This document shows positions 1-64,000 of a stretch of 64,000 nt of DNA, piece by piece. The notes under the pieces are model-generated. The model was not told where the DNA came from and searched no databases. It was given only the letters and a program-made list of their open reading frames with translations. The position numbers and the translations under genes are program-made. This stretch comes from a virus (Duplodnaviria > Caudoviricetes): the IMG/VR virus record IMGVR_UViG_3300027818_000041, positions 301 through 64,300 of that record; one strand, written 5' to 3'. Every line of letters begins with the position of its first letter. The first letter of the stretch is position 1.

Positions 1-2
1 GA

Positions 3-326
3 ACATTATATAACTGGACTACTTATAACTTTCAATTTTCAACTTTAGTTCCTTTTGTAGATTCAACAACCATGAGTGCTTGGCCTAAGATTCTTCCAAG
101 TAACGGTATAAACATTACAAAAATATCTTTAGTGGCGCAAGATCAATTTGGAAATCCTTTGGTTTTTTCTAGGGTCACCTTTACAGATGACGATGTTGGT
201 GGTTATATTATGCGAATGGAATCTTATACTGATACAACCGGAATAGCTATAAATCATTATAGATCTGGAACGATACCCCGTACTGTCAATTTAACAGGGT
301 CAGTCATGACCATAATTAATCTCTGA
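3..326 (+). CDS. C-terminal part of a putative virion protein with an Ig-like (Big_1/invasin-like) module; truncated by the window start
   Basis: Frame is open from position 3 (TLYNWTTYNFQFSTLVPFVDSTT-MSAWP...), so the track ATG at 72 is probably internal. QDQFG...YTD..G...YRSG resembles RDQFG...VTDADG...YRSG in the next gene. Confidence 0.6.
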   Translation, partial: TLYNWTTYNFQFSTLVPFVDSTTMSAWPKILPSNGINITKISLVAQDQFGNPLVFSRVTFTDDDVGGYIMRMESYTDTTGIAINHYRSGTIPRTVNLTGSVMTIINL

Positions 327-3109
327 TGGCTAATAGCACACTAAACATAGAGGCAGAAGAGCCCACTTTTTGTGTAGGACCACAGGCAGGTACTTACTGC
401 ACAGTAGACTCTTATGAGCTTATTCCAGTGATGCGGGTTAAAAACTTTGATGGGGATTTAATAAGAAACTATGAGTTTGTTCCTAACAATATAATAAGCG
501 CCCCTACAGCCAATTATCCTTATAGTACTGTACTAGGGCTTAAATATATAGGTCCTATAGATTTAGCCTATTTCTATACAGGAGCACAGTTTTTTACATT
601 TGAAAAGACCTTTTCTGCAGCTTATCAATACTTAGATAAAAATACAGGGACATATACAACTAGACCTTACTCTGAAAGTTTTATAATACGCAGGTGGGCT
701 ATTGATCAAACTGTTTTTACCTTGAATTTTCAAGAAGCTTGGTATAGAAACAGTACTTCTTCTGATTTTTTTGATTGTTATGATTTTGCTTTAGAAAATT
801 ATGTTACTACGTTTGCTTCTAGTACGCCAGCTGGTACTGGGTACATAGAACTAACAACCACAAGCGGTATTCAGAAGTATGATACTTTGTTATTGGGACC
901 CAGTACTGATGCGGATAATACCGGCAAAGTAGAGTATGTATATGTTCACGAAGTTGTGGGCACTACTGTATATGTTAGAACATACGATGGAACATTTCCC
1001 ACACAATATGAATATGTTATAGGTAATCCCGTTACAAGATTGGGTAATTTTTTTGTTTTTAGTGATCCTAGACCATTAGTCATAGAGGACAAAGTAGACA
1101 GCTATGAGCATGATTATGGATATATGTATGAACTAGATTTGTCTGACTTCGCAGAAATATTAAACAAGGATTTATCGGGGGCATACAAGGGTGTTTATGG
1201 AGCCACTTGGAACTCTTTGTACGGGATGCCAACCTTTACTCGTTGGAACAATGTATTGTCTGTAGATCTGACTAATAATCAGATTTTTAAACCTCAAACA
1301 CTTCACAATATAGATTCTACTGGAGCAGCTTTTCCAGCATATGGTATTGAAATAGTTAGTTACGATGTTTTGCTTTTACAGAATAAAGCGTTTGTAAATA
1401 GTGATGCTGGGGTACAGTCCTATGTGTCTTTTAGTAGCTATAATATAATCTTAGATAGTTTACTTCCATATACATTTAATGTAGACGTTACTTCAGAATA
1501 TCAAACTCTGTTTAGAAACGATTTAACTACTATATATATAAAAGTGAGAGATCAGTTTGGTGTTGGTCTTTTAGGTAAAAATGTATATGTATATGATTCT
1601 GGTGGGGATCCGGATTCTACTTTAGACCCTCCTTCCGGGTATGTAGTAACAGACGCAGACGGATATTGCTCTGTTTTATATAGATCCGGTTTTAATTTTA
1701 CTGGAGAATCTACAGTAAGTGTTAGGTCCGATGGAGGAAATACTGTACATGGTAGTGCTTATGTGTGGGGCTATGTATCAATAAATACTTATCATGAGTA
1801 TGAAGTATCCCCCACTATTATAACACAACATTCTTTTGAGGATGTGGATTTCAGGACCTGGATTGTAGGTTTAGAAGACGTAGAGGAAAGTTTTAAAACC
1901 CATGAGATTCCTCCTTTGTGTTTTCCTAGACCAAGCTACGGCAGCTGCCCCAATCCTATAATTGATGGTACCATAAAGTCGCAATATCAAACAGTGCCAA
2001 TGATTCTTTTGTTATCCTTTCCTGTTCATGGGGCAGGAAGACGTCACTTTGATGAGGAGTATGATCTAGGACTTCTTCCTATTTTGTGTTCTTATAATGA
2101 GATGCATATAGAGCAGTTTACCATAAACCCATTTAACTGTAAATTGCCATGTTATACTGACCCAGATTCTACATGGATGCTTGATCAATTAATTTGTAGT
2201 AGGCACCTGGTGGGATTAAACATTTCTTCTACTACTGTGGATCAGTATGTGTTTGTCCAAGATGCCCGCCCTGCTTTTTTCTCTTATAAAAATACTACAG
2301 ACACGGATTATTGGATAAGATTAAGACCCTTTGCTTTTAGTTTGAATTTAAGCACCCTTTCTATAAAACTCAGAGAAGTAAATCAGGGATTTGGTATAGA
2401 CACGGGTTGGTACGAAATAGTCCCTCTTGGGACAGCGAGTAACTTTGATGCTGGTGGTGGAGTAGTAGGTGTGGATTTTATACACCAACCTTCAAACCCT
2501 TTTAGAAATAAAAGTATAGTATATGTGTATGTAGAAATCTATGACTTTGCTCCTATCCCGAATCTTTTACAAGTAGAGTATTGGTTTGAAATAATTGATG
2601 ATTATAGAAAACCATATATTTTTGATCGAGTTCCAGATGATGGTGATGTTTCTGTCCCAACAAATACATCGGTGACCTTTAAGATCGGGGATTGGGGTGC
2701 GGGCGTAAACATTAATACAATGGAATTTTTTGTTAATAATTCCTTAGTGCAACACAGTTATATTGCTTTAGATGAGCATTCCTATTATGTAGAATATCTT
2801 CCATTGTATGATTTTAAGTTTGGAGATACTGTGTATGTGTATGTTAGGGCTATAGATTTGGCTACAAATGAAAATGTTATGGTTGATAGTTGGCGTTTTT
2901 ATACCAGTAAGAGTACTGGTCCTTGGTTTGATTTTTCAAGTTTTAGACCGCTTCCTTGTAGAAGAGGTATTTCTAGAGTAAATACCTTAATTAGGTTTAG
3001 GGTTTATGGAATCGATGGTCATGGGCTTGATATAAGCACTCTTAATGTTCAAGTTAGAGGGGTTGAGAGTGATTTTACTGTTGTTCCTATCATTTATAGA
3101 ATTTCTTAA
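326..3109 (+). CDS. Putative virion structural protein with Ig-like domains (927 aa)
   Basis: Long ORF coupled to the upstream stop (TGATG). Has a Big_1-like segment (KVRDQFGVGL...VTDADG) and a C-terminal Ig-like segment (VPDDGDVSVPTNTSVTFKI...VYVRAIDLA). Confidence 0.6.
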   Translation: MANSTLNIEAEEPTFCVGPQAGTYCTVDSYELIPVMRVKNFDGDLIRNYEFVPNNIISAPTANYPYSTVLGLKYIGPIDLAYFYTGAQFFTFEKTFSAAYQYLDKNTGTYTTRPYSESFIIRRWAIDQTVFTLNFQEAWYRNSTSSDFFDCYDFALENYVTTFASSTPAGTGYIELTTTSGIQKYDTLLLGPSTDADNTGKVEYVYVHEVVGTTVYVRTYDGTFPTQYEYVIGNPVTRLGNFFVFSDPRPLVIEDKVDSYEHDYGYMYELDLSDFAEILNKDLSGAYKGVYGATWNSLYGMPTFTRWNNVLSVDLTNNQIFKPQTLHNIDSTGAAFPAYGIEIVSYDVLLLQNKAFVNSDAGVQSYVSFSSYNIILDSLLPYTFNVDVTSEYQTLFRNDLTTIYIKVRDQFGVGLLGKNVYVYDSGGDPDSTLDPPSGYVVTDADGYCSVLYRSGFNFTGESTVSVRSDGGNTVHGSAYVWGYVSINTYHEYEVSPTIITQHSFEDVDFRTWIVGLEDVEESFKTHEIPPLCFPRPSYGSCPNPIIDGTIKSQYQTVPMILLLSFPVHGAGRRHFDEEYDLGLLPILCSYNEMHIEQFTINPFNCKLPCYTDPDSTWMLDQLICSRHLVGLNISSTTVDQYVFVQDARPAFFSYKNTTDTDYWIRLRPFAFSLNLSTLSIKLREVNQGFGIDTGWYEIVPLGTASNFDAGGGVVGVDFIHQPSNPFRNKSIVYVYVEIYDFAPIPNLLQVEYWFEIIDDYRKPYIFDRVPDDGDVSVPTNTSVTFKIGDWGAGVNINTMEFFVNNSLVQHSYIALDEHSYYVEYLPLYDFKFGDTVYVYVRAIDLATNENVMVDSWRFYTSKSTGPWFDFSSFRPLPCRRGISRVNTLIRFRVYGIDGHGLDISTLNVQVRGVESDFTVVPIIYRIS

Positions 3110-3156
3110 TTTAACTAACTATTGATTAGTAGGAATAAATACTATCGGAGAAAGCA

Positions 3157-3840
3157 ATGTCTGAACCTATTATTACATTTCTTTATAATACTAGCCTTAC
3201 AGATACTTCCTACACAGGGACTGGGGAGGAAGTAGGTAATTGGAAAAAAATAAATACAACTACAGGATCTGGTGTTGTAGATGTAAAAGTTTTTACTGGT
3301 GGCGGAATAAATGGAACGATACCCTCACCCACAGCTCCTTATGGTAGTAGGGATGCTACACTTCGTCCATTAGCTGGTTGTCAGGTGATTCCTCAGACCT
3401 ATATTGAATCCTACAATGATAATATAATGCGTCAAGTTCCTTTGGCAGGTAGAACTACAAACAGGTATGTATTTTGTGTTTATGTGGAAGGCATTCTAAC
3501 AAGCGACTTATATATAGAGTGTTGGGATGATTCAAGTCTTTTAACTACAAGTGGTACTGTGTTATCCGGAACTGTTGCTTATCCCGGGAGTATGATAAAC
3601 GCAATCAGAACTACTACAGCTGCTCCTCCTTCTAATTGGGAGGGCGTAACTTTATCAGGTAGTTCCGAAATTACAACTAGCGGTGTTAAACTTAGTGGAT
3701 ATGAAAGCAGACTCAGACTGAAAGGGGCTGATTCGGTTCAAAACGAGGCATTATATTATAACATGTATGTATATTTACCTTATGATGCTCCTTTGTTTCA
3801 TTCTCAGCCTGTAGAGGCATTTAGATATATGTATATTTAG
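3157..3840 (+). CDS. Putative virion protein (227 aa), paralog of 4297-5235
   Basis: GGAG RBS upstream; Thr/Ser/Gly-rich; VFCV...ECWDD..TT...VL motif shared with 4297-5235. Confidence 0.55.
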   Translation: MSEPIITFLYNTSLTDTSYTGTGEEVGNWKKINTTTGSGVVDVKVFTGGGINGTIPSPTAPYGSRDATLRPLAGCQVIPQTYIESYNDNIMRQVPLAGRTTNRYVFCVYVEGILTSDLYIECWDDSSLLTTSGTVLSGTVAYPGSMINAIRTTTAAPPSNWEGVTLSGSSEITTSGVKLSGYESRLRLKGADSVQNEALYYNMYVYLPYDAPLFHSQPVEAFRYMYI

Positions 3841-3848
3841 AGGTTTTT

Positions 3849-4292
3849 ATGGATTACAACACAGAGGATTCTATTATAACTCTAGAAGGTAAATATGTTA
3901 CCGTAAATATGGTTAATCCATATAAATGTAGATTTTTAGCACATTATAAGGACGGTTTAATTATAAAAGGTAATAATTTGTTAGATACAGGTTGGAAAGA
4001 TTTACCCGATGGTATTACAAAAATACAATATGAGTTGTCAAATGGTTTGTTGGTGAACATACCAAACAATTTTAAGAGTTATCTTCATTTGGTGGATGCA
4101 TCTCAATCTCTGTTTGGGACTAGAATGTTTCATAATGTTTTCATAAAAGGCGAGACAGAAGATGGAACCATTGTAAGTTATCAAATAGTATTGAGAGAAA
4201 GCGAAAAGAGTTCTAATAAAATAGGAGATATATTGGTATCAAAGGACCCTATAAAATTAGAATCTCCTCATTGGAAATCTGCAGAAAGGTGA
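3849..4292 (+). CDS. Hypothetical protein (147 aa), probable paralog of 9791-10090
   Basis: GAGG RBS; YKDG.I.......W..LP..I motif resembles LKDG.V.....DW..VP..I. Confidence 0.55.
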   Translation: MDYNTEDSIITLEGKYVTVNMVNPYKCRFLAHYKDGLIIKGNNLLDTGWKDLPDGITKIQYELSNGLLVNIPNNFKSYLHLVDASQSLFGTRMFHNVFIKGETEDGTIVSYQIVLRESEKSSNKIGDILVSKDPIKLESPHWKSAER

Positions 4293-4296
4293 TAAT

Positions 4297-5235
4297 GTGG
4301 CTGTAACACTTACGAAGAAATTTTGGACTGGGTCCACTTACACGAATGTATCTAAGATTGTATTTACATCTCCTAATATAACATCTCCAGCCGCCGCTGG
4401 GACTAGATCTCATATATTACCGGGGTCTCAGTATATAGGAACTTGGTTTGAAGCTGTAGATTTTATGTATCGTATTAAAAACAACCAAAACGCTCCCAGT
4501 ATTCAAGAGTGCTATTTTGCTGAGCTTCCAGTATATCAACCTACATTTGATTTTACCACCGGGACCACACTAAACCTGGCTTGTAAATACATTAGTACAA
4601 TAATATCTGGGACGGCTTTTCAGTATGATAGAAGCAATTATGGTTATTTCGCAACAGTATCAGGAACGGGTACTGTAATGTTGGATGGTATAACTTATAA
4701 TACTTATTATACTACATTATCAGGGGTTGTTGGTACGTCTACTATCTCTGGGAGTACAACCACCGCCTCTGGAACAGCCAGGGTTTATGCATGGAGAAGT
4801 ACTCTAAGTGGCACCTCTGTGTGGTCAAACTCACAAAAGGCTATTGTATTCGCGGTAGAGTTTGGGGAAGCTTATAATTGTAGACTAACCGCCTGGGATG
4901 ATGATACTCACACCACTACTGATAATAAAGTTTTAAGTGAGGAGCATTACAGAGTCACTGCATGTGCTTATAAAGCCGGGGGTAACACAAAACAGAACCC
5001 CACTTCTAATAATTTAAGCACTAATATGGTGGTTGCTCCTGGTATAGATATTCCTTTGAAGGGTAACGATGCATATTATGGTGATTTTGATCTTATATTT
5101 ATAGCTAATGGTGGTACCCTGGGGACAGAACATGGAGAGTATTTAATATTTACACCAAGGCTGGTAAATATGGATGATTCTTTTACCAGTGGTAATTATG
5201 ATTTTGTTACAACAATACATTATCAGTATACATAA
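4297..5235 (+). CDS. Putative virion protein (312 aa) with a T-x-S-G-rich insert
   Basis: GTG start after AAGG; Thr-rich; VFAV...TAWDD..TT...VL motif shared with 3157-3840. Confidence 0.55.
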   Translation: MAVTLTKKFWTGSTYTNVSKIVFTSPNITSPAAAGTRSHILPGSQYIGTWFEAVDFMYRIKNNQNAPSIQECYFAELPVYQPTFDFTTGTTLNLACKYISTIISGTAFQYDRSNYGYFATVSGTGTVMLDGITYNTYYTTLSGVVGTSTISGSTTTASGTARVYAWRSTLSGTSVWSNSQKAIVFAVEFGEAYNCRLTAWDDDTHTTTDNKVLSEEHYRVTACAYKAGGNTKQNPTSNNLSTNMVVAPGIDIPLKGNDAYYGDFDLIFIANGGTLGTEHGEYLIFTPRLVNMDDSFTSGNYDFVTTIHYQYT

Positions 5236-5246
5236 ATGGCTAAGTC

Positions 5247-6659
5247 GTGGTTGATACTACTCAAGATATCTACGTTGATACCGAGATATCTTCTTTATCT
5301 GACTGGGAGATCTTTTTACCTACTTATGTAACGATTGGTTCTGGAACAAACACAGGGGTGGATGTACGGAACACTATAGGGTATGAGGACGCTACCTTAG
5401 TCTATGAGTTTATAACTACAAATTATGGTTTTGGAACAGGTATTTCTTCTTTTGTAGATACAGACTTGACTTGGACTGTGGCTACTGCTCTTTCAGGGAC
5501 TGCTGTACTAGGGGCGGATACAACAACTACCTTTGATTACAGAAATATAACCTATTCAGGAAGTTATGTATTGCCGGTGAGTTTTTTGTATGGATCGGTA
5601 GACTACATTGGTTACATTTTTGTAGAAAATGAGCTTGTCTATTTAGATACTATGCCCGCTTTACCAGACAATACTTTTGTGGAAGTTAGGGTGTATATAG
5701 GGGTTGTTGATAAGAGACAGGATACTTTTATAGATTTGACACTGTCTAACTCGAAAATATATAAAAACGATATTAGTGTAATATGTGCTGATTTGGCAGT
5801 GTGTTCTGGTATTTGTTGTGATATAGAAAACGGAACGGGAAGAGTTGGGATTTTTAATCAAGATTTATATAATAGTCTTCAATTAACTAAATATATTGAT
5901 ACCGATTTATTAGTATCTACATTAGAGTATGGTTCCTGTAATTTTGATGTTTTTATAGGTACTGGAACTGTAGGGTATAATTTAGATGATTTGATTTCTG
6001 CTAATCAGGGTATTTATATAGCTGATATTTGTGATATACGAACCTGGAGTTTAGAGATAAGTAATTTTTTTCTAACAGAAGGTTCTTTTTGTGAAGATAC
6101 GGCTACTATGTATGTGGATTTAACTGACACTTTATATAGTATAGAGACTTCAGATTGTTATTTTAAGATTGATGGTTCAGTTGTTTCAGTTACATTGTCT
6201 GGGATTGCCTTTGGTTACAGGATGTTTTATGATCCTATAGACAATTATGCCACCAAAGGAACTTTAGTTGTTACTGCTCATACCAAAAACAATATGGGCG
6301 ATATACTTGAGCAAGACTTTTATCTATTACATGGGTATGATGTTCAATATATTCAGAGAGAAATGTGGCCGCCAGTTGAGAATATATTTATTAGAATGGC
6401 AGCTAATAATGAAACTTTTTGTGTAAACACAGCAGGGGATTCATTTTATTTTGAAACTGTGGATTTGCCTTCTTATTCGTTGGGAGCAAGTATTCATCCA
6501 GTGTCTTACGTTGACTTGGTTTCAACTATACATCCACAATCCACTGCTTTCTTCTATGGAGGCAGTTATACAGTAAGAATTAGCAATATTAAGGACTACA
6601 ACGGAAACGTATTAGAAGATGTTGTATTTTCTTTTGAAATAGAAAACCCTATAAGTTAG
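5247..6659 (+). CDS. Putative virion protein with C-terminal Ig-like domain (470 aa)
   Basis: Long ORF in the structural block; C-terminal SYTVRISNIKDYNGNVLEDVVFSF is typical of Ig-like beta-sandwich ends. Confidence 0.55.
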   Translation: MVDTTQDIYVDTEISSLSDWEIFLPTYVTIGSGTNTGVDVRNTIGYEDATLVYEFITTNYGFGTGISSFVDTDLTWTVATALSGTAVLGADTTTTFDYRNITYSGSYVLPVSFLYGSVDYIGYIFVENELVYLDTMPALPDNTFVEVRVYIGVVDKRQDTFIDLTLSNSKIYKNDISVICADLAVCSGICCDIENGTGRVGIFNQDLYNSLQLTKYIDTDLLVSTLEYGSCNFDVFIGTGTVGYNLDDLISANQGIYIADICDIRTWSLEISNFFLTEGSFCEDTATMYVDLTDTLYSIETSDCYFKIDGSVVSVTLSGIAFGYRMFYDPIDNYATKGTLVVTAHTKNNMGDILEQDFYLLHGYDVQYIQREMWPPVENIFIRMAANNETFCVNTAGDSFYFETVDLPSYSLGASIHPVSYVDLVSTIHPQSTAFFYGGSYTVRISNIKDYNGNVLEDVVFSFEIENPIS

Positions 6660-6670
6660 GAGGATTATAA

Positions 6671-8260
6671 ATGGTTGCTACTACACGTTGGGTTTTATAC
6701 CCAATAGATGCGGAAGGTGATATTGGTACTGGAAACGGGGCAGATTGTAGAGGTACTCAAGGGTACAGTATAGCAGAGGCTTCGTCTGGGGATAGTTTTA
6801 CTGTAGGCAGTACCACAGATAGATTATACCTTAGTATTGATGGCGAGGCTGCTCCTTACATTACACTTACATCAGGAACATTGTTGGATCCTAGGTTTGT
6901 TGCGAGGGATATTACGGAAAAGCTTCATGATCTGGGCAAAAGCACAGAGGCTTGGAACAATGCTAAGTGTGTTTGGCTTAATACACAAGATAGGAGTGGT
7001 GCTTTTAAGATTATTTCAGGCACCTTAGGAAGTGCTTCTTCTGTTGTTGTTACCCAATCAGGTACAAATAGTGTTGCTGCTACACTGGGTTGGTCAAACA
7101 AGACAGAGAATGGTGGAACTACTGCTCCAGCACACAGCAATCCTTATGTATTTACTGGGGATGTTACTGTTTCCGGCACTTATTATGGATTTTTTGATGA
7201 AACATATACCATAGTAATGTCTAATGATTCTTTTGTTGGGAGTCCTACTGCTCCCCGGGGAATAAAAGCTCCAACAAAAGATGCAGCAAACTCATATACA
7301 GGTACTATAAGCACTGGTGGTGTTTTTAACGCCGCTACAGATATAACATACGTTATAGCCATAGATGTCACTAACGGTACTACTATGGGTGCAGGGACGG
7401 GTAATGTTCCTACAATGACTTGGTCTTCTACTAGTGATGATGATTCTACTATCTCTGTTGAACTCCTGTACCCCAATCATTGGTATTTTGTGGGTGAATG
7501 GGGAGTAATGGTTAAATTCACAGATGCTGTATTTAATACATGCTCGCCTGCTTGGACTATAGAGTGCTATAAACCAGATTACGTGTATGGTGCCAATGCT
7601 CAAGCAGTATGTGGTTTGGCTCAATATGTGTGGGGGTCAGATAGAGGAGACGACAGTGCAACGCCTATAACCACACAATCTGGTTCATTTACACAACTGG
7701 GGGCACGAGGACTTACTATTAGATTTAATCCGGTAGGTGTGGATAACTTTACAGCTGGGGATGAGTTCAGAGTTATTTGTGCTGGTCCGGCACCCACAAG
7801 TTATAATATATCGAGCATCAACTATGGTAATGTGACCGTATCCACCGAGTCCCCAGTGAAAGCGTTACTTTTTGAAATTATGTCAGGCGCGGTTGAAATG
7901 TCAACCGTAAAGTTTGGTTTGAATAGCCATGGATCTTTCAGCCATCACTATGCCGGAAACAACGACACTTTTTTTAGATTTGGAACGGTGGGTCCAGCAA
8001 ATAATGGGGGTGTTGCTCCGACAGATGGAATAGAGTGGGTTCCTAATTTATTGGCGGCGGACATTGATAGTGACACACCCCCTAACTATTTATATAGTAC
8101 AAAAGCTAATTTAACTGTGGTTAGTACTGCGGATGACAGCCAGGCGGTTGGGAGTTATGGACTGACTTCAGATCCTATATGGGTAAATATTAAGCTTGGT
8201 GTGGCAGAAACAGGGGCAAATAGTACTATCCTTAATAGGGTGTTTTTTGATTATACTTAA
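6671..8260 (+). CDS. Putative virion/tail structural protein (529 aa)
   Basis: GGAGG RBS; Gly/Thr/Ser-rich beta-strand composition; shares a segment with the 2693-aa protein. Confidence 0.6.
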   Translation: MVATTRWVLYPIDAEGDIGTGNGADCRGTQGYSIAEASSGDSFTVGSTTDRLYLSIDGEAAPYITLTSGTLLDPRFVARDITEKLHDLGKSTEAWNNAKCVWLNTQDRSGAFKIISGTLGSASSVVVTQSGTNSVAATLGWSNKTENGGTTAPAHSNPYVFTGDVTVSGTYYGFFDETYTIVMSNDSFVGSPTAPRGIKAPTKDAANSYTGTISTGGVFNAATDITYVIAIDVTNGTTMGAGTGNVPTMTWSSTSDDDSTISVELLYPNHWYFVGEWGVMVKFTDAVFNTCSPAWTIECYKPDYVYGANAQAVCGLAQYVWGSDRGDDSATPITTQSGSFTQLGARGLTIRFNPVGVDNFTAGDEFRVICAGPAPTSYNISSINYGNVTVSTESPVKALLFEIMSGAVEMSTVKFGLNSHGSFSHHYAGNNDTFFRFGTVGPANNGGVAPTDGIEWVPNLLAADIDSDTPPNYLYSTKANLTVVSTADDSQAVGSYGLTSDPIWVNIKLGVAETGANSTILNRVFFDYT

Positions 8261-8301
8261 TATATATTTTTAGCCACAGGTCATTATCTTTGGACGTTGG
8301 A

Positions 8302-8355
8302 AGGAGGAGGTTAGTCTCCTCCTCTTAGTCTTTCCTCTGTTCTTTATGAGAGGAG
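8302..8355 (+). promoter_or_regulatory. Two stem-loops upstream of the homing endonuclease gene; the second overlaps its RBS
   Basis: AGGAGGAG (8302-8309) pairs with CTCCTCCT (8316-8323). TCCTCT (8333-8338) pairs with AGAGGA (8349-8354), which lies within the GAGAGGAG Shine-Dalgarno site. Confidence 0.55.
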
Positions 8356-8362
8356 CTTGTCA

Positions 8363-9769
8363 GTGAAATATACAATAGATACTATAAAGGAAGCGTTTGA
8401 AAAAGAAGGGTACACTCTGTTATCTACAGAATATACCAACAACAAACAGCATCTCGATTATATTTGTCCAGAGGGACATAAGCATCATATACCTTGGAGT
8501 GATTGGAATAATCAACATGCTAGATGCCCTTATTGTAATGGGAGACCTATATATACACAAAGTGAGGTGTACGAAGCTTTTAAGAAAGAGGGGTACACAT
8601 TACTTACCCCCAATTATATAAATAATAAACAAAAACTGGAGTATTTATGCCCCAAAGGACATAAATACACTATATGCTATAGTTCTTGGTTGCAAGGAAG
8701 ACGTTGTTTCTTGTGCAATGGTAATGTAAAAAAGTCTATAGAAGAGATAAAATCCAGTTTTTACGCCGAGGGATACACCTTACTTTCTACTATGTACACA
8801 GGCTGTCAGGAACATTTAGAAGTAGTATGTCCAAAGGGGCATACTTATAGGGTAACTTGGGATAATTGGAATAGTAAGGGATCCAGATGCCCTGCCTGTA
8901 GCACCGGGGTATCAGAGGCAGAAAAAGAACTATACGTCTTTATTAAAGACTTTTATTCTGGTGTGGTTATTCAAAGGGATAGAGATATATGTAAGCCAAA
9001 AGAATTAGACATAATAATCCCAGAAAAAAAGATAGCAATAGAATATTGTGGATTGTATTGGCACTCTGAGTTGGCGGGCAAAGATAAAAACTACCACGTT
9101 AATAAGTTAAAAAGTTGTCTCAAAGAAGGGTATAGACTTATTACAGTGTTTGAAGATGAGTGGGAGACAAAACGCGATATAGTAAAGTCCAGATTACAGT
9201 CTATCATAGGCAATAGTGATGTGATAAAGTTATTTGCCAGGAAATGTAATATTATAGAACTTACCACCACAGAGGCAAGGCTCTTCTGCCAAGAGAACCA
9301 TCTACAAGGATATGGTTCTGGGTCTGCTATAAAACTGGGATTATTCCATAACAAGATTCTTGTAGCAGTAATGATTTTTTCTAAGTCCTCTCTTTCTGAA
9401 GGGCAAAAGCATAACAAAGAGGGAGTCTGGGAGCTACACAGATTTTGCACAAAACTTGGTTATCAGGTTTTAGGAGGAGCCAGCAAACTCCTTAAGTACT
9501 TTGAACACAATTACTCTTGGTCTGTACTGTCGTCTTATGCAGACAAGAGATGGTCAGATGGTAGTCTCTATTATAAGTTAAACTTCTCTTTCGTTGAAGA
9601 CACTCCACCAGATTGTTGGTATGTTAGTAGATTTATAAGGCGACATGGATTTTCATTACCTAAAACCAGGAACGAGGCTGACTGTGTCAAGCAGGGACTA
9701 CACAAGGTGCAAGGTTATAATAGAATTTGGGATTGTGGTAGTATTAAATTTATTAAATATGTCAATTAA
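8363..9769 (+). CDS. Hef-like homing endonuclease: three Zn-ribbon repeats, a Vsr/DUF559-like PD-(D/E)XK nuclease and a C-terminal Mom-like GNAT domain
   Basis: Three roughly 58-aa repeats EGYTLL...CPxGH...RCxxC; nuclease motif LDIIIPEKKIAIEYCGLYWH...VFEDEW; C-terminal WELHRFC...GGASKLLKYF...SYADKRWSDGSLY...RIWDCG. GTG at 8363 is better spaced from the RBS than the track TTG at 8357. Confidence 0.7.
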   Translation: MKYTIDTIKEAFEKEGYTLLSTEYTNNKQHLDYICPEGHKHHIPWSDWNNQHARCPYCNGRPIYTQSEVYEAFKKEGYTLLTPNYINNKQKLEYLCPKGHKYTICYSSWLQGRRCFLCNGNVKKSIEEIKSSFYAEGYTLLSTMYTGCQEHLEVVCPKGHTYRVTWDNWNSKGSRCPACSTGVSEAEKELYVFIKDFYSGVVIQRDRDICKPKELDIIIPEKKIAIEYCGLYWHSELAGKDKNYHVNKLKSCLKEGYRLITVFEDEWETKRDIVKSRLQSIIGNSDVIKLFARKCNIIELTTTEARLFCQENHLQGYGSGSAIKLGLFHNKILVAVMIFSKSSLSEGQKHNKEGVWELHRFCTKLGYQVLGGASKLLKYFEHNYSWSVLSSYADKRWSDGSLYYKLNFSFVEDTPPDCWYVSRFIRRHGFSLPKTRNEADCVKQGLHKVQGYNRIWDCGSIKFIKYVN

Positions 9770-9790
9770 GTTTACATGAGGGGTTACTCT

Positions 9791-10090
9791 ATGCAGCGTG
9801 GGTGGGAAGTTACATTAAAAGACGGAACCGTTTTAACTGAAGAATCTACAGACTGGAAGAATGTACCTAAAAGTCAGATTGAGACACTATCTCTATTATA
9901 CGATGGTAGAAGATGGGATATAGCAGGCAAAGAAGCATATATAGTTAAAAATACCGCAAGCATGATTCCTGGTATAAAAGTTTCTTTTAGAGTAGAGACC
10001 AGAAGTATAGGTTATTATGAAGGGAGCTCAAAGGTCTTTTATAATATAGATGAAGCTACTGGGAGATTTAAAATGTATGTGGAAGGCTAA
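9791..10090 (+). CDS. Hypothetical protein, probable paralog of 3849-4292
   Basis: GAGGG RBS favours ATG 9791 over the track start 9776; similar motif to 3849-4292. Confidence 0.55.
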   Translation: MQRGWEVTLKDGTVLTEESTDWKNVPKSQIETLSLLYDGRRWDIAGKEAYIVKNTASMIPGIKVSFRVETRSIGYYEGSSKVFYNIDEATGRFKMYVEG

Positions 10091-10092
10091 AT

Positions 10093-13000
10093 ATGGCTGT
10101 ATTTGTATGTCAGTATTTTAGCAGAACTGATCCTTCCATTTGTAGTAAATGGAGCTGCCCCTCCTGTACCAGCTCTACCGCGTCTCTTTATCCTGGGTGC
10201 AATGGTGCTGGTAATGCTCAGGAATGTACAGAATATTCAGCAAATATTTCATCTCCTCTTTGCATTCTTCCAAATCCGTTTACACATTCTTGTAATAGAT
10301 CCACTGGTAAAAAATGGAGTTGCTCTGAAATAACTGGGTACAATTCCGGTGCTTGTGATGGGTCCGGTACTAATGTGGATTGTTCTGGGTATACACCACA
10401 ACACATGGCTTTTGGTCCTATCAACAGTCAAACTTCAACTGCTGGTCAGACTTGCGCTTTTGACGTCCCTCTTAATTATAAAATTTTAAATGCTAGAGCG
10501 CTGCTTTCTCCTTGTGCTTATTGGGAAGGAGCCCCAGAGCTTTTTATAGCAGAGAATTCTACAGTTACAGGAGAGGCAGCTGCTTATTGTACCGAGAATG
10601 GTGTGGTTTTTAAAATGCTTAGTATTGATTTTAAGTGTACTAATGAAAATGACACCTCTCAATATGCGATGCATGATAGAGGATCACTTCCGTGTAATGG
10701 GGTTTCTACTGAGTGTCCTTACTACACCGGTATTTGTTGGAAGTATTGTACTAATGAAAGATTGTTGCCAGGAAATAAAGTTTATGCTGAACAGCTATTG
10801 GAAGTTAGGTATTACGTAAGAGAATATAAATGGACAGCAAGTTCTTATGCCCGTTGTTTTCCTGAACAAATATTATATCCTTGGGGAGGAGATTTATTAG
10901 ATGTACCGACCCCAGAAGGAGAATCTGATTTTTCAATTCCGGTAGTGGAGACTTATCTAGAACTTCCAGAAACGGAGCCAACGGCTCCAGTTTTATTTGA
11001 AGAATTGTTGGTAAGAACCAAAGGAGTTGTGTCACCAGGAACAAAAGTGACCGGAAGTTCTCCTCAATATCCATCTTTGATTAAGAATTTCAATTTTTTT
11101 GATGATTTACCCCCACAAGTACAGGTTAGATATAATTTGTATTGGCCGGGGGAGGACAATGTATGTATTAAATATGTTGAGACAAATAAAGATATAGATC
11201 CATTAATAGCCATATATGGTAAATACTCACCCATAGCAACAGCATTGTATTGTATTAATTTAGGAAAATATATAAGTAACTTTGGTCCTGTAGGTATTTT
11301 TGGAAGCTTTGTAGATTCTTTTGAAATGTATACTTATCTTGTTGAAAATGCTACAAGTGATGCTGCTATTGCAGTTGCTTTGGATCTTTTTAATACTGAA
11401 ATAGAAAGTATTATACTAAATATTAATTTATATACAGGGGCTGATACACTACTATATACTAATACATTTGATCCTGTGCAAGATCCGGATTCTAGATCTG
11501 CTTTCTGGTTTAATTTAGGGGCGCCTCCTGGTGCGACAACTATACTTGTTTTACAAAAAGTAGGAAGTAGATGGACATATGTAATAGAAAATTTCATAAT
11601 TTCTTTTGTTGGGGGTATATTATACCAAACTGATTTTTCTAGGGAAACATCTGTCTCTGAGATTGTTTCTTATCTTCCAGACTATGCTAAATCCATAGGT
11701 GCAGATCATTTTACTGCCAGTTTTCATTTAAGCTTAGTTTTAAACAATATAATTCCTCCGGGGGAGCCTTTACTTTATTATAATGATTTTATGGGAAGGG
11801 AAGCTATAATACCAGGAGATTATACCACCCCTTATAATTATTCTGGGCACAATAGACTTATTGCCAGGAAGAGTTTTTCTTGTGTCAGAAGTAATATAAC
11901 ACAACTAGGATCCAGTTTATACTATGTTGTGGATTTGATGGATGATTTGCTTACGGACGCAATAAGACCATGGATAGTGGAGAAAATTACTTTTAGATCG
12001 GAAGAAGACGAAGAATTTGAAGCAGATCTTGAGGGTTGTGGTCTGTCTATAGGAATTGCTCCAAACCAAGCTCTGGTTAAGTTAAAACATGGTGGTTTTT
12101 CTTTGTGTAAGGAAATAACTATTGATTTTGATAATGTTGAATGTGTGATAAAAGACACATGGGCTGATAGTAGTGCGGAGTCTTTATATCTTGCTGCTGA
12201 TTGGGAGATAATGTCTTGTTATAAAACTCCTGAACTTTATGATGAATGGGATTCTTTGTTGTGGACCGCTTCCCAAAAACAAGATGTACGCTATCAAATA
12301 AAAGAGTCGGGAAACATTAGTAACAACGGGATTGATATTACATGTAGAGAATTTAAAACAACGCTGGCTTTATCTTGCTTAATAAAAGGTTATTCTGGAA
12401 AAATATCAGGGCATACTAAAACTAAAGCTTTGCTTTGGGTTAAACAGCCATTTTGTCCAGATATAGAGATTATATACGCACATAAAGCTCTTGCTAGAAG
12501 ATACTGGAATTCTCCCTATTGTTTTTGTTGGTCGGAGGCACCCCCAACAAACCCGTTTTACCAGAGGGACACTACTTACAAGGAGATTTTTGATAAGAAA
12601 GGGGTTTCTACAAACTATCCACCCTGTGGTGATCATGCTGGGCACTGGCAGTGGTATCCATATGTGCAGTGTGCTTCTTTTACTCAATATGCCGCTGGTG
12701 CAAATAATTCATATTCTTCCAGGGGGGAGGTAAAAGGAGCTTATAGTTTGTGGGGGCATGGTAAGCACGACATACGAATGGAGGGACCAGATACCTATAG
12801 TCAATTCGTGAGTTTATATTGTCCTCCCTGGAACTGTTTTTGCACACAGCTAACTGGCAATTGGCACATGGATTCCTCTGCTGCTATTTGGGCAGGCAAG
12901 GCTAGAGTTCAAGGAGAGATAACAGATAATACCCTGGTTAAATGGATTGAGGCTATGTCTGCTTATGGTACTAGTGTTTTACCAAAGTTTGGAAATGTAC

Positions 13001-15615
13001 TGCGTGCATTTATGCGCTCTTATAGATCAACAGATCGGATAGAGTATAAGATTGCTACCTTGCGTGGAATTTGGGAGAGAGAATCTAGGTGGCTTCCGGT
13101 TCCAAGTGACTACGATGATGTGGGTATTTATTGTAATAGATCAGAATTTCATAATAGCAATACTACTTCGGAGGGACCTTCGCCAATAAATCAACTGGGT
13201 CTTATTTTTTTAGAATTGGAATCTGGTGTTGCAGAAAGTGCAGAGATTTTGTCAATTGAGGATACTCCATTATATCCAGGCGGTCCTCTTCCTAAGACAA
13301 GGCTTAGACACGAGGAGGTGTTTGGAAGATTTTCTGGAGGGGCAGTAGTATACCCTATAGCTAATTTTGCATACTCTAATGGGAATCCTCTTTATGAATT
13401 TAAGCCCTACAAGGCTAAAAATATTCAATGGGCTTGGAGGGAGTTACAAAAACCAGTTGGTAGAAGTTCTGATCCATTGACAAATATTTCTTTTATAAAA
13501 GTAGAATACCCTTATTATTTTATGGATATGAATAGATTTGAGCATCGACTGGGAATAGATGAGGGACCAGCTATTATTACATTTTTACCCCCCAGTTTTG
13601 ATACTGAAACGGGGGCTTTAGAAGAGCCTGCTTCTTTACAGCTTAATTCTGGTCCAGTAAGGTATTTTGATCATAATGGTATTTTTGACATAGAAACTGA
13701 AGGAGACAGTGTAACTCAGGCGGCTTTATATAAAAGTTGTACTTCTGGGGAATGGTTGGCAGCTTCTTCCATCTTTAACGACCCTGGTATTTCTGCCGAT
13801 ACAGGTGCTGCAGATAATGATGATAGAAAAATTAGGCTATATATAGAGCCAACGCAGACTATAATTACAAGATATTATCATAGAGGTTTATATGTGACTT
13901 TTGATGATTTATTTAATGTTTGTAATACTCAAAAAGGTCTTTTATACACAGACATTTTGGTGAAGGTAGCTGCCCCCGGCAAGAAGTCCCTTGCTTCTAT
14001 TTTTTCAGATGTACCTAAATGTGTTGCTAATCAAGGCATAAATGAACCTAGTTTCAGCAGTTATATGTTTGATAGTGTTATATCAATTTCTTGTAGTAAT
14101 AATTTATATACATGTAATGCTCCGGGAGTTTTGGGGTTTGGAGTTACTGTTGAGTTTGAAACTCCGACCGCAGTAAGGGGAGTGATTTTAGAGTTTGAGT
14201 CCGGGATTAAAGAAAGCAGTATTCCGTATGGTGCAACTACTTGTTATAAAGAAAGTCAGTATATGGTGTTTGACACTCCTTCTGTGGAGATATATAAATC
14301 ACAAAAAGAACAAGAGTTGGGAGGAGGTATTTTAGGTTTTGTAAACAACACGTCCTCTACTTATGGTTTTGGTGATATTAATTCGGGTTCAAACGCAGGG
14401 TATACTACATGCACTTTAGAGCGTAAACTTTATTTCAAAGACTTTTTTTTACCAGCTAAAACTTTTACTTTTTATGTAAGATTTGCTCCATCCCCAGAAG
14501 AAATTGCAAGCAACTTTGAAAGCAGCAATAAATATGCTTTTGGCACCCGGGAAAATATATTGTTTATTAGAAGGGTTGTTTGTAAGTCTATAAAGGTTAT
14601 AACAGCTACTTTAAATCCAATTATAGAACCTATAATTGTTAATGAACGTAAATATTTAGTATCTACAGGGGGAATATCTTCAGAGTCTGTTGCTGGTAGA
14701 GTATATGATGAGGAATCTATTCTGGATCTAAGAAGTTCTGCAAATACTTCTTTGATTGCTCAGGCAGACGATGATTCCACTGTATGGATGAGGGAGAAGG
14801 CTGGTACTACTGTTGGACATGAGACAGAGCCTCCTCTGAAAGGCCCGCAGCCAAAAAAAGTATATGCAAGTAAAACTAGATCAAGGTTTGTTGGAGATTT
14901 TTATGAGAAGGCTGAACCTTTGCCGGGAGAGCCTAAATATTTAGAGGCTAAACAAAAGGCAATATTTGATGATATTGTTAATCAAGGAGGTACTTCCATA
15001 TATGCTCAGTGTATAATACCCCCCACATTAAAAGATTACTATGAGGATAATGGTTTGATGTTAACAGGTGTTCCTGGTAATTGGATTCTTAGTATTTCCA
15101 GTTCAATAAGGAACATAGGTACTGTTGTTTCGTACCCCACTTTTCATTCTGAAGGTTATAAAATAGAACCAGGGCAACCTTATTGGCAAAATTGGCTGGG
15201 TGTTTGTTGGGACTATGCTTTAGTTAATAAAGATACCGGGGCTGTTATGTATGGCGGTGCGACCCTATCACAGCTTAGTTATTTTGCTTGGGGGGCTATG
15301 GCTACTATTTGGAGATACCAAAGTTTTAGAGCTTATGCTTCCCTTTTTAGATACTCGGGCGGCAGTGCTACAAATGAAACTTTTGCGGAGGGGACTGAGA
15401 ATGTAACTTCGTTAGGATCTATTGATAAGATTAGACCCTTTATTCATCAATCTGGGTCTAACTACTCGCTAGCACAATATTACCAATATACATATTGGGG
15501 TAATTATGAAATGGCTCAGCGTATGAATATAGGTCCTGGTTGGCAAACTCTGTGGTGGGGGATAAGTCCCTCTATAGCGGCTTATGCAATGGGGTATGAT
15601 ATAACAAATTATTAA
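10093..15615 (+). CDS. Giant putative virion/baseplate protein (1840 aa) with Cys-rich N-terminus
   Basis: Uninterrupted 5.5-kb ORF in the structural block; 19 Cys in the first 219 residues (manual count); no family recognised. Confidence 0.6.
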   Translation: MAVFVCQYFSRTDPSICSKWSCPSCTSSTASLYPGCNGAGNAQECTEYSANISSPLCILPNPFTHSCNRSTGKKWSCSEITGYNSGACDGSGTNVDCSGYTPQHMAFGPINSQTSTAGQTCAFDVPLNYKILNARALLSPCAYWEGAPELFIAENSTVTGEAAAYCTENGVVFKMLSIDFKCTNENDTSQYAMHDRGSLPCNGVSTECPYYTGICWKYCTNERLLPGNKVYAEQLLEVRYYVREYKWTASSYARCFPEQILYPWGGDLLDVPTPEGESDFSIPVVETYLELPETEPTAPVLFEELLVRTKGVVSPGTKVTGSSPQYPSLIKNFNFFDDLPPQVQVRYNLYWPGEDNVCIKYVETNKDIDPLIAIYGKYSPIATALYCINLGKYISNFGPVGIFGSFVDSFEMYTYLVENATSDAAIAVALDLFNTEIESIILNINLYTGADTLLYTNTFDPVQDPDSRSAFWFNLGAPPGATTILVLQKVGSRWTYVIENFIISFVGGILYQTDFSRETSVSEIVSYLPDYAKSIGADHFTASFHLSLVLNNIIPPGEPLLYYNDFMGREAIIPGDYTTPYNYSGHNRLIARKSFSCVRSNITQLGSSLYYVVDLMDDLLTDAIRPWIVEKITFRSEEDEEFEADLEGCGLSIGIAPNQALVKLKHGGFSLCKEITIDFDNVECVIKDTWADSSAESLYLAADWEIMSCYKTPELYDEWDSLLWTASQKQDVRYQIKESGNISNNGIDITCREFKTTLALSCLIKGYSGKISGHTKTKALLWVKQPFCPDIEIIYAHKALARRYWNSPYCFCWSEAPPTNPFYQRDTTYKEIFDKKGVSTNYPPCGDHAGHWQWYPYVQCASFTQYAAGANNSYSSRGEVKGAYSLWGHGKHDIRMEGPDTYSQFVSLYCPPWNCFCTQLTGNWHMDSSAAIWAGKARVQGEITDNTLVKWIEAMSAYGTSVLPKFGNVLRAFMRSYRSTDRIEYKIATLRGIWERESRWLPVPSDYDDVGIYCNRSEFHNSNTTSEGPSPINQLGLIFLELESGVAESAEILSIEDTPLYPGGPLPKTRLRHEEVFGRFSGGAVVYPIANFAYSNGNPLYEFKPYKAKNIQWAWRELQKPVGRSSDPLTNISFIKVEYPYYFMDMNRFEHRLGIDEGPAIITFLPPSFDTETGALEEPASLQLNSGPVRYFDHNGIFDIETEGDSVTQAALYKSCTSGEWLAASSIFNDPGISADTGAADNDDRKIRLYIEPTQTIITRYYHRGLYVTFDDLFNVCNTQKGLLYTDILVKVAAPGKKSLASIFSDVPKCVANQGINEPSFSSYMFDSVISISCSNNLYTCNAPGVLGFGVTVEFETPTAVRGVILEFESGIKESSIPYGATTCYKESQYMVFDTPSVEIYKSQKEQELGGGILGFVNNTSSTYGFGDINSGSNAGYTTCTLERKLYFKDFFLPAKTFTFYVRFAPSPEEIASNFESSNKYAFGTRENILFIRRVVCKSIKVITATLNPIIEPIIVNERKYLVSTGGISSESVAGRVYDEESILDLRSSANTSLIAQADDDSTVWMREKAGTTVGHETEPPLKGPQPKKVYASKTRSRFVGDFYEKAEPLPGEPKYLEAKQKAIFDDIVNQGGTSIYAQCIIPPTLKDYYEDNGLMLTGVPGNWILSISSSIRNIGTVVSYPTFHSEGYKIEPGQPYWQNWLGVCWDYALVNKDTGAVMYGGATLSQLSYFAWGAMATIWRYQSFRAYASLFRYSGGSATNETFAEGTENVTSLGSIDKIRPFIHQSGSNYSLAQYYQYTYWGNYEMAQRMNIGPGWQTLWWGISPSIAAYAMGYDITNY

Positions 15616-15625
15616 GGTGTGTAGT

Positions 15626-16057
15626 ATGGGTTTTTTTAATATTGAATTTGTCTGTGACGATTGTGAGGGTATGGTAGAAGTTGACATTAAGCAAACAACA
15701 GATAGTTATGCCCGCAATTTAGATTTGAGGATTATAGGAAATAACGAGCAGATAGACATTTCTTCTTTACCTAATTACTTGGTGTATAAATGTACAAATT
15801 GCTATAAGGTATATAGACTTACTTTGGCTGATGTTGAACAGAGACTTAGACTTCAGGCAGCAAAACTAGCTCTTGATTATAGGAGATCCAGAGTTTTTGC
15901 TAGAAATAGGGATCATATGGATATAGACTCTGGGTTAGAGTTTTGTGGTTTATGTGGTGGGGTAGATGAGTCCAGATCTGGTTATTGTATTAAAAGTCTT
16001 ATGTCTGTGTGTGATATAAGAAGAGATCATCTAAGTAGGCAAAATAATGCAAAGTAG
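15626..16057 (+). CDS. Small Cys-rich putative zinc-binding protein
   Basis: CDDC, CTNC and CGLC pairs plus two more Cys; AAGGTG RBS favours ATG 15626 over the track start 15617. Confidence 0.55.
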   Translation: MGFFNIEFVCDDCEGMVEVDIKQTTDSYARNLDLRIIGNNEQIDISSLPNYLVYKCTNCYKVYRLTLADVEQRLRLQAAKLALDYRRSRVFARNRDHMDIDSGLEFCGLCGGVDESRSGYCIKSLMSVCDIRRDHLSRQNNAK

Positions 16058-19000
16058 TAATCTCTTAAAATATGCAAAGTATATAAGAAATTTATCTCTT
16101 TGTAAATATGATACCAACTTTGGGTATACTACGAATTGGAGTGTTAATACAAATGTAGATGGGTGGGATATTTACAACGATATTTATTTTTATGGTTGTT
16201 GGAACGGTGTTCTTTTTGGAAGCTCTTATGGTAAGGAGTGTTTTATTCAAAGGACTTATCAATTTTTGGGATTGTCAGCGGAAGACTATTATACCATAAA
16301 TATGATGATGCGTATTCTTCCTAAGGAAGGATACCCCGCCCCTAAAAAAGGAAAGATAAGATGGATAACAGCTAACGATACTTTGTGGGATTCCAATAAG
16401 GAGATGGAGTTTGATTTAACAGATACCATAGAGTGGTATATGTACATAATTACTGCTGGGGAATCTAAATGGTATCAAGGAGATATAACTAATTTACGAA
16501 TATATCCTTTCTTAGATGGGCACATGGGCTGTAAATTTGAGCTTAAGTATGTTAGAATTGAGGCACTAGATAAATATATTTGTAATAACACGGAATGTAG
16601 TCATTATACTGTATATTCACATCCTTGTCCTTGGACAGGAAGTTATGGTTCTTGTACAGCGGAAACAAGGCTGGAGACTTATACAACGGCTTCTGGTATT
16701 TCTGACTCTTTGATAGTGGACATAAACGACTATGGCGAGGAGGTAATTACATTAGGTACAAATACCGAACTCTCCGGGAATGAAATGGCAAAACTTCTAG
16801 CTTCTAGAATAAATACCATTGGTTTGGGTGGGTACTACTATGCTTCTGTTGAGTATACAGAAACTGGAAGATTGAAGATTTCTGGAGGTGATGTAGGGTC
16901 TACTGTGCGAATTACTGGGGGTACAGCGACGCAAGCTTTGGGGTTTTATGATTCTTTTGGTTTCATAGGTACTATAGAAGATGGAACTGCTCCAGCTACA
17001 GGTTTTGATTATGCAAGTACAAGAAGACTTAATAGTATTGAACTTTCTCAACTAATAGATGGTTCTGACGACTTGGCATATTATCATAATCCTGAACAAT
17101 ACAGTGTGGAAGGCGGCCGTGCTGATTTCTTTAATTCTTTAACCTCGAATACAAGGGATCATAGTGGTCTATCTGAGTTTTTTTATAACATACCAGCCCC
17201 CGGAATAACTATTATAGATGTTACACACCCTTTCAATGATTCCGGGAAGATAACAGATATTTATGTAAATTGTTCTAAGATCAGAGAAGATGGTGCTGGT
17301 GTATATATAGTTCGTCCTCAGAAAAATGGTTCTTTTAGAATAATACATACGTTTACTTTATCTCCGGAAGATCCTAATTATGTTTGGACTTCTGCACATA
17401 CAAGTCATCACATTTCTTGTGATGCTTTGGTTAGTAAGGGTGATGTAATGGCTTTTTACAATGCAGATTTGCATTGTGTTATAGCTCATGCAAGTGGTAA
17501 AATAAATGCAAGATACTTTTATTACACAGGTTTTCCTACTACAATATTTAATCCAGGAACTGCTGTAGGAAACGGGGTTATTGGGTTTTCTTGGTATGCC
17601 AGAAGCAAGTATAGACAGTTGTCCACTATTTTAGAAATAGATTTTGGTAAACGTGTGAACGTAGGAACGTTGTCTTTTACTGGAGCGGAATTAAGTTCAT
17701 ACTTTGATTATAATATAGCATGTTGTTTAGACATGCATTGGGAGGTAGATTTACATAACGAAACTCATATTCATATAATCACGTATTGTTCTACTGGGTA
17801 TCATACAACGGTAGAACATAAAAATATAGCATATGGAATTGAATGTTTAAGTGATGGTATACGGAGTCCTGATGGAGGTAGGCAAGGAGATTCTTTTGGT
17901 GTGGGGGCTGATGGTCTTATTACACTAGGAACACATTCCTATTTTTATGTCAATGGTGATGGGGAATGGGACTATCAATATGAGTGTGATGGAAAGCATG
18001 AATTTTGTTATCCTTACTGTGGTGCTTCAAATGGTAGCTTTGGTAAAGATCCAATTTCTTTTATACTACGTTTTCCGGAAGGAGTGAGTGAAGAAGTACA
18101 CAAAACAGCTATATACTTCAAGGAAAGTAAGAACTTTAGACATTTCTCTCTATCTTATTATGCTGGAAGCGAAAGGTCTAGAACCACAGGAGACGCTATA
18201 GGGTACCACTATGTTCCTTCTTTTAATTCGGTAGAACTAGATGGGGCTACGATTACAGAGGAAAATGCTGACGGTATAGATGGAAACCAGCAGTTTAAAT
18301 TTTATTTCTTCTCAAACCCAACACCATGGATTAGTCCAAGTTGGGATGCCCAGGCAGGTAGTGCACTTGATTCATTTTTAAACTACCATTCTGTAGCCAA
18401 TTTACAATGGAATTTATTGGCTCATAATTTTGATCCCGTGAGGTGTAATGGTTTCAAGATTTTTTGTGATCATCACGGCAGTACTAAAATTTCCGAAATG
18501 GAGTTGTTTGTCCGCACAGAGTCTAAAGCTTCCTTAACAGACAATGCTGTATTAAAAGTGTCTGATTACGGGGACAGGTGGAGGTATGTTCCTTTTGTTG
18601 TGGATCCACTATATCCATCAAGTATATTAGCTAAGATAGATAGTTCTCCTAGATATGCAATACTTGACTTGAATTCACAATTACCCTTTAAGGCGTTTGG
18701 GCTCCATGTAGAATCCTCTAATTCAAATGTTTTTGATTCATGTACAAATAGTTTTAATATGACCGGCATAAATCCTGAGGGGTATAGTGATACGAACGTA
18801 ATAGAGCTTGAAAATGTCTATGGGGTGCCTTGTAATTTAACGGTTTCTATAGACACAGATTTAATTTCTGGCGATAAAACACTTTCTCATATAATTTGTC
18901 ATGATCAAGCCGGAATTGATGATGCCATAGTAGGACCCGGCGGGCAATTATATAAAAAAGCAGATTACCCTATTTATCTTGGGGAAGGAAATGTAGCTAA

Positions 19001-22000
19001 TAACTGTAAAATATATGGCTTAAAAAACTTAATAGATGGTAAAGAGGCTTATTATTTAAAGAATAACCTTGATATTTGGAATTATTGGGGAACATTACAT
19101 CACGGTGAGGCTATAAACTTTGAATCTCAACTAAACTATGCTGAGGTTAATTTTACTTTCCCGGAAGTGGTTGCTTCTTTTGTACGTCTTGATTTAACAA
19201 AAGGTGCTAGTAATAAGTTTTCTTATTATATCAATCAAATATATGCTTTTTATGGCGGTAGCTTTATTGAAGATGCAGTCTTTTATCTGGATGCTAATCC
19301 AGGGGTGGATGACCATCTTGGTTTTGAGACCACCTGTGTCAGCGGTATTTTACAACCTGTAGTTATTTTTGAAGATATATTTAACAGATCTGAGTTTAGA
19401 GATATATGGGGTTATATAAAAACACCCACTTATAGAGTACTTTCTGAGTTGAGGTCTTTGAATAGCAAACTGTATTGTTACTCTATCGAGAACGGTGTAA
19501 CGCTTGAAGCCTTTTATACGATTCCGGATGGAGTTGGTACATGGAATTATGATATAGAGTTTACTCTGGGGCAAGTTTATCCACTAACCACTACTATTGA
19601 TTTCTATGCTGAGTACATGGATTTTGATGGTAACTGGTTTCATAGGGTAACTTCTCTAGCTTCTGATCCGTATATTCGTTTTTATAATTCAAAGGAGAGC
19701 TCTGTCAATGTATTAAATGTTACCAAAACTACCATTACAACCCCAAAAGAATATGTTATTAAAGTATCTAAAAGAGGATTTATTGACTCCTTTTATATAA
19801 ACACGTTTACAGCGGTTACAGACAACAATCAAGGGGCATATAACAGATTATGTAAAATTAGGTTTGTTTTTTATAATAGCGGAACTGATACTTCTGAGAG
19901 AACAGATCTGTATGTAACCAACGTAAAAATAACTGTGTTTCCAGAAATTAGTTATAGGTCTTCCATTGTTATACAACTACCTTCTAATCAATTAGATACA
20001 ATTAGGTTTTATACTGAAGACGGTAGTTTGACGAGTCTTGCTCTTTACATTTCTGATATTTCAGGTAATTTTGTATATAACACGACCAATGCGGAAACCA
20101 CCGATCAGCTTCCTGTTATTGCAAACCTGGCTTATATTCATAGAAGAGGGTACGACTGTTTAGGTAATGATGTCTACACCCAGCGTATATACAACAGAGA
20201 TCATACGTATAATGCCGTCTATACAGATACTGGAATAGATCGTTGGGTGGGTTGGGATTTTGGCGACTGTCCCAAGATAATAAATTATTTGATACTAAGA
20301 CAACAAGGGCCTCTTTACTTTATGTTTCAAGGCTCTAATGAAGTGCCCGCTAGTTTTGGTGATAAGGTATGGGCTACTTTACTAGAATCCACTTGTGATG
20401 GCACGTTGGCATTTGCGTATTTAGATGTACCTAACACAACAAAATATAGATATTACAGGATTGTAGTTCCTTATATTCCTGAAAACTATTCTATAACTTG
20501 GACTGCAAGCGAACATGCATATGCTATAAAGTACAACTCTACTTCAGTAACAGCAACAGTGTGGAACGATCCTGTTCGTTTCTATTTTGCTATAGATTTA
20601 GGTAAAAGATACAATATAGATATTGTAAGACACTACGGGGCAAGTTCCACTCATGAGTTGGGGATTGGGTCTACTTATATATTTTATGCTAATACTGACA
20701 CTACAGACATAGATTTAGTGCAGTGGGATTCTGGAAATGTATATATATTGATTCATTTTGATTCCTTTATAGATTCTAAATTACTAGAGTCTGCCAAAGG
20801 GTTTGACGTACCTGTTTTGGGCACTTTCAGTATAGACAATTCAATTAGCGTGTTTGGTTGGAGTGGTGTATTTAATGGGATAGATACCGTAGCCTACATA
20901 AATGATCTTGGATCTTTAGTATTTCATAATTATGATTTTACTATGGAATTTAGAGTGTGGGTTCATACATTTCCCACAGGTACATCAGAGGCGGTTTTTG
21001 TGTGTAAGGGCAAAACCGCTACAGCTACAAGAAGCTTTTCTATAGGTGTGGCTTCTTCTGGATACTTATTTATAAGGTATCTTTTTGATGACAATACTTC
21101 TTCTGTTTATAATATATATGAACTTATAGAGGCTACTTGGTATCATATTGCTGTTACCAGAAATGGAATCTATATGCATCTTTTTGTTGATGGGGTTTTG
21201 GTATACTCTTGGAGAAAGAATAACGTAGTATATAATACGTCTGACTATATACATTTAGGAGCGCAGCATACAAACACTGGTACCTATGGTAGTTATTTTA
21301 ACGGACGTATGGATGAATTTAGACTTTTAATGTTTAGTTGTTTGTGGCGTGGTAGTTTTACCGTTTCACCAGATCCGTATTTAGACACTGTAGCTTCAAA
21401 CAAAGACACCCGTTGGTTGAAGTTTAAGTTAGACTGTAGTGCGTCTATCACTAGAATAAATTATTTGGGGGTATATCCAAATACAGAGATTGTATTTGCT
21501 CCTGCTGGGGGCTTGAATTGCGAGTGGGATTTTATCGGGAGAGAGTTGTGTGATTTTTCTGTGGGGGAGTATAATATAATAAAACAATATGCTACTATAA
21601 GTGGCTCTTCAACATTTAACAATTCATATGCTACTAATGTTGCTGTGGCATATGAGGAAGGAATGGGCTTAGATAATTGTTGGGGGTTTTTATCCACAGA
21701 TTTGAATCCTTCTTTACATATAGAATTGTTCGAACCAAAAAGAATAAATAAGATATATATAAAGCATGGTACCGGAAATGATTCCGATGGTTACTATATA
21801 AAGGATTACACAATACAGGCAGCCCCAACAACCTCAGGTGTTTTTACAAATATAGTTAGTATGACAAACAACACCAGTTATGAAACATTACATGAGTTTA
21901 GTGTTACAGAGGTTCAGGTAGTTAAGTTTATAATAACGGATTATGTTTCTGGAAATATAACTGTTTATGATGCTGAAACCATAGAGGGACAGGTTGTTCC

Positions 22001-24128
22001 AGATTTGACACCGGTTGTGGCGGATGGAGGCTTTATAAACGAAATTAGGCTTTTGACAAGTTCTGAGGTTTTTATTATAACAAGTGAGAATTACCCCCGG
22101 ATTTGTATAGACCTAGAGAAGCAGTACAATATAGTAAGTAAATCAGTATGGGCTGGTCCAACTATTTATCCGGCTTCGTATATACCTCCCTGGTCTAGTG
22201 CAGATGCTTATTTTAGATATTCTTCGGAATTGACGGACAATCCTAGTTTAATTAGTTTTATTACCACCCCTCCTTCAGTAGCTTTTTTTGGGACTCAGCA
22301 GAGTTTCATAAATTATCATGATACCCAATTTGTAATTGGTAACAGTGTTTGGTTACTAAGAGGTAGTTATGAAATTAGATGGGAATCTTTGGGGGCTACA
22401 ACAACCACAAAGTTCAAACTCGTTGTAGCTTCCGGACCTTATGTTATTGAGGTTTTTGCTGTAACTGTAGACTCTGATTGGACAGTTCAAAGCAGTATAA
22501 TACACATAGAAGAGACAGGCTTTTATGTTTTATCTGTGGAGGAATATCTTCAATATGATGATGTGAATTGGGGAGTGCGCAATATTTATATTTATTCAGC
22601 TTCGGGAGTTTCTAGGTGGGTTCAAATAGAAATGAATGCTGCAACTGAGTATTTCTATATATGGAATGGTGGCAGCCCTTACAATGACAAAAGCAGAGCA
22701 TTACGTAAAGTTTTTTTGTTTACAGATGACAGAAAAATACCTCCAACTCAAAATAGTAATTGGTGGATTTCAAATGTAAGTTCTCTTTCTTCTGATTATA
22801 TCAACACACTAGTGGATGAGTGTTCATTGGACATACAATATCCAGCTACTACCGAATTAGATTGGGTATTGTTCAGAGAAGCAGATCATTTTGGGATAGA
22901 TCGTTTTTGGCTTGAGCAAGACCTTTTGTGTTTTAATTTTTATATAGATAATATAGATAATATGGATACATCTATAGGAGGTTTCGGTTTTGGGAATGTT
23001 GACGGAAAGTATCCATTTATAGCAGATGGCTATTATAGTAGTGAGAACATGACTTCAAAGCCTGTTTTGCCATACAAGAGAGGTGTTTATGGGTGGGATA
23101 TGAGTAGGCTTTCATTACATTCTGGATGGAACAGGGTTCGTCTTAGATTCGTAGATTTTAATGCGACAGTTCCAATAACTATACCTGGAGTGGATGAGGT
23201 TTCTGCCAATTTAAATTTACGTAATTATGTAACAACTTCTTTCGGTATATTTTATAAAGGAAAAGGAGTTCCGTTAAATATTAAAATTGAAAATATAACC
23301 GTAGAGCGTAACAGATTTGATACCGATGTTAAATTTGGGAAAGGAGTTTGTATTGGGTATGGCGAATACATGCTAGTGCAGGCTCCCGGTATAAACTTGG
23401 GGCAAGGCTCTTTGGAGCTTACAATGTCCATGTACAGCGATAGTTCTGGTATTGATTTTTTTGGTGTACCTGTGTCCAGAACTATTTTAACCATGTCTAA
23501 TTCAAACAACGATTTGCTTTCTTTGGGAATAACAGGTGGTAGTTGGTTTGAAATAGCATTTGGTAACTCTCTTAAAATGTTAAACAAGTTCGGCGTCATG
23601 GGAGATCAGAGTGTTATAGAATCTGCCTATATTGGATATGGGGAGCCTTTTCATTTAGGGCTGGCATGGAGTAATGATTCTTCAGCGTTTGATAATGGAG
23701 ATACTATTCGTCTATATTTGAATGGAAGATTGATAGTGAATTGGAAAGATACTTGGGAGTTTGATGATTACAGGGTTCCATCCTTGATTCTTGGGGGAGG
23801 TACCTGTGCTACGGCTCTTGGTAATAACGCAGACGGTTCAGCAATTTTCGAAATAATCAAACTATATAATTATTGTAAAGATAATTTTGATCCAGGGGAA
23901 TCTTTGTTAGAAATACCGGAAAAGGATGATCCTAATGATTATATTTATATTTCAAAAAATAATGTAGATTTTTGTAGTAGGTATGATCTTGATCTTCCGT
24001 TCAGTTTCATACAAGTTCAGCCGGGGGAAAAAGTACCGATTTATATAAAAAGCTTTAAAGATGCTAAAGGTGGAAATTTAAGCTCCTTGACTGGTGAAAT
24101 TATAGTCGAGTGGGAAGTAGCAGTGTAG
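16047..24128 (+). CDS. Giant putative tail/receptor-binding protein (2693 aa) with discoidin (F5/8 type C)-like and LamG/ConA-like domains
   Basis: 8-kb ORF; discoidin-like motifs (WVGWDFG...FQGSN...YRYYRI; IELFEPKRINKIYI); LamG motif (DFTMEFRV...WYHIAVTRNG...LFVDG...FNGRMDEFR); second LamG-like region near the C-terminus. Confidence 0.65.
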   Translation: MQSSNLLKYAKYIRNLSLCKYDTNFGYTTNWSVNTNVDGWDIYNDIYFYGCWNGVLFGSSYGKECFIQRTYQFLGLSAEDYYTINMMMRILPKEGYPAPKKGKIRWITANDTLWDSNKEMEFDLTDTIEWYMYIITAGESKWYQGDITNLRIYPFLDGHMGCKFELKYVRIEALDKYICNNTECSHYTVYSHPCPWTGSYGSCTAETRLETYTTASGISDSLIVDINDYGEEVITLGTNTELSGNEMAKLLASRINTIGLGGYYYASVEYTETGRLKISGGDVGSTVRITGGTATQALGFYDSFGFIGTIEDGTAPATGFDYASTRRLNSIELSQLIDGSDDLAYYHNPEQYSVEGGRADFFNSLTSNTRDHSGLSEFFYNIPAPGITIIDVTHPFNDSGKITDIYVNCSKIREDGAGVYIVRPQKNGSFRIIHTFTLSPEDPNYVWTSAHTSHHISCDALVSKGDVMAFYNADLHCVIAHASGKINARYFYYTGFPTTIFNPGTAVGNGVIGFSWYARSKYRQLSTILEIDFGKRVNVGTLSFTGAELSSYFDYNIACCLDMHWEVDLHNETHIHIITYCSTGYHTTVEHKNIAYGIECLSDGIRSPDGGRQGDSFGVGADGLITLGTHSYFYVNGDGEWDYQYECDGKHEFCYPYCGASNGSFGKDPISFILRFPEGVSEEVHKTAIYFKESKNFRHFSLSYYAGSERSRTTGDAIGYHYVPSFNSVELDGATITEENADGIDGNQQFKFYFFSNPTPWISPSWDAQAGSALDSFLNYHSVANLQWNLLAHNFDPVRCNGFKIFCDHHGSTKISEMELFVRTESKASLTDNAVLKVSDYGDRWRYVPFVVDPLYPSSILAKIDSSPRYAILDLNSQLPFKAFGLHVESSNSNVFDSCTNSFNMTGINPEGYSDTNVIELENVYGVPCNLTVSIDTDLISGDKTLSHIICHDQAGIDDAIVGPGGQLYKKADYPIYLGEGNVANNCKIYGLKNLIDGKEAYYLKNNLDIWNYWGTLHHGEAINFESQLNYAEVNFTFPEVVASFVRLDLTKGASNKFSYYINQIYAFYGGSFIEDAVFYLDANPGVDDHLGFETTCVSGILQPVVIFEDIFNRSEFRDIWGYIKTPTYRVLSELRSLNSKLYCYSIENGVTLEAFYTIPDGVGTWNYDIEFTLGQVYPLTTTIDFYAEYMDFDGNWFHRVTSLASDPYIRFYNSKESSVNVLNVTKTTITTPKEYVIKVSKRGFIDSFYINTFTAVTDNNQGAYNRLCKIRFVFYNSGTDTSERTDLYVTNVKITVFPEISYRSSIVIQLPSNQLDTIRFYTEDGSLTSLALYISDISGNFVYNTTNAETTDQLPVIANLAYIHRRGYDCLGNDVYTQRIYNRDHTYNAVYTDTGIDRWVGWDFGDCPKIINYLILRQQGPLYFMFQGSNEVPASFGDKVWATLLESTCDGTLAFAYLDVPNTTKYRYYRIVVPYIPENYSITWTASEHAYAIKYNSTSVTATVWNDPVRFYFAIDLGKRYNIDIVRHYGASSTHELGIGSTYIFYANTDTTDIDLVQWDSGNVYILIHFDSFIDSKLLESAKGFDVPVLGTFSIDNSISVFGWSGVFNGIDTVAYINDLGSLVFHNYDFTMEFRVWVHTFPTGTSEAVFVCKGKTATATRSFSIGVASSGYLFIRYLFDDNTSSVYNIYELIEATWYHIAVTRNGIYMHLFVDGVLVYSWRKNNVVYNTSDYIHLGAQHTNTGTYGSYFNGRMDEFRLLMFSCLWRGSFTVSPDPYLDTVASNKDTRWLKFKLDCSASITRINYLGVYPNTEIVFAPAGGLNCEWDFIGRELCDFSVGEYNIIKQYATISGSSTFNNSYATNVAVAYEEGMGLDNCWGFLSTDLNPSLHIELFEPKRINKIYIKHGTGNDSDGYYIKDYTIQAAPTTSGVFTNIVSMTNNTSYETLHEFSVTEVQVVKFIITDYVSGNITVYDAETIEGQVVPDLTPVVADGGFINEIRLLTSSEVFIITSENYPRICIDLEKQYNIVSKSVWAGPTIYPASYIPPWSSADAYFRYSSELTDNPSLISFITTPPSVAFFGTQQSFINYHDTQFVIGNSVWLLRGSYEIRWESLGATTTTKFKLVVASGPYVIEVFAVTVDSDWTVQSSIIHIEETGFYVLSVEEYLQYDDVNWGVRNIYIYSASGVSRWVQIEMNAATEYFYIWNGGSPYNDKSRALRKVFLFTDDRKIPPTQNSNWWISNVSSLSSDYINTLVDECSLDIQYPATTELDWVLFREADHFGIDRFWLEQDLLCFNFYIDNIDNMDTSIGGFGFGNVDGKYPFIADGYYSSENMTSKPVLPYKRGVYGWDMSRLSLHSGWNRVRLRFVDFNATVPITIPGVDEVSANLNLRNYVTTSFGIFYKGKGVPLNIKIENITVERNRFDTDVKFGKGVCIGYGEYMLVQAPGINLGQGSLELTMSMYSDSSGIDFFGVPVSRTILTMSNSNNDLLSLGITGGSWFEIAFGNSLKMLNKFGVMGDQSVIESAYIGYGEPFHLGLAWSNDSSAFDNGDTIRLYLNGRLIVNWKDTWEFDDYRVPSLILGGGTCATALGNNADGSAIFEIIKLYNYCKDNFDPGESLLEIPEKDDPNDYIYISKNNVDFCSRYDLDLPFSFIQVQPGEKVPIYIKSFKDAKGGNLSSLTGEIIVEWEVAV

Positions 24129-24137
24129 GTAATATAT

Positions 24138-26408
24138 ATGGCACAATATAACGTAGCAACCAGGGCTGTTTTATCTTCTATAACAACCTCTGGAACAGGA
24201 AATAAGGTTCTAACCTCTTTGGAGTTGAGAGCCTTAGTAGATGGTATTACTGTGTCTGGTGGGGCTAGTCTATCTTCTCCAGATGTTTTATACTTAAATA
24301 TAGATCTTGGTAACAGGATATACATAGATTCGTTTTTTGTGTACGTAGACAGTGCTGCTTCCAGGGAGACTGTAGCTTCAAATCTTGGATTTTATTACAG
24401 AAATAGTGAAAGTGATTCTTTTGTTCAGGTGGACACTTCCGATAATTCCTTATATTATTTTGCCTCTTCTCTGCCGGACATATTTGCTCCAATACAGTGT
24501 AGAATAACCCTATCTGGGGTAGACTGCACGTTAAGAGAGCTTGTTATATATAATAATGATTATAGTGTTGCCTTTGGGGAGGATGGTGCTTTAACGGAGT
24601 ATACAATAGATGACGCCCCCACAGGAGGGAATAGCTCTATTCATACAATTCCAATATTTAATAACGACCCCCCAGGAAGTATGCCGGTAACTGCCTTCAT
24701 ATCTATTGATTATTCTGGTAATGAATGGGATAAAAACCTAAAGCTTTCCAGTGATGGAGAAACTTTTTATTCCTGGGATGATGGACCTTCGCTGGACAGT
24801 AATCAAGAAGGAGAATCTTATACGTGGAACATGGGTACTTGTTCCGGAACAGTTGTGTCAGGAACATCAATCAGATTGAACGTCACATTAAGTGGGACGT
24901 ATACAACTCCTATATTTCAATTTAATGGGCGTTATGGTAGAGACGAATTACATATAATTACAGCCTCCGGGGTAGAAATTTATCCTACGTATAAGACAAA
25001 TATTGTAGATCAATTTTCTCCAAGTTATGTTGTTGTAGAAGAAACTTTAGTAAGCGGTACTTCAATAACTAAAACCGTAGGATCTGTTGATGCTACCATG
25101 GAAATAAGAAGCAGTAATGTAGATCCTGTGGATACTTTTGTTGTTTATTGGGCATATAAGAGCAAGACAAATGTATCAATAGTTCATGTTATGAAGATAG
25201 ATATTGATACAGGAGTTATAACTCCTACCTGGTCTTTATATACACCAACGGGTTATGGTGTTCAAAACATCTGGGGTACGGGTATAGACCCTTTTACTGG
25301 GATGATGTATATAGCCTCCAATGCTCCTTCATATTCTGCAAATTCCTGGAATTGCATCATAGATAAAGACGGAGTAGTTATATTGGCTGTAGCTGCCAAT
25401 GTGTGGATGAGGTATGCGCCTCATTATGATTGGCAGTCAAATGGTAGATTTTGGATTTACTCTGATTATTATGGTGGGTTTGGGTTGTGTACCTACACAA
25501 CACATACAGCTGTTGTATCTATTGACGAGACTATGGATTGGATTACTTCATATTCTGCGGAACCTTTCGGTTCCGGGTGTTGGGTATATAACAGTGTAAC
25601 TGCACAACTCCAATTTTATGACGGTAACATGACTCTGCAGCACGGCTATTCTATGTCTGGCGGGGTTGAGATAATAGCCGCCTCTTTAGATGGTGGTTGT
25701 TGGGTGTATACTGTAGAACGTCATTGGATAGCAAGGTATAATACACTTGGAGAGAAAATAACAGAATTTGGTCCTGTTACCCGTGACGGGTATCAACTTA
25801 CTCATATGGTTATAGACAGATTGGAAAGCGATGGTTTGTGGTTAGTTACTCCTGTTGATGTGCGCCACGTTTCTTCTTCTGGAGAAATCATAGGTGCTCA
25901 GACCTTTGGTCCGACTACTGGTATTCATGCCACGGAGAGGGGCGCGGTAGTGACAAATAACTTAACTTATTACATGATGGTTTTGGATCCAGATTGTAAT
26001 ATTTTATTCAGTAGAAATCTTACAAGTTATATGCACAGTACTCCAGTGGCATCCCCCAACGCTATGATGTTCTCATACAGGCATTACGACACATTACGTT
26101 ATAACAGGGCTGTTACTATACCGGATCCTGTTGATCCTGTGTGGGGGTCCAATGGAAGTTTACAATGGACCGAGGTAAAGAAAACAGGATATGTGCTTCC
26201 TAAGTATAGATACCATCAATTTAGATTTACTTTACGTAGTCCAAGTACAAATATAACTCCTACTTTGGATGGTATTTATATGCCAATGTCTGTTAAAATA
26301 CCAGACATATATCCACAAGAAAGTAAACCATTGTATATAAGAGCTGATTTTGAGGGAGTGGAGGATGCTTTATATACGTCTAAATTAAAATGTTGGTGGA
26401 CTAAGTAG
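24138..26408 (+). CDS. Putative virion protein (756 aa): discoidin-like N-terminus and probable beta-propeller
   Basis: YLNIDLGNRIYID discoidin-like strand; repeated GCWVY/GFWIY/GLWLV blades in the central region. Confidence 0.55.
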   Translation: MAQYNVATRAVLSSITTSGTGNKVLTSLELRALVDGITVSGGASLSSPDVLYLNIDLGNRIYIDSFFVYVDSAASRETVASNLGFYYRNSESDSFVQVDTSDNSLYYFASSLPDIFAPIQCRITLSGVDCTLRELVIYNNDYSVAFGEDGALTEYTIDDAPTGGNSSIHTIPIFNNDPPGSMPVTAFISIDYSGNEWDKNLKLSSDGETFYSWDDGPSLDSNQEGESYTWNMGTCSGTVVSGTSIRLNVTLSGTYTTPIFQFNGRYGRDELHIITASGVEIYPTYKTNIVDQFSPSYVVVEETLVSGTSITKTVGSVDATMEIRSSNVDPVDTFVVYWAYKSKTNVSIVHVMKIDIDTGVITPTWSLYTPTGYGVQNIWGTGIDPFTGMMYIASNAPSYSANSWNCIIDKDGVVILAVAANVWMRYAPHYDWQSNGRFWIYSDYYGGFGLCTYTTHTAVVSIDETMDWITSYSAEPFGSGCWVYNSVTAQLQFYDGNMTLQHGYSMSGGVEIIAASLDGGCWVYTVERHWIARYNTLGEKITEFGPVTRDGYQLTHMVIDRLESDGLWLVTPVDVRHVSSSGEIIGAQTFGPTTGIHATERGAVVTNNLTYYMMVLDPDCNILFSRNLTSYMHSTPVASPNAMMFSYRHYDTLRYNRAVTIPDPVDPVWGSNGSLQWTEVKKTGYVLPKYRYHQFRFTLRSPSTNITPTLDGIYMPMSVKIPDIYPQESKPLYIRADFEGVEDALYTSKLKCWWTK

Positions 26409-26418
26409 GAGATATAGA

Positions 26419-29082
26419 ATGGTTCTTACGGGGTGGAACATAGATAAAAGATATAGGTTTTTGGTAGAAGCCGGCACGGTGGCTGCTGATCTAACAGACA
26501 TACCTGTTATGTTGAATCTTGGTGCGAGCAGTGGTAAGTATTCTTACGACATAACAACTATTTTTGATGAACTCGGTCCTGATTATAGGAAGATTGCAGT
26601 TGAGTATGGGAACAGTGGCAGTCAGTGTTTTGTTGAGGTAGAGAAGTGGGGGTCTTTTACACAAATACCACAAGCATCGGGTACAAACATAGGACAGGAA
26701 AATCCAGCATATACCGGTGGGGCTTTTGACGGAGTGGAGAATAACCCAGATGCTACGGGGTCCTGGTATGCCTATGTTGCTACGTATGTCTCTACCGGTT
26801 GGGTTGGAAAAGATTATGGTGGAGGGACTAGCTACATAGTACAACGTTGTGATTTATTGTGTAATGGCTCCACATATGATCCTAAGGATTTTACAATTGA
26901 TGGCTCTAACAACGGTACTGATTGGGTTGTATTACATTCTGTTCTGGGGGAGCCTATGTGGACAACCTCAGTTACCTGGAAAAGTTATGAATTTTATAAT
27001 ACAACACCTTACAGATATTACAGATTGAATGTTACTGCCAACTGGGGATCTGGTTATTTGGTAGTTATGGAAATTAAGTTTTATTATTGGATTAACGATG
27101 AGAATGCCGTACTTTGGGTTAAAGTCCCTACTTTGTATGCTTCAGAGTCTACCCTTCTTTATTTATACTATGATGTTACACATGAAGACAATGATATAGG
27201 TGATGTAGTATTATTGCTTACTTATGATGGGGCGGATGAAAGCCAGTTATTTTTTGATTATTCTCCTTTTCCTAAAGGATTAGGGGCTGTGGGGTCTGTT
27301 AAGCACGACAGTGCACAGGCAAAATTTGGAAGTACCTCAATGAAATCCGCAACAGGATCTAATTACATTGTAGTAAGTGGTACTAATACAGATTTATCTT
27401 TTTCTGGGGACTTTACAATACATTATTGGGTGTATCCTTCCACCGGATCTCATGGTCTTGTAAATTATTCATCCACAAATAAACTTCACACCTTGTATAT
27501 GGACTCTGCTACAAGTGGACGTGTTTTGATGGATGCTGGGAATGTAATTACTGGGTTGGTATTCCCAGCTACTAGTTGGTCTCACTACGCTCTTACACGC
27601 GCTGGTAATACTATTTGTGCTTACGTGAATGGTGTGCTGGCAGGAACCGGAACTAAAGCAACAACAATAGGCGCGACTACAACCAATTATTTGTTTGGAG
27701 ATGCTTCCGGTCATACTATGAATGGCTGGGTAGACTCTTTAGTAATTATAAAAGGCAAAGCCTTGTGGCAGGGTACTTCCTCTTTTACACCCCCTACAGC
27801 TCCCCCCGAAATAAAATACATAGGCAGGAGTGGTTCTACAGCAGGAGCCAAGGTTTGGGAAAATGGGTATGTGCTTGTTGGGCACTTAGCACAGGACCCT
27901 ATATCTTTATCTAATAATATAATAGATTCTACCATCTACAGAAAAGCAGGAAAAAGTTATGGTAGTATGCTATCCAGTGATAGTGTGACTTCTTCTGGTA
28001 CTATTGGTTATGGTATAGATTTCGATGGTAGCAATGATTACATAAACTTTGGATACGATACTGTTCATAATATTACTACTACACTGACACTTGAAGCTAT
28101 AATAAAACCAAATACTGTTTTAGACTCAGGTTTAACTACAAATAGAGGAATTATAAGTAGACAGCATGATGCCACTGACAACCAGGATACTTATGGTTTT
28201 TTTATAAACCCGGATGGAAAACTACAACTAGATTCTTATGGTGGAAGTATACAAAGTACACTTTCTTCTTGGGGGGCAAATACACCTTATTACATAGCCG
28301 GAACTTATTCCTCTACATCACTGTCTGGTATTCTATTTGTGAATGGTGTTTCTGAATCCTTGAGTGTTAGTACCTATAATAGCATGGCTGGAAGTGCTTC
28401 AAATAATCTTGTTGTTGGTAAGCACGCGGATGCTTCTGAGTTTTTTCCGGGAATAATAGATGAAGTTAGGGTTTCAAATTGTGAGCGCTCCAGTTCTTGG
28501 TTGGAAGCTATTTATTTATCTAGCAGTGATTTGCTTGGTATGTTTTCTTCAGCTTATGCTATAACCTATTCTGGGGCAGAGCCTTGTTGCTTAGAGAAGA
28601 TGTATGGGAAATATCAAACCTTGAGAATTATTCCAATTGTAGATCCTTTTCTGGGATCTTATTGTGATTTATCTTTTTATCTTGGTTCCAGTTTTTTAGG
28701 ATCCACCTACTTAACCTCTGTTTCAGGAGTATTGTCTGGGACTTATGTTGAGGCAGGTCTAAATACTATATCTGGAACAGGGTATAGTTGGTATGTAACT
28801 GGTGTTGTTTCTGGGACAGGTGCATCCGTTTATTCTTCCATATATGATTTCTATGTTAGGTATTTATGTTCAGGGACTTGTTCTATAGGAGATACCACTG
28901 TTTCGGGGGCGCTTATATATTTACACAACAGAGATACAGGTGAGTACTTAGGCACAACCACAACTGCCGGGGAGGGAACCTTTCAAATTGATTCCACATA
29001 TGGTGGAAACCATTATGTGGTTGCTTTACATCCAGATGAAGCATACAACGGATTGGTCTATGATAGGATAGTTCCGGAATAG
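26419..29082 (+). CDS. Putative tail fibre/receptor-binding protein (887 aa): DUF2341-like scaffold, discoidin-like domain, two LamG domains and a C-terminal beta-sandwich
   Basis: LTDIPVMLNL...VEVEKW...AVLWVKVP...LYLYYD (DUF2341-like); FTIDGSNNGTDW...YRYYRLNVT (discoidin); GIDFDGSNDY...FFPGIIDEVRVS (LamG). Confidence 0.65.
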   Translation: MVLTGWNIDKRYRFLVEAGTVAADLTDIPVMLNLGASSGKYSYDITTIFDELGPDYRKIAVEYGNSGSQCFVEVEKWGSFTQIPQASGTNIGQENPAYTGGAFDGVENNPDATGSWYAYVATYVSTGWVGKDYGGGTSYIVQRCDLLCNGSTYDPKDFTIDGSNNGTDWVVLHSVLGEPMWTTSVTWKSYEFYNTTPYRYYRLNVTANWGSGYLVVMEIKFYYWINDENAVLWVKVPTLYASESTLLYLYYDVTHEDNDIGDVVLLLTYDGADESQLFFDYSPFPKGLGAVGSVKHDSAQAKFGSTSMKSATGSNYIVVSGTNTDLSFSGDFTIHYWVYPSTGSHGLVNYSSTNKLHTLYMDSATSGRVLMDAGNVITGLVFPATSWSHYALTRAGNTICAYVNGVLAGTGTKATTIGATTTNYLFGDASGHTMNGWVDSLVIIKGKALWQGTSSFTPPTAPPEIKYIGRSGSTAGAKVWENGYVLVGHLAQDPISLSNNIIDSTIYRKAGKSYGSMLSSDSVTSSGTIGYGIDFDGSNDYINFGYDTVHNITTTLTLEAIIKPNTVLDSGLTTNRGIISRQHDATDNQDTYGFFINPDGKLQLDSYGGSIQSTLSSWGANTPYYIAGTYSSTSLSGILFVNGVSESLSVSTYNSMAGSASNNLVVGKHADASEFFPGIIDEVRVSNCERSSSWLEAIYLSSSDLLGMFSSAYAITYSGAEPCCLEKMYGKYQTLRIIPIVDPFLGSYCDLSFYLGSSFLGSTYLTSVSGVLSGTYVEAGLNTISGTGYSWYVTGVVSGTGASVYSSIYDFYVRYLCSGTCSIGDTTVSGALIYLHNRDTGEYLGTTTTAGEGTFQIDSTYGGNHYVVALHPDEAYNGLVYDRIVPE

Positions 29083-29084
29083 CT

Positions 29085-31385
29085 ATGTCTGCTTACGTTC
29101 CGCCAGAGGCACAAGGATTACCTTTTAACTTTACCGAGTCTGGATATTCTCCTCCTGATTTTAGCGCAGTTCCTTTTGATTTTTTTACTGGGTTTTCTGA
29201 CTCTGCTTTTCTTACATCTGCTGTACAGGTTATGCAGATGTATACAGAAACAACTTATAGTGAGATCAAAGAATGTAAAACTATAATCATAGGCTACGGC
29301 GCTAACGGAATACAGACCTTACAACTTCCTTGTGAGTATCTAGGGATTCGTGATTTACTTAGCAGTATTTATGGGGAGCTTCCATACTTTGATTTAACAT
29401 CTTTAATTGTTGGGCAGCTTGGATTTATATCAGAAGATCGATATTTATCATCTATAATTAAATCTATCGTAAAAGAAACTGTTGATTTACAAAAGATTAT
29501 ACATGGTTGGGATTTATCTGACCTTCAGAGTTTGTTGGATGGGTATGCTCTTTTTGATTTGAGCTTTTATATAAAAACTCAGCGTTCAGAAAATAAAGAT
29601 ATTCTATCAGCTATAAGGGTACTAATGTCCTCTTATGCTGACATTTCTTATTGGATTGGAGGTTTTAAGGGATATCAAATTCCTTATGATTTGTATAGTG
29701 ATATTTATGCAATACCTCCTTCTGATTTAATCTCCTACTTAAATATAATTGAAATAAGTGATTTACCTGTAGATATTTCCCCTCAGAAGTACAAAGGATA
29801 CTCTACTTTTGAGTCATTTTTAAGGACGTATCATAAAGAAAATAATAATCTTATTTCTATATTACACGGTTGGGACCTTTCTTATTTACCAGGGTATTTG
29901 TTGTGTGCTCATATACATGATCTACCAGGCACAATTCAAGGATCTTTTACAGAGTCTATATTCTCCTTTTTATATCCTGTAGTTCCTGCCGGGATTTTAT
30001 CTAATATACATGGTTTTGCTACAGTAGATTTGCCTTCAGAGTTGATTGGTGGGTATGGAAGGACTCACCTATTGGGTTATATTTATGGGATACCTCCATC
30101 TGATATATCTTCTTATATAGGTGTCTTCAAAGAAGTAGAAGCTTATAGTACCATTTCTTCTTATCTTGAGTCCTATCATCAACATGATCTGTGGAGCACT
30201 ATACATTATATTGAGCCTGATGATTTAACATCAACTATTGTTGCCCGGGGAGGATATAAAAACCTTGATGTCATAATATATCCCAAAGTTATTTTCGTAA
30301 GACAATCTGTGTTCGTAAACATAGTTTCATCTAGAATATTAAACTCTGTAATAAACTCTCATTGTTTTGCTTCTGCTTATAGTGACCTTAGTCATTCTCT
30401 ATATGCTTTTGATAAATTAGATCTACGAGCGATAATACACCCCAGGTTGGAGGATGATGACAATCAAAAAGATTTAACTAGTTACATAAATTACGGATAT
30501 CTAGCTGAAGATACGTTTTCTATAAATATATTTATGGCTGATAGATATGCTAAAATCCCCATAGATATAAATAGAATCTCTACCATGTACACAGAGGATA
30601 CAATTTCCATTACCTTTAGTTCGGATTTTAGTAATTTTAAGGACAAGGTAAACTCTTTTAAGAACTTGTCTTCATATCTATACGGTTTACCTGTGCATGC
30701 GGATTTAGCGTCTAGGATTGTTCCCTCAAGAGATTATACTTTTGAAGGTATTAATTCCGAGAGTAAATATAAAAATCATCTTGTTGCTATAAACCTACAA
30801 AAGAGCTATGAAGTTTGGACAAGAGAACTGGATATTTACTTTAGAAGTGTAGTAAATCAATATTATTATGCTCAAGCAGGTGAAGCGGTTTATAGAGTAG
30901 ACAGGGATGAACATGTGATTGTTTATGTAGAGGGGTACTCAACTCTTTCAAATCCGATTCTTGGAATTGACCGGGGGAATGTAAGAGGAAAATACGTATT
31001 TAATTTATCTAACTATACTACTATAGATGCTGCAATACGGGATGCCATAGACAGGGTAAGTGTTTTGAGATCAAGCGATTTACCTGTGTATATTAACTCG
31101 GTTGAAGGTGTTGGTAATTACAGTTACTTAAGTAGTTATGTGCTTCCTATCTATTCAATTAGATCTGTAAAGTCTATAATATCAACTTTGGTTGGTATAT
31201 CAGAGACTATGACAGATCTTCCATCCACAATAAATGGGGAATATCCTAAAATTGATTTAGGTGGTGTTATAGTTGGTGTTTATTACGATGCAGTAGATCC
31301 GTTGCTTGCGGACTTTATATTTACAGAAGAAGATTTAACTTCCGTTGGGGGGAGTCAAGTGAATTTTACATTTAAGATAGTATAA
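29085..31385 (+). CDS. Putative virion protein (766 aa) built on a short D-L-x-[ST]-x-I-x-G repeat
   Basis: More than 20 degenerate copies, e.g. RDLLSSIYG, FDLTSLIVG, SDLQSLLDG, HDLPGTIQG, TDLPSTING. Confidence 0.55.
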   Translation: MSAYVPPEAQGLPFNFTESGYSPPDFSAVPFDFFTGFSDSAFLTSAVQVMQMYTETTYSEIKECKTIIIGYGANGIQTLQLPCEYLGIRDLLSSIYGELPYFDLTSLIVGQLGFISEDRYLSSIIKSIVKETVDLQKIIHGWDLSDLQSLLDGYALFDLSFYIKTQRSENKDILSAIRVLMSSYADISYWIGGFKGYQIPYDLYSDIYAIPPSDLISYLNIIEISDLPVDISPQKYKGYSTFESFLRTYHKENNNLISILHGWDLSYLPGYLLCAHIHDLPGTIQGSFTESIFSFLYPVVPAGILSNIHGFATVDLPSELIGGYGRTHLLGYIYGIPPSDISSYIGVFKEVEAYSTISSYLESYHQHDLWSTIHYIEPDDLTSTIVARGGYKNLDVIIYPKVIFVRQSVFVNIVSSRILNSVINSHCFASAYSDLSHSLYAFDKLDLRAIIHPRLEDDDNQKDLTSYINYGYLAEDTFSINIFMADRYAKIPIDINRISTMYTEDTISITFSSDFSNFKDKVNSFKNLSSYLYGLPVHADLASRIVPSRDYTFEGINSESKYKNHLVAINLQKSYEVWTRELDIYFRSVVNQYYYAQAGEAVYRVDRDEHVIVYVEGYSTLSNPILGIDRGNVRGKYVFNLSNYTTIDAAIRDAIDRVSVLRSSDLPVYINSVEGVGNYSYLSSYVLPIYSIRSVKSIISTLVGISETMTDLPSTINGEYPKIDLGGVIVGVYYDAVDPLLADFIFTEEDLTSVGGSQVNFTFKIV

Positions 31386-34021
31386 TGGCAACACTTACTG
31401 TAGGACCAGGAAGGGATTACTCTACGATTACCTTGGCGTTAGCTGCATCGCACAATAACGATGTTGTTCTTATTGACCCGGGTTATTATGATGAATTTGT
31501 TTCCCTACCTCAATGGTCTGTTCATTTGTTAGGTAGAAATGCCGACTCTGAAAACACTGACATAATTATAAAATCTATTAAGGCTGCTTCTTTTACTTCT
31601 CATACAACACCTATAACATATATAATGGAGAATATATATATTTATAGGGTAGGAACTGCAATGGCGTCTGTTGCTAATTGGAATTTTTGTTATGCGACAT
31701 TAAGTAGTAGTAATATAATTACTGTTTTTAATAGGTGTAAATTCTATATAAAAGATACTTTAAATAGTTATAATGTTTTTGAAATGACCATACAAAGCTC
31801 TACTTATTGTTATCTTTATGTTATTAATTGTGATTATTTCCGTGATCACGAGATTATCCACTATTTTTATGATTATTATACTACTGCTTGTACTAATTGT
31901 AGAGCTGAATATATAAAACTTAGGTATACATTATATGGTGTTTCAAGAAACAATGCAGATGTTGTTGATTATGTAATCGGTCCTGCTGTTGGTTATGGTG
32001 CCGGATACGGTGGTAAATTTTTAAACTTACCAAAAAGTTATGTATTTACAGGAAGGGTTACAACACTGGGAGCATCTAGCTCTAATGTAGTAAGAGCATA
32101 TCGAAAAAATAATCACACATATGAAGGTTATACTTCTTCTGATCAGGCTACCGGTAACTATACTTTACGTACTACATATTCAGGTGCTCACCAGCTTATA
32201 TGCGAATCTGTGCCAGATCCTCTTTTTAGTGATAAAATTATTTCTCCTGTTGTACCTGCTGTTACCACACCTACTACTCTTTGGGATGAAACCGGTACCT
32301 TAATAGCCACTATAAGTGGAGCAGAGTTTACCAGCCAAGGGTATGGGCTTCCTGTTTTTATATACTTTAAAAACCCGGCGGGGAAAAATACCTTCGATAC
32401 TTCTATTATACTTGATGAATTGGATACTCAAACCCTTAGAAAACGTTGGTCTGTTTGGTCTTCAGAAGAGCCTTATCAATTATGTTGTGAAGTTTTATAC
32501 TGGCAGCCAGAATCTAATCTTGCCTGTGCAACAATAAAACTTCCGTATATTTATACAGATCGTGACACAAATCTTTATATACGTTATGATAAAAATATCT
32601 CCGATAATGTAGCTTTCATGTATGATACGGAGAGTCCTTATTCATACAGTGTTTATACAAATCAGTACTTAGGAGCTTGGACTTTCAATCAAGATCCAGT
32701 TTCTGGGCCTAATTCCCTAATAGATAATACTTTTAATAAGAAGCATGGTATTCCTGTTGGTACATTTTATAGTGCGGATTTAGTTGATAGCCCCACTGGA
32801 AAGGCTTGGCAATTTAATGGAGCTCAATACGTATATACTTCTGATACTAATCTATTAGGATATAATGCAGGAAACTGGTCCATTATGGCTGCTTTTAATG
32901 TCAGTACCACCAGCGGTGTACAAATTATAGATAGGGTGGGTTTATTAGGGGGAGGGTTTGAACTAGGAGTTGATGCTAATGTTCTATATGCTATTGCTGG
33001 TTACCAACTAACACAGGTGCAGGTAACTTGCACCGGAATTTCACCAGATATTTGGTATGTAGCCACAGCTGTTTGTAATAAAACTACGTCTACTTTGTCC
33101 TTATATCTTGATGGTGCTTTAGTGTCTTCTGCAACCAATGCTATTTTTAGTGGTAATATTTTATATTCAAATAGTAATTATATAGGTGGTGCAGCAACCA
33201 GTATCCATTATTTTCCTAAATTATCAATACCCACAGTCCCATCAGGGACATTGCTACACATAACATGCTCGGGGGTGGAAGGGCATCCTTACTTGTATGA
33301 TTCCTCGGGCAATTATACCATTACTAAATATAATCTAACAGGTGCCCCAGGAAATATTACAGCCGTGACGAGTAAAGTGGGCAATGAAAGTTACCATTAT
33401 AATGCCGCTGAATATTTTTCGACTGTTTTGGACAGTAAAGCTGCAATTTTGGAACAAGATTTTAGTGTGTCTTTTTGGTTTTATTATGTTGATAGTTATA
33501 ACAGTGGTTATGATAGTGTTTTTATGATAACAGGGGCTGCGGGCGTAGACACCGCAGCAAACAGTACGAGCTTGGCTTTTTTTGTACAATATAACTCAGA
33601 TGAGTTTTGGTGCCGCATTAGGACAAATACAGGAACAACCATAGCTACTTTTAATTTTGGTAATGTATCTTATAATTCTTGGGTACACTATGCTATTTAT
33701 AGAAAAGGAACCTTGTTTTATGTTAAGAAAGATGGAGAACTTTTCTCTTCGGTTAGTTACACAACAGTTGACATCAATTGGACAGGAAAAAATGTATTTA
33801 TTGGGCATACCCTCTCTAGTTATTGGTGGGGGTATCTGGACAGTATAATTTTTACAGTGGGTAGTGTATATGAACCTACACAAGAAGAACTTGAAAGATA
33901 TAAAACTTATTTAAATGGAAAAATAGACTTTATACATCACGTAGGAAGGGCTTTAACTTCGGACGAAGTCAAACTCATATCCAATTCTTATAAAGATACC
34001 TTATTTACATTTTCTAGTTGA
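31385..34021 (+). CDS. Putative tail fibre/receptor-binding protein (878 aa): beta-helix-like N-terminus, DUF2341-like scaffold and two LamG domains
   Basis: VGPGRDYSTITLAL...DVVLIDPGYYDE is a pectin-lyase/beta-helix entry motif; LCCEVLYW...IKLP...LYIRYD (DUF2341-like); LamG motifs SLYLDG and DFSVSFWFY...WVHYAIYRKG...YLDSI. Confidence 0.6.
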   Translation: MATLTVGPGRDYSTITLALAASHNNDVVLIDPGYYDEFVSLPQWSVHLLGRNADSENTDIIIKSIKAASFTSHTTPITYIMENIYIYRVGTAMASVANWNFCYATLSSSNIITVFNRCKFYIKDTLNSYNVFEMTIQSSTYCYLYVINCDYFRDHEIIHYFYDYYTTACTNCRAEYIKLRYTLYGVSRNNADVVDYVIGPAVGYGAGYGGKFLNLPKSYVFTGRVTTLGASSSNVVRAYRKNNHTYEGYTSSDQATGNYTLRTTYSGAHQLICESVPDPLFSDKIISPVVPAVTTPTTLWDETGTLIATISGAEFTSQGYGLPVFIYFKNPAGKNTFDTSIILDELDTQTLRKRWSVWSSEEPYQLCCEVLYWQPESNLACATIKLPYIYTDRDTNLYIRYDKNISDNVAFMYDTESPYSYSVYTNQYLGAWTFNQDPVSGPNSLIDNTFNKKHGIPVGTFYSADLVDSPTGKAWQFNGAQYVYTSDTNLLGYNAGNWSIMAAFNVSTTSGVQIIDRVGLLGGGFELGVDANVLYAIAGYQLTQVQVTCTGISPDIWYVATAVCNKTTSTLSLYLDGALVSSATNAIFSGNILYSNSNYIGGAATSIHYFPKLSIPTVPSGTLLHITCSGVEGHPYLYDSSGNYTITKYNLTGAPGNITAVTSKVGNESYHYNAAEYFSTVLDSKAAILEQDFSVSFWFYYVDSYNSGYDSVFMITGAAGVDTAANSTSLAFFVQYNSDEFWCRIRTNTGTTIATFNFGNVSYNSWVHYAIYRKGTLFYVKKDGELFSSVSYTTVDINWTGKNVFIGHTLSSYWWGYLDSIIFTVGSVYEPTQEELERYKTYLNGKIDFIHHVGRALTSDEVKLISNSYKDTLFTFSS

Positions 34022-34046
34022 CATTTTTAAATTTATACAGTATTAT
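34018..34046 (+). promoter_or_regulatory. Sigma70-type promoter at the start of the replication module
   Basis: TTGACA (34018-34023), 17-nt spacer, TATTAT (34041-34046); AAGGAG RBS at 34067-34072 before ATG 34078. Confidence 0.75.
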
Positions 34047-34077
34047 GCTATAAGATATAATTTAACAAGGAGTTTTT

Positions 34078-35211
34078 ATGTATTTTTTAATTGATGCATT
34101 TTATGGCTTACACATTCTGTCGGATCTCAGGGTTGTAGCCAGTCAGACTTCTGAGGGACCTGAAAGCTACGTGTTTATAGACGCAAGTGAAAAATCTGTA
34201 TATTTCCTTGCCAGCTCTGGGTATAAAGCCATAGATTTTGTGATTAAGGACAAAGTGGTTATAAAGGCTGTTGGGCGTCTTGCTGTTTCTTATAAAAAAT
34301 TAATGAGATTTATGCTTGCTTTTAAGGAGCTTAATCTGGAGGGGTGTACTTTTGAGTTTAGTTTAACTCCAGGTTTATTAGAGGTAAATTTCAAAGATAA
34401 GAATAATTATAAAAAAGCCGGCGTTCGTATTCAAACAGGCAACCATCAGAGGGTTCCAATTCCTTCTACTTATACTGATACATCTTTTATAATAAATGGT
34501 ATATCCATAAAGTCAGCTATAAATAAAATTAGGTTTGCTATTGATAAGGACCACGCAGTAATGTCTCTAAGAAATGTTTACCTCTCCTTAAACAAGGAAG
34601 AGGGATTTGTTTCTTTTGTGGGGACTAATGGGGTTGTCCTTTCTGAGGTTAAAGTGTCTACCCCTGTAGACACTAGCTGCGCTTATTTGATTCCATTGGG
34701 GCATTTAGTAGCCCTGTCTGTACTTTCCAATATAGATGTTCCTGTTCTAGTAGGAATCTATGATGGGAATATAAAATTTAAGTTTGGTGGTGGATGTTAC
34801 CACGGAGTTATACAGAAAAATCTTTCTTTTCAGGAAGGGTACGAGAAGCTTCTCTCTGACTACGCCCAGGTTGTGTCTATATCAACTTCCGATCTTTTAC
34901 CAGCTCTCGGTGCTTTGGTAGGTGTTCTTGATAAAGATGCAGATCCCGCTGTAACAATTTTAGTTACAAAAACAGATATTACTTTTAAGCACGACACATC
35001 AATGTTTAAGTTTGAACATAAATCCGAGAATGTAGAAGGAGATCCTATAGTACATCTAGACGCTAATTATTTATTACGAACGGTACAAGCACACGGAAGA
35101 TCAAATCAAATCAATTTATGCTTGACAGGGAACTGTTTACCTGTTATAATTAAAAATGTCAGTGATAGTATGACTCATAGTTCTATAATTGCTCCTATAG
35201 CCAAAAAATAA
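34078..35211 (+). CDS. dnaN: DNA polymerase III beta subunit-like sliding clamp
   Basis: 377 aa; AINKIRFAI...LRNVYL...VGTNGVVLS and HLDANYLL resemble conserved DnaN segments (ATDGHRLA, GFNVSY); divergent. Confidence 0.75.
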   Translation: MYFLIDAFYGLHILSDLRVVASQTSEGPESYVFIDASEKSVYFLASSGYKAIDFVIKDKVVIKAVGRLAVSYKKLMRFMLAFKELNLEGCTFEFSLTPGLLEVNFKDKNNYKKAGVRIQTGNHQRVPIPSTYTDTSFIINGISIKSAINKIRFAIDKDHAVMSLRNVYLSLNKEEGFVSFVGTNGVVLSEVKVSTPVDTSCAYLIPLGHLVALSVLSNIDVPVLVGIYDGNIKFKFGGGCYHGVIQKNLSFQEGYEKLLSDYAQVVSISTSDLLPALGALVGVLDKDADPAVTILVTKTDITFKHDTSMFKFEHKSENVEGDPIVHLDANYLLRTVQAHGRSNQINLCLTGNCLPVIIKNVSDSMTHSSIIAPIAKK

Positions 35212-35212
35212 C

Positions 35213-35806
35213 ATGTTAAAAGATGAATTCGTGTATAAAGTGTTGAAACTAAAAGAATTAGATTCTGATGAGGTTTCTTTTTTGGAACTTGCTGAGTCTT
35301 ATTTAGTAGGCAGCGGTTATAGGGTTTTTACACCTATCAGTGTTGGTTTGGAGTTTAAGCTAACAAAATACTCTGATCTGGTTATGTTGTTTTATCATTT
35401 ATATTATTTGTTGTATGCTGAGGAATTACCTCCCCCGCAAAACAAAGCTGCCGATTTTAAGATTGCAGCTGCTTTTGTAAAATCCCGTCAAGCAATTGCT
35501 GGGTCTAAGATTTCAAAAAAAAGAGCTTTGGAGGAATGCGCTTTAATAATAAAAACTGTTCTCTTGAATAAGGATTCTTTTCATTTCAACCAACCACTTC
35601 GATTCTGGATGTTTGGAACGGATACATGTAAATGGATTACAGATAAAGCATTGGATATTATAAGAATAGAGAAACATCTTTTATCTGAAGCTAAACTAGA
35701 AGAGGAAAGCAATTTATTTTCAAGATCTTTACCTGATAAAGAGTTACACATTAATTTAGATGTTCAATTAGAAAAAGTTAGAAGTAGAGAGAATTCACAT
35801 GGTTAA
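35213..35806 (+). CDS. Hypothetical helical protein in the replication module
   Basis: 197-aa ORF coupled between the clamp and RecA genes; no recognised motif. Confidence 0.55.
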   Translation: MLKDEFVYKVLKLKELDSDEVSFLELAESYLVGSGYRVFTPISVGLEFKLTKYSDLVMLFYHLYYLLYAEELPPPQNKAADFKIAAAFVKSRQAIAGSKISKKRALEECALIIKTVLLNKDSFHFNQPLRFWMFGTDTCKWITDKALDIIRIEKHLLSEAKLEEESNLFSRSLPDKELHINLDVQLEKVRSRENSHG

Positions 35807-36875
35807 GAAAGAAAAAGAAGAAGTGCAACAAGTTGAGTCAAAATCCGCTTCAAGTTTAGATGTGGCACGTAAGGCTATTGAAAAGAAGTTCGGGGATGTA
35901 GTCCGTCCTATGATTTTTAAGTCTACTGTGCTTCCAACAATATCTACTCGCAGTTTGGGGTTAGATTTTGCTTTGGGTCATGGCGGAGTAGCTCTAGGAA
36001 GACATTATGAGTGTTATGGCGAAAATAGCTCAGGTAAAACCACACTAGCTATGTCCATTATAGCTGAAGCGCAGTCAAGAGGGATGATCGCTGCTTTTGT
36101 TGATAGCGAGCATAGCTGTGATCCTACTTTGTTTAAGAATATGGGAGTAGATCTAGAAAGGCTTTTGATAATTGATGCCTACACTGGTGAGAAGAATTTG
36201 ATGGTTGCAGAAACTTTAATGAAAAGCAAGTCCCTTGATTTGTTGGTTATAGACTCAGTCCCAAGTCTCATACCGGAAATAATCACTGAAACAGATCTTG
36301 ATAAAGATACGATGGCGCTTCTTGCCAGGTTAATGTCTAAGGCATTATTACGTTTGGTGCCCTTGGCTTCAGAAACAAACACCTGTGTTATATGGATAAA
36401 TCAAACAAGACAGGCTATTGGGGGGTACGGATCCCAAACAGTAACTCCAGGAGGTACTGCTTTAGGTTTTTATACTACGGGCAGAATAAAGGTTTCTGGT
36501 ATGGGGAGTAAAGCCAACCGCATTCATGATGATAAAGGAAACCTTATAGGGCATTTAACTACATTTGAAACCATAAAGAATAAACTAAACACACCCCACA
36601 AACTTGCTACTGTGCCTTTATATTATGGGAAGGGATATGATATGATGTGGGAAGTCATTACACTTGCTACGGATTTGGGTCTATTAGACAAAGCCGGATC
36701 TTGGTATAAATATAATGGAAGCTCCATAGGACAGGGAGAATCAGGTGTACGTGAATTTTTTACTAAAAATGTAGAGGTGTACTCTGTAATAAAAGATGAG
36801 GTAATTATTTCACTAGGACTTGATGAGTATTATAAGGCACAAAAAGCAGCCGATGCGTTACGCAACGGAAATTAA
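35799..36875 (+). CDS. recA: RecA recombinase
   Basis: Walker A GENSSGKTT, DSEH, Walker B LLVIDSV, ARLMSKALL, WINQTR, TPGG..L.FY, KNKL, AGSWY. Confidence 0.95.
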   Translation: MVKKEKEEVQQVESKSASSLDVARKAIEKKFGDVVRPMIFKSTVLPTISTRSLGLDFALGHGGVALGRHYECYGENSSGKTTLAMSIIAEAQSRGMIAAFVDSEHSCDPTLFKNMGVDLERLLIIDAYTGEKNLMVAETLMKSKSLDLLVIDSVPSLIPEIITETDLDKDTMALLARLMSKALLRLVPLASETNTCVIWINQTRQAIGGYGSQTVTPGGTALGFYTTGRIKVSGMGSKANRIHDDKGNLIGHLTTFETIKNKLNTPHKLATVPLYYGKGYDMMWEVITLATDLGLLDKAGSWYKYNGSSIGQGESGVREFFTKNVEVYSVIKDEVIISLGLDEYYKAQKAADALRNGN

Positions 36876-36896
36876 TTTCTTTTATAGGCAAAGCAT

Positions 36897-37250
36897 GTGA
36901 GTAAGCTCTCTGATACTGTATTTAGTTGCATTCAGGAATTATTTCCCTATCATACTATAATAAAGGAATATTATGTAAACTATAAAAACACAAAACTTTT
37001 TTTTGATTTTTATATAAAAGACTTGGGTGTTCTTATAGAATGTCAAGGGGAACAGCATCAGACTTTTGTTAAGCATTTTCATGATACTAAAGCCCAGTTT
37101 TTAGCACAGAAAAAACGTGACAACATGAAAATTGAGTTTTTAGAAGATACCCATTTAATTTTGGTTTTTTTCTACGACAAAGTAGATAACATAACTCCCG
37201 ACTTTGTTATAAATAAAATATATGAGGCACAATGTGGTATACCTGATTAA
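36897..37250 (+). CDS. Vsr/DUF559-like PD-(D/E)XK endonuclease
   Basis: LFFDFYIKDLGVLIECQGEQH...QKKRDNMK motif. Confidence 0.7.
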   Translation: MSKLSDTVFSCIQELFPYHTIIKEYYVNYKNTKLFFDFYIKDLGVLIECQGEQHQTFVKHFHDTKAQFLAQKKRDNMKIEFLEDTHLILVFFYDKVDNITPDFVINKIYEAQCGIPD

Positions 37251-37491
37251 TGTTAACGCCAAAACCCATTGTAAAGACTGTCGAGACTGGGAACCCCTTA
37301 AAGGACCAGGACAGGGTTTAGTGGGTGATCCTAAGTACTGTAATCTTAGTCTTAAATGCCGCCAGATTGGTATGAAGTCTGATTGGTACCAGTTTTATAA
37401 TCCCGAAACAGGTTTCTATGAGTTTGATTATTTCTGTACTGGTATGCGGGTTACAGAGGAGAACAAAAAAAGCGACGACGAGGTGTCTTGA
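37222..37491 (+). CDS. Small Cys-rich hypothetical protein
   Basis: HCKDC...C...C...C; GTG 37234 after GAGG is a possible true start. Confidence 0.5.
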   Translation: MRHNVVYLINVNAKTHCKDCRDWEPLKGPGQGLVGDPKYCNLSLKCRQIGMKSDWYQFYNPETGFYEFDYFCTGMRVTEENKKSDDEVS

Positions 37492-37943
37492 TGGATGAAG
37501 GTAAGTTTCCACATCTTAATACAGTTCCTCATTTGGGGTTTATGAATGAAGTTTTTGGGTATGATGTTAGGCGTTTAGAATCCACCGAGGCATATGTGAT
37601 TAGTAAATATGTTGTGGGGCTGTCACAATATCTTGTTTACTTAAATAGTGAGATGAACAGGCTAAAGGGGATAGTTTTGCAGAAGAGAAGATTCCTTGAT
37701 AACTCCGTAAATCAACATCTTACTAAGGAGATATTGAAAGAGTATACAGCAAAAAAAGATGCGGCTTCATTTGTGATAGCCTCTTCCCCTGAACTTATTA
37801 CCGCCCAGGAAGAAATGGAAGACGCTCAAGATCAGTTGTACCTACTTGAAGGTTCAGATAAATCATTGGCAGAACTAGTAGCTGCATTCAAAAGAGAACT
37901 AACAAGAAGAGAGCACGAACGTCAATTTTCTTCAAAACAATAA
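37488..37943 (+). CDS. Coiled-coil protein, possibly a UvsY-like recombination mediator
   Basis: 151 aa, helical heptad pattern, located between recA and dnaB; only loose resemblance to UvsY. Confidence 0.35.
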   Translation: MMDEGKFPHLNTVPHLGFMNEVFGYDVRRLESTEAYVISKYVVGLSQYLVYLNSEMNRLKGIVLQKRRFLDNSVNQHLTKEILKEYTAKKDAASFVIASSPELITAQEEMEDAQDQLYLLEGSDKSLAELVAAFKRELTRREHERQFSSKQ

Positions 37944-37955
37944 TTTGGATTTTTA

Positions 37956-39359
37956 ATGCGCCGAAAAACAGAACTTATAGATGATGTCGCTTTGGCTTTT
38001 TGTAACCCTACCTACGAGCGTATGGTTTTAAGCAGCGGTATAGCCGACAAAAATAAATTTTTTACAATACTGTCTAATTTAGAAGAGATAGACTTTTTAT
38101 CAGACGATAATCGTCTTATATTTTCTATTCTAAAAACTATTTACTCAAGAAATGTACAGGATTTTGATACTTCTATAATTGTAATTTATGCTAAAGATTT
38201 AGGAGTGTATGATAAGATAGGGGGGACCGATTACATTCTTGCTCTTCAGAAGATGTCCTCCACTATATCCGATTCTAATTTTGAATATGCTCTTAGACAA
38301 GTTATTGAGATAAGTACTAAGTTTAAATTATATAATAAAATTTCATTACATCGTCTAGAGATTGAAAACAACGTAGGTTCTGACAGTACAAAAACAGCAT
38401 CTGACTTGATTGGGGCACTTCATTCTTCGATCCTTGATCTGTCTATGAGTAATAAAATCGGGGTGGAGCCCAGACACATAGGGGATGGTCTTGACGAATT
38501 CATCGAAGATCGTAAAAATAAAAGTATATCTATAGTAGGGCTTCCTACGGGGTATGCTGTGCTTGACAAACAAATAGACGGACAGATTGCCGGAACTTTG
38601 TTTGTTGTTGCTGCTCGTAAAAAGCAGGGCAAAAGTGCCTTGCTCACAAATATAGCATTGAATGTAGGTATTGATCAAGGTGTTTCTGTATTATACATAG
38701 ACACAGAGATGTCCTTTCAAGAGTGGCGTACTCGGGCTTTGTCTGCTATTTCTGGGGTAGATGAGCGTTATATAAAACACGGTAATTATACGCCAGAAGC
38801 ATATGACAAATTATGCAAGGCTTCAGAGATTATTAAGAAGAGTAGAGTTTTTCATCATTACCTTCCTGGATATAATTTAGATAAGATTACAGCTTTATAT
38901 AAAAAATATAAGATAAAAGAAAATATTGGACTTGGTATTTTTGATTATATAAAAGAGCCTGAGTCTTCGAGTATAGATCGACAGCGAAAAGAATACCAGA
39001 TATTAGGGGATGTGGCAACTCGTTTGAAAGATTTAGCGGGGGAGCTAGAAATACCTTTTACATCCGCGGTGCAACTCAACAGAGATGGAGATATTGCTGA
39101 TTCGGATCGTATAGCACGTTACGCAGATGTTACTGCTTTCTGGGCACCACGTGACGAGAAGATGATAAAAGATTTTGCTATAGACCCAACAAGAAACGGG
39201 TATTTTGGATTAACTATAAAAGATACGCGGAGGGGAGGTACTACAATAGAACCAGGAATTGGTTTTTATTTTCATAAGCATATACTAAAAATAGTAGAGG
39301 TTAGCAAAGAGTATCAAATTATTCCATTGTTTGGTGAGGAATCTCGCCGGGAGGAGTAG
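37956..39359 (+). CDS. dnaB: Replicative DnaB-like helicase
   Basis: VGLPTGYAVLD, Walker A AARKKQGKS, YIDTEM, IFDYI, AVQLNR, IADSDRIARYAD. Confidence 0.9.
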   Translation: MRRKTELIDDVALAFCNPTYERMVLSSGIADKNKFFTILSNLEEIDFLSDDNRLIFSILKTIYSRNVQDFDTSIIVIYAKDLGVYDKIGGTDYILALQKMSSTISDSNFEYALRQVIEISTKFKLYNKISLHRLEIENNVGSDSTKTASDLIGALHSSILDLSMSNKIGVEPRHIGDGLDEFIEDRKNKSISIVGLPTGYAVLDKQIDGQIAGTLFVVAARKKQGKSALLTNIALNVGIDQGVSVLYIDTEMSFQEWRTRALSAISGVDERYIKHGNYTPEAYDKLCKASEIIKKSRVFHHYLPGYNLDKITALYKKYKIKENIGLGIFDYIKEPESSSIDRQRKEYQILGDVATRLKDLAGELEIPFTSAVQLNRDGDIADSDRIARYADVTAFWAPRDEKMIKDFAIDPTRNGYFGLTIKDTRRGGTTIEPGIGFYFHKHILKIVEVSKEYQIIPLFGEESRREE

Positions 39360-39361
39360 TT

Positions 39362-40372
39362 TTGGATCTTGAAAGGGATGATATAGAGTTATTAAAGGTG
39401 AGTGTAGACCCCGAGAGTTTATTACGTACCTTAGGGTTTTCTATAAACAAAGAGACTCATAAAGATTTACGGGGTTCTTGCTTGGTTCATGGTGGGGACA
39501 ATACCAGCGCTTTTAGATTTAACAAGGAGAACTATACCTGGACGTGTTTTTCTAATAAATGTCACGAGCAATATGGTAACGATGTTGTTGGTTTAATAAT
39601 GGCTGTAAATAAGATTTCTTTTTCGGAGGCTGTTACTTTTTTGGCAGATTTTGTTGGGGATTCCCGTGTAACAAAGGAATCTGTTTCAAAGTACAAGGCG
39701 ACCCGGGAACGTAAATCTTTTATAAGAGATGTAGGTATTTTACAGAAACCCGATATAGTTAATGAAGATTTTTTAAAGGAATGTATAAAGTTTAGATCTA
39801 ATTTTTTTTATCAAGAAGGTTTCTCTAAGAAAACTCTTGATTTCTTTGAGGTGGCTGGGGGGTATGTAGATAAAATAGGACATGCTCGTGATATCATACC
39901 TATAAGGAATGACGTAGGGGAGCTGGTTGCTTATTCCTTCAGAGATGTAACAAAAAAATGTAATGAAGATTTTAAATATTTAGCCACAGACCTTTTTGAT
40001 AAGGATCGAGTATTGTATAATCTTCATAATGCCAAGGTTTTTGGTGCAGAAACGCCTTTGATTGTTGTGGAGGGGTTTAAAAGTGTTTGGCGTTTACATG
40101 ATTTTGGTTTTTATAACTGTGTATCCATTATGGGATCTCTCATAAGTCACGGACAGCTAAACCTCCTATTAGCTTATGCTTTGAAGGGGGTCATAATAAT
40201 GTTTGATAATGATAAGCCAGGGAAAAAGGGAACAGATTTAGCGTTGAAGATGTTTAAAAATAAATTAAAAAGTATTCCTGTCTACATAAAAGAAGAAACT
40301 TCGGAGGGGAAGGGGTTGGATCCATCAGATTTAACATTAGATCAATTTCTGGCTTATGTAGAGGCTTTATGA
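39362..40372 (+). CDS. dnaG: DnaG-type primase (CHC2 zinc finger plus TOPRIM)
   Basis: CLVHGGDN...WTCFSNKC; VVEGFKSV; MFDNDKPG; DPSD. Confidence 0.9.
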   Translation: MDLERDDIELLKVSVDPESLLRTLGFSINKETHKDLRGSCLVHGGDNTSAFRFNKENYTWTCFSNKCHEQYGNDVVGLIMAVNKISFSEAVTFLADFVGDSRVTKESVSKYKATRERKSFIRDVGILQKPDIVNEDFLKECIKFRSNFFYQEGFSKKTLDFFEVAGGYVDKIGHARDIIPIRNDVGELVAYSFRDVTKKCNEDFKYLATDLFDKDRVLYNLHNAKVFGAETPLIVVEGFKSVWRLHDFGFYNCVSIMGSLISHGQLNLLLAYALKGVIIMFDNDKPGKKGTDLALKMFKNKLKSIPVYIKEETSEGKGLDPSDLTLDQFLAYVEAL

Positions 40373-40683
40373 CCGAGTCGGTTGAAAATCGTATAGTTCT
40401 TTCTGGCTATATACATATAGATAAGATAAGTGAAACAGAGAATGACTCCTGGATGTATAAAGGTAGATTGTTTTTTAATTCTAATTTGGTTGGAAATAAT
40501 TTTAATCTTACAGCCTGGGGAGAGGTTGCTTTGCTTTTAAGTGAAGTTATGGATAGAACTAATATCACCGTAGTGGGACATATTTCTGTGAGTGAATACA
40601 CAAGTAAATGTTTATCTTGTGGTAATAGTATAAAACGTAATTGGGTAGATGTTACCGTAGCATCATTTCGAATTTTAAAATAA
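40369..40683 (+). CDS. ssb: Short OB-fold single-stranded DNA-binding protein-like
   Basis: NRIVLSG, LTAWGEVA, ITVVGHI...Y match SSB strands; lacks the acidic tail; contains a CLSC insert. Confidence 0.6.
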   Translation: MTESVENRIVLSGYIHIDKISETENDSWMYKGRLFFNSNLVGNNFNLTAWGEVALLLSEVMDRTNITVVGHISVSEYTSKCLSCGNSIKRNWVDVTVASFRILK

Positions 40684-40695
40684 ATGGGAGGTTGT

Positions 40696-41061
40696 ATGAC
40701 TGAGACAGAGACTGTAGAGTTGGAAGATAAGACCGGCACACCAGGATTGGTATTTCTTCCAGCGAGGGATTATAAATTCAAAGTAGATAAACAAACACAT
40801 GTAATAAAACTTCCAATAGAAGGTGATTTTAGGTATTTAGCGGATAAAACTTTATTTCCTGGGGAGGGGAAATATAAACTTGCTAAAGAAGTAGATGGTA
40901 AGATGGTCGTTAGCTTGTCAATTCTTATAAAAGCTTTATTCGCAGATTCAAAATATCCAGATCTTGCGGACAATGAATGTTTTGTTCCATTAGCCATGGT
41001 TATATCGGATTCTGATGTTACGATAGCTGGAAAGGTAATTGAATTTAAAGTGGAGAAGTAA
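40696..41061 (+). CDS. Hypothetical protein
   Basis: GGAGG RBS (40687-40691) favours ATG 40696 over the track start 40684; no motif recognised. Confidence 0.5.
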   Translation: MTETETVELEDKTGTPGLVFLPARDYKFKVDKQTHVIKLPIEGDFRYLADKTLFPGEGKYKLAKEVDGKMVVSLSILIKALFADSKYPDLADNECFVPLAMVISDSDVTIAGKVIEFKVEK

Positions 41062-41066
41062 GTGCC

Positions 41067-41804
41067 ATGGATCCATATAGAATACTTGGATTAGATGCCG
41101 GGGCGTCAAAAGAAGACATTAAAAAAGCCTACAGGACTCTTGCTAAAAAATATCATCCAGATATGAACGGAGGAGACGATGCCAAGTTCAAAGAGGTAAA
41201 CGAGGCATATTCTCAGCTTACTTCCGAACCAGAAGCTGCTTCTGATCCATTTAGCTTTTTTAAGAATTTTGAGTCTATGTTTGGTATGCGTTTTGGCAGT
41301 AACCCTTTTAGGGAGACTTTTTCAAGAAGGGGAGCGGATTTAAAGTATGTGATGAGTACTTCTTTTTATGATTTGGTAGCCGGAGCCAGTAAAGAAATTG
41401 AGGTTTCTTTTAATGATATATGCTCTTCTTGTTCAGGTAACGGTGCAACCTCCTTTATTGTATGTCCATCATGTAAGGGTAGTGGGTTTTTAAGACAGCA
41501 AGTTACCCCAGCTCAATTCTCTGCTATTTCTTGTCCTAGTTGTGGAGGAAAGGGGAAGCGTCCTAGCGCAGTATGTAATTCTTGTAAGGGGACTGGGAGT
41601 ACATTAACAACCAAAAGGATAACAGTTAACATTCCGGCAGGTACTGACCCAGCAGCGAGTCTTTGTTTGAGAGGAGAGGGGGGTAAGGGAACTAATGGTG
41701 GACCGGCTGGAGATCTTGTTATTATAATTAAGACAATGGTTCCTGATAAAAACAGGCTATCTGTTGAAGATCTTGAAGTTTTAAAGAAGTGTTGTAATGG
41801 TTAG
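41067..41804 (+). CDS. dnaJ: DnaJ (Hsp40) co-chaperone, C-terminally shortened
   Basis: J-domain with HPD (KKYHPD), F-rich linker, four CxxCxGxG repeats, VNIPAG and GDLVI motifs; 245 aa. Confidence 0.9.
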   Translation: MDPYRILGLDAGASKEDIKKAYRTLAKKYHPDMNGGDDAKFKEVNEAYSQLTSEPEAASDPFSFFKNFESMFGMRFGSNPFRETFSRRGADLKYVMSTSFYDLVAGASKEIEVSFNDICSSCSGNGATSFIVCPSCKGSGFLRQQVTPAQFSAISCPSCGGKGKRPSAVCNSCKGTGSTLTTKRITVNIPAGTDPAASLCLRGEGGKGTNGGPAGDLVIIIKTMVPDKNRLSVEDLEVLKKCCNG

Positions 41805-42321
41805 GGTTTTAAGTTTTGATATTTCAACAGCTGGAACTGGTTGGAGTTTTTATGATGGAGTTTCTACTTTTCAGATGGGAGTAATAGTTCTAGACAAAGC
41901 TAACTCCTTGAGTGAAAAGTTTTTAACTCTTTACAATGCTTCTAATACTTTGATAGACGAATTATGTCCTGAAGTTGTAGTGGTAGAGGGGGTATTTGCT
42001 TTTAGAAATATAAAAACAACTAAGATTTTATCAGAGGCTGGGGGTATGGTTAAACTAAACTGTTATTCTAGGAAAATACCTGTAGCCACAATTGAAAACA
42101 CAACAGTTAAAGCCTATTTTAAAACTAGAAAGAAAGAAGATTTATTTAAAACTATGATGGAGGTTACAAAACTTGATGTGTTTCGGTTGGATTTTAGCAA
42201 GTATAATGATATGGTAGATAGTTTTGCTTTACTTTTGTACTATCTTGAGGTAATAGCAAAACAGATTATCTTAAAACAAGATGGTACTATAAATTTTTTG
42301 GGGTTACACAATGTCGATTAA
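41797..42321 (+). CDS. ruvC: RuvC-like Holliday junction resolvase
   Basis: VLSFDISTAGTGW, VVVEGVF, DMVDSFAL acidic catalytic pattern. Confidence 0.75.
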   Translation: MVRVLSFDISTAGTGWSFYDGVSTFQMGVIVLDKANSLSEKFLTLYNASNTLIDELCPEVVVVEGVFAFRNIKTTKILSEAGGMVKLNCYSRKIPVATIENTTVKAYFKTRKKEDLFKTMMEVTKLDVFRLDFSKYNDMVDSFALLLYYLEVIAKQIILKQDGTINFLGLHNVD

Positions 42322-43522
42322 ATTAAGTGCAACACGCATCTCCACCTTTCTACAATGTAAACGTAGATATTTATATTCCTATGTAAAACAGGAAGCTAAA
42401 ATAGCTAACCCTGCTTTTAGACTTGGGAGGGCTGTACACGAGGCTTTGGAGTTTGCAGGAAACATTTGGGTTGCAGAGGATTTGACTGCGTTTAATGCCT
42501 CTCAGGTGGAGGCTATAGTTAAGAAGTATAATGAGGTGGCAGTTAGAGAGGGTATTTATGATTCTATAGATTATGTAAATGGAGTAGAAATAGTAAAAAA
42601 TAAGTTGCTAAACTTTGAAGAAAATGGTAAAATACTTGCTTTAGAAATTAAGTTTGGTTTCAAAGATACCCCAACCATAATTACTTCCGAAGGCGTTGAG
42701 CTTATTGGAGCAATTGATAAGCTGGTACAAGTTAATGAAGATACATTGTTGGTGGTGGACTATAAAACTTCTAAAACTGTTCCTGATACAGATAAACTAA
42801 GGACAGATATTCAATTGTCCATGTATCATTATGCCGTTAATAAATTGTTTCCAGAGTATAAAAGAGTTATTCTTGCACTGGATATGCTAAGAGTAGGGGA
42901 ACTTGTCTATACCTATAGGACAGAGGAGGAATTAAAGCTCCTGGACGGGTTTTTAAATGAGGTCTATAGACAGATACTATCCTTTGATGAAAACAAAGCT
43001 ACGGGGCAATTAAACCCCCTGTGTAGTTGGTGTGATTTTAGAGGCATTTGTCCGGAGTGTAAAGAGGCTGTTTCTTCTATAGATAAAGATTTTCTCCCCC
43101 CAGAAGAGATGACCTCAGAAGATCTTCATTTAGAATGGGACACAGTAAAATCAAAGTTAAAACTATTAGAGACCAGAAAAAATGAACTATCAACCTTTCT
43201 GATGACGAGTCTTGATGAAGTTGTGGAAGATATTGCAAACAATACACATAAGTTTATAACAGTCCAAAGAAAAAGGAAATCCTTTAATCCAAAGGTGTTG
43301 TCCGATTTAATACCTAAGGATGCATTTCTGGATATGATCTCTATGTCAGCGAAGAAGGTTGTTGATTTTGCAAATAAAAACCCAAAATTAAAAGATAAGA
43401 TTTTAGCAACAAGTGAGACTTGTTTTACAAGTCCCTATATAGACACAAAGAAGCTCGATATTAAGAAACCAAGTAAGAGTTCCGCAAAGAAAGATAAATT
43501 TAAAGAAAAAATTGAGGTTTGA
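42311..43522 (+). CDS. PD-(D/E)XK exonuclease (RecB/AddB/Cas4-like) with C-terminal coiled coil
   Basis: LSATRISTFLQCKRRY; IGAIDKL...VVDYKTS; QLSMY; LCSWCDFRGIC. Confidence 0.85.
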   Translation: MSIKLSATRISTFLQCKRRYLYSYVKQEAKIANPAFRLGRAVHEALEFAGNIWVAEDLTAFNASQVEAIVKKYNEVAVREGIYDSIDYVNGVEIVKNKLLNFEENGKILALEIKFGFKDTPTIITSEGVELIGAIDKLVQVNEDTLLVVDYKTSKTVPDTDKLRTDIQLSMYHYAVNKLFPEYKRVILALDMLRVGELVYTYRTEEELKLLDGFLNEVYRQILSFDENKATGQLNPLCSWCDFRGICPECKEAVSSIDKDFLPPEEMTSEDLHLEWDTVKSKLKLLETRKNELSTFLMTSLDEVVEDIANNTHKFITVQRKRKSFNPKVLSDLIPKDAFLDMISMSAKKVVDFANKNPKLKDKILATSETCFTSPYIDTKKLDIKKPSKSSAKKDKFKEKIEV

Positions 43523-44930
43523 GATGAATAGAGAATTGCGTAGAAAATTGGGAAAAGGAGGATATACTCCTCATATAAAAGCTGAGCAACAAAAAGTCAA
43601 GATCTTGGCGTATATGGATAGTCCTACTGTAGCAACTGGGTTTGGTACTGTTAGTAGGAACGTTCTGAGTATGTTGCATGCGACTGGACTTTATGATATC
43701 ACTGTTTTTGGTATAAATCATTGGGGAGATCCTCATAATTTTCCGTTTGGAATTTTCCCGGCTGGAATAAATGGGGAGCAGGATCCTTATGGACGTAAAA
43801 AGTTTTGTGAATTTGCTTTAAATTTTGATTTTGATATATTGTTTCTATTACAAGATACTTTTATTATGGACTTTTTGCCGGAATTGATTATGGCATTAAA
43901 GAAAAGACGAGCAGATAAACCTTTTAAGTCCATTGTATATTTTCCAATTGATGGGGTTCCTAAAATAGAGTGGATTTATAATATTTCTTTTTGTGATAAG
44001 CTTGTGGCATATGCTTCATTCGCTAAGAAGTCAGCCCAAGAAATGTTAGACATTCTAAAGGGATTTCATGAGAGTGCAGGACCCCAACACCCAGTATTAA
44101 GGTTTGGTAAAAACCCTAAACACATGGGGGTAGAGACCTTTGACATAATTTTTCATGGTGTAAATGACAAGGATTTCTTTGTGTTACCCGAAGCTGATGT
44201 GAAAAACTTTAGAAAGGAGTACTTCAAAGAAAATGCAGATAAGTTTATATTTACTAATGTAAACAGAAATCAACAAAGAAAAGATATACCTAGAACAGTA
44301 AATGCGTTTAGGGTTTTTCATGACAAATATCCTAATACTTTTTTGTACTTACACATGGCTGAGAAGGATTTTGGTTGGCATATTCCTCAACTCGTGAATG
44401 CCTTTGGATTAAGATACGGGTCAGAGGTGATGACTCCTCAAAACTTTGGTCCTAATAAAGGATATCCCGTTGCTCTTTTAAATTATATTTATAACGCATC
44501 AGATTGTGGAATATCCACTACCCTCGGCGAAGGGATGGGACTAGGATGGCTTGAATTTATGCTTACAAAAACACCTGTAATTATGCCAAGTAATACAGCC
44601 ATGTCGGAGTTCATAACTGATGATACTGGGTATCTTGTCAAAAGCGGAACTCATCCTAATCTTTTGACTGTGATTCCTAACGATAATGAGGTTGTTCGTC
44701 CTATGGTTGACATAGAAAGTATGGTAACAAGAATGAACGAGGTTTTTGTAAATAGAGATAGGGCAAAAGAAGTAGCTGATAATGCTTATAAATGGGTGAA
44801 GTCTGAGATGCTTTGGACAGGCAAGATTAGAAACCAGTGGCTTGCTCTTTTTAATGATGCTGTAGTAGACCTAAAAATAAAACAAGAGGCACTTTCTGGT
44901 TCAAACACAATTAAAGCAGAAGTTTTCTAA
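43512..44930 (+). CDS. GT-B fold glycosyltransferase (GT4-like)
   Basis: TGFGTVSRN; VNRNQQRKD; NASDCGISTTLGEGMGLGWLEFM...PVI. ATG 43524 after GAGG is the likelier start. Confidence 0.85.
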   Translation: MRFEMNRELRRKLGKGGYTPHIKAEQQKVKILAYMDSPTVATGFGTVSRNVLSMLHATGLYDITVFGINHWGDPHNFPFGIFPAGINGEQDPYGRKKFCEFALNFDFDILFLLQDTFIMDFLPELIMALKKRRADKPFKSIVYFPIDGVPKIEWIYNISFCDKLVAYASFAKKSAQEMLDILKGFHESAGPQHPVLRFGKNPKHMGVETFDIIFHGVNDKDFFVLPEADVKNFRKEYFKENADKFIFTNVNRNQQRKDIPRTVNAFRVFHDKYPNTFLYLHMAEKDFGWHIPQLVNAFGLRYGSEVMTPQNFGPNKGYPVALLNYIYNASDCGISTTLGEGMGLGWLEFMLTKTPVIMPSNTAMSEFITDDTGYLVKSGTHPNLLTVIPNDNEVVRPMVDIESMVTRMNEVFVNRDRAKEVADNAYKWVKSEMLWTGKIRNQWLALFNDAVVDLKIKQEALSGSNTIKAEVF

Positions 44931-44939
44931 GGAGAGGCT

Positions 44940-46067
44940 ATGTCTGAGGTAAAAGGTATAAAGTATTTTGGACCTATTTTTAATGGGTCAGGTTACGGTA
45001 GGGCTTGCCGCGCTAATATAATGGCTCTTTATAAGCTTGGGGTTCCTTTAACTCTTCAGCCTGTAGATTTTGATAAGGCTGACCCCGAGCTAGGAGAAGA
45101 GGGTAAAATACTGGCTTCTTTAGTTGACAAAGATATAGAGTACGATGCAAAAATTTTACACACTACTCCTGAGTTTTGGAAAGATAAAATTGAGAATGAT
45201 AAAATAAATGTAGGTGTTACTTTGTGGGAAACTACAAGGTTACACCCTGCTTGGAAGGGGTACATAAATAACAGCAAAATAGCTGGTATTATGGTAGCCT
45301 GTGATTGGAATATTGAAGTATTCAAGAATAGTGGTATTACAAAACCACTGATAGCTGTTCCGTATCCAATTCCAGTCATAGAGAAATCTTCGGTTCCTAA
45401 ATATGACATTGCTGGGCTCGATCCAAATGCATACGTTTTTTATTTTGTGGGGCAGTGGCAAGAACGAAAGGATCCAATTGGTTTAATAAAGGCTTATTGG
45501 AGAGCTTTTCAGAACAACGAAAATGTTGCTCTTGTATTAAAAACCTATAGAAGTGACTACTCTGAACCAGAAAAGGAAGCTATACGTACAACCATAACTA
45601 GATTAAGGTCTGTCACTATATATGATAGATATCCTAAACTTTATTTCATTAGCGATCTTTTGACGGGTGCTGAGATTAAAGGTGTACATGCATTGGGGGA
45701 TTGTTATCTGAGTTTGGATCGAGGAGAGGGATTTGGCATGAGCCCTGCAGAGGCTGGTGCTATGGGCAATCCAATTATAGTTACTCGTTTTGGGGGAGTA
45801 ACTGAGTATGCTAAACCAGACAACAGCTATCTATGTAATTATATGTTAGATCCAGTGGGGGGTATGCCATGGATAGGATGGTACAGATCCGATCAAGAAT
45901 GGGCGGCAGCAGATGTACTTCATGGTGCTGAATTATTACAGCATGTGTTTCACAACCAAGCCGAGGCAAAAGAGAAAGGACTAAAACTACAACAGTATAT
46001 AAAAAACAACTTGTCAGAAGAAGTAATTGGTGGTAAAATACTAGCTGCTATAGATCAATTAAGATAG
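44940..46067 (+). CDS. GT-B fold glycosyltransferase (GT4-like)
   Basis: SGYGRAC; WETT; VGQWQERKD; GDCYLSLDRGEGFGMSPAEAGAMGNPII. Confidence 0.85.
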   Translation: MSEVKGIKYFGPIFNGSGYGRACRANIMALYKLGVPLTLQPVDFDKADPELGEEGKILASLVDKDIEYDAKILHTTPEFWKDKIENDKINVGVTLWETTRLHPAWKGYINNSKIAGIMVACDWNIEVFKNSGITKPLIAVPYPIPVIEKSSVPKYDIAGLDPNAYVFYFVGQWQERKDPIGLIKAYWRAFQNNENVALVLKTYRSDYSEPEKEAIRTTITRLRSVTIYDRYPKLYFISDLLTGAEIKGVHALGDCYLSLDRGEGFGMSPAEAGAMGNPIIVTRFGGVTEYAKPDNSYLCNYMLDPVGGMPWIGWYRSDQEWAAADVLHGAELLQHVFHNQAEAKEKGLKLQQYIKNNLSEEVIGGKILAAIDQLR

Positions 46068-46099
46068 GAGTAGAGTTTAAGCCACCTATGCACTCTTAC

Positions 46100-46128
46100 T
46101 TGCAGGATATAAAAAGGCTGTATATAAC
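46100..46128 (+). promoter_or_regulatory. Putative sigma70-type promoter upstream of the main glycan block
   Basis: TTGCAG (46100-46105), 17-nt spacer, TATAAC (46123-46128), in the only gap over 100 nt in the right half of the window. Confidence 0.5.
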
Positions 46129-46187
46129 GAGGATATTGTAAATTTTTTTAACTCGAGGAAAGTAAATCAAAATAACGGAGTACATGC

Positions 46188-46943
46188 ATGAAAACCATCT
46201 CGTTTCCAGTAGGGTATAGACCTCATTATTTGCAAACATTTTTGGAGCATCTCAAGCGACAAAATCTTGAAGGTTGGGAGATTTTTTGTAGTGCTGAGAA
46301 TTGTCCTCCTTGTATAGAAGTACTTAAGTCTTGTGGCTTAAACCTAAATATTCTATACAAAGCAAACTCTATTGGCAGAAAGTCACATGCTGGTGCCAGA
46401 GATAACATGTTTAATGTTTTGAACCATGTATTCAAAGTCGCTGGGTCAGACTTTAATGTTCATTTTGAAGATGATTTTTTACTTGCTCCCGACGCCCTCG
46501 ACTTAGCTAATTGGTACTATAATACGTACAAAGACAAGCCCTTGTCCTACATAACTTACGGGTTGTTTGGGTTTGCTCCCAGGGGCGATGATTACTCCGC
46601 TTTAGAAGAAGTAGATTTTTTTGAAGGATTGGGTTGGTGTACCTTTAAGGAGGGTTGGGATGCTTGTTTTAGTAAGTGTTGGTATGATGATTCGCTAGCT
46701 AGAAAGTATTTTGGTACCTATGGTTGGGATTGGGCTGTTCAGGGATTTTATCGAGAGTATAAGTTCAAGTCATTACGCCCGCTTATAAATAGGACTCAAC
46801 ACAATGGTAGAATTGGTGGTACCTGTGCCAGTGTAGAACACCACGACAAACACTACGCGCCACTGAAATGGAATACTTCTCAGCGTATCACCGAGTTTAA
46901 GCTTATTGGTACTTCAGAGGCTACGGAGGCATGGGTTAAATGA
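46188..46943 (+). CDS. Putative GT-A fold glycosyltransferase
   Basis: YRPHYLQ...NVHFEDDFLLAPD (DxD-like)...GWDW...RTQHNG layout typical of GT-A enzymes. Confidence 0.6.
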   Translation: MKTISFPVGYRPHYLQTFLEHLKRQNLEGWEIFCSAENCPPCIEVLKSCGLNLNILYKANSIGRKSHAGARDNMFNVLNHVFKVAGSDFNVHFEDDFLLAPDALDLANWYYNTYKDKPLSYITYGLFGFAPRGDDYSALEEVDFFEGLGWCTFKEGWDACFSKCWYDDSLARKYFGTYGWDWAVQGFYREYKFKSLRPLINRTQHNGRIGGTCASVEHHDKHYAPLKWNTSQRITEFKLIGTSEATEAWVK

Positions 46944-47509
46944 TTTTAGATACAATAGATTTTAAACCATTCTTTGAACACATAGAGAGCATATTTAGTT
47001 CACACTTTCCGGAGGAGGAAGTTCAAAAACTTATGGAGTTTGTGGAAATTCTTGCTGATGCTAATTTTAAATGCTATATTGCTAACATGAAAGTTATTGC
47101 TAATAGAAAATCACCAAACGTTGACGATACACTTATTGCGGATCTAGAGTGGGTTGCTCGTAGCGTGGGGGAGTATAGGGTAGCCTCCAAAGCCAACATT
47201 AATAAATACGTATCAATGTTTAAATCTGTTAATGAGCCTACTTCCCCAGATTCTTGGGTGTCTGATGATATAGTCTACAGCATAGGGGAAATGATGGATC
47301 GACTTTCTATCGAGACCATTAAGCGAGAAGACTTCAGAGTTAATAATCGTCCAGCGCATATGACAGAGGCTACTCTAAATCTAAGCAATAGAGTAGAGAT
47401 TTATTTACGAACCAAGTTAGCAGAGATTGATGCTAAAGGGTTCTATGAATGTAATAATGAACAACGTACGTATGACCTTGAGGGGATCATTAAAGATTTA
47501 GCTTTGTAA
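46940..47509 (+). CDS. DUF4254-like helical protein
   Basis: SIGEMMDRLSIETIK motif; also present in 59131-59490. Confidence 0.5.
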   Translation: MILDTIDFKPFFEHIESIFSSHFPEEEVQKLMEFVEILADANFKCYIANMKVIANRKSPNVDDTLIADLEWVARSVGEYRVASKANINKYVSMFKSVNEPTSPDSWVSDDIVYSIGEMMDRLSIETIKREDFRVNNRPAHMTEATLNLSNRVEIYLRTKLAEIDAKGFYECNNEQRTYDLEGIIKDLAL

Positions 47510-47522
47510 TAAGAGAGTTTTT

Positions 47523-48359
47523 ATGCGGCTAATACCAAAAGTTCTACATTTGTATTGGGACAGAAGTCCAATGTCTTTTCCTCAAGCACTGACTCCTGTT
47601 TCATTCAAAAAATATAATCCTGATTGGGAGATAAATGTATATATTCCTATTCAGGACTATAATGGTAGTGCTAGATACATTCCTGATTATGTTGGTGTTG
47701 ATTTTTTTAAGCTAGTGACCGAGGTTCCAGGAATTAATATCATAGAAGTAGACCTTTCCAAGTACGATATAAATTTAGGGCATCATAATATTCTTAGGTC
47801 TGACATTCTAAGGTACCATTTGCTTTATGAGATCGGGGGTGTGTGGTCTGACTTTGATGTTTTATGGCTGAAGCCTATGACCCACTTCTATAATATTGAG
47901 TATCATGGCTCAGTACCTGTAGATGAAATAACTGCAGTAGTTTCATTCATACAAGGTACAGGAGGAGGACACAGTATAGGGATAATGATTCATAGTAAAA
48001 ATGATCCATATGCTAAGTCACTAATCGAATTAACTAAGCAGGTTAAACCTCCGTTTAGTCATGAGATTTTTGGGGGGAGTATGCTAAATACACATTACCC
48101 AACACTGGAGTCATTGAGTAAGTTTACTGGATTAGTTGGCGCTAAGTTTGAAACATATTATCCTTATATAATCCATCCTCCAGTACCCACAATACAAAAA
48201 CTGTACAGAGGAGTAGATTTGTCTCCTATTCAAAGTAATAACGTTCTGTGCCTTCATTGGTACAACGGACACCGCTTAAGTAAAGAGTACCTGAATGGTG
48301 ATGGTCTAAGAAGAGATTGTAGTATGACAAGAATTATTAAACAGGAAGGTTATGCCTAG
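47523..48359 (+). CDS. GT32-like (OCH1/DXD) glycosyltransferase
   Basis: IPKVLHLYW; RSDILRYHLLYEIGGVWSDFDV. Confidence 0.8.
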   Translation: MRLIPKVLHLYWDRSPMSFPQALTPVSFKKYNPDWEINVYIPIQDYNGSARYIPDYVGVDFFKLVTEVPGINIIEVDLSKYDINLGHHNILRSDILRYHLLYEIGGVWSDFDVLWLKPMTHFYNIEYHGSVPVDEITAVVSFIQGTGGGHSIGIMIHSKNDPYAKSLIELTKQVKPPFSHEIFGGSMLNTHYPTLESLSKFTGLVGAKFETYYPYIIHPPVPTIQKLYRGVDLSPIQSNNVLCLHWYNGHRLSKEYLNGDGLRRDCSMTRIIKQEGYA

Positions 48360-49173
48360 AATATCTATAGTGTCACCATACTTTAACCGTAAGCCGGAGT
48401 TATATAGGACTCTTCTATCTCTAAAGTTGTCTCTAATTAAAGATTTTGAATATATTGTGGTAGACGACGCCAGCTCTCCGGTTCATCGCCTTGAGGATTT
48501 ACTACCAGAGTTTCCGTTTCTTAAACTAAAGAGAGTGGATCCTCACAATAAGTTTTATCTAAATCCTTGCATTCCTTACAATATGGGCATTGCTGAAGCT
48601 ACTGGGGAGTTTATAATACTACAAAGTCCAGAATGTTTACACATGGGAGATATTTTAAGTTATGTAGGTAATAATATTAGTATAAATAAATATTTTGTGT
48701 TCTCGTGTTACTCCCTAGATGAGCAGAAGACAAAAGCACTTCAGAGCGTAGATTTCAATGCAGATCCTTTTACATTGTATACTGCTATTTTGAACACTAT
48801 AGGTGGACTTTCTACGAATAGCTGTGAGTCTTCTGCTGGTCGTTACAATACTTGGTTTGCACACTCTAAGTACAGACCTTGTATGTTCAACTTTTTAGTG
48901 GCTCTTACAGCCAAAGATATGAAAGAACTTGGTGGTTTCAATGAAGTTTTTTATGATGGGCACTCTTATGATGACACAGAGTTTTCTGAGAGAGTGCTGA
49001 AGAAGAAAATGGAGGTAGTGATGATAGACGAACCATATTGTTTACACCAATACCATCCATCAGTTCTTAGTAATATTCCTAATTTTGCAGCTAGACTAGA
49101 GAAGAATAGATTTTTATATGAAAAGTGTAAAGAGTCTCCTGAGTATTATACAAATAATCGTTTTATAAAATAG
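48352..49173 (+). CDS. GT2 family glycosyltransferase
   Basis: ISIVSPYFNR, IVVDDAS, YNMGIAEATGE, GGFNEVF...YDDTEF. Confidence 0.85.
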   Translation: MPRISIVSPYFNRKPELYRTLLSLKLSLIKDFEYIVVDDASSPVHRLEDLLPEFPFLKLKRVDPHNKFYLNPCIPYNMGIAEATGEFIILQSPECLHMGDILSYVGNNISINKYFVFSCYSLDEQKTKALQSVDFNADPFTLYTAILNTIGGLSTNSCESSAGRYNTWFAHSKYRPCMFNFLVALTAKDMKELGGFNEVFYDGHSYDDTEFSERVLKKKMEVVMIDEPYCLHQYHPSVLSNIPNFAARLEKNRFLYEKCKESPEYYTNNRFIK

Positions 49174-49180
49174 GATTTAT

Positions 49181-50254
49181 ATGAAGATTTTGACTGTTTG
49201 TGGCACTCGTCCGGAGCTTATCCGGCTAAGTCTAATTATAAAGAAGTTGGACTCTTTAGTAGATCATACCTTGGTTTTTACTAACCAGAATTTCACACAC
49301 AATTTAAGTGGTAAATTCTTTTCAGAACTAAACATTCGTAAACCTAATTACTACTTCAACAAAGAGGCAACTTCTCTTGGAGATTTCCTTGGTAATGCCT
49401 TTGTGGAGTTTGAGCGCATTCTTTTACGTGAGAATCCAGATAAGATACTAGTTTTGGGAGATACTAACTCAGGACTCCTTGCTTTGCTTGCGAACAGGTA
49501 TGGCATTCCCATATACCATATGGAGGCGGGCAACCGGTGTTTGGATCAGAGGGTGCCGGAGGAAACTAATAGAAAAATAATAGATTTGTTATCTACATAT
49601 AATCTTCCTTATACAGAAAACAGTAAACAGAATCTTATAAATGAGGGATTTGATAAGAATCATATTTTTAAGACAGGAAATCCTTTATTTGAGGTGTTGT
49701 CTAATTGGGAGAAGGAGATTCTTTCAAGTTCTATTACGGACACCCTTGATATAGTAGGCAAGCCTTATGTTCTTGTAACAGTTCATCGTGCAGAGAATGT
49801 TGATAATAAAGATGGTTTAGAATCTATTGTGAAATTTATAAATTATATTTCTACAACAGGATACACGGTTGTAATATCTTTACATCCAAGAACAAAAGAC
49901 AGGATGTTATTTCATGGACTTACTTTTAATGATAAGAATATAGTAATAAGTGAACCTTTAGGTTTATTTGACTATGTTCATCTCGAAAGATTTGCAGATA
50001 TGGTAATTTCAGATTCAGGTTCTGTCCCAGAGTCCACTGCAATTTTTAATGTACCGTCCGTTATAATCAGAGAATCTACAGAACGTCAAGAATTGATAGA
50101 ATGTGGTGCTTCTGTGTTGACAGGAACAAAATATTCAGCCATGGTAGGGGCTTTTGAGATTTTACGAAACAGAAAAAATACTTGGAGAGTTCCAGAAGAT
50201 TATTTGGTGCCGAATGTATCAGATATTGTTATAAATATTTTAATAGGAAAGTGA
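49181..50254 (+). CDS. wecB: Non-hydrolysing UDP-N-acetylhexosamine 2-epimerase (FnlC/WbjD/WbvD-like subgroup)
   Basis: GTRPELIRLS, VLGDTNS, HMEAGNRCLDQRVPEETNRKIID, TVHRAEN, SDSGSVPE, RESTERQE. Confidence 0.9.
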   Translation: MKILTVCGTRPELIRLSLIIKKLDSLVDHTLVFTNQNFTHNLSGKFFSELNIRKPNYYFNKEATSLGDFLGNAFVEFERILLRENPDKILVLGDTNSGLLALLANRYGIPIYHMEAGNRCLDQRVPEETNRKIIDLLSTYNLPYTENSKQNLINEGFDKNHIFKTGNPLFEVLSNWEKEILSSSITDTLDIVGKPYVLVTVHRAENVDNKDGLESIVKFINYISTTGYTVVISLHPRTKDRMLFHGLTFNDKNIVISEPLGLFDYVHLERFADMVISDSGSVPESTAIFNVPSVIIRESTERQELIECGASVLTGTKYSAMVGAFEILRNRKNTWRVPEDYLVPNVSDIVINILIGK

Positions 50255-50257
50255 GTT

Positions 50258-51229
50258 ATGACTAAGAAAAAAGCTTTAATTACAGGGATAAGTGGGATGG
50301 ATGGCAGTCATCTAGCGGATTTATTGCTAGAAAAAGGATATGAAGTTTTTGGTTTAGAGCGTAGGTTGTCTACCAAGAATAGAGTCAATGTAAAACACAT
50401 TGAGGATAAGATCTATTTTCTTCCGGGCGATTTGTCTGATCAGAACTCTTTATTACGGGCTATAAAAATTGCAGAACCAGACGAGTTCTATAATTTGGCT
50501 TCGCAATCGTTTGTTGGAGAGAGCTGGAATACTCCAGAACAGACAGGAGATATCACAGGTCTTGGTGTTTTACGTTGCTTAGAAGCCATCCGGGAGTCTG
50601 AGTTGAGTATAAAATACTACCAGGCGTCATCTAGTGAAATGTTCGGAAAGATGATAGAGAACCCGGCTAATGAAAATACTCCATTCTATCCTCGTAGCCC
50701 TTATGGGGTTGCTAAGCTGTATGGGCACTGGATTACTAAAAATTATAGAGAGTCTTATGGAATGTTTAATTGCTCTGGAATCCTCTTTAACCATTCGTCA
50801 GAACGCCGTGGATATGAGTTTGTTACTCGTAAAATCTCAGACGGTGTATCAAGAATACACTTAGGACTTCAAGATAGGATTATATTAGGTAATCTCGAAG
50901 CTCGTAGAGATTGGGGGTATGCCCCTGAGTATGTTGAGTGTATGTGGAGAATGCTACAGCAAGAGGAGCCTGACGACTACGTTGTAGCCACAGGACAAAC
51001 TTGGTCCATCAGAGACTTTTTAACCGCAGCTTTCGCTTGTATAGGTATAACGGATTGGGAAAAATATGTAGGGCAAGATCCTAGATTTATGCGCCCAGCT
51101 GAAGTGGATGTTTTGCGTGGTAATGCCACTAAGGCACGCACAAAACTGGGTTGGGAACCCAAAACTTCATTCCAAGAGTTAGCACGTTTGATGGTTGAAA
51201 ATGATATCAAGCTACTAGGTGGAAAGTAA
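50258..51229 (+). CDS. gmd: GDP-mannose 4,6-dehydratase
   Basis: ALITGISGMDGSHLA, YNLASQSFV, YQASSSEMFG, FYPRSPYGVAKLYGHW, GILFNH, FVTRKI, LGNLEARRDWG, MRPAEVD. Confidence 0.95.
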   Translation: MTKKKALITGISGMDGSHLADLLLEKGYEVFGLERRLSTKNRVNVKHIEDKIYFLPGDLSDQNSLLRAIKIAEPDEFYNLASQSFVGESWNTPEQTGDITGLGVLRCLEAIRESELSIKYYQASSSEMFGKMIENPANENTPFYPRSPYGVAKLYGHWITKNYRESYGMFNCSGILFNHSSERRGYEFVTRKISDGVSRIHLGLQDRIILGNLEARRDWGYAPEYVECMWRMLQQEEPDDYVVATGQTWSIRDFLTAAFACIGITDWEKYVGQDPRFMRPAEVDVLRGNATKARTKLGWEPKTSFQELARLMVENDIKLLGGK

Positions 51230-52119
51230 TGTATATAAATATTGTAACTGTAACAAGCGGCTGGATTTTATCAAAGATAGCTGAACGAACGGCGTCTTAC
51301 TATCAACATGATGACATTGAATTTTCAGTTACACATGCTCCCCATCCTAAGGCAGATGTAAATTATTATGTCTGCATTCAAAATTGTTACTTTGGTTACA
51401 AGACTAAATGTGACATTGGGTATTTTTGTCATGTGCATCAGGATAATATGGCTTGGCTTCATAACATTTATAAAGCTCAAAAGTTTTATCAGTTGGATGG
51501 TATTATTAGTATGAATAAAAGACAGACTGATAATATGCTCAAAGTTGGGTACCCCCCTTCAAAGCTTACTACTATTGTTCCTGGTGAAACAAAAGACATG
51601 TTTCCATTGAAAAAGATAGTTATAGGAATTGTTTCAAGAGGGGGACAGCCGGATTATGGTCCAAAATTTATGGAGCAGTTTTTAAGTACATATGATTGTA
51701 CTAATTTTAAGTTTAGATTTTTAGGAAGAGATTGGGATAATGTGTATTCTATTGTTAATAATAAAAATATAGAAGCTGAATTTCTAACAGACGCTGACTA
51801 TTCAATATACCCGGAGTTTTATAGAAACATAGACTATTTGTTAGTGCAAGGTATCGCTACTGCTGGTCCTATGGCAATGCAGGAGGCTTTGTCAACAGGC
51901 GTGCCTGTAATTGGAGCAGATGTGGGTTTTGTGAACTATGAGTTTAAGCCTGATTATACTTTCCCGCCGGGGAATGTAGAACAACTGTCTGCTATTCTGG
52001 ATAATATTCAAGCTCCCAGGTTGGCGCGTAGGGCACAAGTAGAACACATGACCTGGAAACAATATGCAGAGGATGTGATGTCCTTTATTAAGAAAATTAA
52101 GGCGGAAAAGGGGTCCTGA
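51229..52119 (+). CDS. GT-B fold glycosyltransferase (GT4-like)
   Basis: DYLLVQGIATAGPMAMQEALSTGVPVIGADVG. Confidence 0.7.
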   Translation: MYINIVTVTSGWILSKIAERTASYYQHDDIEFSVTHAPHPKADVNYYVCIQNCYFGYKTKCDIGYFCHVHQDNMAWLHNIYKAQKFYQLDGIISMNKRQTDNMLKVGYPPSKLTTIVPGETKDMFPLKKIVIGIVSRGGQPDYGPKFMEQFLSTYDCTNFKFRFLGRDWDNVYSIVNNKNIEAEFLTDADYSIYPEFYRNIDYLLVQGIATAGPMAMQEALSTGVPVIGADVGFVNYEFKPDYTFPPGNVEQLSAILDNIQAPRLARRAQVEHMTWKQYAEDVMSFIKKIKAEKGS

Positions 52120-53276
52120 TGATTAATCTTATTAATGACACAATAAGTAAAGAAGGTGTTAATGATTTAGTATCCTGGTTAAAGACTTATCCTAGGCTTA
52201 CAAAAGGATCTTTAACCCCACAATTTGAAGATGAGATTGCTGCTTGGTTGGGTAGTAAGTACGCGGTGTTTGTGAACTCAGGATCTTCTGCTAATTTAAT
52301 AATGCTGTATGCCTTGATTGTGAAAAGGTTGTTAAAAAATAACAAGGTGGTGGTTCCGGCACTTTGTTGGATTACAGATATTGCTCCAGTTATCCAGTTT
52401 GGTCTAGATCCTATACTTTGTGATTGTAATTTAGATAATTTGTCTGTGGATCTAGATTATTTGGAGAGTCTATTCATAACAGAAAAACCAGCCGTTCTAT
52501 TGTTGGTGTCTATTTTGGGTTTTTCTCCAGATATGGATCGTATCCAAGCTCTTTGTAAACAGCACGATGTTATTTTATTGGAAGATAACTGTGAGTCTTT
52601 GGGCACTGTTTATAAAGGCAAGAAGCTAGGTACTTTTGGTTTGATGTCAACTACGTCCCTATACTTCGGGCATATAATTTCCACCATTGAGGGTGGAGTT
52701 GTGTTCACTGATAACAAGGAGATGTATAATCTTCTATTGGCTTTGCGATCGCACGGTTGGAACAGGGATTGGAGCACGGAAGATAGAGCTGCAATAGAGA
52801 AGGAATGTAATGTTTTAGGTATAAATGCTTTATATACTTTTTACTATCCGGGGTTTAATGTAAGGTCTACTGATTTGCAGGCATTTATAGGAATAAACCA
52901 ACTTAAGAAACTAGATAACATAATAGCTGCTCGTAATAAAAATTACAATTTATACTTTGACAATCTAAAGTGTGGTTGGAAACCCAAAGAAGTGGAAGGA
53001 TCCTACACTGCAAATTTTGCATTTCCTATTATAAGCTATCTAAAAAATGAGATAGCAGATGCTTTACGGCACAACGAAATAGAGTCACGTCCCTTGGTCT
53101 GTGGTTCTATGGGAACACAGCCTTTCTATAAGGATTTATATGGTGAATTACATCTAGAGAACTGTGGTATAGTAGATAAAGAAGGTATTTATATACCAAA
53201 CCACCCGGGGCTTACCCATGAAGATATTATGAGGATTTGTAACATTATTAATACGGTTTGTCAACAGGAGAAGTAG
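52119..53276 (+). CDS. DegT/DnrJ family PLP enzyme of ColD type (sugar 3-dehydratase-like)
   Basis: VNSGSSANL, LEDNCESLG, SLYFGHIISTIEGG with His185 at the Schiff-base Lys position, RSHGW, GFNVRSTDLQA. Confidence 0.8.
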   Translation: MINLINDTISKEGVNDLVSWLKTYPRLTKGSLTPQFEDEIAAWLGSKYAVFVNSGSSANLIMLYALIVKRLLKNNKVVVPALCWITDIAPVIQFGLDPILCDCNLDNLSVDLDYLESLFITEKPAVLLLVSILGFSPDMDRIQALCKQHDVILLEDNCESLGTVYKGKKLGTFGLMSTTSLYFGHIISTIEGGVVFTDNKEMYNLLLALRSHGWNRDWSTEDRAAIEKECNVLGINALYTFYYPGFNVRSTDLQAFIGINQLKKLDNIIAARNKNYNLYFDNLKCGWKPKEVEGSYTANFAFPIISYLKNEIADALRHNEIESRPLVCGSMGTQPFYKDLYGELHLENCGIVDKEGIYIPNHPGLTHEDIMRICNIINTVCQQEK

Positions 53277-53279
53277 TTT

Positions 53280-54089
53280 ATGAAGTTCACGTACTACACC
53301 ATCATCGGGAAAGATCTTGAATTATTAAAGGGGCATGTTGAGAATGTCAAAGAATATGCTGGGTTTGATAAGCTCACTTGCGATAAAGAGTTCCTGATTA
53401 TAGTTTACAAAAATAAAAATATTCCTACTAATGTAACTGATGTATTATTAGAGTATTGTGCTAATAATGGAATTAGAACTGTGCTTTATGATGAGCCTAC
53501 AGATTCTTTTTTAGACAATTTATATAGGTCTTGGAATCTAGGATATGAGCATGCTACAGACGGTTATGTTTTCCGAGCCGGATCAGATCAGGTGTTCTCA
53601 AAAGACAGTTTTCCAAAACTGTATGAAGCAGCCCTTAAATTACGGGTAGGATTTGGAGATACAAAAATCATTTTACAAGCAAATACAATAGAAAACAAGA
53701 CCAGAATTATTAGTACAGGTGCTGGAAGCAGGCATTTCTGTGAGGATTTTGGTTTTACATTTCAAAGCTTTGACTATGCTGCGTTTGAAAACTTTATTGC
53801 TTCTATAAACAAAGGAGTTCCTGAGATAGTAGACATAGCTACTGCTTTGGGACATTGGGGGCACCCAACCCCACTGCCTACTTCTTTAGGTATGGTAAAT
53901 AGAGTTGATGGTTGTTCTTGGTTGATGACTAAGGAAGATTTTAATAAGTACGGTCCCCTGCCCCCCTTAGAAAACAATGTCACGGGGGACGTAATAATAC
54001 ACGATCGCTTCCAAAAGGCAGGGTATCAAAGCTACATTGTTAGAGATTGTATAACTTATCATTTTGTACGCTGGGAACGTATGTGCTAG
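53280..54089 (+). CDS. Putative GT-A fold glycosyltransferase / hypothetical protein
   Basis: SWNLGYEHATDGYVFRAGSDQ and C-terminal GDV...ITYHF resemble GT2-like elements. Confidence 0.45.
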   Translation: MKFTYYTIIGKDLELLKGHVENVKEYAGFDKLTCDKEFLIIVYKNKNIPTNVTDVLLEYCANNGIRTVLYDEPTDSFLDNLYRSWNLGYEHATDGYVFRAGSDQVFSKDSFPKLYEAALKLRVGFGDTKIILQANTIENKTRIISTGAGSRHFCEDFGFTFQSFDYAAFENFIASINKGVPEIVDIATALGHWGHPTPLPTSLGMVNRVDGCSWLMTKEDFNKYGPLPPLENNVTGDVIIHDRFQKAGYQSYIVRDCITYHFVRWERMC

Positions 54090-54111
54090 TCATAAATATA
54101 TAGGAGCTTTT

Positions 54112-54903
54112 ATGGACGTTGGTATAATAGGGATTGGTGTTGTGGGTGGTGCTATAAAATATGGGTTTGAAAAATTAGGACACAAGGTTGTTTGTCATGA
54201 TATAGCTTTGGAGACTAAAATAGAGGACGTTTTAGCCACCGAGATTTGCTTTGTGTGTGTTCCCACCCCCTCCAAAGATTCCGGTGAATGTGATACTTCC
54301 ATTGTGGAATCAGTTGTTGACAAACTGGCAGAATTAAAGTATACTGGTATAATAGCTATAAAATCAACAGTGGCGCCCGGAACAACAAATAAATTAAAAG
54401 AAAAGACTGGACTACTTATTTGTTTTGTTCCTGAGTTTTTAAGAGAAAGATGTGCAGTCACAGACTTCACAGAAAAACACGACGTCTGTATAGTAGGCAC
54501 CGAAGATACATCAATATATTCAAAAATAAAAGAAGCACATGGAAGATATCCCAAGGAGTTTGTAATGCTGACTCCTACGGAGGCTGAGCTTTGCAAATAC
54601 TATAATAATATTTTGAATGCCTCGCTTATAACATTTGCTAATAGTTTTCATGAAGTATGTAATAGTTTTGGTGTAAACTATTCGAATGTAAAAAACGCTA
54701 TGGTAAAGCGCGACCACATTACAGATATTTATTTAGACTGTAATGAGAATATACGGGGCTTTGCTGGTCCCTGTTTATTGAAAGATTTGAAAGCCATAGC
54801 CAATGTTTGTGAAAGAGAAATGCTGAATGTTGATTTCTTTAAGACGCTTCTATCAGAGAATGCAAAATACACAGCTACGGTCTTTGAAGGTATGCGTAAG
54901 TAG
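54112..54903 (+). CDS. UDP-glucose/GDP-mannose 6-dehydrogenase family protein lacking the C-terminal domain
   Basis: VGIIGIGVVG, CVPTP, KSTVAPG, PEFLRE, AELCKY, GFAGPCLLKD. AGGAG RBS favours ATG 54112 over the track start 54064. Confidence 0.8.
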   Translation: MDVGIIGIGVVGGAIKYGFEKLGHKVVCHDIALETKIEDVLATEICFVCVPTPSKDSGECDTSIVESVVDKLAELKYTGIIAIKSTVAPGTTNKLKEKTGLLICFVPEFLRERCAVTDFTEKHDVCIVGTEDTSIYSKIKEAHGRYPKEFVMLTPTEAELCKYYNNILNASLITFANSFHEVCNSFGVNYSNVKNAMVKRDHITDIYLDCNENIRGFAGPCLLKDLKAIANVCEREMLNVDFFKTLLSENAKYTATVFEGMRK

Positions 54904-54911
54904 GAGGAGTT

Positions 54912-55340
54912 ATGATTCTTATTGCTCATAGAGGAAATATAAACGGACCTAATCCCGAGAAAGAAAACAATCCTGATTATATTAAAGAGGCGCTTTCTTT
55001 GGGGTACGATGTAGAGGTAGATGTTTGGGATGTGAGGGGCGGGCTTATGTTAGGACACGATTATCCACAACATTCAATACCATTTAGTTTCTTAGAAAAC
55101 AAACATTTATGGATTCATTGTAAAACTGTAGAGACACTTAGTCGTTTAGTTATATACCCAATCAACTGTTTCTTTCATAATGTAGATGATGTTGTTCTGA
55201 CCTCAAAAGGCTACCTGTGGACTTATCCTGGAAAACCGCTATATGGAAACTCTGTGTGTGTTTTGCCAGAGCTTTTTCCAGAGCAGACTATTCCAAACAT
55301 TATTGGTATGTGCAGTGATTTTGTAGAGAAATACAAATGA
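54912..55340 (+). CDS. Short glycerophosphodiester phosphodiesterase-like protein
   Basis: IAHRGN...EN...DVEVDVW...GHD...WIHCK motifs; 142 aa. Confidence 0.7.
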   Translation: MILIAHRGNINGPNPEKENNPDYIKEALSLGYDVEVDVWDVRGGLMLGHDYPQHSIPFSFLENKHLWIHCKTVETLSRLVIYPINCFFHNVDDVVLTSKGYLWTYPGKPLYGNSVCVLPELFPEQTIPNIIGMCSDFVEKYK

Positions 55341-56716
55341 TTAAGTTAATAGTATTTGATCTAGATGGCGTCTTAGTAGAATCCAAAGAAATACATTTCT
55401 TATCTCTGAACGATGCTTTACGTGCGGTGGATGAGAGGTATGTTATTTCAAAGGATGACCATCTACGAAACTTTGATGGCTTGCCTACTAGAAAAAAACT
55501 AATAAAGCTTACAGACACCAAACTTCTTCCTCAGAAGTACTATGATACAATCTGGAAAACTAAACAGGAGTTTACCACAAAATACATAAGACAGACCCCA
55601 AGAAATGATAGATTGTGTAATTTGTTTAGTAAGCTGAAAGAGAGTGATGTTTCCATATATGTTTGTTCCAATGCCATCAGGCAAACGACTAAGCTATATC
55701 TTATAGCTTTAGGACTTATTGAATATGTGGATGGGTTCATTTCTAATGAGGACATTGTGCACCCTAAACCACATCCAGAAATGTATATGAAAGCGATGGT
55801 TATGGAGCATGTGTCCCCCAAGGAAACACTTATTATAGAAGATTCCCATGTAGGAATTACTGCTGCAGTAGAATCTGGAGGAAACGTTCTTATAGTTAAA
55901 AATCCAAGTGAAACCACAGAAGAGCGTGTTTTTGGTCGTATATCACACATAAATAATAAGTCCACCATTAAAATAAAATGGAAAGGTGACAAGATGAACA
56001 TTATTATTCCGGCGGCTGGGGCAGGTAGTAGATTTGCAAATGCAGGATATACATTTCCCAAACCATTAATCGATGTTAATGGAAAACCAATGCTTCAGGT
56101 TGTGGTTGAAAATCTTAATATAGAGGGAATTTACACATATATAGTACAAAAAGAGCATTATGATAAGTATAATCTCAAATATCTGCTGAACATGCTCACT
56201 CCAGGCTGTAATATCGTCTGTGTTGATAGTTTAACGGAGGGGGCAGCCTGCACTACCCTTTTAGCTAAAGACTTTATAAATAACGATTCTGCCCTTTTAA
56301 TTGCCAATTCGGATCAGTATATAAAATGGGATAGTGTAGAGTTTATGTATACAATGACAGCAGGTCAAGTAGATGGAGGTATCCTGACTTTTCGTAGTAC
56401 ACATCCAAAGTGGTCATATGCTAGGCTGGACGAGGAAGAATATGTTTGTGAGGTTGCTGAGAAACGTGTCATATCTGACATGGCTACTGTTGGGATCTAC
56501 TACTGGGCTCATGGGTCTGACTACGTTAAGTACGCAGAACAAATGATTAACAAGAATATTAGAGTTAATAATGAGTTTTATGTAGCACCTGTGTTTAATG
56601 AGGCTATAGCGGATAATAAAAAATTTAAGATCTTTGATGTAGACAAGATGTTAGGGCTAGGAACTCCAGAGGATTTACAGCATTTTCTACGGGAGCTTGA
56701 GAATGGTAGAGTTTAG
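55337..56716 (+). CDS. Fusion of a HAD-IA phosphatase and a BcbE-like sugar nucleotidyltransferase
   Basis: FDLDGV...KPHP...IEDS (HAD), then MNIIIPAAGAGSRF...PKPLI...EGAAC...NSDQ...HPKWSY...NNEFYV...LGTPEDL. Confidence 0.85.
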   Translation: MIKLIVFDLDGVLVESKEIHFLSLNDALRAVDERYVISKDDHLRNFDGLPTRKKLIKLTDTKLLPQKYYDTIWKTKQEFTTKYIRQTPRNDRLCNLFSKLKESDVSIYVCSNAIRQTTKLYLIALGLIEYVDGFISNEDIVHPKPHPEMYMKAMVMEHVSPKETLIIEDSHVGITAAVESGGNVLIVKNPSETTEERVFGRISHINNKSTIKIKWKGDKMNIIIPAAGAGSRFANAGYTFPKPLIDVNGKPMLQVVVENLNIEGIYTYIVQKEHYDKYNLKYLLNMLTPGCNIVCVDSLTEGAACTTLLAKDFINNDSALLIANSDQYIKWDSVEFMYTMTAGQVDGGILTFRSTHPKWSYARLDEEEYVCEVAEKRVISDMATVGIYYWAHGSDYVKYAEQMINKNIRVNNEFYVAPVFNEAIADNKKFKIFDVDKMLGLGTPEDLQHFLRELENGRV

Positions 56717-57407
56717 TAATGATGAAAAGCAAGTTATAAATACTTCTCAAAAAATATATGATAGCTTTAATGATTTCATCTTCAGTAACGATACTAAGGT
56801 TTTCTCCAAGCTTATAGCTCGAACTGTGCTTTTCAAGCAGGTTATGGATGTTCCTGGGGATATAGTAGAGTGTGGCGTGTTTAAGGGGTCTGGGGTTCTT
56901 ACTTGGTTGAAACTCAAGCACTGTCTAGCCTATAATAGCTTTAAGAAAATTGTTGGCTTTGATTTCTTTAATACAGCAGAACTACTAAAGATTCTAAACG
57001 GCATAGATCGAGAGCGGATGGAAGACCTTTTTATATCAAGAGGATTTTCTTTGAATGAATCCTATGTTAAAGTACTTGAAGATATAATTCATAGTGCCGG
57101 ATTTAGTAAGTCTACTTATGAGTTGATCTCAGGAGATATCTCTAACACAGCCTTTGATTATGTACGCAAAAGACCTGGGGCTAAAATATCACTGCTCTAT
57201 CTTGATCTTGATTTAGAGAAACCCACTTATGACGCACTTGGGGCTTTTTGGGATATAGTGTCTGTAGGAGGTATAGTGGTCTTTGATGAGTATGCTTATC
57301 ATCAATGGTCGGAGGCAAGAGGAGCAGATCGTTTTTTTAATTCGAAGAAAATAAAAATAGTTACTCTTCCATACAATGCTCCAACAGCCTATGTTGTAAA
57401 GGAGTAG
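56703..57407 (+). CDS. TylF/MycF/NovP-family sugar O-methyltransferase
   Basis: VPGDIVECGVFKGSG, GFDFF, LLYLDLDL, GGIVVFDEY. ATG 56703 after GGAG preferred to the track TTG 56697. Confidence 0.85.
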   Translation: MVEFSNDEKQVINTSQKIYDSFNDFIFSNDTKVFSKLIARTVLFKQVMDVPGDIVECGVFKGSGVLTWLKLKHCLAYNSFKKIVGFDFFNTAELLKILNGIDRERMEDLFISRGFSLNESYVKVLEDIIHSAGFSKSTYELISGDISNTAFDYVRKRPGAKISLLYLDLDLEKPTYDALGAFWDIVSVGGIVVFDEYAYHQWSEARGADRFFNSKKIKIVTLPYNAPTAYVVKE

Positions 57408-57409
57408 TC

Positions 57410-58096
57410 ATGCGTGTAGCCTTATTACAGACTATGTATGACGAACATGAGATTGTACTACACAACATTAATGTTGTGTCTAACCTGTATAAAGACTCTT
57501 TGTTTTTTGTGACACATTCTTTTGACAGGAACTCAGAGACGTTGGAAGTAATTAAAAATAGAAGTAAATACAAGGCGCTAAAGAATCTTGTTGGGGATGT
57601 TGAACGGTTAAAATTACCGGCGTATGCTGTGACCAGGAATTACTCTGATTTATTTTCTAATCTTTATGCCTCAAGGGAGAATGTAGATCTTGTGGTGGCT
57701 CTCATGGGGGACACAAAAATAGTTGATGCAAAAAGCTTTGAGAGAAGGTTTAATGAAATGATGGAGCATAATTACAAATTATATGCATGTCAGGCTAAAA
57801 CACAAGTATTTTGGTCCAGTGATAAAACATTAGACAGAGTACAGACTGATGACCTTGCAGATTTTATGCCTCAGTTGTTTTTTGTAGACGGGCATTTCAC
57901 AAAAACTACCAGGGTTTTTTGTAATGTGCCAATAACAAATGAATACACAACAGAACAATGTTTAGGTGATGCCTTTTTACAGCAAGCGCAGTTGTCTGAT
58001 ATTGGAAGATTAAATAAAGAGCCAACTTATTGGAAAGACTACCAGGATGGTATAATATGGCAGGCTTTAACCAATGGGGCTCCGGGTAGACCATAG
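57410..58096 (+). CDS. Hypothetical protein in the glycan island
   Basis: AAGGAG RBS; 228 aa; no family recognised. Confidence 0.55.
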   Translation: MRVALLQTMYDEHEIVLHNINVVSNLYKDSLFFVTHSFDRNSETLEVIKNRSKYKALKNLVGDVERLKLPAYAVTRNYSDLFSNLYASRENVDLVVALMGDTKIVDAKSFERRFNEMMEHNYKLYACQAKTQVFWSSDKTLDRVQTDDLADFMPQLFFVDGHFTKTTRVFCNVPITNEYTTEQCLGDAFLQQAQLSDIGRLNKEPTYWKDYQDGIIWQALTNGAPGRP

Positions 58097-58105
58097 AGGA
58101 ACGAT

Positions 58106-59122
58106 ATGGAGACAGTTCTTGTTACCGGTAGTCAGGGGTTTGTAGGATCATATTTTTGTGCAGAACTACTAAAGAATAACTATAAGGTTATAGGCATTGA
58201 TAACTACTCAAAGTACGGTAAAGTATTAAGAGGACACGATTCGCATCCAAATTTTGTTTTTTATGAGGGGGATGTTCTTGATGTGCTTCCAGCAAAGGCT
58301 TTTTTCGAGGTGGATTACATCGTTTGTCTTGCTGCTATGATTGGGGGTATCTCTTATTTTCATAGATATGCATACGATTTATTGGCAACCAACGAGCGCA
58401 TTACAGCTACTACTTTTGATAAGGCGATATCTTTGTATAAGCAACATCGTCTTAAGAAAATTGTCAATGTATCAAGCAGTATGGTTTTTGAAAATACAGA
58501 TGTTTTTCCTACTCCGGAAGAAGAAGTAATGCATTGTCCTCCTCCTCTAAGCACATACGGGTTTCAGAAATTGGCTACGGAGTATTTCTGTAAGGGTGCC
58601 TTTGAGCAGTATGGGTTGCCTTATACAATAATAAGACCTTTTAATTGTATTGGTATAGGGGAGGAAGAGGCATTGTCTGATGATGTCGCTGTATATGTTG
58701 GTAATAAAAAAATGCTTATGAGTCATGTTTTACCTGACTTTATTTTTAAGGCATTACACTTAGGACCAGACGAAGAATTTCCTATTTTGGGGGAAGGTAA
58801 TCAAGTCCGTCATTTCACAAACGGTAAGGATCTTGCTAGAGGAATTAGATTAGCAATGGAATCCGAAGCTGCCAACGGAGAGGTGTTTAATATTTCGCAT
58901 CCTAGACCTGTGTCCATCAAAGAATTAGCTGAGATGGTTTGGGGTTTTATTCACAATACACCTATAAAGTTAAAATCATATCCTCCTTATAAATATGATG
59001 TTCAGTATAGGAGCCCTGTTGTGGAGAAAGCGGAAAGAATTCTGGGTTTTAAGGCAGAGATAGATGTAGAGGAGAGTGTAAAGGAAGTTATAGATTGGAT
59101 GCGAAATAACATAAAAGACTGA
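58106..59122 (+). CDS. Extended SDR nucleotide-sugar epimerase/reductase (Fcl/GME-like features)
   Basis: TGSQGFVG, LAAMIGGI, SSSMVF, YGFQK, RPFNCIG, Q.RHFT...DLA. Confidence 0.85.
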   Translation: METVLVTGSQGFVGSYFCAELLKNNYKVIGIDNYSKYGKVLRGHDSHPNFVFYEGDVLDVLPAKAFFEVDYIVCLAAMIGGISYFHRYAYDLLATNERITATTFDKAISLYKQHRLKKIVNVSSSMVFENTDVFPTPEEEVMHCPPPLSTYGFQKLATEYFCKGAFEQYGLPYTIIRPFNCIGIGEEEALSDDVAVYVGNKKMLMSHVLPDFIFKALHLGPDEEFPILGEGNQVRHFTNGKDLARGIRLAMESEAANGEVFNISHPRPVSIKELAEMVWGFIHNTPIKLKSYPPYKYDVQYRSPVVEKAERILGFKAEIDVEESVKEVIDWMRNNIKD

Positions 59123-59130
59123 GAGGATGT

Positions 59131-59490
59131 ATGTGTGATTCTTTAGGAGACTATATAGAAACATTTATAAAAAAAGCGGTTACTGCTTATGATCAGAGTT
59201 TTAATTGCCCCGATACATTTGAAGAGTTAATTAGCTTTGGTGAGCTAGTAGATCGATTGTCTATTATAAATTTCAAGTTATATAAATTAAAAGACGAAGT
59301 TATGGATCGGCAGGATGATGATACTTTCAAGGCATGGGCGGCTGTGGAGGATGTTAAACTCGTAAGAGAAAGATCTCGTCTTAAAAAATGTATAGATGAA
59401 AAGATAATTGCCATGATTACTCGCGTGTACAAGGGCGACATCTCCTGTGGGTTTAATCCAGAGGTTAAAAAGTACGGACAGTTGCCCTAA
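59131..59490 (+). CDS. DUF4254/DUF6165-like helical protein
   Basis: SFGELVDRLSIINFKLY...RSRLKKCIDE. Confidence 0.5.
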   Translation: MCDSLGDYIETFIKKAVTAYDQSFNCPDTFEELISFGELVDRLSIINFKLYKLKDEVMDRQDDDTFKAWAAVEDVKLVRERSRLKKCIDEKIIAMITRVYKGDISCGFNPEVKKYGQLP

Positions 59491-60125
59491 TGAGTGGCAA
59501 GTTGTTTCAGGATACAAAAACCTTTTGGGAAGAATGCCATGAGAAAGGTCTTGAAGTTTCTTTATCAGGGTCTAAATATGATGAGGTTATAGATTCTCTC
59601 AAGATAGGGGCATATATAATTCCTGGGGCTAAAGTGTTAGAGATAGGCACTGGTCTTGGCTTTGTAACAAAGGGCTTATATGATAAAGGAGTATCTGTAA
59701 GCGCTCTAGACATTTCGGAAGTTTGTTTAGCCAGAGTTAAAGATTATTGTGAGCAGCTTTTTCCAGTCTCGGAAATAAACAAGTTACCGTCTAATTATTT
59801 TGATTGTATTATTTGTGTAAATGTGGTACAACATATACCTACAGAACTATTAAAGGTAGAACTGGTCAATTGCATTAGGGCATTAAGGAAATATTCTGGT
59901 GTTTTTGCTGTAGAGTTCGTCTCTAATAAAGATGCGGAAGATACTGGTATTGACGCAGACCTAAGCACAATAAAGAACGGTCTTTGTTGTAGAACACCTA
60001 AGTATTTTTCAAGTTTGGTGGAAGAGGCTGGGGGAAATTGTAATATTATAATTAGTAATAAATGTGATATAAACGGGATACATGGTTGCCATGTAGCTCA
60101 CATTTGGAGGAATAGGGATGTTTGA
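59490..60125 (+). CDS. Class I SAM-dependent methyltransferase
   Basis: KVLEIGTGLG, ALDISE, FDCIICVNVVQHI. Confidence 0.85.
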   Translation: MSGKLFQDTKTFWEECHEKGLEVSLSGSKYDEVIDSLKIGAYIIPGAKVLEIGTGLGFVTKGLYDKGVSVSALDISEVCLARVKDYCEQLFPVSEINKLPSNYFDCIICVNVVQHIPTELLKVELVNCIRALRKYSGVFAVEFVSNKDAEDTGIDADLSTIKNGLCCRTPKYFSSLVEEAGGNCNIIISNKCDINGIHGCHVAHIWRNRDV

Positions 60126-61110
60126 AGGACAACGTATTTTGATCACGGGTTCTACAGGATCGTGGGGGCAAGAACTAACTAAACAGCTTCTTGAGTCCTA
60201 TAATCCTAAAAAAATTATAGTGTATTCTCGTGGAGAATTGGCGCAAGTAAATATGCAGCGGAAGTTTAATGATCCTCGCTTGGAGTTTGTTATAGGAGAC
60301 GTTAGAGATTATTCTGCTGTTGAGCGAGTATTTGCTAGAGGTGTAGATTATGTCGCCCACCTGGCGGCGTTGAAACACGTTCCTGTTTGTGAAAACCAGC
60401 CACAGGAGGCAATCAAGACAAATATTGATGGTACAACCAATCTCGTAAATGCCGCGATTAAATATAAGATTAAGAAATTTCTGGATGTGAGTACTGACAA
60501 GGCTGTATCCCCCACAAATACATATGGTTTTACTAAAGCAGTAGGTGAAAAAATAGTTATACAAGCAAATAATTTAACAGATGATACCGATTTTGTTTGC
60601 ATTAGAGCTGGAAATGTGTTAGGTTCCAATGGTAGTGTAGTTCCTCTATTTATTGATCAGATAGCTCGTTATAATAAGATCACTGTAACCTGTGGTAAAA
60701 TGACTCGTTACTTTATGACTCTTCCTGAGGCTATTAGTTTAATATTCAAAGCGGCTGAACACTCTGTTGGTGGAGAAACCTTCGTAATGCATATGCCGGC
60801 TTTTCATATTCAAACTTTAGCAGAGGTTATGATCGCTCACTACGGTAATTCTCTTACTAAGATAGAAGAAATAGGAATTAGAGAAGGCGAGAAGATGGAT
60901 GAGCTTCTTATTTCAGAACACGAGGCTCCTCGTTCTGTTGTGTATGATGATGATTATTATGTTATTAAATCGGATCTTAAGATAAACAGGGATTATTCTC
61001 ATTTGGATAATAAATCTAAGGTACCTTTTACCAGTTATTCATCTTCTTATGAAATAAAAGATTTTGATTATTTGCATACTTTGTTGAAGCGTGGAGGGTT
61101 TTTGAAGTGA
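60118..61110 (+). CDS. UDP-GlcNAc 4,6-dehydratase (PseB/FnlA-like)
   Basis: ILITGSTGSWG, GDVRD, AALKHVP, TNIDGT, STDKAVSPTNTYGFTK, GNVLGSNGSVVPLF, MTRYFM, GIREGEK. Confidence 0.9.
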   Translation: MFEGQRILITGSTGSWGQELTKQLLESYNPKKIIVYSRGELAQVNMQRKFNDPRLEFVIGDVRDYSAVERVFARGVDYVAHLAALKHVPVCENQPQEAIKTNIDGTTNLVNAAIKYKIKKFLDVSTDKAVSPTNTYGFTKAVGEKIVIQANNLTDDTDFVCIRAGNVLGSNGSVVPLFIDQIARYNKITVTCGKMTRYFMTLPEAISLIFKAAEHSVGGETFVMHMPAFHIQTLAEVMIAHYGNSLTKIEEIGIREGEKMDELLISEHEAPRSVVYDDDYYVIKSDLKINRDYSHLDNKSKVPFTSYSSSYEIKDFDYLHTLLKRGGFLK

Positions 61111-61901
61111 TAATACATGTTTTAGGTAGTAACGGTATGTTGGGTAGATATGTATTTATGTATCTAAATAGTAAATTTAGTAATGTAGTAGGATATACAA
61201 GAAAGAATATAGACGCTTCAGTTACTGACGACATTCCTTTGGTTCTTTCAAAGGGGGATGTAGTGGTTAATTGTATTGGGTTGATTCCTCAGCGGGGGGT
61301 CAAAAATCCTATTAACTATATAACAATAAATGCTCTATTTCCACATCTAGTTTCTTCTATGTGTGATACAGTAGGTGCTACGTTCGTCCACATCAGCACA
61401 GACTGCGTTTTTTCAGGAACTACAGGTAGTTACACGGAGGATTCTGTACACGATGCTACAGATTTATATGGTAGAACCAAGTCTTTGGGCGAACCAGAAA
61501 ATGCTACAACTATAAGAACCTCTATTATCGGGGAAGAATTGGTAAATAAAAAATCGCTATTGGAGTGGGTTAGATCAATGGCAGGTAAAGATATAAATGG
61601 ATATACCAACCACTATTGGAATGGGGTTACCTGTCTTTGTTTAGCCAAAATTATAGCAGATACTATATCAAACAATTCATTTTGGGTTGGGGTTAAACAT
61701 ATATATTCTTCAGAAGTTGTTAGTAAGTATCTATTGGTGGGGCTAATAAGTAATATTTACGGTCTGGATATTAAAATCAATCCTGTAAAAACACCCACCA
61801 CATGTAATAAATCTCTTAAATCTGTAAGAGATGATATAATCATAGAGGTGCCTAGTCTGGGCATTCAAATAGCCGAACAAAAGGATTATAGTTTGTTGTG
61901 A
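61107..61901 (+). CDS. RmlD-like NDP-4-keto-6-deoxyhexose reductase
   Basis: VLGSNGMLG, VNCIG, HISTDCVFSG, YGRTKSLGE, IRTSIIG. Confidence 0.85.
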   Translation: MIIHVLGSNGMLGRYVFMYLNSKFSNVVGYTRKNIDASVTDDIPLVLSKGDVVVNCIGLIPQRGVKNPINYITINALFPHLVSSMCDTVGATFVHISTDCVFSGTTGSYTEDSVHDATDLYGRTKSLGEPENATTIRTSIIGEELVNKKSLLEWVRSMAGKDINGYTNHYWNGVTCLCLAKIIADTISNNSFWVGVKHIYSSEVVSKYLLVGLISNIYGLDIKINPVKTPTTCNKSLKSVRDDIIIEVPSLGIQIAEQKDYSLL

Positions 61902-61907
61902 AAGAAG

Positions 61908-61936
61908 TTGCCTTTGTTGGAATTGTATGGTATACT
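61908..61936 (+). promoter_or_regulatory. Sigma70-type promoter with extended -10, restarting transcription before the clamp loader and polymerase genes
   Basis: TTGCCT (61908-61913), 17-nt spacer ending TGG, TATACT (61931-61936); GGAGG RBS before ATG 61959. Confidence 0.65.
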
Positions 61937-61958
61937 TAATTGTATATCAGGAGGGATT

Positions 61959-62429
61959 ATGGATGATCTTAAGAGTCAGGGAATAAAGATAATTGTTTCA
62001 GAGTTTGATGGTGTTATGACTGATGGTACTTCTGCAACAGATACCATGGGATTTACAGTTATGAAGAATGTATATATGCCTGATTTTGAAGCAATTAATA
62101 GTTTGAAGAGTATGGGGTATATATTTGTATTTCTTTCTACAGATAATATGGTTACGTATAATCTTTTGAAGTCTAAGAATATTCCATTTTTCTGGGCTCA
62201 GGCAGACAAACCATCTGTTTTAGGTAAGATTCTTCAAAGGTATGAGTTTACTCCTGATCATCTTCTGTACATTGGTAGTAAGGTCTCTGATTATAGGTGT
62301 ATGACTATGGCAGTCGCCTCTGCTTGTCCAGAGGGTTCTATAAGTAAAACCACCCAGTCTACCATGATTATCCCTGCCAAGGGTGGTCAAGGGGTGATCT
62401 CCAAACTACTATCAATTCTTCAATTGTAA
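61959..62429 (+). CDS. KdsC/YrbI-like HAD protein with degenerate catalytic motifs
   Basis: IVSEFDGVMTDG and YIGSKVSD versus canonical DVDGVLTDG and GDD..D. The track TTG 61908 falls on the -35 box, so ATG 61959 is preferred. Confidence 0.7.
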   Translation: MDDLKSQGIKIIVSEFDGVMTDGTSATDTMGFTVMKNVYMPDFEAINSLKSMGYIFVFLSTDNMVTYNLLKSKNIPFFWAQADKPSVLGKILQRYEFTPDHLLYIGSKVSDYRCMTMAVASACPEGSISKTTQSTMIIPAKGGQGVISKLLSILQL

Positions 62430-62441
62430 AAAGAGATTAAC

Positions 62442-63512
62442 ATGCTTGTTCGTAGAGAATTAGAATATAGTGGTAATGATCTGATAACCATATATAGACC
62501 GCGTACGTTTGATGAGTTTATAGGAAATGCCCCGGTGGTGACTTCTTTAAAGAACTATCTTGCTGCAGGGAAATTACCACACACGTTGTTATTTTCAGGG
62601 AATTCTGGGTGTGGAAAAACAACTGCTGCCAGAATTATTGCATGTTCTTTGAATTGTTTGAATATTAAAAAAGACAATACTCCTTGTTTAGAATGTTCTG
62701 CCTGTACATCCATTATAAAGGGAAACAATTTTAACGTTGTGGAGGTTAATGCTGGGCAGGATTCTGGTAAGAATGATGTAGCAGACATAACCTCCCATCT
62801 AAGTTTGGCACCATTAAACGCCAAGTGTAGGGTTGTAATATTTGATGAAGCGCATGCACTGTCTTCTGGGGCTAAAGACGCGCTGTTGAAGGTTATGGAG
62901 GATTCATATTCACATGTGTATATAATCTTTTGTACCAATGAGCCAGAAAAATTAAGAATTAAAGGAAGGGATGATAATCCCTTTATGGACAGGTGTTCCC
63001 AGTTTAACTTTGGGCGTATAGACTATGATTCTATAAAAGGATTAATTGAGAACATAATCTATTTTGAAGGACAAGAGCCTGTAGAGGAGATTGTTTCGTT
63101 CCTTGCAAATAAAGCGAATGGTATCCCCAGAAAAGCAATAAAAGATTTGGACAAAGTTCTTGTAGAGGCATCCTGGAATATTATAAACGTTAAGCAGCTT
63201 TTTGACGAAGATACATCAGAAGATGACCCAAGGGTTATTAGTTTGTGCAAGAGCATCTTGCACGAAAAACTAAGTGATTCTTTAGACCAATTAACTGTGT
63301 GCTTAAAGTACCACCCTCCGGAATCAATAAGGTTGGCAATTACCGGCTATTTAGTTGGCTGTTTGAAACGGGTCAAGGAGGTTAATAACCGTAACTCGCG
63401 GTATATTTCGACTGGTATTTCTATTTTTTCAGAACCTTTGATGTTTGATTACAAAACATCACAACATAAATTATATAATATGATTTTTAGAACCTTAGAT
63501 TATAAAGGATAA
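62442..63512 (+). CDS. dnaX: DNA polymerase III gamma/tau-like clamp loader ATPase
   Basis: YRPRTFDEFIGN, GNSGCGKTTAARI, PCLECSAC zinc site, IFDEAHALS...ALLK..E, CTNEP, DRC sensor. Confidence 0.85.
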   Translation: MLVRRELEYSGNDLITIYRPRTFDEFIGNAPVVTSLKNYLAAGKLPHTLLFSGNSGCGKTTAARIIACSLNCLNIKKDNTPCLECSACTSIIKGNNFNVVEVNAGQDSGKNDVADITSHLSLAPLNAKCRVVIFDEAHALSSGAKDALLKVMEDSYSHVYIIFCTNEPEKLRIKGRDDNPFMDRCSQFNFGRIDYDSIKGLIENIIYFEGQEPVEEIVSFLANKANGIPRKAIKDLDKVLVEASWNIINVKQLFDEDTSEDDPRVISLCKSILHEKLSDSLDQLTVCLKYHPPESIRLAITGYLVGCLKRVKEVNNRNSRYISTGISIFSEPLMFDYKTSQHKLYNMIFRTLDYKG

Positions 63513-63514
63513 TA

Positions 63515-64000
63515 ATGGATTTGCCTAAGATTCCTGTACCACAGTATAAATATATCACAAAAGAAGAGGATGCTCGTGCGGCTCTATCCGTTATAGATCG
63601 TTATCCCCAGTTTGAGTTTGACACTGAGGGTACTTCTTTAGATGCATATTCCTGTCGTACTACGTTGTTTCAAATAGGGACTGGGGATGATGTATTTGTA
63701 TTCGATGTACGTCATGATTTGCCCGACGTGTCGATACACGGATCTTTATTTAAACCCATACTTACCGATGTAAATAAGTTAAAGATTCTTCAGAATGCAG
63801 AGTACGACATGAAGGTTCTAAAAGTTCAGTATGGTTTTTATATACAAGGTGTATATGATACTTTTATAGCGGAAAAGCTTCTAACTTTAGGTAAGTTTAC
63901 TAAAGCAAGCTTACAGGCTTTAGTAAAAAGATATCTTGGTATGGATATACCTAAGGAAGCAAGAGCTACCTTTACTAACTATTATCAGAAATTTGATAGT
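63515..64000 (+). CDS. polA: N-terminal DEDD 3'-5' exonuclease domain of a family A DNA polymerase (truncated by the window end; not in the ORF track)
   Basis: Manual translation from ATG 63515: MDLPKIP...FEFDTEGT (ExoI)...LFQIG...ILQNAEYDMKVL (ExoII)...VYDTFIAE...SLQALVKRYLG; open to 64000. The polymerase domain is not visible, so polA is inferred. Confidence 0.7.
   Translation, partial: MDLPKIPVPQYKYITKEEDARAALSVIDRYPQFEFDTEGTSLDAYSCRTTLFQIGTGDDVFVFDVRHDLPDVSIHGSLFKPILTDVNKLKILQNAEYDMKVLKVQYGFYIQGVYDTFIAEKLLTLGKFTKASLQALVKRYLGMDIPKEARATFTNYYQKFDS

Follow-up and report, generated by a model that had tools for sequence, protein, structure and literature searches.

Chloroviruses encode cytoplasmic glycosyltransferases (GTs) of their own that glycosylate the capsid protein; the sugars are attached by N-linkage, at atypical sites, rather than by O-linkage at T-x-S-G. 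In mycobacteriophages, the sugars of the virion are reported to sit on the C-termini of the subunits of capsid and tail tube (Freeman et al. 2023, as summarized in PMC12619734). The autotransporter heptosyltransferases Aah and TibC act on AIDA-I, TibA and Ag43, according to PMC3835316 (citing Charbonneau et al. 2012). Moraphages are jumbo phages of aquatic habitats; their genomes reach 307 kb and encode DnaJ, DNA polymerase I and putative GTs in four core orthogroups (PMC12619734, Arch Virol 2025).

The window analysed here is a 64,000-nucleotide stretch with 53 ORFs from an uncultured jumbo phage. It covers about a quarter of a genome of approximately 260 kb (CheckV gives 14–37% for relatives of 45–97 kb). 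Relatives are found on contigs of 250 and 311 kb, the window encodes DnaJ and a PolA exonuclease, and the clade is probably that of the moraphages. None of the relatives' contig names appears in the text of PMC12619734. The features discussed below are listed in Table 1.

Table 1. Tail-module, glycosyltransferase and sugar-cassette features of the window. Ortholog-group counts are observed versus expected T-x-S-G.
Coordinates	Strand	Feature	Evidence
326..3109	+	927-aa tail-module protein, 1 T-x-S-G	Orthologs in G001, G003, G004, G005; group 9 vs 2.2; no Pfam/PHROG family
3157..3840	+	227-aa protein, 4 T-x-S-G	Orthologs in G001, G003; no family
4297..5235	+	312-aa protein, 5 T-x-S-G within residues 120–172	AF2 pLDDT 86
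5247..6659	+	470-aa tail-module protein, 2 T-x-S-G	Group 15 vs 1.3
6671..8260	+	529-aa conserved tail-module protein, 3 T-x-S-G	Orthologs E 1e-175 to 1e-223; group 14 vs 4.0
8357..9769	+	HNH homing endonuclease interrupting the tail operon, non-virion, 0 motifs	phrog_559 E 1e-104
10093..15615	+	1840-aa protein, 0 T-x-S-G, internal negative control	No family; group 4 vs 4.8
16047..24128	+	2693-aa giant tail protein with LamG and discoidin domains, 3 T-x-S-G	Pfam Laminin_G_3, F5_F8_type_C; group 51 vs 18.6
24138..26408	+	756-aa protein, 6 T-x-S-G in residues 16–278	Model pLDDT 73; group 67 vs 8.5
26419..29082	+	887-aa tail protein, two LamG domains, CarboxypepD_reg-like C-terminus, 4 T-x-S-G	phrog_17517 'tail protein'; Pfam
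29085..31385	+	766-aa D-L-x-S repeat protein, 1 T-x-S-G, unenriched	Group 6 vs 3.2
31385..34021	+	878-aa LamG-containing fibre-like protein, 4 T-x-S-G	Group 16 vs 2.5
43512..44930	+	Clade-conserved GT4-like (GT-B) glycosyltransferase, invariant E-x7-E	phrog_2170 E 1.8e-45
44940..46067	+	Second clade-conserved GT4-like protein, only first Glu of E-x7-E conserved	Orthologs in G001, G002, G004, E about 1e-125 to 1e-146
46188..61901	+	Variable sugar cassette: GT2, GT32-type DXD protein, further GT4-like protein, UDP-GlcNAc 2-epimerase, GDP-mannose 4,6-dehydratase, DegT-family enzyme, UDP-sugar dehydrogenase fragment, HAD-nucleotidyltransferase, TylF-like and class I methyltransferases, SDR epimerases, Polysacc_synt_2, RmlD-like reductase	Pfam
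61908..62429	+	173-aa conserved flank ORF	No Pfam/PHROG match; orthologs adjoin clamp loader in G001, G004

In the 16 ORFs left of position 34050 (11,259 aa), T-x-S-G occurs 33 times against 7.0 expected from per-protein composition. The preliminary description had estimated about 30 instances in putative structural proteins and a single-digit chance expectation, and both estimates hold. Its per-gene counts of 4 (3157–3840), 5 (4297–5235), 6 (24138–26408), 4 (26419–29082) and 4 (31385–34021) are exact, and the enrichment that it proposed is clearly retained against composition-matched shuffling. Whole-protein shuffles of the left ORFs (n = 5,000) average 7.0 instances and never exceed 18; block shuffles (10–100 residues) average 7.3–8.2 and never exceed 20. 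Among the 8,000 patterns of the form a.bc, T.SG ranks first by enrichment in these ORFs (Poisson p 1.1e-12), while the remaining five permutations of T, S and G have 2–10 instances each. Residue specificity is sharp (33 T.SG vs 7 S.SG, 11 T.TG and 8 V.SG). The extended form T.SG[TVIS] is present 27 times against 2.3 expected, and T.SGT 11 times against 0.6. The enrichment is a protein-level signal and not a DNA-level one. The general O-glycosylation sequon of Bacteroidota, D-[S/T]-[A/I/L/V/M/T], is not enriched in the tail proteins (49 vs 44.7 expected, 1.1x).

One reading of this pattern is a sequon. T-x-S-G, arranged as strand, Ser-Gly loop and strand, would be the acceptor signal of a clade-conserved cytoplasmic O-glycosyltransferase, the GT4-like pair at 43512–46067. 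Before the particle is assembled, the variable cassette would then extend the glycan on its baseplate and fibre proteins in a strain-specific way. This is quite unlikely, although the strength and residue specificity of the enrichment speak for it. The motif is not avoided in cytoplasmic phage proteins, which speaks against it. The 37 ORFs right of 34050 (9,908 aa) contain one T-x-S-G against 2.25 expected, and this depletion is not significant (p = 0.34). The replication and glycan proteins had been described as free of the motif, which is incorrect: the single instance is TNSG at residue 95 of the Epimerase_2 protein at 49181–50254. Non-virion proteins pooled over the relatives likewise show no depletion (6 vs 7.35).

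The enrichment is clade-wide in these uncultured jumbo phages. In the tail proteins of this phage and its relatives, T-x-S-G is present at 4–10 times chance. Orthologs of the window's tail ORFs contain 235 instances against 53 expected, and the most enriched set is the relatives' tail ORFs that have no detectable homolog in the window (50 vs 5.1). Across the ortholog groups, where 54.5 instances would be expected, motifs are spread over 142 distinct alignment columns, of which 103 are lineage-specific. In the ortholog group of 6671..8260, one motif column is common to five of six sequences. This clade-wide, repeated appearance at new positions is consistent with an acceptor signal. The distribution among virion proteins is not, since the enrichment is restricted to the distal tail module and does not extend over the whole particle. 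The upstream virion-side ORFs of the relatives, which have no PHROG match, are not enriched (12 vs 8.2). The homing endonuclease within the tail operon carries CapR and a weak Mom-like domain and is present in multiple copies at differing sites in the relatives.

Unrelated beta-rich proteins share part of the excess. In 82 LamG proteins from outside the clade, T-x-S-G occurs 183 times against 91 expected, and T.SG is again the top permutation of T, S and G. The virion proteins of phages T4, S-CBS4 and TJE1 contain 12, 13 and 5 instances against 6.3, 7.5 and 2.5 expected. About half of the excess in the tail proteins is a general habit of beta-sheet proteins, with a baseline of approximately twice chance. 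This baseline counts against a sequon, as T4 and the out-of-clade LamG proteins all show it without such a GT, and it is a caution for Ser/Thr-Gly 'sequon' candidates in phages. The clade excess of 2–5x above the baseline is an unexplained remainder and is not accounted for by composition, local composition, recent paralogy, codon bias or inheritance.

The motif is integral to conserved structural repeats and strands, which also weakens the case for a glycosylation signal. In a profile of 325 clade instances, beta-branched or hydrophobic residues are found at x and at +4, and charged residues and proline are depleted 3–10 fold. In the alignment of 24138..26408, T124-x-S126-G127 is invariant in eight homologs, down to 24% identity, within a 'APRYVRITVSGV'-type jelly-roll strand; the C-terminal region of this protein has short regular strands. 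In the tandem fibre repeat, TYSG is the conserved core, with T in 52, Y in 61, S in 52 and G in 53 of 66 units. The weak Pfam CarboxypepD_reg match of 26419..29082 begins at TVSG, residue 827. Residues 67–173 of 4297..5235 form a small beta-barrel in the AF2 model; phage proteins of the baseplate and tail tip match it best, at middling Z scores of 6–7.4, and Foldseek returned no match for 4297..5235. Many fibre-like proteins, with lengths of up to 2,500 aa, end in a copy of the C-terminal domain of 4297..5235. Motif placement was read from DSSP strings of the AF2 models for 4297..5235 and 24138..26408. In these two models the contexts are heterogeneous: four of 11 motifs are at a strand end entering a tight turn, two are inside the long strands of one beta-hairpin, one is at a strand start and four are in coil, so that seven of 11 lie outside the strand-end context.

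The best explanation, held with somewhat better than even confidence, is a structural motif together with a separate sugar cassette. Under this explanation [T/V/A]-T-[V/I/T/S]-S-G-[V/T/I/S] would chiefly have a structural role in beta-rich tail proteins, as a short motif in which Thr and a hydrophobic residue end a beta-strand and Ser-Gly opens a turn or domain junction. Beta-sandwich proteins of all kinds use the T-x-S-G solution at about twice chance. In this clade several building blocks would be shuffled between baseplate and fibre proteins, and the motif may have become fixed in their consensus. The candidate blocks are the tandem 'DTP-x-TYSG...TxSG' fibre repeat, blade-like beta units (putative propeller blades), the jelly-roll strand and the first strand of the CarboxypepD_reg-like domain. 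Because the motif would belong to the consensus of shuffled blocks, its density would be raised to the level seen in the clade, and structure alone may account for the clade-specific excess. The baseline in unrelated proteins, the positional conservation within folds, the residue profile, the four motifs at strand ends, the baseline density in TJE1 and S-CBS4, the lack of depletion in non-virion proteins and the unenriched virion-side proteins speak for this explanation.

Several observations run against a structural motif. The clade density is 2–5x over baseline, most of the motif columns are lineage-specific, the most enriched tail ORFs have no detectable homolog in the window, the residue specificity is sharp, most motifs in the DSSP strings lie outside the strand-end context, and a conserved soluble GT pair accompanies the motif in every relative checked.

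The two GT4-like genes are present in all four relatives that cover the slot, at 49–58% identity, and no clade relative was found to lack the pair. Orthologs of the first enzyme are 51–56% identical and syntenic in G001–G004, and its E340 and E348 are invariant in five orthologs. The Pfam Glycos_transf_1 match is below the curated cut-off for the first protein and above it for the second. The best PDB match of both is 3oy2, 'Glycosyltransferase B736L' (E 6e-6 and 9e-6, respectively), a chlorovirus enzyme. The conservation of the pair, the invariant E-x7-E and this match are all compatible with glycosylation of virion proteins. Homologs of the first enzyme are present in phages TJE1 and S-CBS4, and weaker ones are annotated as glycosyltransferases in Arthrobacter phages. 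In S-CBS4 the homolog sits between the portal and major head protein genes, a position that would suit such a role. However, both TJE1 and S-CBS4 have only the generic motif density of about twice chance, and the expectation that motif density tracks GT presence fails across clades. The pair in the window is also located in the replication module and not in the late module. In its general form, the proposal is that T-x-S-G-[T/V/I/S] is the acceptor tag of a two-protein GT4 system that O-glycosylates baseplate and fibre proteins across a Bacteroidota jumbo-phage lineage, with the hypervariable cassette extending a primer sugar into strain-specific glycans. This proposal is improbable.

The position of the pair, directly after a PD-(D/E)XK nuclease, between replication genes and ahead of the clamp loader and PolA, raises a different alternative. 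Both GT-B enzymes and the cassette could glycosylate a hypermodified base in the phage DNA as an anti-restriction measure, with the motif unrelated. In phages, 5hmC receives mono- to trisaccharides from GT-B enzymes that have epimerases and HAD/nucleotidyltransferases as partners (bioRxiv 10.1101/2023.12.21.572611). The seven GT-like genes and four or five sugar pathways found here far exceed the DNA glycans of that study. Among the 53 ORFs of the window there is no C5-methyltransferase, 5mYOX/TET or recognisable hydroxymethylase, and neither the alpha- nor the beta-GT of T4 is among the PDB matches of the two conserved GTs. In favour of this alternative, relative L004 has a divergent thymidylate-synthase-family gene, elsewhere in its genome. 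Glycosylation of a hypermodified base is, on balance, unlikely.

The 22-ORF island is a hypervariable, membrane-free cassette anchored by the two conserved GT4-like genes inside the replication module. The preliminary description had counted 22 glycan genes; 16 of the 22 ORFs have a sugar-related Pfam or PHROG match and bear this out, and the other six have none. The cassette is bounded by the conserved flank ORF and the clamp loader (62442–63512). It is partly common to G001, and G002 and G004 have other sugar genes instead. A hypervariable cassette at a fixed site with two core GT4-like genes suggests a glycan under diversifying selection, as would be expected of an exposed virion glycan built on a sequon.

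Export machinery had been reported as missing, and within this quarter of the genome no window ORF has a convincing transmembrane segment. No hydrophobic 19-mer exceeds 2.0 on the Kyte-Doolittle scale, the highest (1.97) being at the N-terminus of the UDP-sugar dehydrogenase fragment. No integral-membrane initiating transferase, flippase, polymerase or transporter of a Wzx/Wzy- or ABC-dependent locus is present among the window ORFs. The integral membrane proteins of Wzx/Wzy pathways are limited to the initiating transferase, flippase, polymerase and ligase; GTs that elongate the chain are soluble or peripheral. The phage's own soluble GTs and its nucleotide-sugar enzymes could act on undecaprenyl-linked intermediates of the host envelope, with the motif again unrelated; if the host flippase, polymerase and ligase were used, the missing export genes would be uninformative. 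The FnlA/B/C-like, GMD, DegT, WecB-like and methyltransferase content is typical of O-antigen and capsule loci, but the anchoring GTs are clade core genes and not morons. Bacteroidota are the predicted hosts of the probable lineage (PMC12619734). There is no sign of lysogeny, the benefit to a lytic jumbo phage is not obvious, and action on the host envelope is decidedly unlikely.

With the motif taken as structural, the acceptor of the cassette is a separate question. A virion protein, at whichever sites, is a reasonable possibility, if short of an even chance. DNA is a rather doubtful acceptor, and so, to the same degree, are host envelope intermediates. The structural explanation still leaves useful results: the baseline of about twice chance, the fixed-site hypervariable cassette and the clade excess over that baseline, which is unexplained. 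If the sequon were real, it would be the first defined for phage virion glycosylation and would give a simple sequence rule for spotting glycosylated virions in metagenomes. The tail fibres would have a programmable sugar coat and vary in both protein and sugar, with a bearing on host recognition, escape from defence and antibodies, and phage engineering.

The known systems resemble this locus in part. The description of the moraphages (PMC12619734) mentions neither a T-x-S-G motif nor a hypervariable sugar cassette. The phage form Phi-T-Phi-S-G-Phi could present the acceptor geometry of Aah and TibC, but only four of 11 phage motifs match that geometry (DSSP, two AF2 models). In the account of PMC3835316, Aah has no sequence consensus, whereas the phage motif is sharply defined. 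No Aah/TibC heptosyltransferase homolog was found in Pfam and PDB searches, in which the island proteins match GT4, GT2 and GT32-type enzymes only.

In mycobacteriophages, as summarized in PMC12619734, phage-encoded GTs decorate the phage's own structural proteins. In contrast to the C-terminal sites summarized there, the motif of this clade lies inside the proteins and is found only in those of baseplate and fibre type; the window does not include the genes for capsid and tube. The DNA glycan clusters of Pyle et al. (bioRxiv 10.1101/2023.12.21.572611) combine GT-A or GT-B enzymes with epimerases, HAD proteins and nucleotidyltransferases, similar to the cluster in this replication module. The window lacks the neighbours that define such clusters, either a C5-methyltransferase with 5mYOX or a ThyS-like enzyme, and the cassette here is far larger than a trisaccharide needs.

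The closest solved relative of both conserved GTs is chlorovirus B736L (3oy2), with remote similarity. A further likeness to the chloroviruses is one of concept, in that the virus itself would make the glycan, from rare sugars and with enzymes that have no membrane segments.

In the window, the motif T-x-S-G occurs 33 times in the 16 ORFs on the left and once in the 37 ORFs on the right. An exact recount reproduces the per-gene numbers of the preliminary description in every gene, although the single motif on the right contradicts its statement that the replication and glycan proteins contain none. The enrichment claimed there is upheld by shuffling, which gives 7.0 motifs expected from composition on the left and a maximum of 18 in 5,000 shuffles. 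Block shuffles that keep local composition over 10-100 residues give 7.3-8.2 expected motifs and rule out local T/S/G-rich patches as the cause. Among all 8,000 patterns of the form a.bc, T.SG ranks first (p 1.1e-12). The remaining T/S/G permutations occur 2-10 times, and S.SG, T.TG and V.SG occur 7, 11 and 8 times, versus 33 for T.SG. In full, the motif reads [T/V/A]-T-[V/I/T/S]-S-G-[V/T/I/S], with proline and charged residues depleted at x and +4; T.SG[TVIS] is observed 27 times with 2.3 expected.

This sharp residue specificity would be accounted for if T-x-S-G were a glycosylation acceptor signal, the role for which it was first proposed, served by the phage's own sugar genes. Cytoplasmic proteins, however, do not avoid the motif. 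The right-hand count is not significantly depleted (1 vs 2.25 expected), nor is the count pooled over relatives (6 vs 7.35), and non-virion proteins show no depletion by either count. The Bacteroidota sequon D-[ST]-[AILVMT] is not enriched in the window's tail proteins, nor are candidate sequons proposed for other phages. Codons for T, S and G within the motif follow background usage, which rules out a DNA-level cause, and recent paralogy is ruled out by the presence of just two weak BLAST pairs among the 16 left-hand proteins. The top-enriched ab.c pattern of the tail proteins is D-L-x-S (20 vs 4.6). Following the preliminary description, its excess is attributed to one repeat protein, which is itself nearly devoid of T-x-S-G.

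T-x-S-G is also enriched 4.3-6.7x in the syntenic genes of five metagenomic relatives. Orthologs of the window's tail proteins, pooled over 15 records, contain 235 motifs with 53 expected. For 28 tail-module ORFs of relatives, no homolog is detectable in the window; they contain 50 motifs with 5.1 expected, and T.SG is again the top pattern (p 4e-32). This replication is free of the original post-hoc choice of motif; together with the rank among the 8,000 patterns, it rules out post-hoc selection. The enrichment is uneven and is limited to the distal tail module, which weighs against an acceptor signal. The 1840-aa protein has 4 motifs with 4.8 expected, the D-L-x-S repeat protein 6 with 3.2 expected and the upstream virion-side ORFs 12 with 8.2 expected, all at or near baseline. 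The window's 1840-aa protein has no family and zero T-x-S-G, and is conserved clade-wide at E 1e-43 to 1e-94. In ortholog alignments, 232 motifs (54.5 expected) fall in 142 distinct columns, 103 of which are lineage-specific singletons. Inheritance of a few conserved sites is thereby ruled out, and motif density is therefore kept by turnover as well as inheritance. Such recurrent gains would likewise be accounted for by an acceptor signal.

Coordinates of features in the window and in other records
Feature	Record	Positions	Remarks
312-aa tail protein	window	4297-5235	
HNH endonuclease	window	8357-9769	phrog_559; CapR domain and weak Mom-like domain
1840-aa protein	window	10093-15615	
756-aa tail protein	window	24138-26408	
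887-aa tail protein	window	26419-29082	
D-L-x-S repeat protein	window	29085-31385	
First conserved glycosyltransferase (GT)	window	43512-44930	472 aa
Second conserved GT	window	44940-46067	375 aa
ORF upstream of UDP-sugar dehydrogenase	window	53280-54089	no family
UDP-sugar dehydrogenase ORF	window	54064-54903	matches N-domain positions 69-182 and central domain only
ORF downstream of UDP-sugar dehydrogenase	window	54912-55340	no family
Longer RecA/GT ortholog	relative G003	10521-13946	
Longer RecA/GT orthologs	relative G002	46728-49181, 52636-54816	
Longer RecA/GT ortholog or nearby LAGLIDADG ORF	L023	9454-11022	
Thymidylate-synthase-family gene	relative L004	13107-13868	divergent; between fibre genes and beta-clamp
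GT homolog, galactosyltransferase, SAM-dependent methyltransferase	Synechococcus phage S-CBS4 (L038)	9916-12282	cultured cyanophage

Unrelated proteins supply a baseline. T4 virion proteins (L035, L036) contain 12 motifs with 6.3 expected, and 82 LamG-containing proteins from bacteria, archaea and CPR organisms (P0115-P0196) contain 183 with 91 expected, T.SG being the top T/S/G permutation. Beta-rich proteins in general thus favor T-x-S-G by about 2x, a further point against an acceptor signal, and the 4-10x of the clade is an amplification of this preference. A generic property of phage fibres is accepted as a cause in part only, as the baseline is about 2x and both the T4 long fibres gp34-37 (2 vs 2.2) and the lambda virion proteins (2 vs 2.4) are at expectation. 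The clade-specific excess over baseline is 2-5x, beyond generic preference. The baseline of about 2x should be subtracted from any claim of a Ser/Thr-Gly sequon in phage tail proteins.

At least four recurring contexts contain the motif. T124-x-S126-G127 of the 756-aa family stays invariant in homologs with as little as 24% identity and closes an 'APRYVRI-TVSG-V' strand. In the predicted model, strand 120-126 ends with T-L-S and G127 starts the turn into strand 130-139; TCSG234 is modeled in the same strand-end-to-turn position. A tandem fibre repeat, F-L-D-L-x-D-T-P-x-T-Y-S-G-x-x-G-x-Y-L-x-x-T-x-S-G-I-E-F, contains two motifs per unit, and its TYSG is kept in about 80% of 66 units. A homolog search with this DTP repeat matches similar environmental phage contigs only and so provides no comparison outside the clade. 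The motif is also found within blade-like beta units (e.g., 'LGT-TDSG-VKCI'), which from their sequence are putative propeller blades, and the CarboxypepD_reg-like domain of the 887-aa protein begins at TVSG, residue 827. In the secondary structure of the 312-aa model (pLDDT 86), two motifs are inside a long beta-hairpin, one is at a strand end and two are in coil. The motif segment is predicted to fold into a beta-barrel rather than to form a mucin-like loop. It is structurally most similar to baseplate and tail-tip proteins of phages, at middling Z (6-7.4), and Foldseek gives no match for the 312-aa model against the PDB. Placement within conserved structural elements counts against an acceptor signal, and on balance we favor a structural explanation of the motif in beta-rich tail proteins. 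An acceptor signal is improbable, and the remaining probability lies with other or mixed causes.

All 53 long ORFs of the 64.3 kb contig are on the + strand (G+C 36-40%). Proteins encoded in the left 34 kb are very large and mostly lack any family match; the matches found are LamG, discoidin, a weak CarboxypepD_reg, one 'tail protein' PHROG and an inserted HNH homing endonuclease. Most tail proteins, and the upstream ORFs of relatives, have no PHROG match. The right 30 kb encodes beta-clamp, RecA, DnaB, primase, DnaJ, RuvC and a PD-(D/E)XK nuclease, followed by 22 ORFs of glycosyltransferases and nucleotide-sugar enzymes and then by a clamp loader and PolA exonuclease. No related cultured phage was found among GenBank phages by megablast or by tblastn of tail proteins, and IMG/VR scans with single proteins gave no match. 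Homologs of the 756-aa protein keep their synteny both on metagenomic contigs that reach 250 and 311 kb and on IMG/VR fragments with completeness ratings of 9-37%, so that the window represents about one quarter of an uncultured jumbo phage. Moraphages are aquatic phages of up to 307 kb with DnaJ, PolA, four core GT orthogroups and Bacteroidota hosts (PMC12619734), and matching features make this phage a candidate moraphage. The phrog_559 endonuclease is multi-copy in relatives (five copies in G001, seven in G002) at differing sites, some of them inside the tail module or sugar cassette, a pattern like that of a very active family of homing endonucleases. RecA reaches 1142 aa in relatives (358 in the window) and the two conserved GTs reach 818 and 727 aa. 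A LAGLIDADG ORF is close to these over-length orthologs, and the extra length may represent inteins or inserted domains.

The preliminary description counted 22 glycan genes; 16 of these ORFs have a sugar-related match and six do not. The first two encode the GT4-like pair, 49-58% identical across the clade. E-x7-E is invariant in the first GT, the second retains the first Glu alone, and the best solved relative of both is 3oy2, 'Glycosyltransferase B736L'. In each of the four relatives whose sequence spans the slot, the pair comes directly after the nuclease, so none of these lacks it; five further IMG/VR relatives are fragments that stop before the slot and are uninformative on GT loss. The downstream cassette differs between relatives. 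That of G001 has about half in common with the window, and those of G002 and G004 instead contain GT2s, GFO/IDH/MocA oxidoreductases, a hexapeptide acyltransferase, an Asn-synthase-like enzyme and methyltransferases. These differences mark the region as a hypervariable glycan cassette that occupies a fixed site. The window's UDP-sugar dehydrogenase gene may be split, truncated or rearranged.

Co-occurrence of the motif with conserved soluble GTs favors an acceptor signal, and location of the pair among replication genes counts against it. Convincing membrane segments are absent from all window ORFs. Soluble GTs could act on host lipid-linked intermediates and thus on the host envelope, so the missing export genes settle nothing. 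Alternatively, the enzymes may target DNA, as phage GT-B enzymes with partner sugar enzymes do (10.1101/2023.12.21.572611), although the base-activating enzymes that define such clusters are not found within the window. The thymidylate-synthase-family gene of relative L004 has ThyA as its best PDB matches, at E 1e-9 only and over the C-terminal half. It could encode a pyrimidine hydroxymethylase, which bears on DNA modification.

Outside the clade, the conserved GT has a homolog (35% identity) in Tetrasphaera phage TJE1, where the neighboring genes encode a nucleotidyltransferase, an epimerase and a methyltransferase. In S-CBS4, the homolog is located between the portal gene and those of the head protease and major head protein. 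The preliminary description proposed testing whether motif density tracks GT presence across related phages. The virion proteins of both carriers are at baseline only (TJE1, 5 vs 2.5; S-CBS4, 13 vs 7.5), which counts against an acceptor signal. S-CBS4 offers a tractable system in which virion glycosylation by this conserved GT family could be tested.

Follow-up and report, generated by a model that had tools for sequence, protein, structure and literature searches.

A soluble, strain-variable glycan island in a jumbo phage lineage and its putative phage-protein acceptor

Large sets of glycan genes are known from the cyanophages P-SSM2, with 24 (PMC1079782), and S-SCSM2R, with 22, of which 13 encode glycosyltransferases (PMC12801897), and jumbo-phage clusters have been reviewed (PMC7824862). 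The chlorovirus enzyme B736L is a retaining GT-B glycosyltransferase whose best ligand is GDP-mannose, and the virus encoding it glycosylates its capsid itself; virions of Megavirus, which encodes Mg534-536, bear L-RhaNAc, probably L-QuiNAc, and their 3-O-methyl derivatives (PMC4691112). Clusters that build glycans on phage DNA contain GT-B enzymes resembling BshA, MshA and sucrose-phosphate synthase alongside a ThyA homologue, a HAD phosphatase, a nucleotidyltransferase and sugar enzymes, and often adjoin the polymerase (PMC13326640, PMC12686479, bioRxiv 10.1101/2023.12.21.572611); oligosaccharide-modified phage DNA resists standard sequencing (PMC12686479).

Gene content and setting of the island

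We analyzed a 64,000-nucleotide window (the whole stretch of DNA considered here) of a 64.3-kb contig with both ends cut and no terminal repeats, which covers about a quarter of a ~265-kb jumbo phage. The glycan island reported at 43512-62429 in the initial annotation was confirmed: 22 ORFs, all on the plus strand, fill these 18,918 bp, overlapping or separated by 0–13 bp except at one 120-bp gap (Table 1), where scans for sigma-70 promoters and terminators gave scores not above those of shuffled sequences. Families were assigned from Pfam/NCBIfam profiles and PDB matches, with several NCBIfam scores falling below equivalog cut-offs. Three GT-B enzymes (43512, 44940, 51229), seven nucleotide-sugar enzymes (49181, 50258, 52119, 54064, 58106, 60118, 61107), a HAD-nucleotidyltransferase fusion (55337), two methyltransferases (56697, 59490) and accessory genes (46940, 54912, 57410, 59131, 61908) were all recovered as first described. 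Among the four GT-A-like enzymes originally listed, three held (46188, through a weak match, 47523 and 48352), and the fourth, 53280, reached sub-threshold matches only. The island lies within a replication/nucleotide-metabolism operon, and structural genes do not adjoin it.

Table 1. Features of the island and its flanks (window positions)
Position	Strand	Feature	Support
42311..43522	+	PD-(D/E)XK recombination nuclease, left flank	Pfam PF12705, E 5e-27
43512..44930	+	Anchor glycosyltransferase 1, GT472; GT4-type retaining GT-B, EX7E motif	weak Glycos_transf_1
44940..46067	+	Anchor glycosyltransferase 2, GT375; GT4-type GT-B	Glycos_transf_1, E 1e-8
46068..46187	.	Only sizeable intergenic gap	joins lineage-wide anchor to sub-clade module
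46188..46943	+	GT-A-like glycosyltransferase, GT251	weak GNT-I, E 0.006
46940..47509	+	Acidic 189-aa protein, no role assigned	no Pfam match
47523..48359	+	GT-A glycosyltransferase, GT278; DXD motif, GT32-like	Gly_transf_sug PF04488, E 3e-7
48352..49173	+	GT2-family GT-A glycosyltransferase	PF00535, E 2e-8; PF02709 (Glyco_transf_7C)
49181..50254	+	Non-hydrolysing UDP-HexNAc 2-epimerase, WecB/FnlC/Mg536 type	PF02350, E 1.5e-79
50258..51229	+	GDP-mannose 4,6-dehydratase (Gmd)	PF16363, E 4e-122
51229..52119	+	Short GT-B-type glycosyltransferase, 296 aa	Glycos_transf_1, E 4e-5, below cut-off
52119..53276	+	ColD-type PLP/PMP-dependent GDP-4-keto-6-deoxymannose 3-dehydratase	PDB ColD/WbdK 2gms, E 2e-63
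53280..54089	+	Possible fourth GT-A enzyme, 269 aa	sub-threshold GT2-type matches, E 0.017-0.07
54064..54903	+	UDP-glucose/GDP-mannose dehydrogenase-like, without C-terminal nucleotide-sugar-binding domain	PF03721 + PF00984 only
54912..55340	+	142-aa protein, N-terminal IAHRG, glycerophosphodiesterase-like	no Pfam match; weak PDB GDPD 1v8e, E 0.4
55337..56716	+	Beta-phosphoglucomutase-like HAD + sugar-1-phosphate nucleotidyltransferase fusion	PF13419, E 1e-24; PF00483, E 2e-11
56697..57407	+	TylF-type sugar O-methyltransferase	PF05711, E 2e-9
57410..58096	+	228-aa protein, no function assigned	no Pfam match; window-specific
58106..59122	+	Extended SDR epimerase/reductase	PF01370, E 1e-38
59131..59490	+	DUF4254-like protein, 119 aa	PF14063, E 1e-3, below cut-off
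59490..60125	+	Class I SAM methyltransferase	Methyltransf_23/25/11, E 1e-9 to 2e-8
60118..61110	+	Inverting UDP-GlcNAc 4,6-dehydratase, PseB/FnlA/Mg534 type	PF02719, E 4e-95
61107..61901	+	RmlD-like 4-reductase	PF04321, E 3e-19
61908..62429	+	KdsC/YrbI-like HAD protein, right-hand anchor	PDB Kdo-8-P phosphatase 3n07, E 6e-7, full length
62442..63512	+	AAA+ clamp-loader subunit, right flank	PF13177, E 1e-26
63515 to window end		PolA 3'-5' exonuclease, after clamp loader, outside island	PF01612, E 6e-23

Conserved anchors and a variable module

Comparison with 11 relatives (L001-L003, L006-L008, L029-L033) identified the island as the expanded, strain-specific form of a small glycosyltransferase cassette found in all of them. 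Two GT4 genes are kept at one site in 11/11 relatives, between the clamp loader and the recombination nuclease, itself outside the island and a conserved, syntenic boundary in all 11. A degenerate KdsC-like gene ends the locus wherever a contig includes its 3' end (tblastn matches in L001-L003, L005-L008 and L032). Content between the conserved flanks ranges from ~1.2 kb to ~16 kb: the minimal cassette comprises the two GT4 genes, two methyltransferases and a HAD-like protein, and alternative content includes other glycosyltransferases, methyltransferases, sulfotransferases and a pyruvyl transferase. Relatives carry ThyA, DHFR and NUDIX or ThyX and NUDIX genes between the two anchors, or, in G007, a divergent ThyA-like gene, and one relative's island includes a C5 DNA methylase. 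In the window, ~16 kb is inserted between the GT4 pair and the KdsC-like gene, part of it common to a sub-clade and part unique. The island is large but not unprecedented, and its description as unusually elaborate for a phage was overstated in view of P-SSM2 and S-SCSM2R.

GT472 probably starts at ATG 43524 rather than TTG 43512 and belongs to a family of >1184 homologues on contigs of up to 313 kb; GT375 is its distant paralogue. Both find their best match, in sequence and in fold, in B736L of chlorovirus NY-2A (3oy2; E 1e-21 for the GT472 AF2 model, pLDDT 86, and E 2e-16 for GT375, pLDDT 90). The best fold matches among viruses are entries without a name and glycosyltransferases of uncultured phages and giant viruses, and further fold matches include sucrose-phosphate synthase, trehalose synthases, GlgM and the methylmannose-polysaccharide mannosyltransferase 7qsg. 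With 48-52% (GT472) and 47-55% (GT375) identity to all relatives, the anchors are as conserved as helicase (45-49%) and primase (45-47%), and more so than nuclease (39-43%) and DnaJ (32-37%). LAGLIDADG inteins interrupt GT375 in L033 and the RmlD-like gene in L032; inteins typically occupy conserved sites of needed genes. The KdsC-like protein may be non-catalytic: its nucleophile Asp is replaced by Glu (E-x-D), within a motif, SE[IFV]DG, invariant in six sequences.

The inserted module is shared unevenly. GT251 (59-64% identity) and 46940-47509 (60-70%) recur in L029-L033, and GT278 in five IMG/VR contigs (60-68%). The GT2-family enzyme recurs in L031 and L032 (40-43%), the 2-epimerase in L029, L030, L032 and L033 (57-60%), the UDP-GlcNAc 4,6-dehydratase in L030, L032 and L033 (67-72%), the 4-reductase in L030 and L032 (53-56%), and Gmd in L030 only (75%). 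A 36% homologue of GT251 sits elsewhere in G001, adjoining a radical-SAM gene and a methyltransferase, and 46940-47509 has a DRLSI block in common with 59131-59490. The glycosyltransferases at 51229 (no homologue in G001 or G005-G007) and 53280 are window-specific. The HAD-nucleotidyltransferase fusion (PDB matches 4evw and beta-PGM 1lvh) has equivalents in scattered MAGs (46-59% identity), and its partner, 54912-55340, adjoins the fusion gene in L051, L052, L057 and L061.

Predicted sugars and membrane check

Sugar identities are predictions from family matches alone. One predicted route would lead from UDP-GlcNAc to a 2-acetamido-2,6-dideoxy-L-hexose through 60118 (TIGR03589, 309 bits, and TIGR04130, 242 bits, each below its cut-off), 61107 as the presumed second step to the UDP-linked sugar, and 49181 (TIGR00236, 230 bits, over the cut-off). 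The other would convert GDP-mannose to a 3,6-dideoxyhexose through Gmd (TIGR01472, 409 bits vs a cut-off of 415), the ColD-type enzyme and, as candidate final enzyme, the SDR at 58106, whose PDB matches are generic UDP-Glc 4-epimerase-like, with GDP-fucose synthase only at E 8e-12. The ColD-type enzyme has RfbH as best NCBIfam model, and a His pairs with the ColD His in alignment (GHI vs HHI), a position at which aminotransferases carry Lys. The dehydrogenase-like 54064-54903 matches TIGR03026 (model length 413) from position 65 to 304. With two or more complete rare-sugar routes in addition to 6-7 glycosyltransferases and a pair of methyltransferases, the island bears out the proposed multi-sugar glycan.

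As initially noted, none of the 22 island products has a transmembrane (TM) helix or signal peptide in our home-made hydropathy scans (Kyte-Doolittle over 19 residues, N-terminal h-region and lipobox, rather than TMHMM/SignalP); their hydrophobic peaks are beta-1 strands of Rossmann or HAD folds. Membrane and export genes are absent from the island and the whole contig. Since the contig is a 64.3-kb fragment, a lack of partners elsewhere is not readable from it alone, and we also scanned G001 (228 kb, 86% complete) and the island-bearing G005, G006 and G007 (97-120 kb). No protein in the contig (G000), G001, G005, G006 or G007 has >4 TM segments by hydropathy, and no Wzx match was found in the contig, G001 or G005-G007.

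Candidate acceptors of the glycan

Cytoplasmic glycosylation of phage (virion) proteins is our best explanation, held tentatively and with a putative acceptor. The block would be an entirely soluble pathway of glycan assembly resident in the phage: the anchors would start the chain by adding sugars to an acceptor that the whole lineage conserves, and the swappable downstream module would extend and methylate the growing chain, so that every phage has a glycan type of its own. Assembly would be cytoplasmic and proceed on the acceptor itself, without a lipid carrier, with one or more structural (virion/tail) proteins as candidates. Soluble products, core anchors, a variable module, the B736L likeness, the Megavirus-like trio and the disfavoured DNA alternative support this. 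T-x-S-G, which tops the enriched gapped patterns, occurs 33 times vs 6.9 expected in the window's virion proteins (permutations 0.3-1.8x) and once vs 2.1 in the remaining proteins, weak support for a virion-protein acceptor given that T4 structural proteins also show 9 vs 3.7, i.e., a partly generic excess, and that site conservation among homologues is patchy. No glycan-on-protein initiating family was found among the island glycosyltransferases. Counting against the protein reading, a place in the replication operon suits DNA or early host remodelling no less well, lipid-linked pathways, too, normally use soluble glycosyltransferases, and the contig covers only about a quarter of the genome.

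The initial annotation had left the acceptor as virion protein or DNA. For DNA, the anchors, perhaps the whole island, would glycosylate a hydroxylated or hydroxymethylated pyrimidine, as happens in T4, RB69/DLP3, RL38J1 or SP-15/YerA41/Carin-5. The location between nuclease/RuvC genes and clamp loader/PolA, the thymidylate-synthase and NUDIX genes between relatives' anchors, the C5 methylase, the gene combination of known DNA-glycan clusters and the same generic GT4 fold matches all speak for it. However, GGCC is almost eliminated from the window (7 observed vs 76.9 expected, P 1e-24) and absent from the island (0 vs 25.9), which implies DNA exposed to restriction and speaks against cytosine as the glycosylated base; T4, with glucosylated hmC in place of every C, has GC-only sites at expectation (GGCC 1.15, GCGC 1.05). 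TTTAAA in the window stands at 38/67 (observed/expected). In relatives GGCC is normal and other sites are purged (GCGC 0/72 in G005 and 3/39 in G007; GGATCC 1/16 in G001 and 0/9.8 in G006), a host-specific loss which means that type II enzymes have access to the bases. Moreover, G001 (86% complete) has a canonical enzyme as its sole ThyA (Asp169, Asn177, Leu143, DHFR adjacent) and ThyX replaces it in other relatives, no base-hydroxylating enzyme was found (a Tet/JBP search gave no match, its control being likewise silent), T4 beta-GT is not in the top 50 fold matches, the anchors have acidic to neutral pI values, 5.1-6.8 in most, the methyltransferases belong to small-molecule types and not to the DNA methylases, and the lineage assembles to >300 kb, unlike sequencing-resistant phage DNA. 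We therefore consider DNA an improbable acceptor, which narrows the earlier claim to its protein half.

Host envelope remodelling, somewhat unlikely in our estimation, would have the soluble enzymes act at the inner membrane face on a host undecaprenyl-PP-linked primer, with host flippase and ligase/oligosaccharyltransferase displaying a phage-specified O-antigen, capsule or O-glycan; if true, competing phages or progeny re-adsorption would be blocked. The lack of TM helices is not diagnostic here, since non-initiating O-antigen glycosyltransferases have none and the host could supply initiating transferase, flippase and ligase; the claim of a cytoplasmic acceptor is thus plausible only, and draws on the lineage-core anchors. 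The predicted 6-deoxy-L-HexNAc and 3,6-dideoxyhexose, and relatives' sulfate, pyruvate and methyl decorations, are typical surface-polysaccharide chemistry, an early/middle operon position suits an early function, a near-universal primer, e.g., Und-PP-HexNAc, could explain conserved anchors, and remodelling is the standard published reading of cyanophage and jumbo-phage clusters (PMC1079782, PMC7824862, PMC7029224). Yet initiating transferase, flippase, polymerase and ligase are absent from five related records of 64-228 kb, the closest structural relatives are viral (B736L, giant-virus glycosyltransferases) rather than LPS enzymes, and the anchors belong to the lineage core, conserved to the same level as helicase, one with an intein in a relative, whereas auxiliary host-manipulating genes are usually sporadic. 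The differing avoided sites imply different hosts, and anchors conserved across these point to a phage-borne acceptor. We give little credence to a free cytoplasmic product, i.e., a soluble methylated oligo-/polysaccharide or small-molecule glycoside staying in the infected cell, like the polymethylated polysaccharides of mycobacteria or the compatible solutes that a GT4 and a HAD phosphatase produce: it would need no export and suits the minimal cassette and the anchors' sucrose-phosphate synthase, trehalose synthase, GlgM and 7qsg folds, but no member retains the nucleophile Asp of the HAD-like protein, strain-level hypervariability is expected of a recognised surface rather than a metabolite, and no phage precedent is known.

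Glycosylation of phage proteins would give this jumbo phage, which resembles the published moraphages, a system like mycobacteriophage virion glycosylation and the autonomous capsid/fibril glycosylation of chloroviruses and Megavirus. In gene content, the island's dehydratase/reductase/2-epimerase trio with its methyltransferases has a parallel in Megavirus Mg534-536.

Gene content and locus architecture across a jumbo-phage lineage

The window (64,000 bases) comes from one linear contig of 64,300 bases, which lacks a terminal repeat, has genes cut at both ends, and carries all but one of the window's called genes on the + strand. Pfam, NCBIfam, and PDB sequence searches confirmed the 22-gene glycan island reported in the initial annotation and matched its gene inventory nearly item for item. 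The exception concerned its four GT-A-like glycosyltransferases: three were supported, one of them weakly, while the fourth gave only sub-threshold matches. Five further genes are accessory. Within the island, neither predicted sigma-70 promoters (77 vs 69 ± 7 in shuffled sequences) nor terminators (9 vs 10.6) exceeded background, and no operon boundaries were called from these scans. A recent bacterial acquisition or a chimeric assembly was rejected, since GC content equals that of the rest of the contig, GGCC is missing from the island as it nearly is elsewhere, and synteny is retained in 11 relatives. Near-identical DNA was not found in the GenBank phage collection, where the window helicase reached ≤32% identity, and a nuclease pattern scan did not find viral relatives.

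Features of the window and the glycan island (single numbers are gene starts)
Feature	Position	Details
Very large virion/tail-like proteins	1-34 kb	927, 1840, 2693, 756, 887, 766, and 878 aa; only one with a PHROG tail match
Homing-endonuclease-like gene	8357-9769	470 aa; phrog_559
Sliding-clamp-like protein, RecA, DnaB, DnaG, DnaJ, RuvC, PD-(D/E)XK nuclease	34-43.5 kb	
Island	43512-62429	22 ORFs; spacing 0-13 bp or overlapping, except a 120-bp gap at 46068-46187
GT-B glycosyltransferases (n = 3)	43512, 44940, 51229	43512 is anchor GT472; 44940 is anchor GT375
GT-A glycosyltransferases with support (n = 3)	46188, 47523, 48352	46188 (GT251) weak; 47523 is GT278
Candidate fourth GT-A	53280	GT2 matches all sub-threshold
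Nucleotide-sugar enzymes (n = 7)	49181, 50258, 52119, 54064, 58106, 60118, 61107	
Dehydrogenase-like protein	54064-54903	
Variable centre	50258-60125	
HAD-nucleotidyltransferase fusion	55337	
Fusion plus "IAHRG" protein	54912-56716	"IAHRG" protein, 142 aa
Methyltransferases (n = 2)	56697, 59490	Small-molecule types
KdsC-like protein	61908-62429	Right-hand anchor
Clamp-loader subunit, then PolA 3'-5' exonuclease domain	Downstream of island	

A clamp-loader query retrieved 16 IMG/VR loci, seven of which (L001-L003, L005-L008) were 39–44% identical and lay on contigs of 43–228 kb. One relative, G001 (228 kb, rated 86% complete, i.e., a genome of ~265 kb), is syntenic along the full length of the window, and the window contig is thus about a quarter of a jumbo phage. 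G001 encodes DnaK, and the window DnaJ. "Moraphages", described in 2025, are aquatic jumbo phages of up to 307 kb with predicted Bacteroidota hosts and DnaJ/DnaK, and four glycosyltransferase orthogroups are among the conserved genes examined there (PMC12619734). The window's lineage fits this group by shared traits (jumbo genome, DnaJ/DnaK, conserved glycosyltransferases, and several copies of homing endonucleases) rather than by marker-gene phylogeny, and neither the present locus nor its expansion is described in the moraphage paper (PMC12619734). Homologues of the anchor glycosyltransferase GT472 number >1184 in the database, including on 308-kb and 313-kb contigs, with 48–56% identity for the 120 entries listed after the fragment from the window itself. 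Separately, giant single ORFs upstream of the window-syntenic region in G005 (32474-56620, 8048 codons), G007 (4130-30049, 8639), and G001 (171769-194190, 7473) would rank among the largest phage proteins.

The gene order nuclease, GT472, and, after 0–1.8 kb, the second anchor GT375 was kept in 11/11 related loci, and all contigs long enough to include the 3' boundary (L001-L003, L006-L008, L032) continue with a KdsC-like gene and then the clamp loader. Four of the five island-bearing contigs (L029-L031 and L033) stop within the island, probably an effect of strain-level microdiversity on assembly. In the minimal form (L001/L006/L008, L007), ThyA, DHFR, and NUDIX genes or ThyX and NUDIX genes lie between the anchors and two small methyltransferase-fold genes follow GT375, so that the cassette consists in some relatives of two GT4 genes, two methyltransferases, and the KdsC-like gene. 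An intermediate form (L003) adds a GT2, a methyltransferase, a sulfotransferase, and a PRTase-like gene. Common to the expanded sub-clade, i.e., L029-L033 (genome records G005-G009) and the window, are GT251, a 189-aa protein, GT278, a 2-epimerase, an inverting dehydratase, and an RmlD-like reductase. This module is 53–72% identical, above the 45–49% of helicases from the same phages, which suggests that it moves between phages. The centre differs in every expanded member: the window's shares only Gmd, with G005, and those of relatives hold GT17, GT4, GT2, and Glyco_trans_1_2 glycosyltransferases along with methyltransferases, sulfotransferases, a pyruvyl transferase paired with an FrhB-like protein, a resolvase, and a C5 DNA methylase. 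Overall, the island represents a moraphage-like lineage in which a core-plus-variable architecture is unusually clear, and this lineage offers a clean comparative system, with a minimal cassette and expanded forms of 12–16 kb at one fixed position.

Two further observations concern genes around the locus. The homing-endonuclease-like gene of the window, whose C-terminal region weakly resembles the Mom family (Pfam E 1e-4, below cut-off), has copies in L003, L031, and L032, and in relatives these directly adjoin anchor glycosyltransferases. A GT251 homologue in G001 (L021:3942-6190) lies apart from the main locus with a radical-SAM protein and a methyltransferase, and may form a second small modification cassette.

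Anchor enzymes, predicted sugars, and export functions

GT472 and GT375 are 48–55% identical to their orthologues, a conservation similar to that of helicase, primase, and RecA and higher than that of nuclease, DnaJ, RuvC, and clamp loader. Their AlphaFold models are confident (pLDDT 86 and 90). B736L of chlorovirus NY-2A (3oy2) was the best PDB match of each anchor, in sequence (E ~1e-5) as well as in fold (Foldseek E 1e-21 and 2e-16), at just 15–17% identity, followed by the generic GT4 enzymes BshA, MshA, sucrose-phosphate synthase, and TreT; T4 beta-glucosyltransferase was not among the best 50 matches. In a viral structure library, the best matches were unnamed entries and glycosyltransferases of uncultured phages and giant viruses. 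B736L is a retaining GT-B with GDP-mannose as its best ligand; the virus encoding it carries out its own capsid glycosylation, B736L's own acceptor being unproven (PMC4691112). PF20706 ("GT4-conflict") was discarded as an identity, as it scored sub-threshold on homologues (24.7 bits in P0031, 12–14 bits in the window). LAGLIDADG inteins, unusual within glycan-pathway enzymes, interrupt a GT375 orthologue (727 aa, L033:4877-7060) and an RmlD-like reductase orthologue (697 aa, L032:16389-18482).

The right-hand anchor is a full-length KdsC/YrbI-type HAD protein in which the nucleophile Asp is replaced by an invariant Glu (E-x-D) in 6/6 aligned sequences. Judged from this substitution, it might bind rather than hydrolyse a sugar phosphate, and may act alongside the two anchor glycosyltransferases as a partner that is non-catalytic or has altered chemistry. 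A Kdo pathway, suggested by the KdsC-like gene, was rejected, as KdsA and KdsB are both absent in five relatives.

Two sugar routes can be proposed. The best PDB match of the dehydratase at 52119 is ColD (E 2e-63), and its His aligns with the ColD His, at the position where aminotransferases presumably carry the PLP lysine. From sequence, Gmd and the 52119 product would give the first steps toward a 3,6-dideoxyhexose, with the extended SDR at 58106 as the putative reductase. The PseB/FnlA-type inverting dehydratase, the RmlD-like reductase, and the WecB-type 2-epimerase correspond to the known UDP-2-acetamido-2,6-dideoxy-L-hexose logic, the three-enzyme logic also of Megavirus Mg534-536 (PMC4691112). 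The UDP-glucose/GDP-mannose dehydrogenase-like protein is missing its C-terminal substrate-binding domain, and represents either an inactive truncation or a short form that has escaped recognition. The genes for the HAD-nucleotidyltransferase fusion and "IAHRG" protein form a conserved pair in scattered MAGs (L051, L052, L057, L061) of Melainabacteria, Nitrospiraceae, CPR, and Micrarchaeota, a distribution among cellular genomes that gives no host clue.

The absence of membrane components, initially noted by eye, held up in our own Kyte–Doolittle hydropathy scans (not dedicated predictors): none of the 22 island products has a transmembrane helix, signal peptide, or lipobox. A family-agnostic scan of all ORFs in the window contig and in G001 (228 kb), G005 (120 kb), G006 (97 kb), and G007 (106 kb) recovered just small proteins with 2–4 hydrophobic segments and, among giant structural ORFs, some in which two peaks arise by chance; proteins with >4 segments, among which ABC2_membrane would have been caught, were not found in these records. 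Wzx (PF01943) had no match in nine records (G001-G009), where control genomes responded. An initiating polyprenyl-phosphate glycosyl-phosphate transferase and a polymerase or ligase were likewise not found in the hydropathy scans, which cover ~25% of the window's own phage. The claim of no Wzx, Wzy, ABC transporter, or polyprenyl-phosphate transferase therefore stands for the island and the records sampled: as sampled, the lineage does not encode a flippase, polymerase, ABC permease, or polyprenyl-phosphate transferase, the island-bearing records each representing 8–41% of a genome, mostly the same region, and the near-complete G001 having no expanded island. The complex, multi-sugar character assigned to the system is supported alongside its lack of export. 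Set against Wzx/Wzy- or ABC-transporter-dependent O-antigen and capsule loci, NDP-sugar pathways, several glycosyltransferases, and conserved flanks around a variable centre are present, whereas a flippase or transporter, an initiating transferase, and a polymerase or ligase are absent.

The acceptor of the glycan

The cytoplasmic acceptor had been proposed to be a virion protein or DNA. DNA is a serious candidate in view of genomic context and recent literature: the glycosyltransferases sit among replication and nucleotide-metabolism genes, and in phages with glycosylated DNA, GT-Bs with the same generic fold matches assemble oligosaccharides on 5hoC, 5hmC, or modified T and are encoded close to the polymerase, next to a ThyA homologue, sugar enzymes, a nucleotidyltransferase, and an HAD phosphatase (PMC13326640, PMC12686479, bioRxiv 10.1101/2023.12.21.572611). 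However, the window holds no enzyme that would make an acceptor hydroxyl on a base. The sole ThyA of G001 has Asp169, Asn177, and Leu143, residues diagnostic according to PMC13326640, with DHFR adjacent, and L007 carries ThyX instead, a pattern of true dTMP synthesis. Tet/JBP gave no match, in a weak search in which control genomes were also silent. The methyltransferases are small-molecule types, and most anchors are acidic to neutral by isoelectric point, a proxy for DNA binding that is weak evidence. Moreover, oligosaccharide-modified phage DNA resists ordinary sequencing (PMC12686479), whereas the window's lineage assembles to >300 kb. Separately, in the G007 phage a divergent ThyA-family protein (L033:3951-4766; PF00303 E 5e-14; "PPC" catalytic motif) lies between the anchors and keeps Asn177 and Asp169, not Leu143; were it a dUMP hydroxymethylase, it could reopen the DNA hypothesis for that phage.

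Restriction-site counts, with expectations from a second-order Markov model, also argue against DNA. GGCC, a HaeIII-type site, occurs 7 times in the window against 76.9 expected (P 1e-24) and 0 times in the island against 25.9, and TTTAAA 38 times in the window against 67. GGCC counts are normal in G001, G005, and G006, while other sites are purged there or in G007: GCGC (observed/expected) in G005 (0/72) and G007 (3/39), GGATCC (1/16) and GCATGC (0/8) in G001, and GGATCC (0/9.8) and GAATTC (7/22) in G006. Purging that differs between relatives points to selection by host type II enzymes, and hence to accessible bases; it implies that hosts or restriction systems differ and that the DNA is unshielded. 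Shielded DNA would not be expected to avoid sites built from the modified base so strongly: in a 50-kb stretch of T4, in which glucosylated hmC replaces every cytosine, counts of GC-only sites match expectation (GGCC 1.15, GCGC 1.05), GATC at 0.36 showing that this control is not perfectly clean. We therefore consider DNA an unlikely destination of the island glycans; a sparse, motif-specific DNA modification is possible. Site avoidance provides a cheap, sequence-only test that helps to separate DNA from non-DNA acceptors, and is usable on other cases.

For large-phage clusters of this kind, remodelling of the host surface against superinfection is the published default (PMC1079782, PMC7824862, PMC7029224). 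The predicted sugars and decorations are those of surface-polysaccharide chemistry, the operon position is early, and lipid-linked primers are normally extended by soluble glycosyltransferases. Against an envelope acceptor, initiating and export functions are not phage-encoded, and the anchors are lineage-core (one with an intein in a relative), have viral proteins as closest relatives, and are kept though the hosts that the lineage infects evidently differ in their restriction systems. Host envelope remodelling appears a real, if rather doubtful, prospect, a free cytoplasmic product seems improbable, and any other explanation very improbable. A conserved "inner" pair with a swappable "outer" module would be expected if the first sugars join a conserved, phage-encoded acceptor, and a virion or other phage protein is the candidate we favour, at slightly below an even chance. 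A phage-borne acceptor is thus the best reading of the initial proposal, which is partly supported, DNA being the less likely of its two options.

In this protein-acceptor scheme, virion (tail or capsid) proteins would be coated with a strain-specific, O-antigen-like, methylated heteroglycan, assembled in the cytoplasm directly on the protein by a conserved two-enzyme "core" and a horizontally swappable "outer" module. A possible acceptor motif would be T-x-S-G, the top over-represented gapped tetrapeptide in the window virion proteins (33 vs 6.9 ± 2.8 expected, 4.9×). It is not enriched in non-structural proteins (1 vs 2.1 expected), and permutations of its residues reach 0.3–1.8×. Its extended form, [TIV]-T-x-S-G-[TVS], has a 4.9-fold excess restricted to structural proteins (virion proteins at 326-34021), and 2.4–3.7-fold in relatives. 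T4 structural proteins also contain 9 T-x-S-G against 3.7 expected (2.4×), so that the excess is partly generic, and individual sites are patchily conserved among homologues; the motif is a weak lead. That jumbo phages of this lineage build such a core/outer methylated heteroglycan on virion proteins is a tentative proposal. If true, the result would be an analogue of LPS core and O-antigen that is anchored to protein, free of lipid, and shaped by the same diversifying pressure. A glycan on the virion would bear on host recognition, on the ways in which aquatic Bacteroidota phages evade defence and grazing, and on the generation of glycan diversity without lipid carriers.

Relation to known glycan systems

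To our knowledge, big phages repeatedly carry large glycan clusters that lack export genes, and only for mycobacteriophages and giant viruses has the target been demonstrated. In mycobacteriophages (Freeman et al. 2023, Cell Host Microbe, cited in PMC12619734), phage-encoded soluble glycosyltransferases reportedly decorate virion proteins in the cytoplasm, and methyltransferases are said to accompany them; these systems reportedly comprise few genes and no NDP-sugar pathways, with the C-terminal tails of capsid and tail-tube subunits as acceptors. The likeness to the island would be one of function: here too, the glycosyltransferases are soluble and virus-encoded, and membrane export is not needed. 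Giant viruses (chlorovirus B736L and A64R; Megavirus chilensis Mg534-Mg536) share soluble virus-encoded glycosyltransferases with their own NDP-sugar routes, and the Megavirus cluster also shares the 2-acetamido-2,6-dideoxy-L-hexose logic and methylation (PMC4691112). They differ as systems of eukaryotic viruses whose acceptor is a known capsid or fibril protein, whereas that of the island is a prediction.

DNA hypermodification clusters include T4 alpha/beta-GT, the polyarabinosyl-5hoC system of RB69/DLP3 (PMC13326640), Carin-5/YerA41/SP-15 (PMC12686479), and MT/5mYOX- or ThyS-linked glycosyltransferases (bioRxiv 10.1101/2023.12.21.572611). GT-Bs with generic GT4 fold matches are again present, with replication genes, thymidylate synthase, an HAD protein, a nucleotidyltransferase, and sugar enzymes nearby. 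In contrast to those clusters, the island has no hydroxylating or hydroxymethylating enzyme, relatives carry a canonical ThyA or ThyX, restriction sites are strongly avoided, and 6–7 glycosyltransferases are combined with sugar methylation.

The island is assigned to the class of cyanomyovirus and jumbo-phage clusters. The "LPS / cell-wall" cluster of P-SSM2 has 24 genes (PMC1079782) and that of S-SCSM2R 22, including 13 glycosyltransferases (PMC12801897; class reviewed in PMC7824862), so that the description of the island as unusually elaborate for a phage does not hold. The island joins this known, functionally unresolved class: as in its other members, a large phage carries several glycosyltransferase families along with nucleotidyltransferases and NDP-sugar epimerases/dehydratases, in sets that are polymorphic among relatives and have a function that is predicted rather than experimental. 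It differs in belonging to another lineage, probably with a Bacteroidota host, in forming one contiguous operon inside a replication module, and, by description, in its two lineage-core GT4 and degenerate KdsC-like anchors and its ColD-type 3,6-dideoxyhexose route.
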